NCBI GenBank assembly: GCA_002269645.1
Contig: NIVC01000136.1
Coordinates: forward strand, 186,001-250,000
Direction: 5' to 3'
Length of the DNA stretch: 64,000 nucleotides
Source: Macrostomum lignano
Lineage: Eukaryota
Both the position numbers and the translations under genes were made by a program. Shown one piece after another: positions 1-64,000 of this stretch; position 1 is the first letter of the stretch; each line of letters begins with the position of its first letter. Below the pieces are notes generated by a model. It had not been told where the DNA came from and made no database searches. It saw only the letters and a program-made list of their open reading frames with translations.

Positions 1-1497
1 TTGGCGTTCTATGCTGACACACTCATCTTGCGTTCTATAAGCTGACACACTCATCTTGGCGTTCTATGAGCTGACACACTGATCTTGGCGTTCTATGCTG
101 ACACACTCATCTTGGCGTTCTATGCTGACACACTCATCTTGGCGTTCTATGCTGACACACTCATCTTGGCGTTCTATGAGCTGACACACTGATCTTGGCG
201 TTCTATGAGCTGACACACTGATCTTGGCGTTCTATGCTGACACACTGATCTTGGCGTTCTATGAGCTGACACACTGATCTTGGCGTTCTATAAGCTGACA
301 CACTGATCTTGGCGTTCTATAAGCTGACACACCGATCTTGGCGTTCTATGAGCTGACACACCGATCTTGGCGTTCTATGAGCTGACACACTGATCTTGGC
401 GTTCTATGCTGACACACTGATCTTGGCGTTCTATAAGCTGACACACTCATCTTGGCGTTCTATGAGCTGACACACTGATCTTGGCGTTCTATGCTGACAC
501 ACTCATCTTGGCGTTCTATGCTGACACACTCATCTTGGCGTTCTATGCTGACACACTGATCTTGGCGTTCTATGCTGACACACTCATCTTGGCGTTCTTT
601 AAGCTGACACACTCATCTTGGCGTTCTATGAGCTGACACACTGATCTTGGCGTTCTATGCTGACACACTCATCTTGGCGTTCTATGCTGACACACTCATC
701 TTGGCGTTCTATGCTGACACACTCATCTTGGCGTTCTATGAGCTGACACACTGATCTTGGCGTTCTATGAGCTGACACACTGATCTTGGCGTTCTATAAG
801 CTGACACACTGATATTGGCTTTCTATAAGCTGACACACTGATCTTGGCGTTCTATGAGCTGACACACCGATCTTGGCGTTCTATGAGCTGACACACTGAT
901 TTTGGCGTTCTATGCTGACACACTGATCTTGGCGTTCTATGAGCTGACACACCGATCTTGGCGTTCTATGAGCTGACACACTGATCTTGGCGTTCTATGA
1001 GCTGACACACTGATCTTGGCGTTCTATGCTGACACACTGATCTTGGCGTTCTAGGCTGACACATTGATCTTGGCGTTCTATGAGCTGACACACTGATCTT
1101 GGCGTTCTATGAGCTGACACACTGATCTTGGCGTTCTATGAGCTGACACACTGATCTTGGCGTTCTATGAGCTGACACACTGATCTTGGCGTTCTATGAG
1201 CTGACACACTGATCTTGGCGTTCTATGAGCTGACACACTGATCTTGGCGTTCTATGCTGACACACTGATCTTGGCGTTCTATGAGCTGACACACTGATCT
1301 TGGCGTTCTATGAGCTGACACACTGATCTTGGCGTTCTATGCTGACACACTCATCTTGGCGTTCTATGAGCTGACACACTGATCTTGGCGTTCTATGAGC
1401 TGACACATTGATCTTGGCGTTCTATGAGCTGACACACTGATCTTGGCGTTCTATGAGCTGACACATTGATCTTGGCGTTCTATGAGCTGACACACTA
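1..1497. repeat. 27/29-bp tandem satellite (TTGGCGTTCTATG[AG]CTGACACACT[G/C]ATC), ~50 units, runs off the window start
   Basis: Direct reading; two length variants differing by a 2-nt indel. Confidence 0.97.
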
Positions 1498-3579
1498 ATC
1501 CTGACATCAGAATGGTCGTAAAGTTAATTATGATAAATCTAAGCGTTAACGCAGACACGTTAAAGTACATCAAGTACGCTTAAGTCTCACGCGCCAGCAA
1601 ATTCTTTAGCTCGGAGACGGCCAGTCGGACAATCTCAAGCGAATCCTATTAATGCTTTGCTGCTATAATACTCGTATGTTCACTAATAAGTTCACGGGGT
1701 TCACTTCCATGCTCCAGTGGGCACTCCACTGTAATTAAGTTTTTTAGCTCTTTATAGTCGGCCCAAACGCGAGACAGAAGTACATTTTTTATCTTCACAA
1801 AGCCTACGCGCCATAAAGGACCTCCTTCCTTGCAGTCTGTCAGATTGAAAAATTCCCAACCGGCATCGGGGTCAAAGACGGGAAGACTCGTCGGATTTGG
1901 AAATTCCCCCAATTTTCAAGTCTGGATTATGAGAGGATTAAGAATGGACGAAAAAATCTAGATAAGAAGAGCTGGGGACGAGAATTCTCTCGCCCAGGCA
2001 AAAAAGTGAATTTCCTAACAGCGACTTGGCGTGCGCCTCGACTTGGCAAGTCAGCAACTTTCCACGCGCCCGGATACAAATTGAATCCGAAAGGTTCTAA
2101 TTGGAACTTCTGATTCTCCATACTCTGCAGGTTGCGTGCGCGCTCGCGAACGTCCACGCGCCTGTGTCGCTATGGATTTTTACGGCTCCCGAGCTGGCTG
2201 TATGAAACCGACTTGATTCAAAAAAAAAACTTTTTTCTGCTTCTTTTTCATTTTGAGCCTGGATGAAAATGAATTCATTGAATTTATTGTTAAACGGCTG
2301 AACGTGTCGCGACAGCACGGAGACGTTTTGGTTCTTCCAGCAGGTTTCTCGATTCTCGATGCTTTGCTATTCTCGTACACACTGCTGTTCAACAAGATAG
2401 TCCAGCCTTTATCATGGAGAGCTCAGTACTAATCTAATTCCCAGTCTCTCCTTTGCTGTAATTATAGAGGCCCCCGGCTCTTACGTATTGCGTTCTCAAA
2501 TGTCTGCGTATCTGTCAAAAGAAAGAGTTGCGACAAGAAGCTTTAATCTTTACCACTATCCAACGTCAATGGCGACTTTGTTGGAGAAAATTAGTTAGTA
2601 ACCAAAGCTTGAGAACATGCGGTGCTTGACCACTCTTACCTCGATTGAATAGCATTCGGACAATGCCATCAAGGCGCTCAAGCCTCAGAGACGGCGGATC
2701 AAGGACTCCAGGAGGTTCTTTGGAACTCAACTCAACTCTCTGATGCAACGAGCCTGACGTTTAGCTTCTCGTGCTGCAGCTTATTCGGTTTTTATGTAAT
2801 GCTCCCAGAGTTGAAAGGTCAAAGCGGGTCAAAGCAAAAAGCCTCGTTCCCGTCCGCGGATGAATTTCAACAGAAAAAATTAGCCGCTGTCCTCCAAGCA
2901 GACGTTTTTGCCTGCCAGCTGGTCAAATTTTCTCTGGCTCAAGCAGACTGGACATGCAGCAGCACTGCACGCGCCAATTTACTAACATACACCAGCGGGA
3001 CAGTTGCCAAAGCGCAGAGATGCCTTTCCGCTGGGCGTGCGTGAGCTGCCAGTCGTTAATAGACACGCAGGGAGTGGAGGGGAGCAAAGGGAGAAGAGGG
3101 TCGGAGGAGGGGACTGAGCAGAGGGGGCTGCACTGCCGCACTGTCGGAGGTTGCTTGGGGGAGAATCGACTGACGGGGGGGGGTTGAGGATTGGCTTCCC
3201 CACAAAGCCCACAATTGCCGATCCCACCCCCACCCCTGGTCCGCCGTTCCCGCGCAGCCAACCCCCACAAAATCTCCCCACACTCTCGCCTGCCATGCGG
3301 CCACACCCCGGGTCTGCCCACTTTGGGTAAATCGGGGTCGCGGCCGTTGGGAAGAGAGGGCTGGGGGGGAGGCGAGGCCAAGGGAGAGAAACTGTGTTCA
3401 ATGCATGCATGGCTGGGGCGTATAAAAATATCCCATATCCCCGATACCAGGGGCGCGTCAGTGCGCGGGGGGGGGGGCGGCACAGCCTTGGTGGTATAGT
3501 GCACTGGGCGAATCAATACAGAGAGACTACTGGGGGCAGAGGTGGAGGGAGGCGGTCGGGGCCTGCCAGGCCTGCAGGG

Positions 3580-3910
3580 ACCAATAATCTGTGCGGTAAT
3601 CCATCCAGCTGTGCGGCTAGAAACTAAGATAGAAATATTGAGTAATAAATAAAAATTGCAGGCGCTAATTATGTGTTAACCGATACTGTTTATTACAAAT
3701 ATACTTAGCAGTCTATGCACCAGTGAGCAATCTCTCTTGGACAGTTCTGAAATAAAAGATACGAGAAAACTGATCGTGGTAGCTTTAATCCGTCCAAACC
3801 TCGACTTAACCTGCGTCACTCGCAAAGATTGAGAGACTTTACCTGCACTCTCAAAAGTGGCGACAACAGCTACGGAATCTTCTCTGATGTTGCTGAGTAC
3901 ATGTATATAT
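3580..3910 (-). repeat. Old dispersed repeat, inverted homolog of ~59435-59885
   Basis: Reverse complement gtcgccacttttgagagtgcaggtaaagtctctcaa...gagtgacgca matches gtcgccacttttgagattgcaggtgaggtctctcaa...gagtgacgca at ~59503; attgctcactgg block also shared; boundaries approximate. Confidence 0.65.
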
Positions 3911-4361
3911 AATATAGCCAGGTCACAGACTTGCCTGCAATGCAATCGCATCCTAACCATAACCAGCCGTGGATTCTTCCAGCGACATCTCGTTGCAAAC
4001 CGGTTGACCTCCCACCTGTCCTTTCTGTGGCATGCATGCAGGAGAGGAAACCGCGGAGCAGATCATGTCACCTTATGCCCTTACTTCATTAAGGCGTGGC
4101 ACAAAACACCTCGGCCAACCCCCCCCCCCCCGGATGGACGAGCTGACCATCCTCGGACAACATCCGTGACCTTCTCGTGCCTTCGTCCGAGATACCGGCC
4201 GAGAGATGAGGGTCAACGATGTCTCCCCAATGAACCTGCTGACCCCCAGGGTTAAGCATTGGTTTATTTTACTTTGGGGTTGCCTGCGCCCCCGTCAGTA
4301 CTACATGTAGTAGTAGCTAGTGCATGCAACCGCATGCGGAAAGTTGGATCTTTACGCATGC

Positions 4362-4387
4362 ATACACACGCACACACACACACACAC
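4362..4387. repeat. (CA)n microsatellite
   Basis: Direct reading. Confidence 0.85.
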
Positions 4388-5107
4388 GAATGCAAATTTA
4401 TGCCATTTTTAACCCCATGAACTCAACACAGCTCGATCCAGCGCTCATCATCATCAGTATGCAAATTTGCGAGCTCAATTTGGCATTCTGAGCAGCCATA
4501 TACAGTGTACCAAATGCATCTCGTTTGAGTTGACGACATTAGTATTCTATTGCAATCTCTAGAGCGTTATGGACATTCATTCAAACATACAAACCTTAGA
4601 GATTTAGTATATTTGGATTACAGGCGGTAATAGCCATGTAATTTTTATATTGCATGGAGACTTTCAGTTATTAAGGCTTGCGTATACACAGCATAGAAAG
4701 TGGAATGTGCAATGTCTCGTGATTGACATGTGTTGGACTATATATAATGAGCAAAACCAGCTGTTGAGGAGAGAACGTCTGAAAATTCGAGATCTTCAAT
4801 AGCCGACATTGGAGAGTTTTTTAACAGGCAGTCAATCAACTGAGAATTTGAGCTGGCCTTCTTAAATGCGGAAAATTGCCTGTCAAAGCATGAGGCATAT
4901 TCTTATTTTGCCTTGAATACTCGCACTTTGAGTATAATATAAAACACGAGTAAAGGAAAAGCAGCCACTCAAGGTAAACCACGATTCCAGATATGATATT
5001 GGACAGAAATCGAAGAAGCCGTTCATCTAACCAACATATTTGAATTGATAAAATCATGTGAGGTCCGCGAGCGCCTCGTGTTCTCCATAGGCAATTAATT
5101 TTTACTT

Positions 5108-6122
5108 GCGGTTATTGAAATTTGGAGGCGATTATTGAGGTTTGGGGGCGATTATTGAGGCTTGGGGCGATTATTGAGGCTTGGAGGCGATTATTGAGGT
5201 TTGGGGGCAATTATTGAGGTTTGGGGGCGATTATTGTTGTTTGGAGGCAATTATTGATGTTTGGAGGCGATTATTGAGGTTTGGAGGCAATTATTGGGGT
5301 TTGGGGGCGATAATTGCGGTTTGTCGGCGATTATTGATGTTTGGAGGCAATTATTGAGGTTTGGGGGCGATAATTGAGGTTTGGAGGCGATTATTGTTGT
5401 TTGGAGGCAATTATTGATGTTTGGAGGCGATTATTGAGGTTTGGAGGCAATTATTGGGGTTTGGGGGCGATAATTGAGGTTTGTCGGCGATTATTGATGT
5501 TTGGAGGCAATTATTGATGTTTGGAGGTGATTATTGAGGTTTGGAGGCGGTTATTGAGGTTTGGGGCGACTATTGAGGTTTGGGGACGATAATTGAGGTT
5601 TGGAGGCTCTTATTGAAGTTTGGGGGGGCGATTATTAAGGTTTGGGGCGATTATTGTTGTTTGGAGGCGATTATTGGGGTTTGGGGGCGATAATTGAGGT
5701 TTGTCGGCGATTATTGATGTTTGGAGGCAATTATTGATGTTTGGAGGTGATTATTGAGGTTTGGAGGCGGTTATTGAGGTTTGGGGCGACTATTGAGGTT
5801 TGGGGACGATAATTGAGGTTTGGAGGCTCTTATTGAAGTTTGGGGGGGGCGATTATTAAGGTTTGGGGCGATTATTGTTGTTTGGAGGCGATTATTGAGG
5901 TTCGGAGGCGATAATTGAGGTTTGTGGGCGATTATTGTTGTTTGGAGGCGATTATTGAGGTTCGGAGGCGATAATTGAGGTTTGTGGGCGATTATTGTTG
6001 TTTGGAGGCGATAATTGTTGTTCGGAGGCGATTATTGAGGTTTGGAGGCGATTATTGAGGTTTGAATGCGATTATTGATGTTTGGAGGCGATTATTGAGG
6101 TTTGGAGGCGATTTGAGGTTTG
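5108..6122. repeat. 20-bp G/T-rich minisatellite (GGCGATTATTGAGGTTTGGA), ~50 units
   Basis: Direct reading; includes a ~220-bp higher-order duplication. Confidence 0.95.
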
Positions 6123-7095
6123 GACACCATTCTTAAGACCTTAAATAAGATTTTAGGCCAGAAAGATATTCGTGAACTAAAAGTGCTAATTAATACATGT
6201 AACTAAATTGGAAGTGGCGTTCACGTAAATATTTATTTATCTCGTAAATAACGACACTCACATACTGCATGTACTCGTACATGTACATGATAGGTTTTGA
6301 AAGCGTTGTAGCACAATACACGCGTCTGTACATTTACTTTGTTACTTACTACATGTACATGCACGCGAGCTTAATGTGATTATAAAGGCAGTGATCAGCT
6401 ACATTTAGCAAATGACCCTCTCGCTTCATCTCCTTCAAGCTCGTAAATGCTTGAAATTGCAACTTCAGCTACAAAATTGCTCAAAATATGCCAAACCGGA
6501 AGTACATGCCAACGCCAAGTCTTACTGGTGCTTGTTGGAATTAAACGTTTTATAATTATCCCAAAAATAATACGAATGATTATAAAAGGCACATATCTAT
6601 TAAGACAAACATGCAGGCAGACAAATTAATCTAAAATTGGTACATGCAGGCTTTGGAAAACAATAATGTGTGTAGTTTCAGCAAGCCCTCCGCAACCGAC
6701 TACTGCCTTAATTAATAAGGCGACAGTAGTATTAATTGAAGAATGCTTCATACTATTCTCAAGTTACTGCATGGAATCAATAATGAATAGAATAGCTTAA
6801 AACAGTTAGAAACAGAAATTATATTAAAATTTTGTATTTCCTAGGTTTTGGATTCAATATTTCAGGCTGCATATGCAGATAAATATGGCATTGATGATCA
6901 GTGATTGCATAATTTGATCTTGGGCAGTGAAGATTCATCATTATTTTAATTTAGCATGCACAGCATGCTAATCTGTTAATTTTTACAGAATGAATCAGGT
7001 TTCATGCAGGTATAACCCCATTTCAATGCATACTAGTTCCTACATACACACCCTGACAGTGCGTACAAGTTTGAGTCTTCGCAGTAAGAGGAAAA

Positions 7096-7590
7096 TGGGG
7101 TTGTAGCACTGGAGTCACAAGTCGCGACTGGAAGGTCGAGGGTTCGATTCTCGACCAACTCGGAACAAGTTGTCTTTGAGCAAGACGCTCAACTCTGCAT
7201 TGCCCAACTGTAAAATGGGCGCCAGCATTAGCTGGGGGAAAAGATGGGCCGTAGCCCAGCTGCTCTGGTGTGCCAGCGACCCAGGCTCGATTCCAAGTGC
7301 AGTCACATTAATTTGGGGCTGAATTGGAATCTCGGCTTGGCTCTGCTCGTGCAATTAACGGCCTTGAGAGCCAACCCCCCAAGGCGCAGTGAAGTGTACA
7401 TGCCTAACGATAATATAAAGTTAGGGCCGCTGTACACTCCTGTGTGAGTGTGTGCCTGCGTACGTATCCGCGCGCTTGTATGCCTGCTCAGGGGAGTCGG
7501 CGGAATGGGCAGTAATGCCTCTCGCCGGTTGTGTGCCTATGTCGCTTAAAGTGCGCCAGGGTGCACACAACCCCCCTGCCTCTAATAAAA
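7096..7590 (+). mobile_element. tRNA-derived SINE
   Basis: B-box GGTTCGATTC at ~7140; core-like gtctttgagcaagacgctcaac...ctgtaaaatggg; 3' ~345 bp nearly identical to 52251-52620; ends in aataaaa. Confidence 0.7.
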
Positions 7591-7924
7591 TGGCTGGGGC
7601 AATTGAAATTGCGTGTGTGCCCCCTCCAGTCCTTGGACTGAACAGCCGTACGCAGCCTTCAGATGCGCCGCGCAATAGCTGCGGCTGAGCTGTCGGTTGC
7701 ACATTTGGCCCAATTGGGACAGCTGTAGTCAATTAGTAGTATTATTAAAGAAAAGTAGGCCGACTCAATTCCACTTAGAAGTGCAGTATAATTACAAAAT
7801 TCAATAGAAAATGCAACAAACACAAAACGCAACGTTTATTCACGGCAAGATACTTCAATACACGTATGTACATTTTGTAAGAGAGCAGAAAACACTGCCA
7901 AATAACAAAGTCCTATCACAGCTG

Positions 7925-8536
7925 TCAATCATCCTGCAGCAGTTTATCCAAATCATCGTCCAGTTCGCTCAAGTCGCGAGTCCGCCTGAGTTCCGGTCGG
8001 GAATCCGGCAGAACCAGGGGCGGCGGAGGCGGCGGCAAAGGCGCGGGGACTGGCGGATGCTGCGCGGCCGATGATGGAGCAGCTTCATCGAGTTCCTGCT
8101 TAATAGTAGGAGCCTCAGGAGCCTCAGGAGTCTCAGGAGTCTTTAACTTCAGCCTCGGTGGAGCAACCGCAGCCACGCAGTCGAGATCCAGCCAATCGAA
8201 CTCATCATCAGCTTCCTCATTGACAACAATCAGCTGATCATCTTCGCTGTCAGATGGCTCGTCATCGCCGCTGGCTGGAGACGTCTCAAGGTCAACTGGG
8301 TCCGTGTCTGGCAGGCAGTCTGGCAGCGACTCCGCGCCCAGCAGCTGCAGGTAGGCGTCGGCCAGGGCTGCCTCCCGGTCCTGCGCGGAGGCTTCCGAAG
8401 AGGAAGACGTCACACTGCTGGGATGTTCCGAGGGCTCGCGAACTGAGGCCAGGGCGATGGCGGCGCCAAGGAGGCTGGGATCTGGCCAGAGAGGATGGAG
8501 CTGGTGGACGGAACGCGTGCCTGATGAATCCAGCGC
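7925..8536 (-). CDS. Probable terminal exon of an acidic/Pro-rich low-complexity protein
   Basis: 612-nt open frame from cag|GCG acceptor to stop; D/E/P-rich; AATAAA ~90 nt downstream on the minus strand. Confidence 0.6.
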   Translation of the reverse strand, partial: ALDSSGTRSVHQLHPLWPDPSLLGAAIALASVREPSEHPSSVTSSSSEASAQDREAALADAYLQLLGAESLPDCLPDTDPVDLETSPASGDDEPSDSEDDQLIVVNEEADDEFDWLDLDCVAAVAPPRLKLKTPETPEAPEAPTIKQELDEAAPSSAAQHPPVPAPLPPPPPPLVLPDSRPELRRTRDLSELDDDLDKLLQDD

Positions 8537-8589
8537 CTGGGATTCGGGGGAATTTTAAGTGCTGCCATTAGAGACCATTCTCAAAGACC

Positions 8590-9412
8590 TCAGAGAAATA
8601 GCTGGGGATGAAACAGATTATCTGGGAGGAATTGGGGTTCCCTGGGGTGGATACTGGGATTCCCTGAGGTAGACAAATGGATCAACTCGAGTTGATATTG
8701 GAAATTTTCCGGAGAGGATATGGGGTATTCTCTGGAGAGGATACAGAGATTTTCTGGTATGAATACGAGGGATTCCCTGGAGTGGATATGAGGGATTCCC
8801 TGGAGTGGATATGAGGGATTCCCTAGAGTGGATATGAGGGATTCCCTAAAGTGAATATGAGGCATTCCCTGGAGTGGATATGAGAGATTACCCGAAGTGG
8901 ATAGGCTTCTCTAGAGAGAATACGGGGGATTCCCTGGAGTGGATACGTGGGATTTCCTAGAGAGGATACGGAGGATCATCTGAAGTGAATACGGGGAATT
9001 CCTTAGAGAGGATACTGGGGATTACCTGAAGTGGATACGGGGATTCCCTAGAGGATACGGGGGCTTATCTGAAGTGGATACGGGGGATTCCTTAGAGAGG
9101 ATACGGGGAATTCCTTAGAGAGGATACGGGGATTCCCTACAGTGGATACGGGGTTCCCTTGAGTGGATACGGGGTTCCCTTGAGTGGATACGGGGGATTC
9201 CCTGGAGTGGATACGGGGGATTCTCTGGAGTGGATATGGGGGATTCCCTAGAGTGGATATGGGGGATTCCCTAGAGTGGATACGGGGGATTCTCTGGAGT
9301 GGATATGGGGGATTCCCTAGAGTGGATATGGGGGATTCCCTAGAGTGGATACGGGGGATTCTCTGGAGTGGATATGGGGGATTCCCTAGAGTGGATACGG
9401 CGGATTTTCTGG
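8590..9412. repeat. ~22-23-bp minisatellite (GAGTGGATACGGGGGATTCCCTG), probably intronic
   Basis: Direct reading. Confidence 0.93.
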
Positions 9413-9451
9413 ATTTATGACACCACATAGTGTTCATGACAATGAGTTCAC

Positions 9452-9743
9452 CTGTGGAGACACCTGGTGCTGCAATGGAAGTTTCTGCTGCTGTTGTTGG
9501 CCAAGCTGACGAAAAGCAGACTCCTGCAGCAGGGCATCAAAGTGGCGACCATGAGGCACAGCTCCGGGGCCACCAGATCTGTCAGACTCATCATCCAATG
9601 GTTCTGGACTAAGATCTCTGGGCACTTGTTGTGGTGCAACTTTGCTTGGCTTTCGCGGCTGTCTCTGTTGCTGCTGCAGCTGATTGCGGTTTGGTCTGTC
9701 TGGCCGCCTGCCTGACTGGTGGTGCTTTGGCATTGCCCCAGCT
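9452..9743 (-). CDS. Probable upstream exon of the 7925-8536 gene (Q-rich)
   Basis: Open frame PKHHQSGRR...QQQQKLPLQHQVSPQ; phase-0 donor cag|GTGAAC joins in frame to the phase-0 acceptor at 8536; its own acceptor is weak. Confidence 0.4.
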
Positions 9744-10752
9744 CTGCTTTCACTAATTTAGGTCCAATTTAGCACTGTAAATAAGCACCAGGGTGCATTG
9801 TTCATTTGTTTACGAACAGGCCAAATGCTGATAACAAGAAAAATGATAATGATAATAATATTAGAATAGAAGAAAGTGGCAAAGAATATGTGGTAGTTGG
9901 GGCTATCACTTTTGACATTTCAAATTTCAGATTTTTTGCAAAACGAACTTTTCTAATCACTTTTTGGGACCATGAGGCCATCGAATGGACTTTATGATGC
10001 CATATGGCATCATCCCGGATGGTCTCTGGTCAGGAGCTTCCATTCCTTGCTGCTGAAGTTCCCCTTTCCTTGTTTGGACCTCAGAGCCCCACAAATGGAT
10101 CTCCCCTTTTTGTATGTATTGCTCAAACTGAAACTTATTTAACCCAAATCATATTTACACAATAAGCCAATGAGCATCCATTTATTCTTGATTATTCAAG
10201 AAGCTGTAGCATTATTATAGTTGTGATAGCATTATCCTACTCTAAGTAAGCATAAAAGAAAGTGAATATACATTAAATTAGTGTCTGAGGACATAAAAAA
10301 CTATGCTAACAACCAGCTAAACTGTAATTTTATCTTATCTTCCCCTGAAATAGAAGATCCTAATAGACAGAGTAACCTATCAGATTTTATAACTTAATTG
10401 CAATAGATTTTCTAGCTAGAACTGCACAAACTCAAATGCAGACAGCAGTTCAAATATTCTAAAGCCACCCCACTTCATTGCTATCAACTTGCATATTCAG
10501 TTTTCTTTCCTATCTACTCCTGTCTAAAATGATATTTCTATATACAGGATGTTACATTTTTGAAAGAAAAAGATAACAAAGAGCTGGGCTAAAATGATTT
10601 GAAGTATTTTAGTTGCTGCATTGGTTGCAATGGCTTATAGCACTTGTTTACCTTCTTGAAAATTAGCTGTAAAATCTTAATACAAAAAATCATATCATAT
10701 CATATCATATTGAGTTCTTAGGAACCATAGACTAAAAAAATAAGCTTAGAAT

Positions 10753-11813
10753 TGAAGTGAGCACTAGTTTAGTGTTAGGTGCCCCCTTTGTCAGCTGTGC
10801 CCTGCGCCCTTCTGAGCTGTTGGCTGCCGCTGGCCGCAGCTCTCCCTCCCTCTCTCCCTCTTCCTCTCTCTCCCTCTCCCGCTCCTCTCTCTCCCTCTCC
10901 CTCCCTCGTTGTCCTTTGTCTGCCTGCGCTCCCTTTTGTTCCCCCTTTTTCCGGTTCGTTTGCGTTCCCAGCGTCTGAGCTTCTCCGCTCAGCCTGTCCT
11001 TGTTTCATTCTTTGTCTGTCTCCTTTCCCCTCATTTTTGTGTGGCTGCGTTCTCTTGGCTCGAGTCCAGCCAGTTCTGGCTGTACTCTCTGTCTGGCCGT
11101 ACGGAAGCGGATCACGTGCCCCGGCGCTCTGTCCTTTTCTTGCGCTGCCTTGTGCAATCTCGGGTGTCAGGCTCTAAATTAGGAATGGCGTCCTTGCCTC
11201 TCAAATTGAGGGTTCCGCGCCTGTTTCTAAAAATAGAACTGAATCACGCCAGATTGGGGGCAGTGAGAGCGGCCTTGCGCACTCTGGCGCAATGGGGTGT
11301 TGCACGGTATGGTGAAATCGATCCGCTACCCTATAAGTACGGGCCTCTCGTGCCTCTGTTTGGCAACCCTCTGTGAAACCTCTCGTTTACCTGTGCGTTA
11401 ACTCTTCTGATAACTGCTCTGTTGGAAGTCCAGCGCAGCTTGCGCTAGGCCTTAGCCAACCTATCTGATTTCTGATCCATCTGCGACTGTGTGTCCTCGA
11501 GTGTGCTAAATCCCAACCGAACTAACAGAGACTAGCACAGTTCCTCATCCCCACACTTGAGCCCGGCAGGACCGCTGACGAGGTGTGCACCGGTACGAAC
11601 TGTCAAATCTGCATGACGTGCTGAGTTCTCGTGTCTCGTTTATTTCGCTCAGCCCGGAGTCTCCCTCACCGAAGGACAAGATCCGAGCGAGCTGGTGGCA
11701 GCACTACCAACACTACCAAGGATTGCTAGAAGACTTCCTGGGAGAGTCTACCAAGAGCTCAAAGTAGGCAGCTCACGTGACTGACAGGGAAGTAGCCGGA
11801 ACAAAGTACTTCA
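10753..11813 (+). repeat. 5' LTR (~1060 bp) of the first Gypsy element
   Basis: Begins TGAAGT and ends ACTTCA (inverted termini); followed after 1 nt by a PBS. Confidence 0.8.
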
Positions 11814-11814
11814 C

Positions 11815-11980
11815 TGGTGGCAGTGGTGGGATTCAAAGACCTACCAGGCGGCCTCGAAACAACCCCGAGAAAACCCAAAGTACTTCACTGGTGGCAGCGG
11901 TGGGATTCAAAGACCTACCAGGCTGCCTCGAGACAACCCCGAGAAAACCCAAAGTACTTCACTGGTGGCAGCGGTGGGAT
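11815..11980 (+). promoter_or_regulatory. Three tandem tRNA-Leu primer-binding sites (11815, 11889, 11963; 74-bp period)
   Basis: TGGTGGCAG(C/T)GGTGGGAT(TC) is the reverse complement of the animal tRNA-Leu(AAG/TAG) 3' end plus CCA; each copy follows the LTR end aaagtacttca. Confidence 0.85.
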
Positions 11981-12049
11981 CCGACTTCGAAACACCCAAG
12001 CCAACCGCCCTTTTTCGAGAACGACTCTTCGGTCAGCTACGAGATCAGC

Positions 12050-13225
12050 ATGTTCAACGAGCGAGACGAGAGCCGGAGTAGCAGCCGGCTGGATCAGCAC
12101 ATCAGCAGTTCGAGGCCTGCGGCAGCAGACGCCGCCGCGGCAGCAGCAACGACCGGTGACTTCTGTCAGAGGCCCGCGCCGAGGCGAAGTGTACGAAGCG
12201 AGGTGTCCGAGGACCCGCCAGATGAGCTTCTGCGAGGCTTGGACGACCTTGGCCAGACCGTCAGACCCTTGGACCTGAGGACCATGATGGCAGCTCTGCA
12301 GCAGCAAATAGAGCGACCGGTGAGTAAACAGATTAAGATTGTTAAATTTACTCCAAGTCAGGACATTCATGTCTGGCTTGCCGCGTTCGAGCAGCGTTGC
12401 GAGATGGAGCGAGTCGTCGACCCGTTCGAGATGAAGCAGCACCTCATCGCGAGTCTAGATCTGTCTACTGCGTATCCAGCCCTGCTCAGCATGCATCTGC
12501 CAAGGTTCGCCAGCTACGAGGAGGTTAAACAGCGTTTAATCGAGCGATTTGCGCGCCACGGTGGCGCTGATGAGTATCGAGAGCTTCTAAGGAGGCGTCA
12601 GCAAGGCAAGAATGAGTCAGCAGAAGAGTACGCTGATGCCCTGCGCACCTTGGGAGAGCGAGCGTACCCTCGAATGCACCCTGAGGATCGAGAGCGGGAG
12701 CTGGCTGATCAGTTCCTAGCTGGCATCAGGACGACACCAGATCTGCGCGAGCGGCTCTATTGGGTCCGCCCGAACAATCTGCTGGCCGCTATTCGAGAAC
12801 TCCATCGTCTGGAAGGCGCCAAAGAACTGGCGCAGCGCTCTGCTCAACCCCCGGTTCGCATGCTGAACGGGGAGCGCGACGGTGACCCGACGCCCGACGC
12901 CACCGCTCAAGCTCTCCTAGCTCTGACTGATCTGCTAGAGAAACAGCAGCGACTGCTAGACAACCTGGTGCAGCGTGACCAGCAGCAGAAGACAAGTCCG
13001 CCTGCGAAAGCCATGATCTGCTATGGCTGCGGTCAGCCTGGTCATCGCAATGCACAGTGCCCGTTACGCCAGAACCAGGGAAACGGCGAGACGGAGAGCG
13101 CCCACGGCAACGCCCTCCGCAGAGCCCAAGCCCCGGCTACTTGGCAGACTCCGAACGCTCACCAGAAGAAGAGGATGTCGGCTGCGCAGGCGCCAATGCC
13201 CAGCCCGACAGTCGCGCATCAGTAA
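12050..13225 (+). CDS. gag: Gypsy Gag with C-terminal zinc knuckle
   Basis: CYGCGQPGHRNAQC knuckle; RRQQGKNESAEEYADALR capsid-like motif; first ATG after the PBS array (frame open from 11777). Confidence 0.9.
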   Translation: MFNERDESRSSSRLDQHISSSRPAAADAAAAAATTGDFCQRPAPRRSVRSEVSEDPPDELLRGLDDLGQTVRPLDLRTMMAALQQQIERPVSKQIKIVKFTPSQDIHVWLAAFEQRCEMERVVDPFEMKQHLIASLDLSTAYPALLSMHLPRFASYEEVKQRLIERFARHGGADEYRELLRRRQQGKNESAEEYADALRTLGERAYPRMHPEDRERELADQFLAGIRTTPDLRERLYWVRPNNLLAAIRELHRLEGAKELAQRSAQPPVRMLNGERDGDPTPDATAQALLALTDLLEKQQRLLDNLVQRDQQQKTSPPAKAMICYGCGQPGHRNAQCPLRQNQGNGETESAHGNALRRAQAPATWQTPNAHQKKRMSAAQAPMPSPTVAHQ

Positions 13226-15744
13226 GTGAGGCTGAGTGCGGAGGTTTCGTGGACACCTCCGATGATCAAAAAATCCATGCGCGTGAGGCTGATCCGTACG
13301 TCACCGGCCGATTGGCGGGCCGAGAAGTCCCTTTCCTACTAGACAGCGGCAGTCGGAAAAACTTCCTTGGAGCGTCGACCTGGGCCAATGTTAGACGTCG
13401 GATGCCTCGTTGTATTATATCGCATGCTATCCCGGATTGCGTGACCATGTACGACGGTACGCAGCTACCCCTTGCTTGTAAGGTGATCATTCCGGTGGAG
13501 TTCGGTGATGTCGTCGCGGACACCGAATTCCTGGTCACGGTCACCGATTGTGAAAATTTGCTTGGTATTAATTTCATGCGTGAGCACTGCCAGAACTTGG
13601 ACTTTGCTCAAGGAATGCTAAAGTTCAACAATGGCGCGTGCATTCCCGTTCGCTATTCGCGCCGTGAGCTTCAATCATGCCGGGTGTACACCTCCGAGAA
13701 GTGCACTCTGCCGCCCAGAAGTTCAGCGCTGTTGGCCGTCCAGTTGGATGTCGGCCACCCCGAGAATCGAGGATCGCCATCAATCGTCGAGCTGGTGAAG
13801 TCGAGACTGCACCCCAGCTGCAACACTCTGGAAGCAGCTCCAGCTCTGATGACTATGCCTGAAGGTCGAGGCTACATCGAGGTCGTCAACACTGCAGACT
13901 GCGAGGTGTTCCTGCAGTCGGGCATCCGCGTTGGTGTTGCGACACCACTTAGAACAGCCGACCTGATGTACCTGGAAGAGACGCCGGAACCTGAAGTGCG
14001 ACATTTGCCAAGGAGCCCTGAAGAGTCCAGCACAGCTTGGCTAGAAGAAGTTGAGATCAACAGCGAACTGTCTGAAGACCAACGACAGAGAGTGCGAGAT
14101 CTACTAGTTGAGTGTCAAGCAGCCTTCTCGAAGCACCTGCTAGACGCTGGCCTGACACACCTGGTGACCCACGATATCATCCTGAAGGATCGGACACCAG
14201 TCGCGCTACCACCGCGCAGGATCCCGCCTCATCTGAAGGACAAGTTAGACGCCCTGCTAGACAAGATGCTGACGAAGCACATCATTCGCCCAGCGTATTC
14301 TAGTTACAACTCGCCAATGCTGATAGTGCCCAAGAAGGACGGCAACATCCGGCTGGTGCACGACTTCAGAGCTCTCAACGACAAATGCGTGTACCACCCG
14401 TACCCGCTGCCGCACATTCAGGAGACTTTCGCGAAGCTGCGTGGTGCCCAGTGGTCCTCTAGCTTGGATCTCGCTCAAGGATTCTGGCAGATCCCGCTGC
14501 GCGACTGCGATCAGCACCTGACGGCGTTCTCTGTGATTGACCGCGGACAATTCTGTTTCAATGTTCTACCGATGGGTCTCCACGATAGTCCAGGCAGCTT
14601 TCAGCGTTGCATCAATAAGCTCCTGGACGGCCTGACGCCAAAGACTGCGCTTGGCTACATGGATGACATCGTGGTGCACTCAGTGACCTTCGAGGAGCAG
14701 CCGGACAACCTGCGGACTGTACTCCAGCGGATTATCGCAGCCAACCTCAAGATCAAGCCGAAGAAGTGTCATTTGTTCCTCAAGGAGCTGCATTATTTAG
14801 GTCACGTCGTGACTCCCGACGGCCTGAAGACCTGTGAGGACAAGATTGCACAAATCCGTGATTGGCCCGTGCCACAGTCCGTAACTCAACTGAGACAATT
14901 CCTAGGCCTCGCCAATTACTACCATAAGTTTGTCAACGGCTACGCTGGATATGCTGCGCCACTGCATGCCCTGACTCGAAAGGACATCGGCAGCCTGCGG
15001 CAGCATTGGACTGATGAGCACCAGGTAGCGTTCGACACGTTGAAGAAGAAGTTGTGTTCGACTGAAGTTCTCGCTCTGCCTGAGTTTAACTCAGATCCTG
15101 ATGTGAAGTTTGTCCTCGACACTGATGCCTCAGACATTCGCATAGGCGCTTGCCTTGGACAACGGCAATCCGACGGCGTCGAGCGCCCAATTGCATTCTT
15201 TAGCCGGAAACTTCGTGATCCTGAGAAGCGCTACACGGTTACGAAGAAAGAGCTGCTTGCAATCGTGGACGCCATGCGACATTTCCGTCATTATGTAATT
15301 GGCAAGAAGTTTGAAGTTCGTTCTGACCATCGAGCCTTGCTGTGGCTGCTGAACCAGACGCAGGTCACAGGCATCTTGGGCCGTTGGATTGAGCGACTGA
15401 GCGAGTTCCGCTTCCAGCTTCACCATCGCAAAGGCAAGGACCACGCCAACGCTGACGCCCTGTCAAGACGCCCGGAGACACCACCGGTTGACTTTGAGCA
15501 CGGCCGACTGCTTGAGCATCCCGATTCTGCAGCCCGACACGATGATGACACCAGCTTGGAGCCGGACTTGGAAGGCCACTGCAAGACCAGCCCTTTCGAA
15601 GAAGGTCCGCACTCGCAACAAGGAGGCCAAGACTGCCCTGGCCGAAGCCCTGAAGGCCACCGCGCCAGCAGCCCTTCAGCACGACGACCATCGCCGCAGT
15701 CAATGCCCGGAGACCGGTTTGGACACCAACCCGGAGGCCACTGA
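13057..15744 (+). CDS. pol: Gypsy Pol: protease, reverse transcriptase, RNase H
   Basis: FLLDSGS protease; GYMDDIV RT; LDTDASD/ELLAIV/SDH RNase H; HANADALSR. Confidence 0.95.
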   Translation: MPVTPEPGKRRDGERPRQRPPQSPSPGYLADSERSPEEEDVGCAGANAQPDSRASVSEAECGGFVDTSDDQKIHAREADPYVTGRLAGREVPFLLDSGSRKNFLGASTWANVRRRMPRCIISHAIPDCVTMYDGTQLPLACKVIIPVEFGDVVADTEFLVTVTDCENLLGINFMREHCQNLDFAQGMLKFNNGACIPVRYSRRELQSCRVYTSEKCTLPPRSSALLAVQLDVGHPENRGSPSIVELVKSRLHPSCNTLEAAPALMTMPEGRGYIEVVNTADCEVFLQSGIRVGVATPLRTADLMYLEETPEPEVRHLPRSPEESSTAWLEEVEINSELSEDQRQRVRDLLVECQAAFSKHLLDAGLTHLVTHDIILKDRTPVALPPRRIPPHLKDKLDALLDKMLTKHIIRPAYSSYNSPMLIVPKKDGNIRLVHDFRALNDKCVYHPYPLPHIQETFAKLRGAQWSSSLDLAQGFWQIPLRDCDQHLTAFSVIDRGQFCFNVLPMGLHDSPGSFQRCINKLLDGLTPKTALGYMDDIVVHSVTFEEQPDNLRTVLQRIIAANLKIKPKKCHLFLKELHYLGHVVTPDGLKTCEDKIAQIRDWPVPQSVTQLRQFLGLANYYHKFVNGYAGYAAPLHALTRKDIGSLRQHWTDEHQVAFDTLKKKLCSTEVLALPEFNSDPDVKFVLDTDASDIRIGACLGQRQSDGVERPIAFFSRKLRDPEKRYTVTKKELLAIVDAMRHFRHYVIGKKFEVRSDHRALLWLLNQTQVTGILGRWIERLSEFRFQLHHRKGKDHANADALSRRPETPPVDFEHGRLLEHPDSAARHDDDTSLEPDLEGHCKTSPFEEGPHSQQGGQDCPGRSPEGHRASSPSARRPSPQSMPGDRFGHQPGGH
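13078..13119 (+). promoter_or_regulatory. Predicted -1 programmed ribosomal frameshift signal
   Basis: In-frame slippery heptamer G GGA AAC, 7-nt spacer, stem cggagagcg/cgccctccg (8 of 9 pairs); pol is in the -1 frame. Confidence 0.75.
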
Positions 15745-17240
15745 CACCTCAGCCCTCCGCAGCGATGCCAACGCCGACTGCCGATGCTTGGAGATTCGCC
15801 CAGACGAAGCCTCGGAGGCTCCTGCTGACGTAGACCTCCTTGACGATGTCCAAGACTGCGGGTCTCGGAACCTGGAGACGCCCATGGACTACGACTCAGA
15901 GGCCACTGAACAAGCAGCCCTACTGATGACAGCCCACAACGCGAATCCAGACCAGCAATGTAAGTTCAACTCCCCGGAGTTTTGCGCTGAGAGTTCTCGC
16001 CGTGTTGACAGAGGCCAGACTCTCGCGACGGCTGCAAGGTCAACGCTCTGTCCCCCGAGCCGACAGACAGCTGCTCATCGCCTGTGCGGAAAGTCGAGTC
16101 CCCCTTTGCGACACCGCCCAGTGCTGGAGAAGACTCACCCAATGACGACGATGATCGAGCCGACGGCTACGGCTGCCTGCGACGAGGCGTGCTTCACGTG
16201 TTGCGTCTCGCCCTACAGCCAAGAGTCGCCTGGGCTGTGCAGTGGAGGCAAGTGCACTGCTCCAGCTGCAGAAATTCCTGTCAAGAGAGCGATGATGAGA
16301 ACTTCGAAACGAGATCAGCGATCGTACGCCGACGTTGTGAGACAAAGTCCCTCGGAGCGACCTAATCCTGACGCCGACAAGACGGAGTCGTGTCATCAAC
16401 TGCGAGCCAAAGAAGCGGAGACTGCGGGAGTCATGAACCCTCAGCCATGCCGCGCCGTGCTCACTGATTTTCTGAGGTTGCCGATGACGCGGCAACAGTT
16501 TGTCGACGCGCAGCACGCCGACAGAGCTATCAGCTACGTGCTCAATCTGGTTAAGAACGAAGCCCCGAAGCAAGAGTTCGATGCCCGATTGCGCCTGTCG
16601 AAGGAGCAGCGGAACCTGCTCGGTTATTTTGAGAATTTGCGAGTGGAGGACGACTTGTTGATGATCGACCTAACTGACGGTCAGCAATCCCCGAAGGTTA
16701 TCCTGCCCGAAGCCCTCGAGGCCCAGGTGCTCCAGGAGCTCCACAGTTCGCCACTGTGTGGTCACCTAGGCCAGACAAAAACGCTGAAACGACTGCGAGA
16801 AAGATTCTGGCGGCCCGGATTAGCCCGTGTCACCGAGAATTTTATCAGCAGATGCCGTGCCTGTCTTGAAAGCAAATCGCGAAGGCGAGACAAAGTTCCA
16901 GTTCAAAGCTTCCCAGTCTGCGAAGTACTAGGAAGAGTACACTGCGATGTAGTAGGCCCTATTGCCCAGAAGAGCAAGAGCGGGAACCGCTACATATAAC
17001 GTCGAAGTACCCGTTCGCCTACCCGATGAGGAACCAAAAAGCCAAGACTATCATCAAGATCCTGCAGGAGCGCCTCATCCCAGATTTCGGCGTACCCTGC
17101 TGGATCCACATGGACCAAGGCACCAACTTCACCGGCTCCGCCTTCAAGAAGTTTTGCAACCTGTTTGGCATCCGACATACTACAACAACACCGTACAACC
17201 CAGCTTCCAACGGTCAAGTCGAGAACCTCAACTCTTTAGT
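15488..17240 (+). pseudogene. pol: Long spacer plus disrupted, truncated integrase
   Basis: HSSPLCGH...CRAC zinc finger; HCDVVGP, MDQGTNF, GQVENLN triad; frameshift after RH; small deletion at ~17000; ends abruptly in AT-rich DNA. Confidence 0.88.
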
Positions 17241-18974
17241 AGAGCATTTTCAATTTTAAAATGTCTTTTAATGATCAATACATACTTTAATTAATATAAT
17301 GTTTTTAAAATATAAATAATAATATCTAGATATTCAAAATAAAATTAACTTAATTATTATGATTCATAAATTAATAAAAAATAAACCTAGGCCATGGCTG
17401 ACATTAGCAGGGGGCCCTTGTCTTTTAATAATAAACAATACTTAAATTAGGAGCTAACCACTAGGTGCTCAGGCCTCAAGTAAAGTGAACAGTCATAAGT
17501 TGAATTAAGGATTTAAGACTAAAATGAAAACTAGGCTTATGGAGTTATGTTTTCATCAATAAATAATAAAAATAAATTTTCATAAGACTTTCTATTTAAG
17601 CTAGGCCTAATAGTCATAATCACTAGAATATTTATTACAAAACAAAAAACACACGGTCTACATTAACAAGAGTATTAAATCATTTTATTTAATTTTCTAT
17701 TTGGTTGTGATTTGATTTATGAGTACCACTGCACACTAGGCCTATATGCAGCACACCAATGCCGCGCAGCAGCACACAATTTGCAAGCCAGTGGAAATGG
17801 CTCCACGCTGTGCTGTGCGCGGCGCAGATATTCCTAGGGCCATCCACGCGGAAATTTTCATGAAAAAGGCATCTACATTCTACGTGACTATGGGAATATT
17901 GTAAAATGGAAAATGTAAACCCTGTACTGTAAACTATGCAAATGTATATGTAAACTAGCCTATCATTATTTTAACAGGACGTATTTTAGCATCTAGCAGG
18001 CTTCGAAGTTAAGTATATAGGCCTAGCCTGTAGTTTTTTGTCAATGCATTGCTTAAATATTATATTAATATTATATATTATAATCGAATTTGAATGCATT
18101 TCCTATTTATCAGGCCTGGTTTTTGATGAATAAAAATCACAGAAGAAAAATATTCAAGCTGTGACGTCATAGAAGCAAAATACGATGGATATTGTTACAA
18201 ATTGTTCTGGAGTCTTAGCCCTGTACACTGTACTGTACTTTATTGAGACAGATTTATCAGTTGCCGAAATAGTTTTCGAAGAAAACAGTCGGTTTGAATT
18301 TATGTAGTATCCACGTAACACCGTTGTGCATTAAAAAATTGTTAATTGTTTTCATGGTTGCCAGTACCAGCTGTTTGACGGCCAGTTTTTATTAAATGTC
18401 AGCAATATTCAACCCTTTCTTGTTATCCCGCCTATTTCTTTGATCCGACAAAATGTGGATTGCCGGTTCATGATACGGAGTACTCGTCCATGTTACACAT
18501 TTACATGGAACAAATGAACCGTACAGTTGCTACTGTTGTCACCGTTTGCATGTAATAGCATATACGAGTATAAGCGCAATTTAATCCAATTACAATACAA
18601 TACTCGAGAATATATTGAGCTGCACATAACAGACTGAACTGCTGTAATTTTTTAGATTTAGATGTATTTTACAATTTGCATTTTGTACACCATGGCGTAA
18701 TACATATTATGACGCAATCATGACGTTTGTTTTTTAATATTTCATTTGTTAATTCAAAATCCACCCCATTTATTAAACAGCCCTGCCTAGCTCAGCTTTT
18801 CTGCGAGCCTATACAGCTGTATTCCCCAATCCAGCTTAATATGCCTTTTTTTCTCTCCTTACCCTTAACCAGCCTATCAGTAGCTTTGATCCTTCACTAT
18901 GCGCTGATTGGCTTGCTGCCGTCTGCTCTCTGCCACCCCATTTTGGTCTGGTACTTATTTTGCCGCATCTAGCT

Positions 18975-19190
18975 TTAGCACCAGGGGCTTTTAGCACCAG
19001 AGGCTTAGCACCATATGGGCTTTTGCACCAGGGGTTTTAGCACCAGGGCTTTAGCACCAGGGGCTTTAGCACCAGGGGCTTTAGCACCAGGGGCTTTAGC
19101 ACCAGGGGCTTTAGCACCCAGGGGCTTTAGCACAAGGGCTTTTAGCACCACCTTAGCACCAGCAGGGACGCCAGCACCAGAGGACGCGTG
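18975..19190. repeat. 15-bp tandem repeat (TTAGCACCAGGGGCT)
   Basis: Direct reading. Confidence 0.92.
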
Positions 19191-21043
19191 TACAATGAGT
19201 AAAAGAGCTGCTTATGCATGCAAAATACATGCAAAAAAAGTAGGGCACATCATTTTTGGAAGGCAATATTATAAGCAGACGAAAATGCAGGCTGTAAACA
19301 TTTACCTGCTATAGTACATGTGCTTTGTGTGTGGCCCCTAAAATGGTTTGCGTACACTTCATATCCTTAAACGTGTCGACAACCTGTAGGATTTTATGTT
19401 AAGCAATTAGAACACTAAACCTTTTGATAAAAACTGTTACAGCAACAATTAAAAAAATTGACTATATATACATATATAGCGGCCATATTCAGAATCGAAA
19501 TGCATACATGTAGAAAATGCAGGACATTTTTCACTAATGCCGTTCGGAGGTCCCGCAAATGCAGCTGTTTTTACTTCGCAGTTATAATCCTCGCTAAACA
19601 AAAATCCAAACATCCAAACCCCGTCTCTAAAGAGTCTGCAAACTCGCGAACAGCTGGTTGAGTAGTGCGTGGTTGTACTGTCATGAGGATTACGAAAGTT
19701 CAGTAGCTCTTTTAGGACAGGCGCCCTGCTGCATCTGATTATTGAACTTTTTGTTGGCTAAGTTCATAGTGCATGGATCGCTACAGGTGTTATGCAGTAC
19801 ACGATTGTCCTACAGGTCGAAAAACAAGGATCACAATCGTACAGAAATCGGCATCGTTGGATTAGTAGGGTAAACCGACAAAACACGGAAATGATGCATG
19901 GAACAAGAAGTGTACAATAAAAGTGCAACTGCCGAACTGTCTCTCCACTTTTCTCTGGCTCTTTCTTTTTCGCTGTGGTTTTTTTCTTTTAACGATTTTT
20001 CGTTACAATATTACCAATTTAGATGCCCACGTACCCCCCACCCAACCGAATCCACGCGACCTGTCGACATAAATACAGCAACAAAATTATTGCATGTCTT
20101 CACAAATTTACACTAGTTGCAAACAGGATGCAACTTACTGAGTAAAAAATATCGGCTTAACTCTTGGCTAAAGTATAAGTACTCGTGTACTTTTGTGCTA
20201 AACAAGCTATAAAATTGAGTCGTGTCAAAGCAGGCCGTTTTGCCAAACGCAGACAAAGGACAAATAACTACTTGAAGTACGTTGGTGGGCGGCTCAAATG
20301 AGTGAGCGTTGAGAGCACCTCGCTATAATTCGAAAAAAAAAATTAAGAGAAGAAGACGAGACAGGACCAGAAAAATACAGTGAGTGAGCACAATGAAAAT
20401 TTACTCAGAGCGCGTCTCCGTTTCCATGCCAAAAATATCAGTTGCTCTGTGTGGCACGAACTGCGTCGCAGAGTTTGGCACTGACGTGAGTGTACAATCG
20501 CTCTGCAATCTCACCCATTCATTTCTGTCTAAACCCTTCTGCGTACACGTTTTCCGTCCATTTGAGCATAGCGGAGTCGACGGAGTGCCATTCTTTGCAT
20601 TAGACGGCGCAGCGGAACAAGGCTGAGACAGACGGACAGACAGAGCAAGAGAGGGAGCCGCTCACCCAAGCCACAGCGGTCAGGCACACAGAAACAGAAC
20701 TAGAGGGGGGAGGCCGTGAGAGAGCTGTAGAGAAAATCTTACAGAGCTCCCTGTTCACCGGCCTCAGCTCAGAGTGAGTTCCCGTCTTCCCCGCTAAACC
20801 CTTACTCTTCTCATCCCCTACAAATTCCTGTCCCGGCAACTCCTGGTACTCAGTGCAGCTGAGTCAGTCCCAGCGATCCACCCAAACGCATTCGTACCAC
20901 CAGGCACAGGAGTGTTATTTCTAGCCTAAACATGGATTATCCCGAATCATAAGCTTTGTGATTGTGCACGATTTTTTTCCGCTGCCTTTCGGTAACAGCA
21001 ATCGCTAGCAAACCTCCTACCGGAGGGGCTCTGGCTGCCAGCC

Positions 21044-22177
21044 ATGCTGTGCCTAGACGAAGGAACGCCAGTAGTGATGGCACTCTGCCTCCTGGGCGCG
21101 GTACTCTTCATCGTTGGCGGCAGCTTCTGGGGCAGCGGCGACTACAACGATGATAGGCAGAAAACCATCAGCGGCATCGTGATGTTTTCCTTGAGTATTC
21201 TGCTCCTGTGTCTGGCTGGTCTCGGCTGCTGGTGCAACAGGTTCTTCTGCACGCCCGACAGGAAGTCCCAGATCGCTTTGAAGTTGTACGGCCCACGACC
21301 GCCGATGCCGCCAGCGGATGACCTGCCGGAAGACGCTGCCACCACCAATTCAAACAGGGGAGACGGCGGCTCTGTGCTGGCTGAGTCGGTAACGGAATCC
21401 CGAGCTAAGGATCCCGACTGGGAAGAGTACGCTGGCACCAGTTCCTACCGCAGCTTCCGGTCTGGAAGGAATTCAACACGTGGCAAGTCGCGAAGAGCCA
21501 GCTTCCGACGGGACAAAGTGACGCCCTCAAGTTCGGAGCCCGGCCAGTGGCACAGCAACGGCCGAACACAGCGCCAGAAGCTGCCAACTCCGCCGGACAT
21601 GACGCCGCCGCCACTGCCGCCCCACCCGGCAACTGATTACGACATCACAATTGAAAGCAATCACAGAATTGTACCGGTTGAATTCGCCTTACCTAATCAG
21701 CAGTTTATGTACAGCAACAACCACCAAACAGATCAAAGAAGCCATCAGAATATTGTCCGACCGATGACATCGGTGTCACCAGAACAGGACATTAGCTCAA
21801 CCAGACAGCCGATGCCATACACGCAGCAGCAACAACAGCAGAGACTGATCGAATTCAACGCTAGAAGCGACAGACGAAATGTCGAAGAATATCAGCAGCG
21901 AAGCTGCGACTCTCCTCAGTACCGACAGACGGAGGACAGCAGTCGATACTTGCAGCAACAACAGCAGCAGCCCAGATACATTCAACAGCCTTTGAAAGTG
22001 ACGCCACACATATCCGTCAACAACTATAGCAGCCGTGCTGGTTCTGGTGACGCAATCAGTCAAGCGAGAGTCATTGACAACGATGTGCGCGTAAGTGGCG
22101 ACGGAGTCGGCAGATCGACTCATCGACCGGATGGTTCCAACGATAGCCTTCGAATTGGCGGTTCATTGAACACGTAA
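21044..22177 (+). CDS. Single-exon two-TM membrane protein with long disordered P/Q/S-rich tail (377 aa)
   Basis: Kozak-like gccATGc; two hydrophobic helices separated by a short GSGDYNDDRQK loop; juxtamembrane CWC..FFC; no family recognised. Confidence 0.8.
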   Translation: MLCLDEGTPVVMALCLLGAVLFIVGGSFWGSGDYNDDRQKTISGIVMFSLSILLLCLAGLGCWCNRFFCTPDRKSQIALKLYGPRPPMPPADDLPEDAATTNSNRGDGGSVLAESVTESRAKDPDWEEYAGTSSYRSFRSGRNSTRGKSRRASFRRDKVTPSSSEPGQWHSNGRTQRQKLPTPPDMTPPPLPPHPATDYDITIESNHRIVPVEFALPNQQFMYSNNHQTDQRSHQNIVRPMTSVSPEQDISSTRQPMPYTQQQQQQRLIEFNARSDRRNVEEYQQRSCDSPQYRQTEDSSRYLQQQQQQPRYIQQPLKVTPHISVNNYSSRAGSGDAISQARVIDNDVRVSGDGVGRSTHRPDGSNDSLRIGGSLNT

Positions 22178-24144
22178 CAGGACACTTAAAAGGCAACACT
22201 TTTTCAAAGTATGTAAATTCATTCACAGTTGGGTAAAACACTTGTTAAAGATGTTTTATAGACCCATTTACGAGCCGTATTAACATGAAACTGATTTGCT
22301 TTACGTTACTTCAGATAGAGTTGATGATCCTGACAGTCACAAACGGGATTCAGTGGTGGGTCCAGTTCAAGAAGACTTCAGACAAGCGTAACGCCACACT
22401 CCGTAGTAGCCTGTAGATAGAAACATACAATTTCGTTCGGGGCATGACTAGATCAATTGCTATAGCAACTGCTACTGGACACATCTACCTGTCGTTCTGG
22501 TGGCTCAGCAAGGCAGGAAGTGCACCCAGTTACGAGTACTAAATTTTAGGCCAATAGAAATGCCCAGCTTTCTTAACGTGTCCTTGTAAAGCTTTACATT
22601 TTCCAGAGTGTACAAGTCTTTTTGCAGGTGCGTCCTTGATCGTCTTTGGTGATGGAAAATTATGATCATGTTGCTTGCGCGATACTGTAATCCTCTGGTG
22701 CGGCGCCAACCATAAAAAAGTATTTTTCCGAATATTTCGAATTTCTCAGCTCCTCCGAAAGTCGTTCGACGTCGTTGTCTGTACAATTGTTACCAAAATA
22801 CCAATCGTTTTATCGACATCGGCGGACGTCGGAATATTAATGTGTCTCTGAAGCTCACTAGCATATATCTATTTGATATGAAAAATTGTTTATCTATTTT
22901 TTGCGGGACTCTGGCTTCGTCTTTATACTTCGTAGCTTCTCTGTTTATCGCAATACATGACAAATTATTACTACATATCTATATGCGTGCCTGTTAACGA
23001 ATAATCTATATTAACCAGACAACGCCCTGACCTATTGATTTATTTATTATAATATGACGTTGCTACAATTCTATTGGTTTTATTCTGGTTAAATTCTATT
23101 TAGCTAGCTACAGTTTTGTTGTATCCATACTGCCGGTCAGAACCATTGTTAGCTACGGTTTTATGCTTCCACAGGGCTCAATAATGCGTGATAATAATAG
23201 ATGATAATAATAATATGTGATTTTTTTGACTTTGGGAAAATTATCTTTTGGTTCGCATTTCTGCCCAGACACCTGAAATAACATGATAACTAATTTCTGT
23301 AATGTTTCCCACAATATGAATCCGCTTCTTTAGAATATGTTTTTATTTCGCTGATACTTTTTATTATTTATCAACTTTATTGACTTTTTTGACTTTAGTA
23401 TAAAGCTGATAACGCCCCCGCACAACAAAACTATTTTGTGTAAGCTAGTAAAATACACTGCGGTACCTTCGTGCCTCAAATAGAAATAATTTATTTAAAG
23501 TTTTTCTGAGTTCCATCTTGTTACTTCAAGAGTACAGTAAGCTCTACGAGCATAAAGGTGATCAATTTGAATTGGAAATCTTGGATAAGAGATCTTCGAG
23601 TTTATTAAATATTATAATCATAAATATACGAGTGAGCCTATCTGCAGCCTGTTTGTGTGCATTTAGTATAATAATTATATCATTTACTACTAATATTCGT
23701 AATATAAAGATTACCTAGACTATATTTACCCTCGGGAATCTACCGTAAAACCTATTCCATAATTGAGATTGTCAGATTTACGACCAGTTTTAGTTAGTTT
23801 AGTTAGAGGAAAGTTAGCTGCAGACAGATTGCAGTTGCATTGATTTATAATATTAATTATGGTACGACAGTAAGCACGTCATTATATTGTAAATATTTTT
23901 TCGAATGTCAATGTCAGGCACAAATAAAGGCAATTTAATGACAATAAAAAATGATAATTGTTTTTGATAGCGATAAAATTCCTCAAGATGCCAATGCAAG
24001 AAGATAGCAGAGAGGCAAAGTACGAAAACATGGTGCTAGATAATATAGGGTATGTGCGATGCGTAAACACAGTTACCCGATACAAACTAAACCTACTATC
24101 ATTTAAGCAGCTGAAATCAGTTCTTGACCTCGATAGCAGAGCCA

Positions 24145-25422
24145 TCACTTGCCCTTGTCAATGAGCACCCTGCCAAACACTGACTTGGCCTTGGTGGCAT
24201 TCCCTGGCGACAGGCGGCTGAGCAGCCGCTGGCAGGACTCCAACTGGCCGTTCAGCGCCACGTTCTGGCGCACCTTCTCGGCCATGTCGGCCTTCCAGTC
24301 CTCCAGCTCGGCCTTCATGCACACGTTCTGCGTAACGATCTCCCGTATTCGAGTCGCCTCGTCCTCGTGACGCCGCTCCAGCTTGGCCACGGACTCCTTC
24401 AGTCGGCTGCACTGGCGGCAGTCCCGACAGGTTGCAGCCGAAGCCGGCTCCGCATCGTCAGGTATCTCCTCCGGCTCGCCGTCGACCTCAAAGCTCTCGT
24501 CCGCTGCCCTGGCATCGGCGGCTGCTCGCTCCGCGTCTGAGGGAACCTCACCGCGGAGCAGCGACAGCTCTTCGAAGATCTGCGACGCTGCCGAGTTCAG
24601 CAGGTCGTCAGCGTAAAGACGGCTGTGCAGCCGCTCCACGGCTGACCGAAGCTCCCGAGTCGCCGTTCGCAGCTGCTGATTCTCCAGAGTGAGCTGCGCG
24701 CCCAGCTGCCTGTACTGGCTGTTCTCCCGCATCAGTTCCGTCATGCGCGACTGCAGCTCCGCATTCTCGCGCACCAGCTCGCGATCAAAGCCGGCAGATG
24801 AGTCGAGAAAATCGGCAGCGCTGCCGCTCACATTGAAGTCGTCGTCGTCGTCGTCCTCCTCCTCGTCATTGTCGCCTTCCGGTTCATCGGCCGCCTCTTG
24901 GTCCTCTTCATCGTCGTCCAGGCTCACTTTCTCGTCGAACTCGCGATTCTTCATTTTCTCAGCGTGCAGCTGCTGCTCCAGGCAGTGGATGGCGGCCGAC
25001 TTCTCCGTGACAGCCTCCTGCAAATTGGAGACCAGCAGCTGCTGCTCCGGTCTGCCAGAAATAGCGCCACTGTTGTGGCTGGAGCTCAGCGAGGCTTTGG
25101 CGCTGTGCCTGGAGCTGCTGGACCGCTGCTGCAGGCGGATGCTTCGAAGCGACAGTTCACGAATTTTCAGCTCCTCGGCCTGGGTGTGCAGCCGCTCCCT
25201 CAGCCGGCTGTTCTCCTCCTCGAGCGAGGCTATCTGAGTGGCCTGCTGCACCGACTGCTCCTTCAGCGTGTCCAACTGCTCAGAGTAGAACTCCTCGTAA
25301 GTTGTCGAGATGTCGCCCAGACTCTCAACCAGGAAGACGCAGAGCTTGGCCATGGATTTGAAGTTGGCCTCGCTGCCGGAGGTCATGACTCGCTCGACCA
25401 CCGATGTGGCGACCCAGTCGGC
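24145..25422 (-). CDS. Large terminal exon of a coiled-coil protein with an acidic insert
   Basis: 1278-nt open frame; acceptor ctcactgacAG|GCC at 25422; heptad-rich E/Q/L/R sequence; the track ORF start is a GTG, not ATG. Confidence 0.8.
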   Translation of the reverse strand, partial: ADWVATSVVERVMTSGSEANFKSMAKLCVFLVESLGDISTTYEEFYSEQLDTLKEQSVQQATQIASLEEENSRLRERLHTQAEELKIRELSLRSIRLQQRSSSSRHSAKASLSSSHNSGAISGRPEQQLLVSNLQEAVTEKSAAIHCLEQQLHAEKMKNREFDEKVSLDDDEEDQEAADEPEGDNDEEEDDDDDDFNVSGSAADFLDSSAGFDRELVRENAELQSRMTELMRENSQYRQLGAQLTLENQQLRTATRELRSAVERLHSRLYADDLLNSAASQIFEELSLLRGEVPSDAERAAADARAADESFEVDGEPEEIPDDAEPASAATCRDCRQCSRLKESVAKLERRHEDEATRIREIVTQNVCMKAELEDWKADMAEKVRQNVALNGQLESCQRLLSRLSPGNATKAKSVFGRVLIDKGK

Positions 25423-25447
25423 CTGTCAGTGAGGAATGACCATTTTG

Positions 25448-25448
25448 C

Positions 25449-25537
<89 letters not shown>

Positions 25538-25538
25538 G

Positions 25539-25590
<52 letters not shown>

Positions 25591-25622
25591 ACGAGCTGAA
25601 GAACTAACTAACAGCTCGTAAC
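25448..25622. repeat. (AACT)n microsatellite
   Basis: Direct reading. Confidence 0.97.
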
Positions 25623-25873
25623 TAACCTCCAGAGCTTAGAAGTCGTGAAATATTCGTATTATTATAAATACAACATCCTCTTAGAAGTACATGGCATTTC
25701 AGTGTCCAGGCACAAACCTGAGAGCCTGGCGGATATTCCTCAACTGAACGACGCAAGTAGCGTTGTAGGTGAACTTCGATCTCTTCAACTAGGGCTGTTA
25801 ATTCCTCTGAAACGACCTCGGCAATCTGCTCCTCTTGCTGTGTCTGCTTCTGGTTCTCTGATGAGTTATCCAT
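25622..25873 (-). CDS. Small hypothetical protein (MDNSSENQKQ..., 83 aa)
   Basis: aagATGg start, helical E/Q-rich sequence; no homology recognised. Confidence 0.35.
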   Translation of the reverse strand: MDNSSENQKQTQQEEQIAEVVSEELTALVEEIEVHLQRYLRRSVEEYPPGSQVCAWTLKCHVLLRGCCIYNNTNISRLLSSGG

Positions 25874-26725
25874 CTTGGCCAAGAGTTTGTTGCTGATTGA
25901 AGCAGACGCTGAGCTAGGAAGTCTATTCTGCTTGCAGCTACGAACAATGCGAGGCTTGTAACTAACTATTATAACTCGCTTGTGGCCGTGGTGAGGAACT
26001 GGTCTAGGAATTTCACGGCATCGGGAGGGGTGGGGTAAATAGCTGGCAGCAAGGCTGTACAATAGAAAAATAGGGGAGAGAAGCGACGGGAAGGTCGGTT
26101 GGGTCTTGGAGAGGAGGCCTGAGTCTGAGCTCAGGTAAGGTTGGAAAGAGGAAACAGTCCTAGGGTTTGTACTCAGGAGCTCAATTGGGCTATAGACTGA
26201 GTACATTAAATGCTTTGAATTCCTTTCTTTCTATTAGGCTTTCTAATTTTTTTACACTATGCTCATTTCTGACAATAAAAACAACACGTTGAAGGTCCGT
26301 TAAATTAAACCACGTGATGACTTACAAATCTGCGAAATTGTCTCCAAGATTTTGTAAATGGTCTGATTACGAGTTGCAAAAAGCTTGTATGCAAAAATTA
26401 AATGCTGCGACCTGCGGTCACGCGCGCAGAAATTCAATTTTTACTGCGCGCGGAGACAAAGCCGACAGAATCAAAAAAGGGGGGGGCGCACTTGATCCGA
26501 AAACTTCGAACATAATCCTCCTAAATCCATCCATATTATCCCTGACAGAATCAGAGCATACGAGCTAACAGGTGTCCTACATCATCCACTGACATCCACC
26601 CATAGCATTTTCGAAACAATCAGAAGATAATCTGCATTCTTCTCCCCACATTCAATTCGCAACGCGAAACCAGATCCTCAGCGCAGGGTGCTCATCCTCC
26701 GAAAAAAACTAAATTCTTAATAAAA

Positions 26726-26965
26726 ATGCTTCCAGTTGTCTCTCCAGGTTCTTATTACAAAACGCACGAGCCTAATTACAAGAGTAAATACCAATGCAAA
26801 CTAGAATGCAGTGAGTACATGAGAAAATGTTGGCCCGACCACACAATAAATGTCCCTAATATTAATCTAGCTCTCCAAAGCCACTGGTTTCTTAAGTATG
26901 GAGTAACCTACGTAAAAGATTACGACAGCTACTATAACTTTGCAGAAATCATTAGGCAATTGTAA
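26726..26965 (+). CDS. Small hypothetical protein (79 aa), convergent with the penton gene
   Basis: ATG after aataaaa; stop 7 nt from the penton stop; Y/C/K-rich. Confidence 0.45.
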   Translation: MLPVVSPGSYYKTHEPNYKSKYQCKLECSEYMRKCWPDHTINVPNINLALQSHWFLKYGVTYVKDYDSYYNFAEIIRQL

Positions 26966-26972
26966 TTTCTTC

Positions 26973-27832
26973 TCACATTCTCTCAATGATCAACGTCAAT
27001 ACAAACCCTTCACCGTTGAATTCAACACCCATCCAATCTTCAGTCTCAAACTGTAACGCAATCTCGTGAATCTCCTTATTACTCAATACAACTCTTTTCA
27101 CTGGATTTGGTTTCTCTACCAGCATCTGTCCTCCAGCTACAGAGTTGGAGATGTTGTAAAAAATATTCGTTCGCTTTCCCTTAAATACCCAATCAAGACT
27201 GAGATTACTTCTGATTAGAATATTCAAACCCTTTACAATGTCTGCAATATTGGGTGCTAAGAACAAACCGCTTACACTTTCCCGGGCCATGCTAACGGCC
27301 CCCGACGCTTGAGTGGCGGTCCGCGCCGTGGATTCTGCCTTATAAACTTTCTTCTCGAATCCCAGTTCCCTATACCAAGTTTCATCTTTAAACTCAACCT
27401 CCGCATCTTTGTGAACTTGCATGACCACTCTCATTACAGTGAGATCATAGGCTAGTTTGACAGGGAACAGTTCTGGCTGAATCAGATCAGGTGTCTCAAA
27501 ATGGCCTCTTTTAGTAAAGACGTTTTCCAGAAAGTAATTGTAGGTATCCACACTTTGCGTGCTCACAGGGAATACCACAGGTTCTGCTGCCGCACCTTTC
27601 CATTTGTAATAAAACTTATTACTTGCTGCTGTCCCATTGGGAACGTTTGACCAACCAGTGAAGTCGTTGTTAAGATAGACATGGTAATTAGCACCTGGAT
27701 CCAGGTGAATCTCCTGCTCTAATTTTTGAACAAACATCCCGTTTGAGTCATTAATTCGCCCAGTTATTGGAATAGGAATGCTCTCCTTGGAGTGAGAAAG
27801 AATATTATTTAGCTTTCAGCAATCGCTTCCAT
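26973..27832 (-). CDS. Polinton/Maverick minor capsid protein (penton, PX-like), 1-nt frameshift near the N-terminus
   Basis: N-term MEAIAE(K)LNNILSHSKESIPIPITG..FVQKL..EIHLDP..NYHVYL..WSNVPN; C-term NILIRSNL..G..TNIFY..SVAGGQMLVEKP..IHEIALQF..GVEFNGEGFVLTLII fit the PX pattern as I recall it. Confidence 0.8.
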
Positions 27833-27899
27833 TTTTTCACCCATAAAAAATTATTTAAACTTTACTGCATGTCCCAGAAGCCCCTTCATGCATTCTACT

Positions 27900-28831
27900 A
27901 GCGTTGGCTCTGCTGCTCTGCTCGCTGGCAGCCGGCCAGGTCTCCCAGTGCGCTCCCGCTGACTCTCCAAGGCTCCGCTTCGTGGCGCAGCTCAGCGTGA
28001 ACGGCTGCGCGCTGTTCGTGCACGACACGGGAGCGAGCGACGGTCCGCACTTGGCAGTCGAGCCGCTCATGTGCGTGACGGACAGCCTGAAAGGCATTGT
28101 TCCCCGATTCGACTTCATCACCCAGCAGCTGTACTTCAGCGTTCCGATATTGATGAAGGATGCTGGGATGCTTGCAGAGGCTCAGCGTCAACTGCGGCAT
28201 CTGTCACCGAGGTCTGTGAGCTTCGCCACGGTGGCAACGTTTAAAAGTTGACAAATGTGACTTTTAATGTGTCACATCTGTTGCACGTCTTATCAGGGAC
28301 GATGTCTCTTCTGAAAGACATGGCATTTCTGGCTCAATCGTCAACCAAACAGTATTCGCGTACCAAAATTTCGAGATTTTGGATGCATTCGAAATACTTG
28401 TTTGTTATTTTAAATGCGTGCTCATTTGTATTTTTGTTCTTTTCATTCCTTCGCAGCCCTGTGCCGTTTAAAAAAGTAATTGACGACTTCCAGGACTGCT
28501 GTGCTGGCGGGGCCCGCTGACCTGTGGCGACACGTGCAGTGGCGGGTGACATCGCTGGTTGCTGAGCAGTGCATCTCTAAGTCCAGCCAAATCACTTCAT
28601 CATGGAGAATGAAACCGCCTGTAAGCGACAGCTGCTTCAGTCTGAAGTCCTGCGCCAGGCTGCAATGTGCCTAAGCTCAACGCACAGCGAACTCTTCCAG
28701 TGCGGTTCAACTGCAGCCAGACGGTCGCTGCTTCCTGAAGATTCAGCAGCGACTTACTGGCAGAGTGAGTTTTCAGCGAAACTGGACTGAGTACGAGACT
28801 GGGTTCGGTGACGGCACTGACTTCTGGATAG
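27900..28831 (+). pseudogene. Copy A of the repeat-domain/FReD gene: partial exon 1 (27900-~28235) and exon 2 (28494-28831)
   Basis: Near-identical to B/C; lacks promoter and ATG; exon 1 cut after FATV; TAA at 28672; exon 3 absent. Confidence 0.9.
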
Positions 28832-29885
28832 GTGAGCGTGCGTCAGGAACTGAAGCAGGTCTTATCAACTGCCATAGGAGAGTCATTTAGGCCGTACAAT
28901 TAATAACGTTCGTTGGTTGGTGGCTCTGTAAATTTTAGCTAAACTTTTTTTTCTTACATCTTTTCCAGCTTTTCGAAACTTGTATGCCTTCATCTTAAAA
29001 AATTGTATTTATATTTTATATGTGTAAGTATTCCTCTGTAGGCTCTGCGCTGAATTGGATGTCATGATACAAACAAGTAATTTTTCGTTCGACGCTCGTA
29101 TCCAACAAACAACAGCAACAACAACAAAGTACGCAGCCCAGCATGCAAGTCACAGTTAGAGCAGGACATGTCAGATGGCGCGTCCCAAATCTTAAGAGCA
29201 GACGAAGTTCGCCCCGTTGGCAGTGTCGGGCTCCCAGCGTCGCATAGTATACATTAAATTATTAAGCTGAATAAATGAAACTTTATTGAAATAAAGTCAT
29301 GACAGAACTTTATTGTGGCACAAAAGCACGAAAAACATTACAGGCTAGAAACCTGCCTTATATTGAAACTATTTGTTATCGATTTACTGACCCACCGCAA
29401 CCCCCAACCCGCGCTAGCAAAGTACATGCAGCGAGAGAGAGAGTCACCAAAACAACCTAACCCAACACCCGCCCCGGCGCGCACGCAGGCCAAGCTACCA
29501 CATCCCTCCATGCCAAGACAAAAGCAACAGAACTTGCAAAAAAAGAAAAACCCTCCACCAAAGAAAACAATCAGTCACTGTCAGATAAGTTCACTCGTAG
29601 GTCAGTCGCCCTTGTGGTCCTCTCTGAACGCCGCAGCATCTGCGGCGGCGGCAGCGGCGGCGACGGCGGTGGCGGCGGCGGCGGCGGTCGTGGCGCTTCA
29701 GACGTTGTCACCGACGGAGACAGCTGCCGTGGCCCCGCCCCGCCTGACTGGCCCAATCCTGCCGCTTGCTCAGGTGGGATGATCGCCGGCACCAGGTGGT
29801 TGGCATGCCGCCGCACGATACGCTCGTCGGGCAGGCGGCACTCGTAGGACAGCGGCCCGGTCCGCCGGCTCACGGAGGCCGGTGC

Positions 29886-31073
29886 CTACTTCTCCGGACC
29901 ATTGAAGTCACGCACCAGGACACCGTCGTCTTCTTCGAAGTTGCGATCCCTGGCTCGCAGTTCGTGGTACTCCTTTTGCGAGTCCTGACTGCGCCTGACT
30001 GTAGCAGAGACATCGGGCCGCACAATGTCTAGAAGCGTCCGCAGCTGCCTGCCCATCATCAGCTGGCAGGGTGGAGCACCGGTTGTGCTGTGCGGAGTGA
30101 CCCGGTAGGTCAGCAGGAACCGAGCTAGCCGAAACTGCAGGGACGCCGGCCGCCCCTTCGCCAGGGCCGCCTTTACCGTCTGGACCACTCGCTCGGCCAA
30201 ACCATTGGACGATGGATGATATGGAGCCACTTTGATGTGCCGGATGCCGTTACTGGCCAAGAAGTTGCTCATCTCTTGGCTCACGAAATTCGGACCGTTG
30301 TCACTCACTACCACCTCTGGCAATCCCAGCTGACTGAAAGTCCTTCTCAGCCGATCGATTGTGGCAGCACTGGTGGCGGACTGGCAAATGTGGACTTCAA
30401 TCCATTTCGAATGAGCGTCCACCAGTACTAACAGCATTTTTCCCTCGACTGGTCCAGCGTAGTCCATATGGATCCGGGACCACGGTTTGTCCGGCCACGG
30501 CCACGGCTGCAGGAGAGCAGGCGGCGGGCAGTTCTGATGACGCTGGCACTCGCCACAGTTCTGTGACAGCTGCTCGATGTCCCGGTCCAATCCCGGCCAC
30601 CAGAAATATCCTCGGGCCAGGGGCTTCATCCTTGAAGCTCCTTGGTGGCTCTGATGTAGACAGTCGAGCAGCGCTTGTCGTCCCTGAACCGGCACAATCA
30701 CACGGTTGCCCCACAGCAGGCAGCCGTCCTCCAGGCTCAGTTCTGCAGCCTTGACCGCGTACCGCTGCAGTTCCGCATCCAGCCGAGGACGCTCCGGCCA
30801 TCCACTCTGTACGAGCCGCAGCACTCGACTGAGCAGCGGGTCCCGCCTTGTCCAGCCGCGAACCTGAGCAGCCGTCACGGATCGCTCATTGAGCGCATCG
30901 ATGAGCAGCACTACCTCAGCCGGTGAGGGCGTCTCCACTGACTTCGTCGGCAGCGGCAGCCGACTCAGAGCGTCAGCCCGCAGTAGCGAAGTTCCCTTGC
31001 GACACTGCAGTCGATACGAGTAGTTCGAAAGCAGCAGAGCCCAGCATTGGATCCTTGCTGAAGCCAGTGGTGG
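29886..31073 (-). pseudogene. pol: RNase H end and integrase of the second Gypsy element
   Basis: PLASARIQCWALLL; HQSH..CGEC; HMDYAGP, SDNGPNF, GLAERVV. Confidence 0.93.
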
Positions 31074-32119
31074 TGATGTGTTCCTTATTACCCGACTTTT
31101 GGTAATCAAAGAACACTCACTTCTAGCTCAGTAGCTAGGCAACCCAGTACGTCAACAGAAGGTATTCAATTACCTTGAGTCCTTAACTGAGAGCTCTCGT
31201 CAATACTCCTTGTTCGTTGATCTCGTTATCAGTAGCGTTCCTGTCCTTCAGGAATTCCGGGCGCCGGTCAACAGTTGATCTGGTCCGCTCTTGCAATTGT
31301 CTCCTTGACTTCTTGCAGGCCGGTTATCTGTAGTTCGGACCAATCGGAAGCTTCCAAGTTAACAATGGGGATCCCTGCGCCAAACTGCGGTTTAATATAA
31401 GCCTACTCCTTCTAGCAGTGCCTCTATGCACTCTAGGTATAGCTCCGGAAACCACTGATAGTCTTCTAAGATCTATCAGGGGCAGTCCTTCTGGAGACTG
31501 CAACCAGTAGAGTCTAGACAGACTCAGGAGTCTCAACAGACTCAAACTAAACTCCAACGAGACGTCTCAAAACACAGGCGCAAATGAGTAAGGCTTACCG
31601 CAAGAACTCGACGAGTCTTCTGTAGGAAGTCCTGTAGTGGCTTCCTCTTCGGAGCTCTTCTCCTTCCGGAGGAATTGTGGCTCCGGGTCCGTTCCGGACC
31701 ACTTGTATTTATAGGCGTTCAGACCTCTCTCGAGGTCGTACATCACTGTCTTCGCAAATGTCAAAGGGTCACGATTCGGTGGCTGTCAAGCATGACAGGG
31801 TAGAAAGTTGCGCAACTAGTCTACTGTAAAAGCGCATGATTGGTTACCGTAGCTGGTAGACTTTGATTGGTTCATCCGGGTGCAACCCGAGTGCAAACCA
31901 AATGATGACTTGAAGGTGGGGTTTGAATTGACAGTTGTTGGTCGCACCTGATTGGGTGATTTCTAAAATTAGCATGCTCGAGATTTCTCTCTTTCTATTG
32001 GTTAATTTGAATATATGTATGGTTCAGCGCATATCCTTATACATGCTCCTCAAATTACTACTATTTAAGTAGTACGTTAACAATTTTATGTCTTCTTACG
32101 GGAGGCAGAACACTCTACA
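31074..32119 (-). mobile_element. Solo LTR (1046 bp) inserted in pol
   Basis: TG...CA ends; exact 4-bp TSD GTGG (31070-73, 32120-23); removal restores KAIPPLASAR; minus-strand CCAAT boxes then TATAAATA (31706-13). Confidence 0.9.
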
Positions 32120-34472
32120 GTGGAATGGCCTTGCTCTCGTGTAGCTGGCCCAGTAGCGGCTTGTGATCACTCTTGAGCTCGAAGGTTTTGCCATAGAGGT
32201 AGGCGTGGAAGTGCTTGATCCCAAAAATGATCGCCAGGGCTTCTTTCTCTGTCTGCGAATAGTTCCTCTCGGCGTCGGCGAGCGATCGGGAAGCAAAGGC
32301 AATCGGCCTTTCAAGGCCATCAATCCGGTGGCAGATAACGGCCCCGACCCCGTATGGCGAACTATCGCACTCCAGAATCATCTCCTTTTTGACGGCGAAA
32401 TGGACAAGCGCCTGCGGGCTCAGTAGCAGCTCCTTGCTGCGCCGGAAAGCATCGGACTGTGCTTCGCCCCATCGCCAGACAGTTCCTTTCTCGAGAAGCC
32501 GGTGCAGAGGAGCCAGAACGCTGGACAGGTTCGGCAGAAATCGGCCGTAATAGTTGAGGAGGCCCAAGAAACTCCGCAACTGCGTGACGTCCTTTGGCAT
32601 CGGCGCGTCAACGATCGCGTTGACTTTGTCACTCATCGGGTGCAGGCCCTGGACGTCAATCCGATGCCCCAAATAGGTAACCGAATTCTCCATGAAGCGG
32701 CACTTGTCAAGCCGGCACTTCAGCCCAGCATCCTTCAGGCGCTGCAGGACGATCTCCAGATTCTCGAGGTGCTCAGCATCATCGGCGCCGGTCACCAGCA
32801 CGTGATCAATGAAGTTTGCCGTATGCTTTGCGCCTTGCAGCAGGCCGTCCATGGTCCTCTGGAAGATTCCAACTGCTGGTGAGATTCCAAACGGTAGTCT
32901 CGTATACCTCAGCAAACCCTTCGAGGTGTTGATGGTGCACAGGCGCTGGGACTCTTCATCGAGCGGAAGCTGCATGTATGCCTGGCTGAGGTCCAGCTTG
33001 GTGAACTTTTGGCCGCCGGTGAGCTTGGCGAACAACTCCTCAATCCTTGGCAGCGGGTAGCAGTCCATCTCCACGTCCTGGTTTACCGTGTACTTGAAAT
33101 CTGCGCAGATTGTGATGGAGCCGTCCGACTTCAGCACCGGCACGATTGGGGACGCATACTCCGAATCGGAGACCGGCCGCAGAATGCCCTGCTGGATCTT
33201 CCGCTCGAGCTGCTCTTCCACCTTGGACTTCAAAGCGAAGGGCACCTGCCGCGCCTTCATGAACTTGGGTCGCGCCCCAGGCTTCACTCGCAGTTTCAGA
33301 GGTTCATCCGTGTAGCAGCCGAGGCCACTCGAGAAAACGGGGCTGAACCTCTCTAGCAACTTCTGCACTTGCTGATCCTTTGGAGCCGACGCTTCGGGCA
33401 GCTGCTTGACGCTCTCCCAATTTAACGGCAGCACAGCCAGCCAGTTCCTACCGATGAGGCTGGAACTGGATCCAGATACCACTAGAAGAGGAAGAAGCTG
33501 CTTGGCTTTACCTGGAATCTCTGCAGACACGCTGATCTGACCAAGCACGCTGACTGGCTGTCCGCAGTAGTTCCGCAGCCGAATCGGGGTCCGCTCGAGC
33601 TCAGGAGCCCCGCCCAGCAGATCGTGATAGGCTCTAGCCGATATCAGCGATACAGCCGCGCCCGTGTCGATCTCCATCTGGCAGGACACTCCGTTGAGCA
33701 GGACCATGGTGATGTACGGCGGCACTTTGGCAGCTGCACTGGGCAAGGTGTTCAGGGAGCCGCAGTCTTGGCTTTCCTCCTCCACGGCGGCGACTTGCGA
33801 CCGCGGCTCAGCTCCAGCCGAATCCGCGCCTCCTAGACAGGCTGCAGTGGTGTGCCCCATCTTGCCGCACTTGAAACAGGCCTTCTTCATGAATGGGCAC
33901 TTCGCCGCCAGGTGTTTTGCAGACAGGCACCTGTAGCACCTTTTCGCTGGTCGCTGAGTCGCTACCACATTGGTCTGGCCGACTTGGTCTACCGATGCTG
34001 CCGAGGCGTGGCGGCTTGCGGAGTTCCTGCGGACTAGTCCTTGACCAAGTTGCAGCTATTGGTTGCCAGCTCCACCGCCTGGGAGATCGCCAGTGCTCTG
34101 TCCAGGTCCAACTCTGTCTCGGACAGGAGTCTGCGCTGTATGTGATCATCTTGGATTCCAAGCACCAGACGATCTCTCAGCATGGTGCTCAAGCTGTTTC
34201 CGAAGTTGCAGTGGACAGCCAAACGCCGCAGTGCCGCCAAGAAGTCGGCCACGGACTTTGAGCTCTCTCGAACGCGCTGGTAGAAGTGGAACCTTTGCAC
34301 GATCTCTGACGGCTTTGGGTCCCAGTGATCGTCAAGCTTTTTGCAGATGTTAGCGAAGGAAGCCTCTGAAGGCTTAACTGGGGCCAGAAGACTGGTGACA
34401 AGCCTATAGGTGTCCTTGCCGCACAAGCTGAGGAATACCGCTCGCTTCTTCTCTTCGCTTTCGATTTCGTTT
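32120..34472 (-). pseudogene. pol: gag-PR-RT-RH of the second Gypsy element
   Basis: CYRCLSAKHLAAKC / CFKCGKMGHTTAAC; EIDTGAA; RT motif degraded to FIDH; frameshift near 34030; gag starts at (A)NEIESEEKKRAVFLSLCG. Confidence 0.93.
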
Positions 34473-34518
34473 TACCAAGCGAGCAACACCAAGCGAGCAA
34501 CTTTACCTGAAAAACAGC

Positions 34519-36122
34519 ATGGCTTCCAAATGCTGTGTGTTATTGACTGCAATTCTGGATACGCGAATGCAGCACCGACAGGGAAGAAAATTAGCTTCTA
34601 TTCCTTTCCAAAAGACACTTCATTGCTGCAGTGACGGCTACATGCCATTCCGAACAAAAGTCAAAGTGCATCAGCATTTTAAATGTTCCAACACCTATCT
34701 TGGTAAGCAGTTAAAAAAGCCTGAATGCCCGCCGATTACAAGAGAACTCTGGCAACTTGAACACCTACTAGCATTCGCCGAGTTTATAAAAAAAAACTGG
34801 CGCTCAGGTGCAGCAGGAAAGAACTGCTTGACGAGTGAAACAGTCGGTAGCTTCATTTAGACGTGTTCTGCGATTCCGAAACTTTGCTTAAGACTACTTG
34901 CTACGGTGCACTTTCAGAATGCTTTGTTTGGAAAGTTTTCTTCGGATCCCATCCAGAGGCAGTTCGGAAGGTACTGTGACGATTATCCGGCAGACTCGAA
35001 ATTAATTGATAAAGACAAACACGACAGAGGCTAATTTTGTAGCGGTAGCACTTGATGATAGTAGTGAATGATGCGGGCGGTGGCCGCAGTACGTACCAGT
35101 ATTTATTGTAACCGTATGAGTGGATAGTTAGGGCTCGTTATTATTAATTCCGTCTGGGTAGCTAATAGAGATAGGTCAGAGTACTTGCTGAATCAGTAAG
35201 AAAAGCACTGGGCGGCTACGCAACAATAAGATAGATGATAGGCGATAGATCGAGTCGATGAGCCTGAGGCAATGGCGACGATGTGATGGCAGTGATCGTG
35301 TGGTGGCGGTACTCGTAGCGAGAACCCGTTGCAGACGGTAGAGGTGGCGTGGTCGAGAATTGACGGTGGCAGTGGCGTGACTGAGACTTGGCAGAGGCGT
35401 GGTTTAGAGCCGTGGCGAAGCGAGGCGGAGAGAGAAGGCGGGTAAACAAGCCAACAATGGGTTGAAGGAACGAAGGGCAGCCGGGGGCGGTCTAACCCCG
35501 AGTGCCCCCGCCAGACAGGACTGATAAAGAGCGGGCTGGGTGTGGGTGCGCGAGGAGAACTTAATTTCAGGCTAACATAATTTATGCGCGGCTTTTCTAT
35601 TGGCCGGCGAGAAAAACAGGAATTATCGATCGCATACTGTACTTAGGCTTTACAAACGTAAGCAAGTTGTTTAAAATTCTTTGGACGCTACTTTAAGCAG
35701 CCGTGAGAGTACGAGACCATTAAATTAGCAATATTATAGATTGGTACTGTATGCTAAAACGGCCCTTGACGGGGCCACCTAAGCTGACAACGTCACACCA
35801 CCGACAGATGTCAGGTGGTCAATACTACATCAACTCGAAAAAAATTATTCAGTCTAAAAATAAGATTAGAGTGATGTCGCTTGCATCCATTTCTTATATC
35901 CATTGCCTGGCCTTGCGACATAAAGACTCAGGCTGCCTGAATGTCATGTTTTACATCTCAGGATATCTGTCAAAGTCCTCTGGTAAACGCTGTCATCATA
36001 AGTATCGACAGTTTCTGGTCAGCGAAAATAACTTTCCAGCATTGGAAATGCCAACTGAAAATTTAGACCTGAGGCCGGTAAACTCCGGCCGCGAACCTCT
36101 ATCCGGCCCTCGGGTCCTTTGA
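34519..36122 (+). pseudogene. Decayed, internally deleted THAP-domain P-superfamily transposase
   Basis: MASKCC(V)IDCNSGY..ISFYSFPKD..LLQ*RLHAIP THAP; GKFSSDPIQRQFGRY | RQMSGGQYYI; FYISGYL C-terminal region. Confidence 0.75.
34975..35797. mobile_element. 823-bp insertion with TGTGACG...CGTCACA ends (probable solo LTR)
   Basis: Splits FGRY|RQMSGG; 7-bp inverted termini; 4-bp flanks gtac/ccac are only a partial TSD. Confidence 0.7.
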
Positions 36123-36619
36123 AACTTCAATGGCAATTCGGCCCGCTCAAAGTTGATGTTGATGTCTCTTCTAAGTTCTCTCCTTTTGTTTCTCTTATCT
36201 ACTCTCTCATCTCCTCACCTTTCTTCTCTTCTCTCATTTCTCTCCTTTCTTTTCTCCTCTCACCGATCTTCTTTCTTCTCTCTCTCTCACCTTCTCTCAT
36301 CGCGTCTCCCATCTCGCCTCTCTTCTGTAATCTCGCTTCTCCTCTTTATTCTTCTCTCTCCCCATTCCCTCACCTTTCCACTCTCACCTGGGTGGGTCTT
36401 GGGGACGAGTTTGGCCGGTTGTTCCGCCCCCATTTGGAAGTGTCACTTCCATATGTAGAGTATTCCCTGCTTAGCGTAAAGAGGTGTATAAAATACACCA
36501 TAAACCGCCAACGAAAAAAAATCCGGAAATATTTTCCGGCAAGGAAACCTTAGAAGTTTCACATCTAAAGCAACCCGGCTGTCGCAAGAAACCAGTATTG
36601 TATAGAATTATCTAAAACC

Positions 36620-37079
36620 AAATGCCCAAGAAAACACTGCGTATGCTGTGGATTGACATAATCTGAAAACACAAACTTAAACACAGTTCGCACTGAAGAC
36701 TGCAAAATCAAAGCCCGAAATTCCGAAATGACATCCAGCACAAACAGAATTTCTTGCAGCAAGGCAGGTAAAAATGAGGCGCTGCATGGCGCAAAGGTTG
36801 CGAGTGACGCATGCAGAACCTCGGGATTCCAGACACTGTCTGGCAGAGAGTGCATTTAGTCACGGGATTCTGGCCAACCGAATCCCCAGCTGAGGCAAAC
36901 AGTCTGATGTAAATGGCAAACCGCGTTACGCGTCTGGAATGCGAAGTGCAGCCTGCAGTCACGTGAAATTTATGCCATGGGCAGGGAATGCTTCTTCTGT
37001 ATATAAATGCAGCCATTTTACAGAATGCAGCTGCAATCCTCAGCTTACCGATACAACAACGAAAGGTGAACTTGACTCG
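36620..37079 (+). promoter_or_regulatory. Conserved upstream/promoter region of copy B with TATA box at 37000-37007
   Basis: High identity to 55160-55671; TATATAAA about 80 nt before the ATG. Confidence 0.7.
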
Positions 37080-38219
37080 ATGCAGCTCTTTCAGTTGCGA
37101 GTTTCTGCAGCGTTGGCTCTGCTGCTCTGCTCGCTGGCAGCCGGCCGCCAGGTCTCCCAGTGCGCTCCCGCTGACTCTCCGCGGCTCCGCTTCGTGGCGC
37201 AGCTCAGCGTGAACGGCTGCGCGCTGTTCGTGCACGACACGGGAGAAAGACGGTCCGCACTTGGCAGTCGAGCCGCTCATGTGCGTGACGGACAGCCTGA
37301 GAGGCATTGTTCCCCGATTCGACTTCATCACACAGCAGCTGTACTTCAGCGTCCCTGTATTGATGAAGGATTCTGGAATGCTCGCAGAGGCTCAGCGTCA
37401 ACTACGGCATCTGTCACCGAGGTCTGTGAGCTTCGCCACGGTGACCAACATCAGCGTCTCAGCCGACAGCCGCTCATCGGTTCGGGTTTTGGGCTTCCCG
37501 TGGACTCCAAATGAGTCAGTAGCCACTCTGAGACTCGGCTTCGGAGAGAAGATCACATATGAAGCCCTAAATCTACGAGCAAGCATGCTGGGACTGGCGA
37601 ATATCGACCAATTGACCAAAGTTTTTCTGTTACCAAACACTCATATAAGCAGACGAAATAAAATTGAAAATTCAACAATCGAGACTCTAAAAAATGTAAA
37701 ACTCTCAGCTACTCTTCTGTCGAATGGCTGTTTCCATGAGGTTCAGAGCCGCATCATGCTGCAAAACGACAGCTTCATCGAAGTCGGCTTGTACAGGAAA
37801 AAATTCTTACCCGTGTGCCAACAGCTGCGGTTCAGTCGGTACGTCAAACTCGAGAACTGCTCTGTCCGAGTGCACCAGAGACTCGACATCAAGGGCCACT
37901 TCCTCATTGAGCCTCTGCTGTGCCACAACATCTCCAGCTTGAGCAGCGAGTCAGTCAGGTATGACTACAGCCGAGACATGCACTACCTGAAGCTGGATCT
38001 AGTGCTGCAAGATGAGGCCACACGCGATTCTGTGAGGACTCAGTTGGCCGACTTGTCGCCTCGCTCGGTCGACTTCATGCGGCTGTGGACTGCTGAGAGA
38101 TCAGTGAGCTCTTCGTTGAGTGCTCGGTTCGAGGTCGGTCCGCTGATGGCGTCGACAGACTGGAGGTCCGCTCAGCTGCGGCTGCTCTGCGGAAACTGGA
38201 CGGAGTGCCGCGATCTCAG
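37080..38219 (+). pseudogene. Copy B exon 1: signal peptide + two-repeat domain, 2-nt frameshift at ~37245
   Basis: MQLFQLRVSAALALLLCSLAAG; ggagaaagacgg vs ggagcgagcgacgg in C; donor ctcAG|GTtggc. Confidence 0.8.
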
Positions 38220-38610
38220 GTTGGCTGACATTTTCTAAGACATGTGGCAGAAGGTCTGACAATTCGTTCACCGTAATCAAAAACTTTAGTGCTGCTTTTG
38301 AGCTGCTCTTTTATGGACTGCTTCTTACAGCTTTAGGGAGACAAAAATACTTTTTTAGCATGAGTTTGGAAGCAGAGGATATTTGATTAGGTAAGTTTTA
38401 GCTGGCTCGAATTCCTGACGTAAATATCGCATAAGCACACATTGCACAGTTGTAAAGTTTATACGAGCGTAAAATAATTGAATGTCTGCGGCATCACTAC
38501 ATTCTAATATCATATACCAGGCATTATTGGCTTTAAAAACTTGCTCTGACTTTTTCTGTTTCATTCCTTCGTAGCACAATGCCGTTAAAAAAGTAATTGA
38601 CGACTTCCAG

Positions 38611-38948
38611 GGCTGCTGTGCTGGCGGAGCCCGCTGACCTGTGGCGACACGTGCAGTGGCGGGTGACGTCGCTGGTTGCTGAGCAGTGCCTTTCCAAGTA
38701 CAGCCAAATCACTTCATCATGGAGAATGAAAGCGCTTGTAAGCGAGAGCTGCTACAGTCTGAAGTCCTGCGCCAGGCTGCAATGCGCCTCTGCTCAACGC
38801 ACAGCGAACTCTTCCAGTGCGGTTCAACTGCAGCCAGACGGTCGCTGCTTCCTGAAGATTCAGCAGCGACTTACTGGCAGAGTGAGTTTCCAACGAAACT
38901 GGACTGAGTACGAGACTGGGTTCGGTGACGGCACTGACTTCTGGATCG
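38611..38948 (+). CDS. Copy B exon 2: linker and FReD N-terminal part
   Basis: ttccAG|G acceptor; FLKIQQRLTGRVSFQRNWTEYETGFGDGTDFWIG; G|GTGAG donor. Confidence 0.88.
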
Positions 38949-39549
38949 GTGAGCGGCAGTTTTGAGTCAACTAATGTTGTGTGACGAGAGAGGTAGCAGA
39001 TTTTGTGAATCTTATATTGAAATGCTAGTTGACTCATAAGCAATGACAAAAGATGAATTGAAAGGTTAGCTTCTCGGCTAATTAAAGGAATGTTAACTTT
39101 CAGTTGCGCCATGACTGCAATGCTCTACATTGACCTTTCCCGCCTTATTGGCGTTTCGGGCTCTCGGCTGGCTTCAGTGAGTCAGGAGGCTACTGTCATT
39201 ATTTTCAACGAGCTCACCAAAAGATATTGATGAGATTCTCTAGTCTCAGGAAGTTTGGGATAATTTGCTCTAGTCTGTCTTTTACACGGCCAGGACCCCT
39301 AATAGCAAAAATAGTGTGTTTCAGTTAGCAAAAAAGTTTATCCAGGAGTTGTCAATGAAAAGGATTTGGACTCTCCATCCAGACAACAAAATTTTCGAAA
39401 AATAGAAGTCCCAAAACTAATCTGACGCGAAAAGCAGTAGAAAGCAGTTTAGTCCATTACCAGCTGTTCGAACAAAAAACTTGGGCTTGCTGTGTTGGCC
39501 ATTACACTGCATTTGCTGAAATGAAGCAGCACCAGCCAGAGCAGCAACA

Positions 39550-41066
39550 AACTTCATTGTGCATTCCCAAGTTCGGCACTGTAGCACTCCTAGACTCCTA
39601 GGCATTACCCTGGACCGTACGCTCAGCTTTAACGCGCACGTCAACGACATCTGCAGCAGAGTCCTGTCCCGCTGCCGCATGCTGTCCTGCCTCGCGGCTC
39701 GGGACTGGGGTTGGCGCAAGGAGCGCCTTCGCGGCGTCTACCTGGCTATGCAGCAGAGCCTTCTTAACTACGCGGCCCCGGCTTGGCAACCTTGGCTTTC
39801 CAGCTCCTCCTTCGAACGCCTTGAGCGCGCGCAAAACCAGGCCCTCAGAATCGTCACGGGCTTGCACCGCTCGGCGCCGCTTGACGCTGTGCACCTGGAG
39901 GCCGGCATCGGCAGCTACAGGAACACCAGCGACCGCCTTTGCCTCATCGCCAGGGAACGCGCGCTCAGGCTGCCCAACGACCATCCTCGCGCCATCGCCC
40001 TCTCGGGCACCGTGCAACACCGGCTCGCCCGCAGTAGCTGGAGACTCCGCTCGGCTCAGCTCGCCAATGGCCTTGGCATTGATCTCACGCCGCGTTTGCC
40101 GCTCACACCGGCCTTTCCATGCCCCTGGCTGGACCAACATCTCCCGGCGATCCTAGCTGACAATCCTTTGCCTCCGGCCACCACGCCCCCGTTGGAGCGC
40201 TGTCTTGCCGCTCTTGACGTCATCCGGTCTCACCCGGCTGAGCTCGTCATATACTGCGACGGTTCGGCGGCCGGCGGCTCCGAGGCTGGCGGGGCGGCCG
40301 CTGTGGTCACCATCGGAGACCCGGCAGTCCCGACGACCGTAAAAGTCCGCACGGCCGCTGGCAGCCGCTACACCAGCTCCTTTGAAGAGGAACTCCGCGC
40401 TCTGGTCCTAGCGCTCGACTACCTCCGCTCGCACCCCACGCGCTCTGCCATCATCTGCTCTGACAGTCAGTCTCTTCTGCGCGCCCTTCAGCGTCCCTTC
40501 AGCCGCCTGGCCTCTTCTCTCCGCTTCCCGCACAACTGTCGCGCCCTCCTGTGGGTCCCGGGTCATGTCGGCATTCCGGGCAATGAACTCGCGGACCGCG
40601 CTGCTAACTCCGCTGCCGCCATCGCCGATGAAGCACCGCGCCCCAGCATCAGTTTTCCCACTGCCGCCTCGGTGATCCGCCGCACTCTGGCGGACAAGCC
40701 GGTCACCCACGCGAGATCTCGTCTCACCTACGCCTCCGCCGACGCCGACAAGGAACGTCGGCTTATTACTAACCGCAAAGACGCTCTCCTTCTTGCCCGG
40801 CTGCGCTCCGGCCACTCCAGCCTCTTCGGAGCCTTCCGCGCCCTCATGGACCCCACGGTGGATCCGACCTGCCAAAAGTGCTCCCTCGAACCAGACACCC
40901 TTGAGCACTGGATAGCGTGCCCTGCTCTCGAGGCCGCCCGCCGTCGCTTCATTGGAGCTCCGATCTCCCTCAGCAACTTGTCCGATTACCCTGATGGTTT
41001 GGTCGCGCTGGCCAGGTTCTGTATGGATCCTGGGCGCGTTTGGGCCATCTAACAACAACAACAACA
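39550..41066 (+). mobile_element. 5'-truncated non-LTR retrotransposon (Ingi/I-like; RT C-terminus, RNase H, CCHC-like end) in intron 2 of copy B
   Basis: RLLGITLDRTL..WGWRKERLR..; YCDGS, ICSDSQS, WVPGHVGIPGNELAD; (CAA)n tail; 12-bp TSD agagcagcaaca (39538-49, 41067-78). Confidence 0.9.
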
Positions 41067-41675
41067 AGAGCAGCAACAGTCATGGCTTCATCAGCCGACT
41101 CAGTTCTTCAGCTGCTCTTTGCAACTGACTGACTGTTAAATCATTTTTACATTTTTCATTTTCAGCTTTGAAGCTTAAATTATTTTTTCCGTCGTATTAT
41201 ATATAGTATCGACTTTTTGAGACGATAAACACTGCTGTACTTCGTCTTCCGATGCGAAGATCTGCTTCCCACTGGTCAATCAACATCCCCATCCTTGCAA
41301 AAATCGGTGCATATAGAAAATTTTGCGTTTATTTCTATGCAGACCAGTAAGCTTGGTCATGCAGCCAATTCTTTAACTAAAAAGTTGCACTGTCTATGGT
41401 ATGTATAAGATGAATGGCCTCATGACAGCCTTCTGATATATGCATGAAGTGCATGTATTGCATAGTTTGTAAAAGTCTGACTTGCGTGAAAGTTTTTCAA
41501 AGAATTCCGCTTGCGTAAGCGGCTCAAAATGGATCATTTAACCTTGCAATAAGCCTATTTATCTTTAATATCTGCTTTATTAAAACGCATATTTAGTTTT
41601 TTACATTTTCGTTAACATATGAATTGCGACGAGCCGAGCAGAAGTGACTCAGACTCAGCCGCTCTCCTCCCGCAG

Positions 41676-42091
41676 GTCTCTCCGCCATCCACTCGCTCAG
41701 CCAGGGCGGCGCCACCCTCAGAGTGGAGATGAAGCTGTGGAGCGGCTCTGAGCTGCATGCGGAGTACGCAGGATTCCAGGTGGGAGACGCCAGCACTGGG
41801 TATCGGATGACGTACCGAGAGATGCTGAGCCACAGGTCCAGTGTCAGCTGGAATGCTCTGGAGCTCAGCAAAGACATGCGGTTCTCCACGATGGACAGGG
41901 ACAATGACATATGGGGTGCTTCGTGCTCAAGCCGTTATGGAAAAGGAGGCTGGTGGTTTAAAGACTGCCATCAATGCAACCCTAGCGGACGCTTTCCTAG
42001 GCGAGACACACCAGATTCCAGATATATGGTCTGGTACTCTGGCTCTTTCTGGCTGTCTCTTCGTGAAATGTGGCTGCTGCTGCAGATTTGA
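41676..42091 (+). CDS. Copy B exon 3: FReD C-terminal part
   Basis: cccgcAG|GT acceptor; GLSAIHSL..LRVEM..AEYAGFQVGDA..FSTMDRDND..C..GGWWFKDC. Confidence 0.92.
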
Positions 42092-42394
42092 GCAGCAAAA
42101 TTGAGCAACTAAACAACGCACTTTGCTTATTAAAATAAACCTTTCATCGAATCGGATTTTAACTAAAGTGTTTTTTTCAGCAATAACAAGCATGCCTTTG
42201 CAAATATGTAACTACAAAACAATGCAGTCTAAAATTTCACTGATTGCAAGAGTTTTAAATTTAGTGACAGAAACTTTTAAATTTTGCGAGGTTAAACTCA
42301 ATAAACCAAAGTTAATAGAGGCAAACTATTTTCAACAATAAACTAACAAGAAAAGGTTAGCAACTAATCTACCAATCTACTGCTCTAACTGTCC

Positions 42395-43005
42395 TGTGTT
42401 TTTTGTTCTATCAGTACTGTGCTGTCTGTTCTATCAGTATTGTGCTGTCTGTTCTATCAGTACTGTGCTGTGTGTTCTATCAGTATTGTGCTGTCTGTTC
42501 TATCAGTATTGTGCTGTCTGTTCTATCAGTATTGTGCTGTCTGTTCTATCAGTATTGTGCTGTCTGTTCTATCAGTATCATGCTGTCTGTTCTATCAGTA
42601 CTGTGCTGTGTGTTCTATCAGTATTGTGCTGTCTGTTCTATCAGTATTGTGCTGTATGTTCTATCAGTATTGTGCTGTCTGTTCTATCAGTATTGTGCTG
42701 TCTGTTCTATCAGTATTGTGCTGTCTGTTCTATCAGTATTGTGCTGTCTGTTCTATCAGTATTGTGCTGTCTGTTCTATCAGTATTGTGCTGTCTGTTCT
42801 ATTAGTATTGTGCTGTCTGTTCTATCAGTATTGTGCTGTCTGTTCTATCAGTATTGTGCTGTCTGTTCTATCAGTATCGTGCTGTCTGTTCTATCAGTAT
42901 TGTGCTGTCTGTTCTATCAGTATTGTGCTGTCTGTTCTATCAGTATTGTGCTGTCTGTTCTATCAGTATCATGCTGTCTGTTCTATCAGTATTGTGTTGT
43001 TTTTT
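42395..43005. repeat. 23-bp satellite (CTGTTCTATCAGTATTGTGCTGT)
   Basis: Direct reading; same family as 61040-63180. Confidence 0.97.
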
Positions 43006-43039
43006 AGGTTTTTTTCAGAGTTATGACATAATTTATGCA

Positions 43040-44300
43040 AGCAGACGCGCTCCATGGAACTTCACTTACCTGTGGGTCATTTCGGAGCCGCACTGAGTTG
43101 TCTGAGTCGCAACGCAAGACGCATCGGGGGAGCAAAGTCTTCAGTTTAGAGTTCGCCTGCCAAGGCCTCATCAGGGCTGCTGAAAACACCGCTTCCATGA
43201 CAGAAAGCCCAGCTCGCATTGCTGAGATTGACCCGAGTCCAGCACGCGCTGGTATTGCAAATCTGACGACTGCTTGCTGGCATCCAACCGCAGAAACACA
43301 GGCGAGTTGACGTTTAACAGTTTCACACTTTCACACGCTGCTTCACGTTGGTGAATGATGCCTTGACAGCCACTCTGTAGTCAAACACGCGCTCCACTTT
43401 ACGAAGTTCCAGCAGAGGCCGCCAATTTTCAGCAAAGTTGGGAAGAAGTCGCCTTCAGAGCTGCAAAATCCCCACACCGGTCGAGATCCTTCCTGCTTCT
43501 CATAGCTTCTACATCCTAAATCATCTGCACCAATCCCGGATCCGGCCTTATCCTCTCCTCATCGATGATGTGGCCCAGGAACTTCAAACTGCTGGCCTTT
43601 TTAATGCACTTCGCTTTGTTGATTTTCACATTAGCCTCTCTCAGTTTGTCCAGCATTTTCTCTCCGATATTCTAAAGCTCCGCCTTCGACACCGCTCCAC
43701 GAGCACATCATCCTAATGTACGATGACACTTAGGTTGCTCACCCAGCAGCTTCTTCATCTCGCGCTAAAACATTGACGAAGACACCTTGATGCCGTACGG
43801 CAGCCTGTTCAAAGGGTAGCAGCCGAAAGGTGTGTTGACGGTGGTGATGTTCTTTGACTCATTTTCCAGCGGAACCTGCTAGTAAGCGTTAGACAAGTTC
43901 ACTCGGCATAACAACATCATCTTGTTTGCCGTGTTTGAGAATGCTGTCTCGATTGACGGAGTCAGATACGTCTGATCCTGCACCCACTTATTGACGACAG
44001 TTTAGTCTCTGCAGATCCTCACGAACATCTTGTCGGACTTCACCGTCACTACTATGGGGCTGGCCCACTTTTCAACAGGATCTCGCCAACTGCTCCCTTG
44101 ATGACCAACAAGCTCTCGTAACTGTTGCTTCTGGACAGCTTGGCTTCATTTGAATGGTGAGCAGGCAGCGAGCTGAGCAGATCTCAGCTGAGTAATCCAA
44201 GTTCTGCTAGTCTTCAATGACGGGCAGCTCCGCCGCAACGAAGCGGCCATCAGAGCCAGTCTTCACCAGGCACTCCGGCATGACCGTCCTACACAAGCAT
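43040..44300 (-). pseudogene. Heavily decayed Gypsy RT/RNase H fragment
   Basis: NLSNAY*QVPLENESKNITTVNTPFGCY..RLPYGI; KINKAKC..LKFLGHIID; multiple stops. Confidence 0.8.
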
Positions 44301-44329
44301 CTGAGACTTTTGTTTATTTTATTTTATTT

Positions 44330-44670
44330 TATTGTATTTTAGTATAGTTTATTAGTTTAGTTTAGTATAGTATAGTATAGTATAGTTTAATTTAGTTTAG
44401 TTTAGTTTAGTTTAGTTTAGTTTAGTTTAGTATAGTAATAGTTTAGTTTAGTTTAGTTTAGTTAAGTTAAGTATAGTTTATTTTAGTTTAGTTTAGTTTA
44501 GTTTAGTTTAGTTTAGTTTAGTTTAGTATACTATAGTTTATTTTATTTTAGTAAGGTATAGTTTAGTTTAGTTTAGTTTAGTTTAGTTTAGTTTAGTTTA
44601 GTTTAGTTTAGTTTAGTTTAGTTTAGTTTAGTATACTATAGTTTAGTTTAGTTAAGTTTAGTATAGTATT
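44330..44670. repeat. (TTTAG)n microsatellite forming the 3' tail of the Loa-like LINE
   Basis: Direct reading; abuts the LINE 3' UTR. Confidence 0.92.
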
Positions 44671-44766
44671 GACTTAAACTTGACTCAGCTGCAGGGCTTT
44701 CCCGGGGGGACACAGCGGGAAGGCGCGAGCGCCCATTCCGCTAATCCCTGAACGGCCGACGCGTCG

Positions 44767-47700
44767 CTATGGACGAAGGGTTGGCGCCGCCCAGGGAGGT
44801 CCCCCAGTGTCGCCAGCAGCTATGGTGCTCTTTGGAAAGGAGAGTTCAGCCCTGCGGGTGGCCCGGAGGTAGCGCATGAGCTGGTTAAAGTTTTCGGGTT
44901 TGCACGCTTCAGTAATAGATGTGTGTGGCCCGAGGTAAGTGAGTCTGGCTCGCGTAAAGGCGGGACAGATGCTGACGAAATGCTCAGCGGTTTCGTCACC
45001 TGAGTTACAGAAACTGCAGATGGCGTTGGTGGCGTTGCCCTGCAGGTACTGGTGCCTAGAGAAGCAGCCGTGACCTGAGAGGGTCATGGTGGTAGCCTGG
45101 ATGTCTCTGCGTGAGAGGCACAAGAGGAGCTTCCGGAGCTGGTGAGAGGGTTGAGGGACAGCGCCTCTGGATTGCCTGCAGTTCGTGCGGTTCGCCCAAG
45201 TCGAGCGGTGCTGAGTCCTGATCCACGCTTTGATGCGCGAGTCGATGACACAGCCAGGAATCGGGACAAGGGGTTCGGGACCGAGAGAGGAGCCGGAGGC
45301 GCCAACTTTCGCAAGGGCGTCAGCCAACTCATTCCCTCGGATCCCCACATGCCCCGGAACCCACTTGAGGGTGATTTTGTTGGTGGAGCCCAACATGTTG
45401 AGGAGTTTGATACAGTCGAGGACTTTAGCAGAATTGGTGCTGCAGCCGCTGATGGCGTGCAAGGCAGCTTGGCTGTCCGAATGGAAAGTGATGTTGTTAC
45501 CGGTAACGCCAGTGGCGAGGAGCTCTGCGGTGCAGGAGCTGATGGCAAGAACTTCATTTTGGAAGACACTAGAGTTGACCCCAGTGTACTGAGCTTGGGT
45601 TGCGATAACCCTCCCGTTCAGGAAGATTCCAACACCAAAACCGGTGTTGTCTGACTGCTTAGAACCATCGGTGTAGCAGTGAAGCTCACCAGGGTTCCAG
45701 TGGTCATAGAGAGTATCTCGCGAGTCGATAGCTACGGAGTAGCGTTGTCTCAGGTTGAGCGTTGAGGCAATGCCATCGGTGAAGACCCGATTGGCCTGAC
45801 ACTCGTTGAGGATGTTGATGCACAGGTCGCTATGCGGGACGAGGTTCCGCTTAGCAAGTGCCCTCATGTAAAGGAATTTGACACCGGCATAAAGTAAACG
45901 CCCGGTCGTTCTAGCCGCCTCACCCCTGACGAAGAGGTCAAGAGGCGGTAGATTAAGGAAGGCCCCCATGCCGGCAAAAGGCGTGGACCTGGTGGCGTTG
46001 CAGATAAGCCTACACGCTCTGCCCTGGATCGTGTTGAGCAAATCTGCCTGGGTAGCGCTAACCCAGACAACCGAGGCGTACGTCATGGCAGGTCTAACTA
46101 CGGAAGTGTAGATCCACCAAAGCCGTTTTGGGGATAGACCCCAAAAAGTGTCAAATGCTCGACGGAGCTGGGCCAGGATGGCTGAGGCACGCTAGGCTTT
46201 TGCTTTCACGTGGAAGGACCAGTTGAGCCGGTGGTCAAGTATGACCCCGAGACATCTGGTCTGGTGCGCGAAGGCAGTATCTCTGCCGTAAAGCTGCAGA
46301 GGTCGTATGTTCCAGCGTATTCTGCTGGTGAACATAATGGCAACAGTTTTGGGCTCAAAGAGTTCCAGACCGTTGTTATTGGCCCAGGATTCTGCTTCGC
46401 GGATAAAGCTCCGCATCAGATCCCTGAGCGTGCTGGAGGACGGCCCAGCCACAATGGCAGTGACATCGTCAGCATACCCGACTTTGAAGACGGGATCAGG
46501 TCAGGAGTCACCCAGAAGAGCGTCCATGACCAGGTTCCAGAGCGTCGGGGTGAGGACTCCGCCTTGGGGTCCACCCTTACAGACTCTGGCGGAGGCAGTT
46601 TGCCCAAGAAGTTGGGCAGTGACCGTACGGTTGGAGATCATGTACATGATCCACCGTATGAGGGTAGCGTGAGCTTTGTGATTTTGAAGGGCCCTCTGAA
46701 ACGCTTCAAAGATAACGTTGTCGAAGGCGCCAACAATGTCGAGAAAAAGAGCCAGGGCGTTACCGTCACCCAGTACCGCCCGTTCAATCTTCTCGACTAT
46801 CGCATGCAGGGCGCTGTCAGTCGACCTCCCGGTACGGAAGGCGTGCTGATGATTGCTGAGAGGCATTGCTGTCAGCTCGCAAGAGAGCAGCCGCCAGAGA
46901 ATAAGCCTCTCAGTGAGCTTAAGCATTGCTGACGTTAAGCTAATTGGCCTAAAGGCCTTGACGCTCTGGTAGTCACCATTCCCAGGTTTGGGAATAAAGA
47001 CTACCCGAGCTTCAGTCCAGCATTTGGGAACGTATCCCAGCTGGATAGAGGCCCGCATAAGATTGCGGGTGAGTCTCAGGAACGAGGGTATCTTGGCTGC
47101 TTCACGAAGGAGAACAGGGTAGATACCATCAGGTCCAGGAGATTTGAAGGGTTTGAAGGTTCTGATCGCACGAGCGATTAGGTCTTCAGTGACAATGCCC
47201 GCCGCTAGGGTGGTTCCATCCATCGAATGGTTGGGCTCCGGTCTAGCAGTAGGTACCCTCGGGAAGAATGTGCTGAGCATATGCTGAAGCACTTCTTCAG
47301 GGTCTTTAGTAAGAGAGCCATCATCTTTTTTGATCATGGCTAATTTGAACATTTTGTCCATTGTAAGGGCCTTGACAAGCCTGGAAGTAGGTCTGTCTTG
47401 ATCCAATTCATTGCAGAATTGGCGCCACTTACATTCCTTGGCCTTGCGCACTTCAGATTTGAAATTGCGGGAGGCTTGCCGGAAAAGCTCCATGTCCTCC
47501 GGGTTTCCGGTCTTCATGGCACGGCGGTGAAGGCTTTTGGCCTTCCGCCTGAGTTTCCCCAGCTCCGGGTTTCATTACGGCGCCGAGGTCTTGCCTTTGT
47601 AGGCACGGACAGGGCAGGCCGCCTCATAGGCTGCAATAATGCAACCTGTCAGCGTCTCAGCCGCATGGTCCACATCCTCGCAGGTCTCAATCGGACGTAA

Positions 47701-48494
47701 GTCCGTGAGTTCCTGCAGGTGCAGATCAAGGGTAGCCTTATAGGCCGCCCAATCAGTGTTGCGGATGTTACGCCTCCAAGTAATCGAGGACTGGGGTTTA
47801 GTGTCCGCGATATTAAAGGCGATAAAGCAGTGGTCAGACAGGGAGGGCTCCTCAGACCAGACTCTCCACTCCTCAACTCTGTCAAAGAGTCTTGGGGTAA
47901 CGAGTGTGGCGTCAAGGACCTCAGTCCATCTGCCATTGTTAAAGGTAGGAGTGCTACCGCGGTTGCAGAGCATGAGGTTTGTGTTAGAGATAAGGGCCAG
48001 AAGCTCCTTCCCTCTAGTATTTGTGTCTTTGCTGCCCCAGTGCTTGTGGTGCGCGTTGAGGTCGCCCCCTAAGCACAGCTCAGCGTTCTGGACTCGCAGT
48101 ACTGCGCAAGGCGCAGTAAACTCTCGGGAGCAGGGTCTCTGTCGCCTGGGATGTAAACCGAGGCAACAAGACACGTACGCGGAGAGAAATGATTAGATTG
48201 GATGACGCAAAGATCTCCAGCAGAGAAATCAGTCCTCAGCCAAGCCTGGAGATGGCTAGCAGCGAGGATAGCCGCTCTAGGGCGGCTGTTCCCCGGGCCA
48301 CACACATAAAAATCAGAGTAGCCAGAGGGAATGTTGGGCAACTTACCGTTGCGCATCCAGGGTTCTTGGATCAGGATGAGGCCTGGCCTGTACAGCTCAG
48401 CAATCTTCATCAGATTTACTGACGCAGATACGCAATGCTGTAAATTTATTTGCAGACAGAATGTCGCTCCTTTGGCAGCGTGGAGCTTAGTCAT
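44767..48494 (-). pseudogene. LINE ORF2 (APE endonuclease, RT, RNase H, CCHC), split by about four frameshifts
   Basis: Track ORFs 48069-48494, 47575-48174, 46501-47517, 46192-46452 and 44767-46086 are colinear domains. Confidence 0.9.
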
Positions 48495-48533
48495 ACTGTA
48501 TTAAATGCAATGTCTGGCTAGAGCCCAGGGCCA

Positions 48534-50043
48534 TCAAGGAGACTTGGACAACAGATCGTCCTCGTCCCAGGCCGCTGGGGCTTGACTGGGAGATGGGAGT
48601 TGGTCGACGTCCATGGCCTCCTCACCCCCACCGGCCCCCCCCCCAGCAGAGTCCTCAGGCTCCGATGACAGGATGGAGGAAGCTTCCTCATCTGCATCTT
48701 TACCTTCAGACCCCACCAGGGTGGCCGAGGAGAGCTCGGATTCCGAAGACCCGGCCTCGTCCTCAACTCCTTCTCCGACTGGCAGGTTTGGTTTCCGGGG
48801 CTTGGCCGGAGCCGTTACCACGGTCGCCGAACTGCTTCTAGCAGAGGGGCGAGACGCAGCTTTGGCTTTGGGATAGGCTTGCGCCTTTCCTTGGGCCTTA
48901 GACTGCGCCCCGCTCTTGCCGGAGATGCCGGGGTTGGCAGTAGCCTTCCCTTTGGCAGACTTTCCTCGGCGCATCTTGAGCTTGAGGGCACCCAGCTGGA
49001 AAGAGGATCCATTAGGGTACCGACTCGCCCAAGCGTTGGAAAGGCCGAGGACAATTGAGTTGCCCGTCTCCCCCCTGCGGACTCGGCGGTGATACACCAG
49101 TCGACTAGCAGGGAGGTCGGGGTTCAGACGCAGTAGGACCCGGCGGATAACGTCTGGTCCAGCTGCGGTGCTCTTAGCAGGGACGAAAACCACATAGGGT
49201 ATCGTCTTTGGACGCTGGCCCTCGCGAAGAAAAAGAGCTCCACCAAGGTCAGCATCCAAGGAGACCGTCGGTAGCCGCAGGAGCAGCTGCCGAGCGTCCT
49301 CCTCGCTGCTAGGAGCAATAAGAACGAATGTGCTTCGCAGCACCATCCGCTCAATGCCGATGGAGATTCCCTCCTCGACAGTCAGCTCAATCAGATAGGA
49401 GTCAACAGCACTCCACACTTTTTGAAGCTGATCAGTGGTCCAGTCCTGGTCGCGACCTTGGATGATCACTCCCGGGATTTTGGCCTTGGCCTTTGCCGCA
49501 AAGGTAGCTCCCGAAGGAACCTCCTTGTTGGCAGTGGCCATTTGTTGCGCCGTGGTTTCGGCCTCAGCAGCCGCGGCAGCAGCTCCAGGGAGCGCCGCCG
49601 CTGAACTACTGGAGCTTCCACCGGCCGGCCCGCCTGGTTGCCTTGGGACTCCAGTCGCTTCAGCATCCATGGTGGACGCCGCCGCTTTGGCCCCCGCAGC
49701 TCCCTTCTTGGCATGCCTTTTGGCGCGTTGTTTAGCGCGTTTGCGCTCAAGCCGAGCCCGCTGAGCTTCATCGGATCTGCCAGATTTGGCCGGTCCTTTA
49801 GGCTCAGAGCTCGCGGTTCCCTTAGATCCACCAGCGGAGCTGGCAGGTCTTTGGGTATTTTGATTTTGGTAGCTCTGGTCGGATCTGCCAGCAGAGCCAG
49901 CCGGTCCTTCCTTTGCCACAGTTGAATCAGTCGGTTGGGATCTGCCAGCAGGGCCGGCCGGTCCTTTGGACTGAGGTTGGGGTTTAGAAGGGTCCCCGTC
50001 CCTAGAAATAGCTTGTTTATCCATAGTCGGCTCGAAGGCCATG
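48534..50043 (-). CDS. LINE ORF1 (basic, low-complexity ends; central region resembling Loa ORF1/DUF4780)
   Basis: Open ~500-aa frame from atcATGg directly upstream of ORF2; no zinc knuckle seen. Confidence 0.8.
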
Positions 50044-51011
50044 ATAAAAGGTTGGTGGGCCACCCTCAAAGGGGCGCGGTACCCACCGGCCGCTTCACTC
50101 GACCGGGCAGTAGGCCAATAGAACCCTCAAGGCTGGCCCGACACCAGGAGGGGGGACCGCTTGCAACCGGACTACTCCCCGGCCTTCCAGCCCATCGGCA
50201 CGGTCAACACCTTAGGCATTAGAGAGTACGTTGAGCAGTACCACGGCCTGCAGGTTGGCGAGCCAGACCCGCATACCCAAATTCGGCCGAAGCCACTGGA
50301 TAGGGTCGCCAGCGCCGGAGCCCAGTCTGTCCAGCAGCCCTAGGGACTGCCTTGAACACACACGGGGACGAGTACCCTGGGTCGACTTGCGAGACAGCGT
50401 GGGGGGGGGGTCTGCGGCTGCCGGAGGCAAATAGAGGGTGCAGACCTCCCACCAGCCTTGACCTGCTGAAGATAGGGGCAGGCGTGAAGCATCGCAGACC
50501 TTAGTCCAAAGGCCTGGTCTGTCTCATACTTCACTGGCATGCTGAATACGCCTTCGCGTGCGTTGGCAGACCTCACAAGTGAGGCAAATTTCATAAAGAG
50601 CTTTATCGCAGCTCTTGAAGCCTTTCATCCTTTCAGCTTGCAGACAATATGAATTTTACAAAAAAGTCAGGCCTTAGAAGTGGCCAATTAATTTTTATCA
50701 GACCTTTATATGAAATTTAACTATAGACTAGATATGCACTGCCTAGCAGGCAATGAAATTTTAAAGCTTTGTACATGTACATGCCTGAACCAAGACTCTG
50801 ATGATAAGGCTATTCATTTGTATGTGCATTCAGTTCATAAATGTACATTGAATCCAACCCATACCCCACCCCCCCCACATCCAGGCAAGGCAGTGCAACC
50901 CTTAAAACTAAAACACAGGTAGGCCTTGTCTGCTCCTAACTTCTCGAGGCCATAGTAGACAAAAATAAGTAATTAAGTAATAAAATAAAAATAACTTTAC
51001 TACAGATTGGC

Positions 51012-51811
51012 TCTTATCTCTGCGATGTTAACCATCCCCAGTGCAAAGAGATTGGCCGCCCCCCTCCTATCTCTGCAGTGTTAACCATCCCCAGTGCAAA
51101 GAGATTGGCCGCCCCCTCCTATCTCTGCAGTGTTAACCATCCCCAGTGCAAAGAGATTGGCCGCCCCCTCCTATCTCTGCAGTGTTAACCATCCCCAGTG
51201 CAAAGAGATTGGCCGCCCCCCTCCTATCTCTGCAGTGTTAACCATCCCCAGTGCAAAGAGATTGGCCGCCTCTCCTCCTATCTCTGCAGTGTTAACCATC
51301 CCCATGTAAAGAGATAGGCCGCCCCCCTCCTATCTCTGCAGTGTTAACCATCCCCATGTAAAGAGATAGGCCGCCCCCCTCCTATCTCTGCAGTGTTAAC
51401 CATCCCCAGTGTAAAGAGATAGGCCGCCCCCTCCTATCTCTGCAGTGTTAACCATCCCCAGTGTAAAGAGATTGGCCGCCCCCCTCCTATCTCTGCAGTG
51501 TTAACCATCCCCAGTGCAAAGAGATTGGCCGCCCCCCCCCCTCCTATCTCTGCAGTGTTAACCATCCCCATGTAAAGAGATAGGCCGCCCCCCTCCTATC
51601 TCTGCAGTGTTAACCATCCCCAGTGTAAAGAGATAGGCCGCCTCTCCTCCTATCTCTGCAGTGTTAACCATCCCCAGTGTAAAGAGATAGGCCGCCCCCT
51701 CCTATCTCTGCAGTGTTAACCATCCCCAGTGTAAAGAGATAGGCCGCCCCCCTCCTATCTCTGCAGTGTTAACCATCCCCAGTGTAAAGAGATAGGCCGC
51801 CTCTCCTATCC
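51012..51811. repeat. ~52-bp tandem repeat with internal 9-bp inverted repeat, ~15 units
   Basis: agagatagg-ccgccccct-cctatctct in each unit. Confidence 0.95.
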
Positions 51812-52140
51812 CAATGCAATCTGATGCAACCTGATACAATCTGATACAATCTGATACAATCTGATGCAACCTGATACAATCTGATACAATCTGATACAAT
51901 CTGATGCAATCTGATGCAATCTGATACAATCTGATGCAATCTGATACAATCTGATGCATTCTGATACAATCTGATGCAATCTGATACAATCTGATGCATT
52001 CTGATACAATCTGATACAATCTGATACAATCTGATGCAACCTGATACAATCTGATGTAATCTTATGCAATCTGATGCAATCAGATACAATCTGATGCAAT
52101 CTGATACAATCTGATGCAATCTGATGCAACCTGATGCAAT
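51812..52140. repeat. 10-bp tandem repeat (AT[A/G]CAATCTG)
   Basis: Direct reading. Confidence 0.95.
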
Positions 52141-52250
52141 CCAGTGTCTAAACGCACGAACTGACTGCTCCCCCCTTTCGTGCTACTGCGTGGCTGGCGG
52201 GAGCAGTACCTCGTTTTTGTTGTTGTTGCCCACGTAAGCCTTTGTTTCCA

Positions 52251-52620
52251 GGGGGCCGTAGCGTAGCGGTCTAGCGCAGGCTCTGGTGTGCCAGCGACCC
52301 AGGCTTGATTCAAAGTTCAGTCACATTAATTTGGAGCTGAATTGAAATCTTGGCTTGGCTCTGCTCGTGCAATTAACGGCCCTGAGGGCCAACCCCCAAG
52401 GCACAGTGAAGTGTACATGCCTAACAATAAAATAAAGTTAGGGCCGCTGTACACTCCTGTGTGAGTGTGTGCCTGCGTACGTATCCGCGCGCTTGTATGC
52501 CTGCTCAGGGGAGTCGGCGGAATGGGCAGTAATGCCTCTCGCCGGTTGTGTGTTGATGTCGGTTAAAGTGTGCCCGGGTGCACACAACCCCTCTGACTCT
52601 AATAAAAATAAAATAAAAAA
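52251..52620 (+). mobile_element. SINE copy related to 7246-7590
   Basis: High identity; A-box-like TAGCGTAGCGGT; A-rich tail aataaaaataaaataaaaaa. Confidence 0.75.
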
Positions 52621-52794
52621 GCCTTTGTCTCCTCTGCAGCCAAACAGCTTGAGCTCGATCCTTCTAGTACGCTCGTATCATGTACATTGTATTGCAAAAC
52701 GATATACTAAAATTAAAAGCAACACAAGGCTGAGTGGAAACCTGATTTTTTTTTCATTCACACTTATTTGAGCCTGTACAGAGTCTGCTAATTA

Positions 52795-53165
52795 CGTCCT
52801 GTCTACTGCATCTGGTCTCATCTGTGCTCTGCTACTCATGTCCTGTCTACTGCATCTGGTCTCATCTGTGCTCTGCTACTCATGTCCTGTCTACTGCATC
52901 TGGTCTCATCTGTGCTCTGCTACTCATGTCCTGTCTACTGCATCTGGTCTCATCTGTGCTCTGCTACTCATGTCCTGTCTACTGCATCTGGTCTCATCTG
53001 TGCTCTGCTACTCATGTCCTGTCTACTGCATCTGGTATCATCTGTGCTCTGCTACTCATGTCCTGTCTACTGCATCTGGTATCATCTGTGCTCTGCTACT
53101 CATATCCTGACTACTGCATCTGGTCTCATCTGTGCTCTGCCACTCATGTCCTGTCTACTACATCT
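52795..53165. repeat. 44-bp tandem repeat (TCATGTCCTGTCTACTGCATCTGGTCTCATCTGTGCTCTGCTAC), ~8 units
   Basis: Direct reading; a degenerate single copy at ~54150-54190. Confidence 0.95.
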
Positions 53166-53195
53166 GAAGAGCTCGCCTTAGCACACTAGTGAGAG

Positions 53196-53199
53196 ACGC

Positions 53200-53245
<46 letters not shown>
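53196..53245. repeat. (GA)n-rich microsatellite
   Basis: Direct reading. Confidence 0.85.
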
Positions 53246-55159
53246 TTAAGTCCAGTGTCTAAACGCACGAACTCCCACTTCTAGACCGCAAGCCTGGGAA
53301 AGAAATTTATTGATTAGTTACTATTGCTGGCTCCTCTTTTTTGTTTGGCAGGTTGGTAGAGCTTGTCTACTCATCGTATTACTCCTCCGCAGTTGTCTTC
53401 TTAAATTTTGAAGTCGACCGAGTATGAGAGAACTTTAGTGAACGTATCAAGTCAATCCATCGACGTCAATGTGTTCCTCGAAATAAAAATTTGAATCAGA
53501 GAGGCGCCCTAATAACAAATTCAACACTATAACAATGACGAGGTCCTCCAGGAAGGGCGTCTTCTAGAAATAACAAAATCGGAGTCCCGTGCCCCTTTCT
53601 CTTACTCTAGTTACCAAAATCAATCAATCAATAATCATCTAAGAGTATCTGAATCGGTCCGCAGATCCTATCCAATCCCTTAGGAATAAGGAGGCCTTCG
53701 ATTCATTAGCTCAGTAAAATCAACTGATCAGTAACGGCTGGCAATAGCACAGCTCTCAATCAGAGATGTGGCCTTGATTGGCTGCTCTAGCAAAGTCCAA
53801 GCCCAAAACTGGATGGATTTTTCGTTTGTAATTTATACAAAATTTTAAGTCAACTTTGAACTCAAACCGGTGTTTTGATGAGGTCAAGAAATGAATTTTA
53901 TCATTGGACCGGTGGGGTTTTTGAATAGAAAAGGGTGAAACCTGGATGCATTCCGGTTAAAATTCACCATATTTGTAAATTCTAAAAATAGATGATGCGA
54001 AGCTGTTTTTTGAACTATATAATGATCATTCGCTGTTTTCGTGAATTACTGGTATAAATAAGTAGCGAATGACGCATGCTATTTTTAAATTTATATTCGT
54101 ATTTTTATTTTACTAGTTTTAGTAGTCTGCTAGGTTCGGAGATCTCCACACATCTTGTCTCATCTGTTCTGTCTCATGTCCTGTCTACAAGAATCCAGTC
54201 GTCAGTTCTCTGGAACGTCGAAATATTGAGCAATTCAGCCAGAAAGTCGGAATTGATCCATCAGCACCAGTGAATTGAATACTCCACTGTGCGCCAATCA
54301 GCACTGCGTCTCGGTGTTGCGTTGCCAAGCCTCCCTATTTTATCACAACGTCAACCGCATGTGTCTGCAACAGCTCTGGCTTCGTTGATAACTGGAATTT
54401 ACACTGGCGGAGCTTCTGGATCTTCAACAGTGCCACCAACAGAATATGGATGCCAACCTGTCGCGAATTTCTGTGACGTCTAAGATCAAGAGTCAACGGA
54501 GGGCAAACCCGGACCGCTTGGTGTCCTTACCTACTTGTAGTATCTCAAGCATTCGGACATCATCCAGAAACCGTTGGTACCTTCAGCCGACTGCACCAGT
54601 AGACTATGTACGTTTTGCTTGAAGTTGCACAGCGAAATAAATGCATTGTTACGAACGCGAGATCCTCTCTGCGTAAGAATTCAGTTTACACTTGACGAAA
54701 CTGAAAAACTTGCCAATTAGTTATTTGCTAGATGGGTAGCAATGCATTCAAAATTACTTATAACAATATAATTCAATAATATGGCACTGTGATTAGTGTT
54801 ACTCCTCATGAAATAAATAGTTTTAATAGCTTCAGAAATGAAAAAAATATGATGAAAAATCTCAATTAGGTGTAGCTGCTGGTTGCCACCCGTCGAAGAA
54901 GCCGAAGGCATCAGCGTGAAGGCTGCATGCAACTACCTGGGAGTCTGGCTAAGGTTGTCCAGCAGTTGAGATTTGCCCGTCATTGAAGCTTGATAAGAAA
55001 ATGCTGACATGGCGCAGTGCAGATTGGCGCACGAAGGTGAATTGAATACAACAGCGCTAATGGTAGGAATCAGACAAAAACTATGAGACAAAAGGGAAAA
55101 AAACTCAGAGGGGGAATTCTACTCTTGGTAATTTTACGGGTAAACTCGGGTGTCTCCAA

Positions 55160-55671
55160 AAATCTGTATTACATAAAATTATCTAAAAGCAAAAACCCAG
55201 ATAGCACTTCATGAGCTGCAGATGAAAGAACGACCCAAGCTACAAAACACCGTATTGAAGCTTAGACACAGTTCGCATTGCAGACTGCAACAACAAAGCA
55301 CCAGAACTTCCGAAAGGTCATCCAGCACAAACAGAAAATAACGCAGCAAGGCAGGTAAAATTGATGCGCTGCATGGTGCAAAGGTTGCGAGTGACGCATG
55401 CAGTACCTGGGGATTCCAGACACTGTCTGGCAGAGATAAAAGTGCATTTAGTCACGGGATTCTGGCCAACCGAATCCCCAGCTGAGGCAAACAGTCTGAT
55501 GCAAATGGCAAACCGCGTGACGCGTTTGGAATGCGAAGTGCAGCCTGCAGTCACGTGAAATTTATTCGATGGGCAGGGAATGCTTCTTCTCTATATAAAT
55601 GCAGCCATTTTACAGGATGCAGCTGCAATCCTCAGATTACCGATACAACAACGAAAGGCGAACTTGACTCG
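55160..55671 (+). promoter_or_regulatory. Conserved upstream/promoter region of copy C with TATA box at 55592-55599
   Basis: High identity to 36620-37079. Confidence 0.7.
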
Positions 55672-56759
55672 ATGCAGCTCTTTCAGTTGCGAGTTTCTGC
55701 AGCGTTGGCTCTGCTGCTCTGCTCGCTGGCAGCCGGCCAGGTCTCCCAGTGCGCTCCCGCTGACTCTCCGCGGCTCCGCTTCGTGGCTCAGCTCAGCGTG
55801 AACGGCTGCGCGCTGTTCATGCACGACACGGGAGCGAGCGACGGTCCGCACTTGGCAGTCGAGCCGCTCATGTGCGTGACGGACAGCCTGAGAGGCATTG
55901 TTCCCCGATTCGACTTCATCACCCAGCAGATGTACTTCAGCGTTCCTGTATTGATGAGGGATGCTGGGATGCTCGCAGAGGCTCAGCGTCAACTGCGGCG
56001 TCTGTCACCGAGGTCTGTGAGCTTCGCCACGGTGACCAACATCAGCGTCTCAGCCGACACCCGCTCATCGGTTCGGGTTTTGGGTTTTCTGTGGACTCCA
56101 AATGAGACAGTAGCCACTCTGAGACTCGGCTTTGGAGAGAAGAAAGTCAACCCAATAAGAGGTTTTGTGTTACAAAATACGCCGATTAAAAATCGGGAAA
56201 AAATTGAAAATTCAACAATCGAGACTCTAAAAAATGTAAAACTCTCAGCTACTCTTCTGTTGAATGGCTGTTTCCATGATGTCGACAGCAGCGTCATGCT
56301 GCAAAACGACAGCTTCATCGAAGTCGGCGTGTACAAGCAAAAATTCTTACCCGCGTGCCGACAGCTGCGGTTCAATCGGTACGTTAAACTCGCGAACTGC
56401 TCTGCCCGAGTGCACCAGAGACTCGACATCAAGGGCCACTTCCTCATCGAGCCTCGGCTGTGCCACAACATCTCCAGCTTGAGCAGCGAGTCAGTCAGGT
56501 ATGACTACAGCCGAGACATGCACTACCTTAAGCTGGATCTGGTGCTGCAAGATGAGGCCACACGCGATGCTGTGAGGACTCAGTTGGCCGACTTGTCGCC
56601 TCGCTCGGTCGACTTCATGCGACTGTGGACTGCTGAGAGATCGGTGAGCTCTTCGTTGAGTGCTCGGTTTGAGGTCGGTCCGCTGATGGCGGCGGCAGAC
56701 TGGAGGTCCGCTCAGCTGCGGCTGCTCTGCGGAAACTGGACGGAGTGCCGCGATCTCAG
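55672..56759 (+). CDS. Copy C exon 1: signal peptide + two-repeat unknown domain
   Basis: ATG at 55672; hydrophobic signal peptide; 1088 nt ending in a phase-2 donor AG|GT. Confidence 0.85.
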
Positions 56760-57122
56760 GTTGGCTGACATTTTTAAGGCATGTCTGTGAAGGCTTTACC
56801 TTTCATTTACCTTGATTTTATATTTTATATTTTTGCTTTCGAGCTGCTCTTCGCTGAACAGGTCATTATGAGTTTTGTAGTGAGATTAAGATTAAGTCTC
56901 AGGTGGCCCGAATTGATGACCTAAAAAACACACAAACACAAATAGCATAGTTTTATAGTTTATGAAATAATTGCATGTTAGCGGCATCATTACTGTTTAC
57001 CACATATACCCAGACTATAATATTTTACATTATTTACCATTACTTGCTTTCGGCTTGTTTGACTTTATCTATCTATTCCTTCTTAGCGCTGTGCCGTTTA
57101 CAAAGCAATTGACGACTTCCAG

Positions 57123-57463
57123 GGCTGCTGTGCTGGCGGAGCCCGCTGACCTGTGGCGACACGTGCAGTGGCGGGTGACGTCGCTGGTATCTAAGCAGTG
57201 CCTCCTAAAGTCCAACCGAATCACTTCATCATGGAGAATGAAGCCATCTGAAGATACAGTCAGCTGCTCCAGTCTGAAGTCCTGCGCCAGGCTGCAATGC
57301 GCCTCTGTTCAACGCACAGCGAACTCTTCCAGTGCGGTTCAACTGCAGCCAGACGGTCGCTGCTTCCTGAAGATTCAGGAGCGACTCACTGGCAGTGTGA
57401 GTTTTCAACGCAACTGGACTGAGTACGAGACTGGGTTCGGTGATGGCACTGACTTCTGGATCG
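57123..57463 (+). CDS. Copy C exon 2: linker and FReD N-terminal part
   Basis: In-frame join ..ECRDL-R-AAVLAEP..; FLKIQERLTGSVSFQRNWTEYETGFGDGTDFWIG. Confidence 0.88.
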
Positions 57464-59047
57464 GTGAGCGGCTTTTTTCATCGATTTTTCATATTACGTC
57501 TCAGGAATGGAAGCAGATCTTGTGCACTTATTAGCAGAAGGCTAGGTGACTCATTCTAAGTGAATGATGGAATGCATTCAATTGATGGAGGGGGTTGAAG
57601 TATTGCTCAGCTGGATAAAATGTTCAGTTAACGTTGCGTCATAAGCTGGGTAATGCTCAATCGTGTATTGGCGTTGTCAGGTCTTGTGCGGCTTCAGTAA
57701 AACCTTATTTTCATGGAGTGCACTGAAAAGATGAGACCATCGGTTCTTTCATTCTTAGTTCGAGGAGAGACCTGAGTACATGCTTCCCTCTGATTTCGGG
57801 AGAAACAGGAATATTGAGCTGCATGTTTTTTTCAATGAAATCCAAATGTGGGGTCTGGCCTGTTGAGTGCTCTTGCACTTGGTCGTTGGAGTTGTTTTTG
57901 CGTGCGCCCCATCCCTGGACCAGTTCTGGCTGGTCAGTGGGGGAGTCGCTCGGCCCCGCTTCAGTCTTCTCCGCGGCGGCCACTGATTGGCTGGGCTTGT
58001 GTTTTTGTGTTTTTCTTTTCTCTCTACCCGCGGTGGCCTCTGATTAGCTGGGCCTGAGAGCTTGTGTTTTTCGCTCTAGCCCTTATTCAATGAGATCTGC
58101 TCGGCGGGCACGCTGATTGGCTGAGAAGTAGTTTTTTGTTTGGCGTCTTTCTCTCACGCTGTCTGCCTCTCTGCCCCGTTTAAGTGGTATAAATTGTTCT
58201 CCAGCCTGGCCCAGCCAGCTCCCTCGCCCCGCGCCCCGCGCATAATTCTCCAAACTAAACTAGCGATACTCAAGCGAGCCGTGAAGACGGTCTCTTACTG
58301 CGACGACTCAGCTAATTGCGAGTAAATAAAGCAGTCAGGTGGTAGATATATTCGAACAAGCTTCACAGCTTCTGGCACCGGTAAGACGCCGAGTTCATTC
58401 GCTTCTTTAGCTTTTCTGAGGATTTTTCGTAGCAGTGATTCCATAGCTAGAGCGTCATCACGCCTGCGACTGTGACCACTGCAGCACAGCAGCGTTGTAT
58501 ATTGTGTATTATTGTAGTACTGTACCGGTTACTTTATATAGTGTGTACACCCTACAGTATCGAAACTAGAAGCATTCGAGAGTGTTACCACACCTCGAGC
58601 CGCAGCATGAATGCTGAGTGTCACAACACCAAACGGATCGACCTATTATCGCAGAGCGTCGTCATATCTGCTCGTATCCATAAAAGTACAAGACAGAGCG
58701 TCACTACGCCTGTTATTTTACGTATAACCTATTGTACTCCGGACTGGGCACTCAAACTGACCCGGGTTACGACACAAAGTATTGCTAAGGAGTTTTGTTG
58801 TTTAAGATTCGCTAGTGGCTGATTTAGTATATGTAGCTCGCAGACCAACCAAGCATCAAGCACAGCTGCTACAGTGACCCGATTGTGCAAGAAACAATGC
58901 CGAGTTGCTGCATGCATGCATAAATCTGCAGACAGACTCATCGTAGGCATCACAGGGATACTCGTAGAGTCTGTTTGAGGTTGATGGCGAAGATCTGCAG
59001 GTTGGCGAGACGGCGAGAGCTGCAGCTGTCTTGATGCACAGTTTTGT

Positions 59048-59185
59048 GCCGACTGCTTTACTCTGGTTGCTGTCATCTGTTTGCGCTTGTGCCAATCATG
59101 AGCAGCGCTCTCATGCCGACTGCTTTACCCTGGTTGCTGTCATCTGTTTGCGCTTGTGCCAATCATGAGCAGCGCTCTCACGCCG
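59048..59185. repeat. 67-bp tandem duplication (two copies)
   Basis: gccgactgcttta...gcagcgctctca repeated at 59048 and 59115. Confidence 0.85.
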
Positions 59186-59434
59186 ACGCGCTCCTTTGTG
59201 GGTGAACCCAAATTATTCCTGTCAAAGCGCGCTCGTGTCCCAAAAAATACTCAGAAGATGCGTTTCAGTATTCTGCCCGTTCGACCCTGCAAGTATGAGT
59301 TAGGATATTGCATTTTTTTTCATACGAACGCCACCTTGAATTTTCCTTATAAACCTAAAGAAGATTGAAGGGCAACATTTGCACGAAAGGGGATGCAACC
59401 CTACAACCCTGCAAAAGCAACAGCTCGAATTTAA

Positions 59435-59885
59435 AGTGTATACATGTATGGCATTAAAATGCAAACAGCGATGCAAGAAAATAAGAAAAATCCGTCTGTG
59501 GTCGCCACTTTTGAGATTGCAGGTGAGGTCTCTCAAAATTTTGGAGTGACGCAACTTACTCGTAGTTACGCCGCGGCAGACTTTAGTTGAGGAATGAAGT
59601 GGGGATTGGTGTGCGAGGGTTGGACGGATTAAAGCTATCCAGATCAGTTTTCTCGAATCTTTCCTCGTAAATTGCTCACTGGCGTATAGAGTGGCGACTT
59701 TTCAATGTTGCTGAGTATGTAATTTTTAAAGAAAAAACTGAGCACAACTAAAAGCGCTGCATAAACTGAGCGTGACGCAAATAAATGGGCGACGGCGCAG
59801 AAGCTAAGGCCCCCGCACCAGGACACCAGCTCATGCACGCAGAGCCAAGCACCCCCTCCCCCAAACAGCGCGGACAGATAATGGG
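59435..59885 (+). repeat. Old dispersed repeat homologous to 3580-3910 (inverted)
   Basis: See the 3580-3910 feature. Confidence 0.65.
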
Positions 59886-60312
59886 GAAGAGAGAACGCGT
59901 GCAAAGCGACACTGGCGGGGCAAAGGAGTAAAAACTGGTTAGGGACTTGTCTAAGCCATTCACAGACCAGCACATTACGGTATTCTCGCATACAATTCTA
60001 TATAGATAAGTGATGGCCCGGTCTTAGGTCTATTATTCAATGTTGAAACTCTGAGTTTTCAATGATAGGGCAGTCTGAGTTGAGGAGCAAAAAGGCCGTC
60101 CAACTGAAGCATCACCAGCTTTCAGGTTGGCTGCATCAGCAGAAGTCATTCGCGCATTAATCCAGATTTTCAGCACAAGACATGTCAAACGTTTTGCTAT
60201 ATAACCTTGTGCGTTGAAATATTTTCATGAACATCCGAATTTCGACTTACCTGACAGCAGCGGCGACAAGCCGAGCAGAAGTGACTCAGACTCAGCCGCT
60301 CTCCTCCCGCAG

Positions 60313-60728
60313 GTCTCTCTGCCATCCACTCGCTCAGCCAGGGCGGCGCCACCCTCAGAGTGGAGATGAAGCTGTGGAACGGCTCTGAGCTGCATGCGGA
60401 GTACGCGGGATTCCAGGTGGGAGACGCCAGCACTGAGTATCGGATGACGTACCGAGAGATGCTGAGAGACAGGTCCAGTGTCAGCTTTGACGCCTTGGAC
60501 CACCACAAAGTTATGCGGTTCTCCACGATGGACAGGGACAATGACATATGGGATGCTTCATGCTCAAACAGTTTTGGAAAAGGAGGCTGGTGGTTTAAAA
60601 GCTATCCCCACTTCAACCCTAACGGAATTTTTCCTTCAAAGGAGCCACGAGATATTAGCTATATGACCTGGTACACTGGCACTGGTTATCTGACTCTTCG
60701 TGAAGTGCGGCTGATGCTGCAGATTTGA
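60313..60728 (+). CDS. Copy C exon 3: FReD C-terminal part
   Basis: Phase-1 acceptor; FSTMDRDND..C..GGWWF; the three exons total 1845 nt (614 aa + stop). Confidence 0.92.
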
Positions 60729-61039
60729 GCAACAAAGTTGAGTAACCCAACAACGCATTCTTACGCTCGTGAAACTTTTGTCAAATCGGAGTTTTACTTA
60801 ATTGTTTTTTTGAAACAAATTAGCATGTCTATGCAATATGTAAATTCAAAACAATGCTTTCATAAATGTCTCTAATTGTAACTGTTTTAATTTTATTGAC
60901 AGAAACTGAAAACACTTTGCAAGTTTAAACCAAAACCTAAGCCTACTTTAAACCTAATTTATACCTAATTTATTAGAAGCAAACAGTTTTCAACAATAAA
61001 CTACGAGCGTAACAAGAAAAAGTTAGCAACTATTCTACC

Positions 61040-63180
61040 AATCGACTGTTCTATCAGTATTTTGCTGTCTGTTCTATCAAAGTATTGTGCTGTCTGTTCT
61101 ATCAGTATTGTGCTGTCTTTTCTATCAGTATTGTGCTGTCTGTTCTATCAGTATTGTGCTGTCTGTTCTATCAGTATTGTGCTGTCTGTTCTATCAAAGT
61201 ATTGTGCTGTCTGTTCTATCAGTATTGTGCTGTCTGTTCTATCAAAGTATTGTGCTGTCTGTTCTATCAGTATTGTGCTGTCTTTTCTATCGGTATTGTG
61301 CTGTCTGTTCTATCAGTATTGTGCTGTCTGTTCTATCAGTATTGTGCTGTCTGTTCTATCAGTATTGTGCTGTCTGTTCTATCAAAGTATTGTGCTGTCT
61401 GTTCTATCAGTATTGTGCTGTCTTTTCTATCAGTATTGTGCTGTCTGTTCTATCAGTATTGTGCTGTCTGTTCTATCGGTATTGTGCTGTCTGTTCTATC
61501 AGTATTGTGCTGTCTGTTCTATCAGTATTTTGCTGTCTGTTCTATCAAAGCATTGTGCTGTCTGTTCTATCAGTATTGTGCTGTCTTTTCTATCAGTATT
61601 GTGCTGTCTGTTCTATCAGTATTGTGCTGTCTGTTCTATCAGTATTGTGCTGTCTGTTCTGTCAGTATTGTGCTGTCTGTTCTATTAGTATTGTGCTGTC
61701 TGTTCTGTCAGTATTGTGCTGTCCGTTCTATCAGTATTGTGCTGTCTGTTCTGTCAGTATTGTGCTGTCTGTTCTATTAGTATTGTGCTGTGTGTTGTAT
61801 CAGTATTAAGCTGTCTGTTTTATCAGTATTGTGCAGTCTGTTATATCAGTATTGAGCTGTCTGTTTTATCAGTATCATGCTGTCTGTTCTATCAGTATTG
61901 AGCTGTCTGTTCTATCAGTATTGTGCTGTCTGTTCTATCAGTATTGTGCTGTCTGTTCTATCAGTATCGTGCTGTCTGTTCTATCAGTATTGTGCTGTCT
62001 GTTCTATCAGTATTGTGCTGTCTGTTCTATCCGTATTGTGCTGTCTGTTCTATCAGTATTGTGCTGTCTGTTCTATCAGTATTGTGCTGTCTGTTCTATC
62101 GGTATTGTGCTGTCCGTTCTATCAGTATTGTGCTGTCTGTTCTATCAGTATTGTGCTGTCTGTTCTATCCGTATTGTGCTGTCTGTTCTATCAGTATTGT
62201 GCTGTCTGTTCTATCCGTATTGTGCTGTCTGTTCTATCAGTATTGTGCTGTCTGTTCTATCAGTATTGTGCTGTCTGTTCTATCAGTATTGTGCTGTCTG
62301 CTGTATCAGAACTGTGCTGTCTGTTCTATCAGTATTGTGCTGTCTGCTGTATCAGAACTGTGCTGTCTGTTCTATCAGTATTGTGCTGTCTGTTCTATCA
62401 GTATTGTGCTGTCTGTTCTATCAGTATTGTGCTGTCTGTTCTATCAGTATTGTGCTGTCCGTTCTATCAGTATTGTGCTGTCTGTTCTGTCAGTATTGTG
62501 CTGTCTGTTCTATTAGTATTGTGCTGTGTGTTGTATCCGTATTAAGCTGTCTGTTTTATCAGTATTGTGCGGTCTGTTCTATCAGTATTGTGCTGTCTGT
62601 TCTATCAGTATTGTGCTGTCTGTTCTATCAGTATTGTGCTGTCTGTTCTATCAGTATTGTGCTGTCTGTTCTATCAGTATTGTGCTGTCTGTTCTATCAG
62701 TATTGTGCTGTCTGCTGTATCAGAACTGTGCTGTCTGTTCTATCAGTATTGTGCTGTCTGTTCTATCAGTATCGTGCTGTCTGTTCTATCAGTATTGTGC
62801 TGTCTGTTCTGTCAGTATTGTGCTGTCCGTTCTATCAGTATTGTGCTGTCTGTTCTGTCAGTATTGTGCTGTCTGTTCTATTAGTATTGTGCTGTGTGTT
62901 GTATCAGTATTAAGCTGTCTGTTTTATCAGTATTGTGCTGTCTGTTCTATCAGTATTGTGCAGTCTGTTCTATCAGTATTGTGCTGTCTGTTCTATCGGT
63001 ATTGTGCTGTCTGTTCTATCAGTATTGTGCTGTCTGTTCTATCAGTATTGTGTTGTCTGTTCTATCAGTATTGTGCTGTCTGTTCTATCAGTATTGTGCT
63101 GTCTGTTCTATCAGTATTGTGCTGTCTGCTGTATCAGAACTGTGCTGTCTGTTCTATCAGTATTGTGCTGTCTGCTGTAT
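61040..63180. repeat. 23-bp satellite, ~90 units
   Basis: Direct reading. Confidence 0.97.
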
Positions 63181-63252
63181 TAGTAGTTATGGTAAACAAG
63201 CCGGCAGCCGATAGACTGCGAGGCGAGAAACGAATGTGCCAAGCGCACTGTC

Positions 63253-64000
63253 TTAATTGTAAGCGAGCAACAATAGCAGCAACCCGAACTCCAGAGTTAA
63301 AACACACACAACGTACACTGAAGTTACATGCATGCACGGAGGTAAAATGACAAACGCAACTGCATGGAATAAAAGCTCAAATACGAGTACGAATAGAAGC
63401 TCGTGTGGCTCCCGCCGGCCGCTGGTCAGGGGCGCCGCCATTGGCTCCAGATCAGGAAGTTGCTCGACCATGGCGCTAGGAAGCTGCTCGGGCAACTCCG
63501 CCTTAGGTTCGGCCCCCTCAAGCGACCCAGGCGCACTCGGCCGGCCAGTCCACTGATTCGAGTGCGCAAGCCGCAGGCCGCCCTCCGATTGGTCCGCAGG
63601 GGCTGCCAGCGTTGTGTTCTGGTCGTGCTGCACCACGAACTTGGCCGAAACCGGAGAGGATCCCAGACGCATCCTCAGCCAGATTGGGTCACCCACCTGC
63701 TCAGTCATGGTTACCGGTTGGCGAAGGCGATGACCGCACATCAGAATGTCCGGAGATGCCGCTCGATTTCCACTGGGCCGGCTGGTCCTGATCGTCAGCA
63801 GCAGTTTCTGCAGGAAGTGGTCGAACGGCACCATTTTTGTCCACGCCTTGAATCCATCCTTGATGATCCTCACTAGCGTTGCTGCCTGACCCTTCGAGGC
63901 CGGATAGAACGGCGGAGTGTCCAGCTCCTGGCACCCGATGATGCGCAGCCACTGGGTCATTTTTTCCGACTTGAACTCCGGCGCATTGTCCGACACCAGC
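63253..64000 (-). pseudogene. Gypsy integrase core/C-terminal fragment, continuing beyond the window
   Basis: VSDNAPEFKS..TPPFYPASKGQAA (catalytic E lost)..LLTIRTS..SPDILMCGHRLR. Confidence 0.85.

Follow-up and report, generated by a model that had tools for sequence, protein, structure and literature searches.

A probable internally deleted Polinton/Maverick copy with a broken penton gene in Macrostomum lignano

Anatomy of the locus and its host surroundings

The window, that is, the whole stretch of 64,000 nucleotides analysed here (contig C136), contains viral DNA only at 26464-27899, about 1.4 kb: similarity to a resident family of Polinton/Maverick elements covers 26464-27871, and is followed by an element terminus at 27870-27899. 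Within these limits lie a remnant of a terminal inverted repeat, a small element ORF, a penton gene and 30 bp of the opposite terminus. When aligned to a 16.1-kb copy of the family, 26464-27871 corresponds to positions ~14,470-15,940. The repeat remnant, on the penton side of the element (26464-26680), is built of 45-bp tandem units and aligns to 162-414 of the long-copy repeat. Next to it, on the plus strand, is a 79-aa ORF (26726-26965), which has the same length in 10 of 12 other copies examined and belongs to no known family: no Pfam match was found above the cut-off, and the protein atlas matches, all under 0.9, gave no usable name. Its end is 7 nt from the stop of the penton (minor capsid) pseudogene (26973-27832, minus strand), the tail-to-tail arrangement already noticed in an earlier, sequence-only reading of this DNA.

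Upstream of the penton, 27833-27871 (minus strand) comprises the spacer between the major-capsid and penton genes and the last few bases of the former, up to an internal deletion breakpoint, and matching to all long copies ends at 27871. The outermost 30 bp of the element's opposite terminus (27870-27899, minus strand), beginning with AGTAG and matching both ends of the long copies, are joined to the end of the major-capsid gene with a 2-nt microhomology, TG. Since similarity runs to 27871 and the opposite terminus follows at 27870-27899, some 14 kb have been lost from inside the element. Among core Polinton features, the remnant of the repeat is kept together with 30 bp of the opposite end, and pPolB, the rve integrase, the protease, the ATPase and the major capsid are deleted. 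The tblastn search of the 64-kb window (six queries plus pPolB) found homologues of none of these proteins, nor of PLA2, in agreement with the earlier reading that no other core Polinton gene is nearby. No RNA family was found by Rfam in six loci, which took in four left arms and one right arm of long copies as well as the locus itself.

The junction sequence occurs at three places in the genome, on contigs C136, C1165 and C2158, which also have in common the unique flank 25600-26460, low-copy host DNA with three full-length places, and long flanking synteny; they are copies of one locus, either alleles or duplicated chromosomes. In C1165 and C2158 the element, its left terminus shortened there by 3 nt, stands between two copies of its target-site duplication AGCGTT, a hexamer that the paralogous host sequences at 37102 and 55694 have once. 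The window has only the right copy (27900-27905, plus strand): a 413-bp deletion at 26462/26464 has removed the outer ~75 bp of the repeat and 338 bp of host flank, and with them the left copy. Both C1165 and C2158 retain the missing 413 bp, and the deletion junction is bridged without difference by short-read contigs from three runs. Neither the two termini nor the target-site duplication had been recognised in the sequence-only reading.

The sequence-only reading had placed the viral fragment at 25622-27850. The part from 26464 onward is viral, and extends to 27899, whereas 25622-26460 is host DNA; a 194-aa ORF (25622-26206), considered as a part of the element, was rejected on these grounds. 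On the minus strand, 25718-25873 is the likely first coding exon, of 52 codons, of a host coiled-coil gene at 24145-25422, with a GT donor at 25717, an AG acceptor at 25423 and matching phases, a putative splice as read from the sequence. The whole (24145-25873, minus strand) is probably a two-exon gene for an acidic coiled-coil protein of ~480 aa, with a (TAAC)n microsatellite in its intron. Its downstream exon is very conserved, with 0.2-0.3% difference between the locus copies, and the protein matches no Pfam family above the cut-off.

On the other side, 27900-28838 (plus strand) is an interrupted and internally deleted copy of a host array gene, from the signal-peptide region onward, with a fibrinogen-type exon near 28750-28830. 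Its identity to the paralogues at 37109-37443 and 55701-56034 is 95-97%, and it lacks ~1 kb of the paralogue's first exon; the paralogue exons match Fibrinogen_C at E 7e-21 and 9e-9, and the gene has 103 matches in the genome. The putative immune-gene array said to lie beside the capsid gene is therefore a fibrinogen-C-domain family, but the element interrupts one of its copies, the insertion point being the signal-peptide region, and is not merely adjacent to it. This tandem family of secreted proteins (27900-28838, 36894-39037 and 55486-60728) combines a ~370-aa N-terminal region, for which an atlas search gave no usable name, with the fibrinogen C domain; genome-wide, about 30 near-full first exons were seen, many of them with stops. 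In addition, frames of the Gypsy-type LTR retrotransposon kind and LINE frames with RNase H were recognised by eye from the ORF list (11768-16999, 29886-34055, 39520-41052, 44767-50126), and the three locus copies do not agree in the structure of the element at 29886-35680.

Identity of the penton

The minus-strand open frame at 26973-27815 has 280 aa from stop to stop and 254 aa from its first ATG. An ATG at 27832, out of frame with it, yields MEAIAE before the frame diverges, and alignment to other copies sets the break near 27812, after the sixth codon; the upstream extension of the 254-aa ORF across a one-nucleotide break, as originally suggested, is in agreement with this. A one-codon insertion is also found near 27671.

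The single ORF had no match in Pfam or among PDB sequences. Among 5.8 billion proteins 13 homologues were found, 12 of them at 53-60% identity and one at 28%, and a profile of these retrieved 1,393 cluster representatives at E <= 0.001. An alignment was then made of the window ORF and 127 near-full-length proteins, taken from the 13 homologues and 150 of the 1,393 representatives, with fragments and long outliers left out. The resulting 128-sequence profile had only weak matches in the PDB, to the EhV-201 penton (E 0.014) and the PBCV-1 penton (E 0.072); no Pfam family is common to the members of the alignment, and no relative was found among IMG/VR viral contigs.

The predicted model, with a mean pLDDT of 91, is mostly beta. 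Foldseek, the comparison proposed with the original identification, gave as best PDB match the mavirus penton (E 2.7e-9), followed by adenovirus penton bases and a Sputnik capsid chain (3j26_N), and among the matches in a viral library are minor capsids of virophages and giant viruses, adomavirus LO5, a MELD virus penton and adintovirus proteins. By VIA-align, the model superimposes on a PBCV-1 capsid chain with Z 13.2 (rmsd 7.3, 258 aligned) and on the mavirus penton with Z 12.5 (rmsd 7.9, 236 aligned); adenovirus and Sputnik follow at Z 11.9 and 11.8, and non-viral chains reach 6.4 or less. The ORF product is thus predicted to fold as a penton, a single jelly-roll minor capsid protein, which upholds its first identification. 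The pentons of mavirus (PDB 6G41), Sputnik and PBCV-1 and the adenovirus penton base likewise consist of a single jelly roll and an insertion domain, but at 8-11% sequence identity and a whole-chain rmsd of 7-9 Å they are structural kin only. In this virus lineage the penton is the capsomer of the five-fold vertex; because of its fold and of this established role, the protein would be the vertex protein of the parent's predicted virion.

The parent family

The claim that the fragment is isolated holds locally, but the genome has 564 candidate penton places, the best-scoring 138 of which are 89-100% identical. Among these, 123 have no internal stop (the best-scoring places being biased to open frames), as do 106 of the 117 best-scoring integrase places. 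The terminus pattern has 443 exact matches in the genome and none in the control, which would make about 220 elements, provided that both ends are present in most of them. The first 100 of these 443 matches include 27 inward-facing pairs, 15 spanning 14.7-16.7 kb and five under 9 kb.

Gene content was read from 20-30 kb around ten copies. Long copies encode a PLA2-like protein, an rve integrase, a pX-like protein, pPolB, an adenovirus-type protease and an A32 ATPase; a 428-aa double-jelly-roll-like gene stands directly upstream of the penton on the same strand, and the 79-aa ORF and the inverted repeat come after it. Pfam matches were obtained to rve (1e-8), Peptidase_C5 (1e-4) and Pox_A32 (4e-6), the latter two above the cut-off, and to PLA2 (6e-14), Adeno_PX (4e-7) and DNA_pol_B_2 (1e-6), the pPolB match to PF03175 (E 1e-6) being partial and no OTU domain being found by Pfam. 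The double-jelly-roll-like match of the major capsid (4e-6, 26.7 bits) is just under the cut-off of 27. A further parent ORF of 238 aa (5381-6094 of an extracted sequence), with a hydrophobic C-terminal part, may resemble the GasderminX gene of adintoviruses; Pfam gave no match of this type.

Both ends of the long copies start with AGTAG and pair over 260-600 bp, and 10 of the 13 long and three of the five short terminus pairs examined lie between exact 6-bp target duplications. In two long copies the inverted repeats show no mismatch over 516 and 599 bases, which marks the family as young: it is a young, abundant, high-copy family of ~16-kb elements. Moreover, its penton is under purifying selection, the family variants being 32 nonsynonymous to 34 synonymous (p = 3e-7 against neutrality, pooled pN/pS 0.28).

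In its length of ~16 kb, its inverted repeats of several hundred bp, AGT-type ends and 6-bp duplication, and in having pPolB, integrase, protease, ATPase and both capsid genes, major and minor, the parent is like known Polinton/Maverick elements, whereas in the window copy nothing is left but the penton, one small ORF and the ends. A Polinton/Maverick origin of the fragment, as first proposed, is borne out by this gene set together with its own termini and the 6-bp duplication, and what had been called an endogenous viral remnant is, more precisely, one internally deleted member of a high-copy family resident in this genome.

According to the available part of Starrett et al. (PMC8502044), the animal-associated adintoviruses have in common with the parent the adenain protease, FtsK/A32 ATPase and rve integrase, as well as hexon, penton, PLA2-like and pX-like genes; they differ in their single PLA2X gene, the parent's PLA2 and pX being two ORFs on either side of the integrase. 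The same part of that work describes for Alpha adintoviruses a pfam03175-type PolB with an N-terminal OTU domain, a PLA2X gene, and hexon and penton that cluster with Mayetiola cognates. On gene content, the parent is an adintovirus-type Polinton, which may be of Alpha or Beta class. No description of this family was found in literature searches by the presumed host genus, which is not named in one supplement of PMC8502044; Repbase or repeat libraries may already hold the family.

Other internally deleted copies, of 0.6-8.7 kb, were seen on C544, C124, C289, C33 and C105. The copy at C544:473028-476600 keeps major capsid and penton between both termini and has an exact 6-bp duplication; two short copies have only ~88 bp of paired terminus, with exact duplications, and two of 0.6-0.7 kb have their target hexamer in common, so that they probably represent one locus.

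Origin and fate of the window copy

The reading best supported by these data, to which a probability of about 90% is given, is that 26464-27899 is an internally deleted copy of the abundant ~16-kb Polinton/Maverick, in which the predicted penton is broken and is likely decaying without function. Insertion of the copy by the parent's rve integrase, as suggested by the 6-bp duplication, would have come first, the target being the signal-peptide region in one copy of a fibrinogen-domain gene. A deletion of ~14 kb with 2-nt microhomology, most likely by repair of a chromosomal break after insertion, would then have taken integrase, polymerase, protease, ATPase and major capsid. Finally, the three locus copies would have diverged and drifted, acquiring between them a frameshift, a nonsense stop, a 2.2-kb insertion and the 413-bp deletion, purifying selection having presumably acted on the penton only while the parent replicated.

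The step most open to discussion is the second one. Instead of deletion in place, a defective mini-genome could have arisen by template switch during protein-primed replication and been integrated in trans by a helper, in which case ~30 bp of one terminus would suffice for integration. Both termini and the 6-bp duplication are indeed kept around the deletion, the junction has a microhomology, and other short copies carry exact duplications, two with very short paired termini. Nevertheless, deletion in place gives the same anatomy, the junction is confined to one locus, with no sign of mobilisation of a short form, and the two smallest copies probably count as one. Such an origin is thus considered rather unlikely, microhomology-mediated repair after insertion being the simplest reading. 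Nothing points to a mobilised non-autonomous subfamily, as all three junction matches belong to this locus. Capture of the penton by another transposon was rejected, the ends being the Polinton's own.

As regards the penton, its retention by the host, whole, truncated or as a source of small RNAs, in a domesticated or antiviral role next to immune genes could be proposed on three grounds: the 254-aa frame is open from its internal ATG in the window, where the 79-aa ORF is open as well, the element is situated within a cluster of fibrinogen-domain genes, and the pairwise dN/dS values of the three locus copies are below 1 (0.54-0.87, on few changes, and so not cleanly 1). However, an intact penton frame is found in none of the three assembled locus copies, each disabled in a different way. 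In C1165 the 79-aa ORF is broken as well, and the penton has a nonsense stop at window position 27686; C2158, besides the frame break, has a 2.2-kb insertion inside the gene. The internal ATG would also skip the first predicted beta-strand (model residues 12-20), only ~40 bp of native upstream DNA are left, and more than a hundred open copies exist elsewhere, to which this one adds nothing unique. Furthermore, when the three locus copies were compared with 16 family copies, 23 distinct locus-private substitutions were counted, 17 nonsynonymous (one a stop) to 6 synonymous, against a neutral expectation of 78% nonsynonymous; at p = 0.62 these small numbers are compatible with neutrality and show no purifying selection after insertion, and their contrast with the family variants is borderline (Fisher p = 0.051). 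Substitution counts alone are suggestive, and it is the three independent lesions that carry the argument for decay. Retention by the host, which the sequence-only reading had left as a possibility, is not supported in view of these lesions and of private changes that fit neutral drift, and is regarded as extremely improbable. Between the locus contigs the penton differs by 1.4-3.2%, and the neighbouring host exon by 0.2-0.3% (3.2% and 0.16%, respectively, for the window against C1165).

If the break were a long-read homopolymer error, the window gene would be intact: the break falls within a short homopolymer run, and each of the 12 other copies aligned across it, from the family or the locus and with C1165 among them, reads differently at this point. 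Such an error is very unlikely, as C2158, which is another haplotype and carries an insertion of its own, shares both the break and the 7-codon frame, and one short-read contig crosses the break without a gap, a weak observation since it lies only 16 letters from the contig end. On both counts the break looks genomic. The penton of the window is broken, and likely without function. In runs presumed to be RNA, the contigs match sequence of the family and of the paralogues and are not assignable to this locus.

The window copy is, then, an ordinary genomic fossil of a known kind of element. It matters little in itself, as an insertion by which a fibrinogen-domain gene copy was knocked out or a spare one was hit; its value is as a pointer to the young, abundant parent family, which alone is of interest. 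Fragmented Maverick copies have been described in animal genomes (PMC8504770, in the part available), and most Polinton/Maverick copies in genomes are reported as degraded, with capsid genes under purifying selection (available parts of Barreat & Katzourakis, PMC8097293, and of Jeong et al., bioRxiv 10.1101/2023.08.22.554363). The vertebrate survey, as far as its accessible text goes, gives at most 38 intact copies in a genome (PMC8097293), to be set against ~220 elements by termini in this animal, with most best-scoring pentons and integrases free of stops and fully intact elements uncounted. Since Polinton particles had not been observed as of 2021, according to the same portion of PMC8097293, and many copies here have open frames, this animal would be a good place to look for natural ones. 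A speculative and quite unlikely extension is that the parent remains active as a Polinton virus that forms particles, with unusually many open-frame copies for an animal, and that its short copies are defective mini-genomes integrated in trans.

Two minor observations concern other mobile DNA in this family. The insertion in C2158 (6378-8561 of the extracted sequence) has TG...CA ends that match each other over a short length in inverted orientation, lies between the copies of a 5-bp target duplication, and has no ORF with a Pfam match; it is possibly a solo LTR or a non-autonomous DNA transposon. Finally, two of the ten copies examined (on C114 and C273) contain or adjoin a Polinton of another, unrelated family, which has a pPolB of its own and a TBP-like gene (Pfam TBP E 7e-21 and 1e-21); on C114 it splits the major-capsid gene, a case of Polinton-in-Polinton nesting.

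What the first reader, a model, noticed from the sequence alone, without database searches (positions are those of the whole stretch)
27900..60728. Tandem family of secreted proteins: novel duplicated domain fused to a fibrinogen-related domain
Conserved GT-AG sites join three exons in frame (phases 2 and 1) into signal peptide + ~335-aa unknown region + linker + FReD (614 aa in copy C). The ORF track shows them as unrelated ORFs. Known invertebrate FREP/ficolin/tachylectin-type lectins pair FReD with IgSF, collagen, coiled-coil or EGF parts; I do not recognise this N-terminal region as any of these. Three copies show birth-and-death states (intact, frameshifted, truncated). This is the best candidate for an undescribed recognition or defence system.
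Basis: partly seen in the sequence, partly recalled or inferred. Interest (0 to 1): 0.8.

Follow-up and report, generated by a model that had tools for sequence, protein, structure and literature searches.

The report
Flatworm fibrinogen-type lectin genes with orphan domain
The window holds three tandem copies (one intact, two broken) of a large Macrostomum lignano gene family for secreted proteins that join two copies of a so far undescribed protein domain to a fibrinogen-type sugar-binding domain, which makes it a plausible but untested recognition family.

Summary
In copy C, GT-AG introns join exons 55672-56759, 57123-57463 and 60313-60728 into a 614-aa secreted protein. It differs by 1 aa from the GenBank model BOX15_Mlig011340g2 of Macrostomum lignano. 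The C-terminus is a fibrinogen-related domain (FReD; Pfam E 3.5e-34).

The core has no Pfam, PDB-sequence or PDB-fold match, although its AlphaFold model is confident (pLDDT 93). A profile search of 1.84 billion proteins found 16 clusters. All are M. lignano or unnamed run and metagenome fragments.

- **New partner:** the same core occurs six times in ~1,300-1,460-aa proteins that end in a C-type lectin domain.
- **Family size:** the genome has at least 106 matching stretches, about 20 distinct close paralogs, and older subfamilies with the same architecture.
- **Window copies:** A is a 5'- and 3'-truncated fragment beside transposons. B has a 2-bp frameshift that its 99.6%-identical twin lacks. 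C is open but lacks one conserved FReD cysteine.
- **Evolution:** paralogs show homogenised ends, a divergent centre and a replacement hot spot in a Cys-bounded loop.

An immune role is inferred, not shown. I rate it a new variant of a known kind, of moderate interest.

The parts
55672..56759 (+). Copy C exon 1. It holds the signal peptide (residues 1-22), core domain 1 (55774-56148), a variable and poorly modelled inter-core segment (about residues 146-226) and core domain 2 (56365-56757). The exon ends in phase 2 at CAG|GT.
57123..57463 (+). Copy C exon 2. Residues 363-435 are the extension of repeat unit 2 (motif EPxDLWRHVxW...C) plus a Cys-rich pre-FReD stretch. The Pfam FReD match starts at residue 436 (nt 57340). 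The exon ends in phase 1 at TCG|GT.
60313..60728 (+). Copy C exon 3. It holds the rest of the FReD, including the DRDND calcium-site motif and the P subdomain, and the TGA stop at 60726-60728. Tyr573 stands where the paralogs have the second Cys of the P-subdomain disulfide.
37080..38219 (+). Copy B exon 1. A 2-bp deletion near 37243 (GGGA--GAAAGAC against GGGAGCGAGCGAC) shifts the frame after residue ~53. The donor site is conserved.
   Evidence: the twin locus L004 is 99.6% identical and intact
38611..38948 (+). Copy B exon 2, with conserved acceptor and donor sites.
39520..41052 (+). Fragment of a non-LTR retroelement (RNase H ORF) inside intron 2 of copy B.
41676..42091 (+). Copy B exon 3 (FReD). 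It keeps both P-subdomain cysteines (WWFKDCHQC).
27898..28239 (+). Copy A, a remnant of exon 1 covering residues ~10-123 (core 1 only). It has no in-frame ATG. The rest of exon 1 is deleted.
   Evidence: the same truncated form is at C1165:424420 and C2158:30675
28494..28831 (+). Copy A exon 2 equivalent. The acceptor and donor are kept, but no exon 3 follows.
26973..27815 (-). 280-aa ORF of a highly repeated element (at least 138 copies of ~90% identity in the genome, no Pfam match). It abuts the truncated 5' end of copy A.
29886..34471 (-). LTR-retrotransposon coding region (gag-like part, protease, RT, RNase H, integrase) between copy A and copy B.
44767..50126 (-). ORFs of a non-LTR retrotransposon (RT, RNase H and upstream ORFs) between copies B and C.
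42404..43000 (.). 23-bp minisatellite about 300 bp downstream of the stop of copy B. The same unit follows copy C, so it belongs to the duplicated unit.
61046..63185 (.). The same 23-bp minisatellite (93 copies) downstream of copy C.

Best explanation
These are members of a Macrostomum-restricted, tandemly amplified family of secreted, N-glycosylated, lectin-like proteins.

**Shown: architecture.**
- Each protein has a signal peptide and then two repeat units.
- Each unit has an orphan ~130-aa alpha+beta core (five strands, a helix, three strands) with a conserved Cys pair and an E-P motif. A helix-hairpin extension that carries a Cys follows the core.
- A C-terminal FReD comes last. It keeps the DxDxD calcium-site motif and the GGWW/NPNG P-subdomain motifs, but the first ~35 positions of the canonical A subdomain are not recognisable.

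**Inferred: mechanism.**
- The FReD P subdomain is the ligand-binding end, probably for glycan or acetyl groups and calcium-dependent.
- The orphan units act as a stalk, a second binding surface or an assembly module. They would take the role that IgSF, collagen or coiled-coil parts play in other FReD lectins.
- The same unit is also used six times in front of a C-type lectin domain. That fits a general 'presenter of carbohydrate-recognition domains'.

**How the family diversifies.** It grows by tandem duplication and transposon-mediated decay. Both ends of exon 1 are homogenised, probably by gene conversion. The inter-core segment, a Cys-x5-Cys loop and the FReD P subdomain vary between paralogs.

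**Most likely role (inferred).** Extracellular recognition of non-self or other glycan-bearing surfaces.

**State of the window copies.** Only copy C could be functional, and even C has lost one conserved disulfide cysteine.
For: **Gene model.**
- Searches give the exons. One search shows identity to the transcript-derived GenBank model (annotation method: PMC5730564).
- The splice sites are conserved in copy B.

**FReD.** Pfam gives 119 bits. PDB sequence matches to fibrinogen alphaE C, angiopoietin-related, ficolin and tenascin FReDs reach E 1e-25 to 1e-17.

**Secretion.** The only hydrophobic stretch is N-terminal, and there are 10 NxS/T sequons.

**Repeat nature.**
- The two halves match at E 3e-9.
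- A core HMM finds two cores in each FReD member, one in P0028 and six in P0020 and P0021.

**Extension homology.** An HMM of the inter-core segments of the C-type-lectin proteins hits the segment right after core 2 in most FReD members, at E 1e-4 to 2e-3 for the seven best.

**Orphan status.**
- There is no Pfam match and no PDB sequence match.
- AlphaFold gives pLDDT 92.9 and pTM 0.81 for the core. The best Foldseek match in the PDB has E 0.22 and TM no higher than 0.35.
- A profile search of 1.84e9 representative proteins returns 16 hits. The named ones are all M. lignano. The rest are unnamed: two Logan run assemblies and three JGI metagenome fragments.

**C-type-lectin relatives.** Pfam Lectin_C matches P0020 and P0021. 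A collinear homolog at 49% identity comes from another sample, so the architecture is maintained.

**Family size and array.** One search gives the matches and about 20 clusters at 98% nt or more among the 30 best loci. Paralogs at 25-48% identity keep the architecture.

**Mosaic evolution.**
- dS is 0.01-0.1 at the ends of exon 1 and 0.3-1.2 in codons 141-240.
- In the Cys-x5-Cys loop almost all changes are non-synonymous, while the flanks are nearly invariant.
- Protein-level variation peaks at residues 146-250, 356-362, 406-435 and 556-605.
Against: - No expression, localisation, induction or binding data were found for any member.
- The variable inter-core segment is poorly modelled (pLDDT below 50). 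Its variability may therefore be plain lack of constraint.
- dN/dS of exon 3 between copies B and C is 0.87, from one pair of which one is a pseudogene. That value does not separate relaxed from diversifying selection.
- Copy C lacks a conserved structural Cys, so the one open copy in the window may be impaired.
- The extension homology rests on weak E-values against a 13-sequence set.
- Fold novelty was tested against the PDB and BFVD only. AlphaFold DB was not available. One BFVD model, an uncharacterised Medusavirus protein, reaches TM 0.60.
Confidence: 0.5

Rival explanations
1. The molecules are the same, but the job is not immune. They would be lineage-specific secreted proteins of reproduction (seminal fluid, egg or sperm coat), adhesion, mucus or extracellular matrix. 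The FReD and the orphan units would mediate self-self or matrix binding.
For: - Vertebrate FReD proteins such as tenascins, angiopoietin-like proteins and fibrinogen are among the best PDB matches.
- The family is lineage-restricted and evolves fast. Reproduction-related genes in Macrostomum are reported to evolve in that way (title and abstract of PMC7336406).
- No immune evidence exists.
Against: - Pairing of the same unit with two different carbohydrate-recognition domains (FReD and C-type lectin) points to glycan recognition.
- So do the large tandem arrays and the variable P subdomain, although neither excludes a reproductive target.
Confidence: 0.3
2. All three window copies are dead or dying remnants. 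Function resides only in paralogs elsewhere, so the window shows the decay side of the family and no working gene.
For: - Copy A lacks its start, most of exon 1 and exon 3.
- Copy B has a frameshift and a retroelement in intron 2.
- Copy C has Tyr in place of the conserved second Cys of the P-subdomain disulfide, which leaves an odd number of Cys.
- Exon 3 dN/dS between B and C is 0.87.
Against: - Copy C has a full open frame, intact splice sites and a transcript-derived GenBank model.
- Its near-identical twin on another contig is also open (L002).
- The frameshift in B could be an assembly error or a change in one redundant genome copy.
Confidence: 0.15
3. The gene model is an artefact. Exon 1 would be a separate gene that ends at its own stop at 56790, and the FReD exons would belong to another transcript.
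For: Exon 1 read through the donor site reaches a stop after 10 more codons. An intron-retaining short isoform cannot be excluded.
Against: - The order N-domains, extension, FReD is kept in paralogs at 25-48% identity that have different intron positions.
- It is also kept in at least 19 annotated proteins.
- The extension that belongs to unit 2 lies in exon 2.
- The splice sites are conserved.
Confidence: 0.03

Closest known systems
Gastropod FREPs (Biomphalaria glabrata fibrinogen-related proteins: one or two IgSF domains, an interceding region and a FReD)
   Same: - Signal peptide, then one or two copies of an N-terminal repeated domain, a connecting segment and a C-terminal FReD.
- A large multigene family with signs of sequence exchange and diversification.
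- Secreted.
   Different: - The N-terminal units are not IgSF. There is no Ig Pfam hit, and the confident single-core model does not match Ig folds.
- The immune role is shown for FREPs and not here.
- The start of the FReD A subdomain is not recognisable in this family.
Ficolins, tachylectin-5, FIBCD1 (acetyl-group-binding FReD lectins)
   Same: The FReD has the calcium-site motif DxDxD, the GGWW motif and an (N)PNG motif. PDB sequence matches to ficolin-1, -2 and -3 and to FIBCD1 reach E 1e-22 to 1e-18.
   Different: - There is no collagen-like Gly-X-Y region, no transmembrane anchor and no short Cys-rich N-terminus. About 435 aa of orphan repeats stand in their place.
- The residue after the second P-subdomain Cys is His in acetyl-binding FReDs (from memory). 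Here it varies between paralogs: H, M, Y, L, R, P.
M. lignano proteins with six orphan units and a C-type lectin domain (BOX15_Mlig001894g2, Mlig001890g2, Mlig001546g1; P0021, P0034, P0035) and their homolog P0020 from run SRR30276812
   Same: They have the same core domain and the same inter-core extension, a signal peptide, and a carbohydrate-recognition domain at the C-terminus.
   Different: They have six units instead of two and a C-type lectin domain instead of a FReD. They are kept as a few copies with a 49%-identical collinear homolog in another sample, not as a large tandem array.
Uncharacterised protein A0A7S7YF07 of Medusavirus stheno T3 (BFVD model)
   Same: It is the only structural match above TM 0.5 for the core model: TMq 0.60, rmsd 5.0 over 129 columns, Foldseek probability 1.00.
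   Different: The E-value is only 0.02 and identity is 17%. Its function is unknown and the profile search found no sequence relation. Treat it as a lead only.

Membership tests
Fibrinogen-related domain (Pfam PF00147, Fibrinogen_C) | Profile match above the Pfam gathering score | tested here: met
   119 bits against a cut-off of 22, residues 436-597. All paralogs tested also match.
Fibrinogen-related domain (Pfam PF00147, Fibrinogen_C) | Calcium-site motif DxDxD followed by the conserved P-subdomain disulfide (Cys...GGWW..Cys) | tested here: inconclusive
   The motif DRDND is present. The first Cys (C560) is present. The second is Tyr in copy C and in P0001 but Cys in all other paralogs read. 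The column is aligned to Cys of fibrinogen alphaE C.
Fibrinogen-related domain (Pfam PF00147, Fibrinogen_C) | Complete A subdomain (profile positions 1-35 with its disulfide) | tested here: not met
   Pfam matches start at profile positions 34-39 in every member. A Cys-rich stretch that does not match the profile precedes them.
Mollusc-type FREP (IgSF + FReD) | One or two immunoglobulin-superfamily domains N-terminal to the FReD | tested here: not met
   No Ig-family Pfam hit at E up to 5 in 37 members. The two-domain model gave only non-significant Ig-like hits. The confident single-core model gave none.
Ficolin | Collagen-like Gly-X-Y repeats N-terminal to the FReD | tested here: not met
   The 614-aa sequence has no Gly-X-Y run and no Collagen Pfam hit.
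C-type lectin (Pfam PF00059) | A Lectin_C domain in the protein | tested here: not met
   The window's genes have none. It is present only in the six-unit relatives P0020 and P0021.
Immune pattern-recognition receptor (functional class) | Binding to microbial ligands, or induction on challenge | not testable with these tools
   No expression or binding data in the searched literature or supplements.

The most novel reading that the evidence does not exclude
The orphan core is a new protein fold that macrostomid flatworms use as a general scaffold for carbohydrate-recognition domains (FReD and C-type lectin). The tandem FReD subfamily would then be a diversifying non-self recognition repertoire. 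Gene conversion would keep a constant frame, while a Cys-bounded loop and the FReD binding face are selected to differ. That would make it a flatworm counterpart of snail FREPs built on a different scaffold.
Probability: 0.25. Interest if true: 0.7.

Novelty: new variant of a known kind. Interest (0 to 1): 0.5.

Why it matters
- **Open field.** Almost nothing is known about how free-living flatworms recognise microbes. M. lignano is a transgenic model, so a large secreted FReD/C-type-lectin family on a shared lineage-specific scaffold is a testable candidate.
- **A domain to describe.** The core domain gives a confident model with no Pfam or PDB relative. It deserves a family entry and a structure.
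- **A natural comparison.** The mosaic pattern (homogenised ends, divergent centre, replacement-only loop) offers a comparison with the diversification of snail FREPs.
- **If it is not immune.** It would still be a clear case of a new domain recruited twice to lectin modules.

Tried and rejected
- **Ig-like fold for the N-domain.** The two-domain model gave weak Ig-like hits (gamma-adaptin ear, Fc, ZP-N). These vanished with the confident single-core model. Rejected.
- **Pfam at lenient thresholds.** A scan of 37 members gave only scattered chance hits.
- **Profile of the core against PDB sequences.** Nothing below E 0.5.
- **Exact-sequence look-ups.** Looking up P0013 and P0017 to fetch their loci failed, because records of this genome are withheld.
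- **Fetching more genome.** Exon 3 of most paralogs and the rest of the C-type-lectin genes could therefore not be read as DNA.
- **Expression evidence.** Searches for gene identifiers and 'fibrinogen' in the main texts of the paper library and in the supplements of three M. lignano expression papers found nothing.
- **Orthologs of the single-core member.** A search with P0028 found only P0028 itself.
- **UniProt names on fragmentary members.** 'PHM7_ext', 'SHR-BD' and 'CAP10' sit on fragmentary or differently assembled models of the same cluster. I did not scan those proteins and gave these names no weight.


Full report
**Where the window comes from.**
- Every homolog of the copy C protein that carries a name is from Macrostomum lignano.
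- The window is G000:C136:186001-250000 of a 764-Mb, 5,269-contig assembly. That matches the published Mlig_3_7 assembly (PMC5730564).
- That paper reports that the assembly is redundant, with 180 Mb in non-repetitive blocks at least 95% identical. It also reports that the GenBank gene models derive from a genome-guided RNA-seq transcriptome.

**Check of the observation: copy C.**
- Reading the sequence and assembling it gives three exons: 55672-56759, 57123-57463 and 60313-60728.
- The boundaries are CAG|GT, CAG|G, TCG|GT and CAG|G. The phases are 2 and 1, and the product is 614 aa plus a stop.
- GenBank protein P0001 (BOX15_Mlig011340g2, 'partial') has the same sequence apart from one residue and uses the same joins.
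- Pfam finds only Fibrinogen_C, at residues 436-597 (E 3.5e-34, profile positions 35-205 of 221).
- PDB sequence matches are FReDs of fibrinogen alphaE, gamma and beta chains, angiopoietin-related proteins, ficolins, tenascins and FIBCD1. None extends N-terminal of residue 436.

**Check of the observation: copies A and B.**
- A tblastn of copy C against the window and a DNA alignment map the other two copies.
- Copy B has exon 1 at 37080-38219, exon 2 at 38611-38948 and exon 3 at 41676-42091, with all four splice sites conserved. A 2-bp deletion near 37243 shifts the frame.
- Copy A keeps only residues ~10-123 (27898-28239) and an exon 2 equivalent (28494-28831). It has no in-frame ATG, no 3' part of exon 1 and no exon 3.

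**What the N-terminal region is: a repeated unit.**
- The two halves of exon 1 are homologous (BLASTP E 3e-9).
- An alignment with paralogs of all degrees of divergence (A2; A3) defines a core of ~130 aa. Its pattern is h-R-F...G/N-C...V-H...E-P-h-h-C...D...Y-h...h-L-x-D...(helix)...S-V-x-F...L-R-h-x-C-x5-C-x2-L.
- A core HMM finds two cores in typical members, one in P0028 (452 aa), and six each in P0020 and P0021.
- In the six-core proteins each core is followed by a ~70-aa segment of the form C..L...L......LLFERh.h.h......C.
- An HMM of that segment, built without the core residues, hits the stretch right after core 2 in most FReD members. In copy C that stretch is EPADLWRHVQWRVTSLVSKQC, in exon 2. 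The E-values are weak (1e-4 to 2e-3 for the seven best) but the position is consistent.
- So the 'linker' is most likely the extension of unit 2. The unknown region is then two ~200-aa units rather than a domain plus a linker.
- In divergent paralogs an extra intron separates the two units (L034).

**Is the core a known family?**
- No Pfam family matches copy C, the six other family members scanned or any of the 37 rows of alignment A2 at E up to 5.
- A profile of the core finds nothing in PDB sequences.
- AlphaFold2 on exon 1 gave pLDDT 73, with core 2 at 85-96 and the inter-core segment below 50. On core 2 alone, with 24 diverse cores as alignment, it gave pLDDT 92.9 and pTM 0.81.
- The secondary-structure order is five strands, a helix, three strands and a short terminal helix.
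- Foldseek of this model against 350,542 PDB chains gave no hit better than E 0.22, and TM-scores of 0.35 or lower.
- The weak Ig-like hits seen with the two-domain model were not reproduced.
- Against BFVD, one uncharacterised Medusavirus stheno protein reached TMq 0.60 at E 0.02. This is a lead, not an identification.
- AlphaFold DB was not available, so I do not claim a new fold. My claim is narrower: no described family and no solved relative.

**Distribution.**
- A profile of A2 was scored by HMMER against 1.84 billion representative proteins. It gave 16 hits at E 0.001 or better.
- Of the ten looked up, five are M. lignano, two come from Logan assemblies of sequencing runs (P0020, P0030) and three from JGI metagenome contigs (P0027, P0031, P0032).
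- P0020 comes from run SRR30276812, as a 4,758-nt contig with one full ORF. P0031 and P0027 lie on one 1.5-kb contig of JGI sample 3300040801.
- P0020 is collinear with the M. lignano six-core proteins at 49% identity. That architecture is therefore conserved between organisms.
- No FReD-type member was found outside M. lignano. No other flatworm or phylum appears.

**The C-type lectin relatives.** P0020 and P0021 (BOX15_Mlig001894g2) end in a Pfam Lectin_C domain (E 1.5e-11 and 2.9e-9). The orphan unit is thus joined to two unrelated carbohydrate-recognition domains. This is the strongest indirect argument that the family deals with glycans.

**Family size and the array.**
- Exon 1 of copy C finds 106 stretches in the genome, which is a lower bound.
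- On contig C136 the same-strand array runs from 213898 (copy A) through 223080 (B), 241672 (C), 261763, 277221, 289289 and 301125 to 311829. Two minus-strand copies lie at 71971 and 483168.
- Contigs C3268, C3286, C1165 and C2158 carry parallel arrays.
- The 30 best loci fall into 20 clusters at 98% nt identity or more. Redundancy of the assembly therefore explains only part of the count.
- Subfamilies at 25-48% identity (C142, C888, C1326, C209, C64, C236, C87, C434, C164) keep the order units, extension, FReD.

**State of the window copies.**
- Copy B is 99.6% identical over 4.1 kb to C1165:432449, where the frame is open. The frameshift is either a recent lesion in one redundant genome copy or an assembly error.
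- Its intron 2 holds a retroelement fragment with an RNase H ORF.
- Copy A's truncated form (residues 10-123) is also present at C1165:424420 and C2158:30675, so the truncation predates those duplications.
- Its 5' end abuts a 280-aa ORF that occurs at least 138 times in the genome at ~90% identity. An LTR retrotransposon follows its exon 2.
- Copy C is open, but where all other paralogs read WWF..C it reads WWFKSY. That column aligns with the Cys of the P-subdomain disulfide in fibrinogen alphaE C.
- The mature protein of copy C has 15 Cys.

**Pattern of variation.**
- Among 16 close paralogs, dS along exon 1 is 0.01-0.1 in codons 1-80 and 241-360, but 0.3-1.2 in codons 141-240.
- This fits homogenisation of the ends, probably by gene conversion among array members, around an older and divergent centre.
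- Part of that centre is poorly modelled (pLDDT below 50 for about residues 157-179 and 213-228 of the protein), so its variability may be neutral.
- Within the homogenised 3' end, the five residues between Cys353 and Cys359 differ between paralogs almost only by non-synonymous changes. Examples are GNWTE, GNLME, GTFTK, GNLRS, RTLTE, TTSLQ and GSSGL. The 15 codons upstream are nearly invariant.
- This is a small but clean signal of selection for change.
- Protein entropy also peaks at residues 406-435 and in the FReD P subdomain at 556-605.
- From memory, the position four residues after the first P-subdomain Cys and the position after the second Cys contribute to the acetyl-binding pocket of tachylectin-5A and FIBCD1. 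Both positions vary here. I did not test this correspondence.
- Exon 3 dN/dS between B and C is 0.87, which is uninformative on its own.

**Interpretation.**
- Shown: a secreted, glycosylated, two-unit + FReD architecture; its orphan core; its C-type-lectin cousins; its amplification, decay and mosaic evolution.
- Inferred: the FReD binds glycan-type ligands; the units serve as stalk, assembly or second binding module; the family functions in extracellular recognition, possibly of microbes.
- Cys27, just after the signal peptide, has no obvious partner in the unit pattern and could link chains. This is speculation.
- A reproductive or matrix role is the main rival and cannot be separated from the immune reading with sequence alone.

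**Novelty.**
- The genes are annotated but uncharacterised, and no paper in the searched library discusses them.
- FReD lectin families with variable N-terminal partners are a known kind. The partner here, and its reuse with a C-type lectin domain, are new.
- I therefore rate it a new variant of a known kind, with moderate interest (0.5).

Noticed in passing
window 26973-27815 (- strand): A 280-aa ORF with no Pfam match. It is present in at least 138 copies of about 89-93% identity across the genome, and most of them are open. It looks like the protein of an abundant, apparently young, unclassified mobile element. It sits exactly at the truncated 5' end of copy A and also next to copy A's counterpart on C1165.
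   Followed up: partly
window 42404-43000 and 61046-63185 (also the ORF-like frames at 42342-43096 and 60969-61809): The same 23-bp minisatellite (consensus TGTTCTATCAGTA[C/T]TGTGCTGTC, as reported for the copy B array) lies about 300 bp downstream of the stop codons of copies B and C. It is therefore part of the duplicated unit, and it could promote unequal crossing-over in the array.
   Followed up: no
BFVD entry A0A7S7YF07 (Medusavirus stheno T3), against the core model of window 56365-56757: This is the only structural match above TM 0.5 for the orphan core (TMq 0.60, rmsd 5.0, probability 1.00, E 0.02, 17% identity). It raises the possibility that a giant-virus protein has the same fold. 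The sequence could not be fetched here.
   Followed up: no
L043 (Logan SRR30276812 contig 10165) and L044 (JGI 3300040801, Ga0450804_3087745): Relatives of the orphan domain occur outside the M. lignano records. One is a full six-unit C-type lectin protein, 49% identical to the M. lignano one. The other is a metagenome contig with two adjacent domain-bearing ORFs. The source organisms are unknown.
   Followed up: partly
window 37243 against L004 (C1165:432449-433588): The twin of copy B is 99.6% identical over 4.1 kb and lacks the 2-bp deletion. This is a handy test case for whether redundant copies in this assembly differ by real lesions or by assembly errors.
   Followed up: partly
window 11768-16999 (+) and 29886-34471 (-): Two LTR-retrotransposon coding regions with long open gag-pol frames (protease, RT, RNase H, integrase). 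A non-LTR element with open RT and RNase H ORFs lies at 44767-50126 (-). The array is heavily invaded by apparently young elements.
   Followed up: partly
window 20996-22177 (+) and 24145-25425 (-): Two long ORFs (393 and 426 aa) upstream of the array with no Pfam match. The second is rich in coiled-coil-like, acidic sequence. They were not examined further.
   Followed up: no
window 1-1500, 5108-6124, 8711-9413, 51011-52141, 52784-53166: Several further long minisatellite arrays, with units of 29, 20, 23, 52, 10 and 44 bp. This agrees with the high tandem-repeat content reported for this genome.
   Followed up: no
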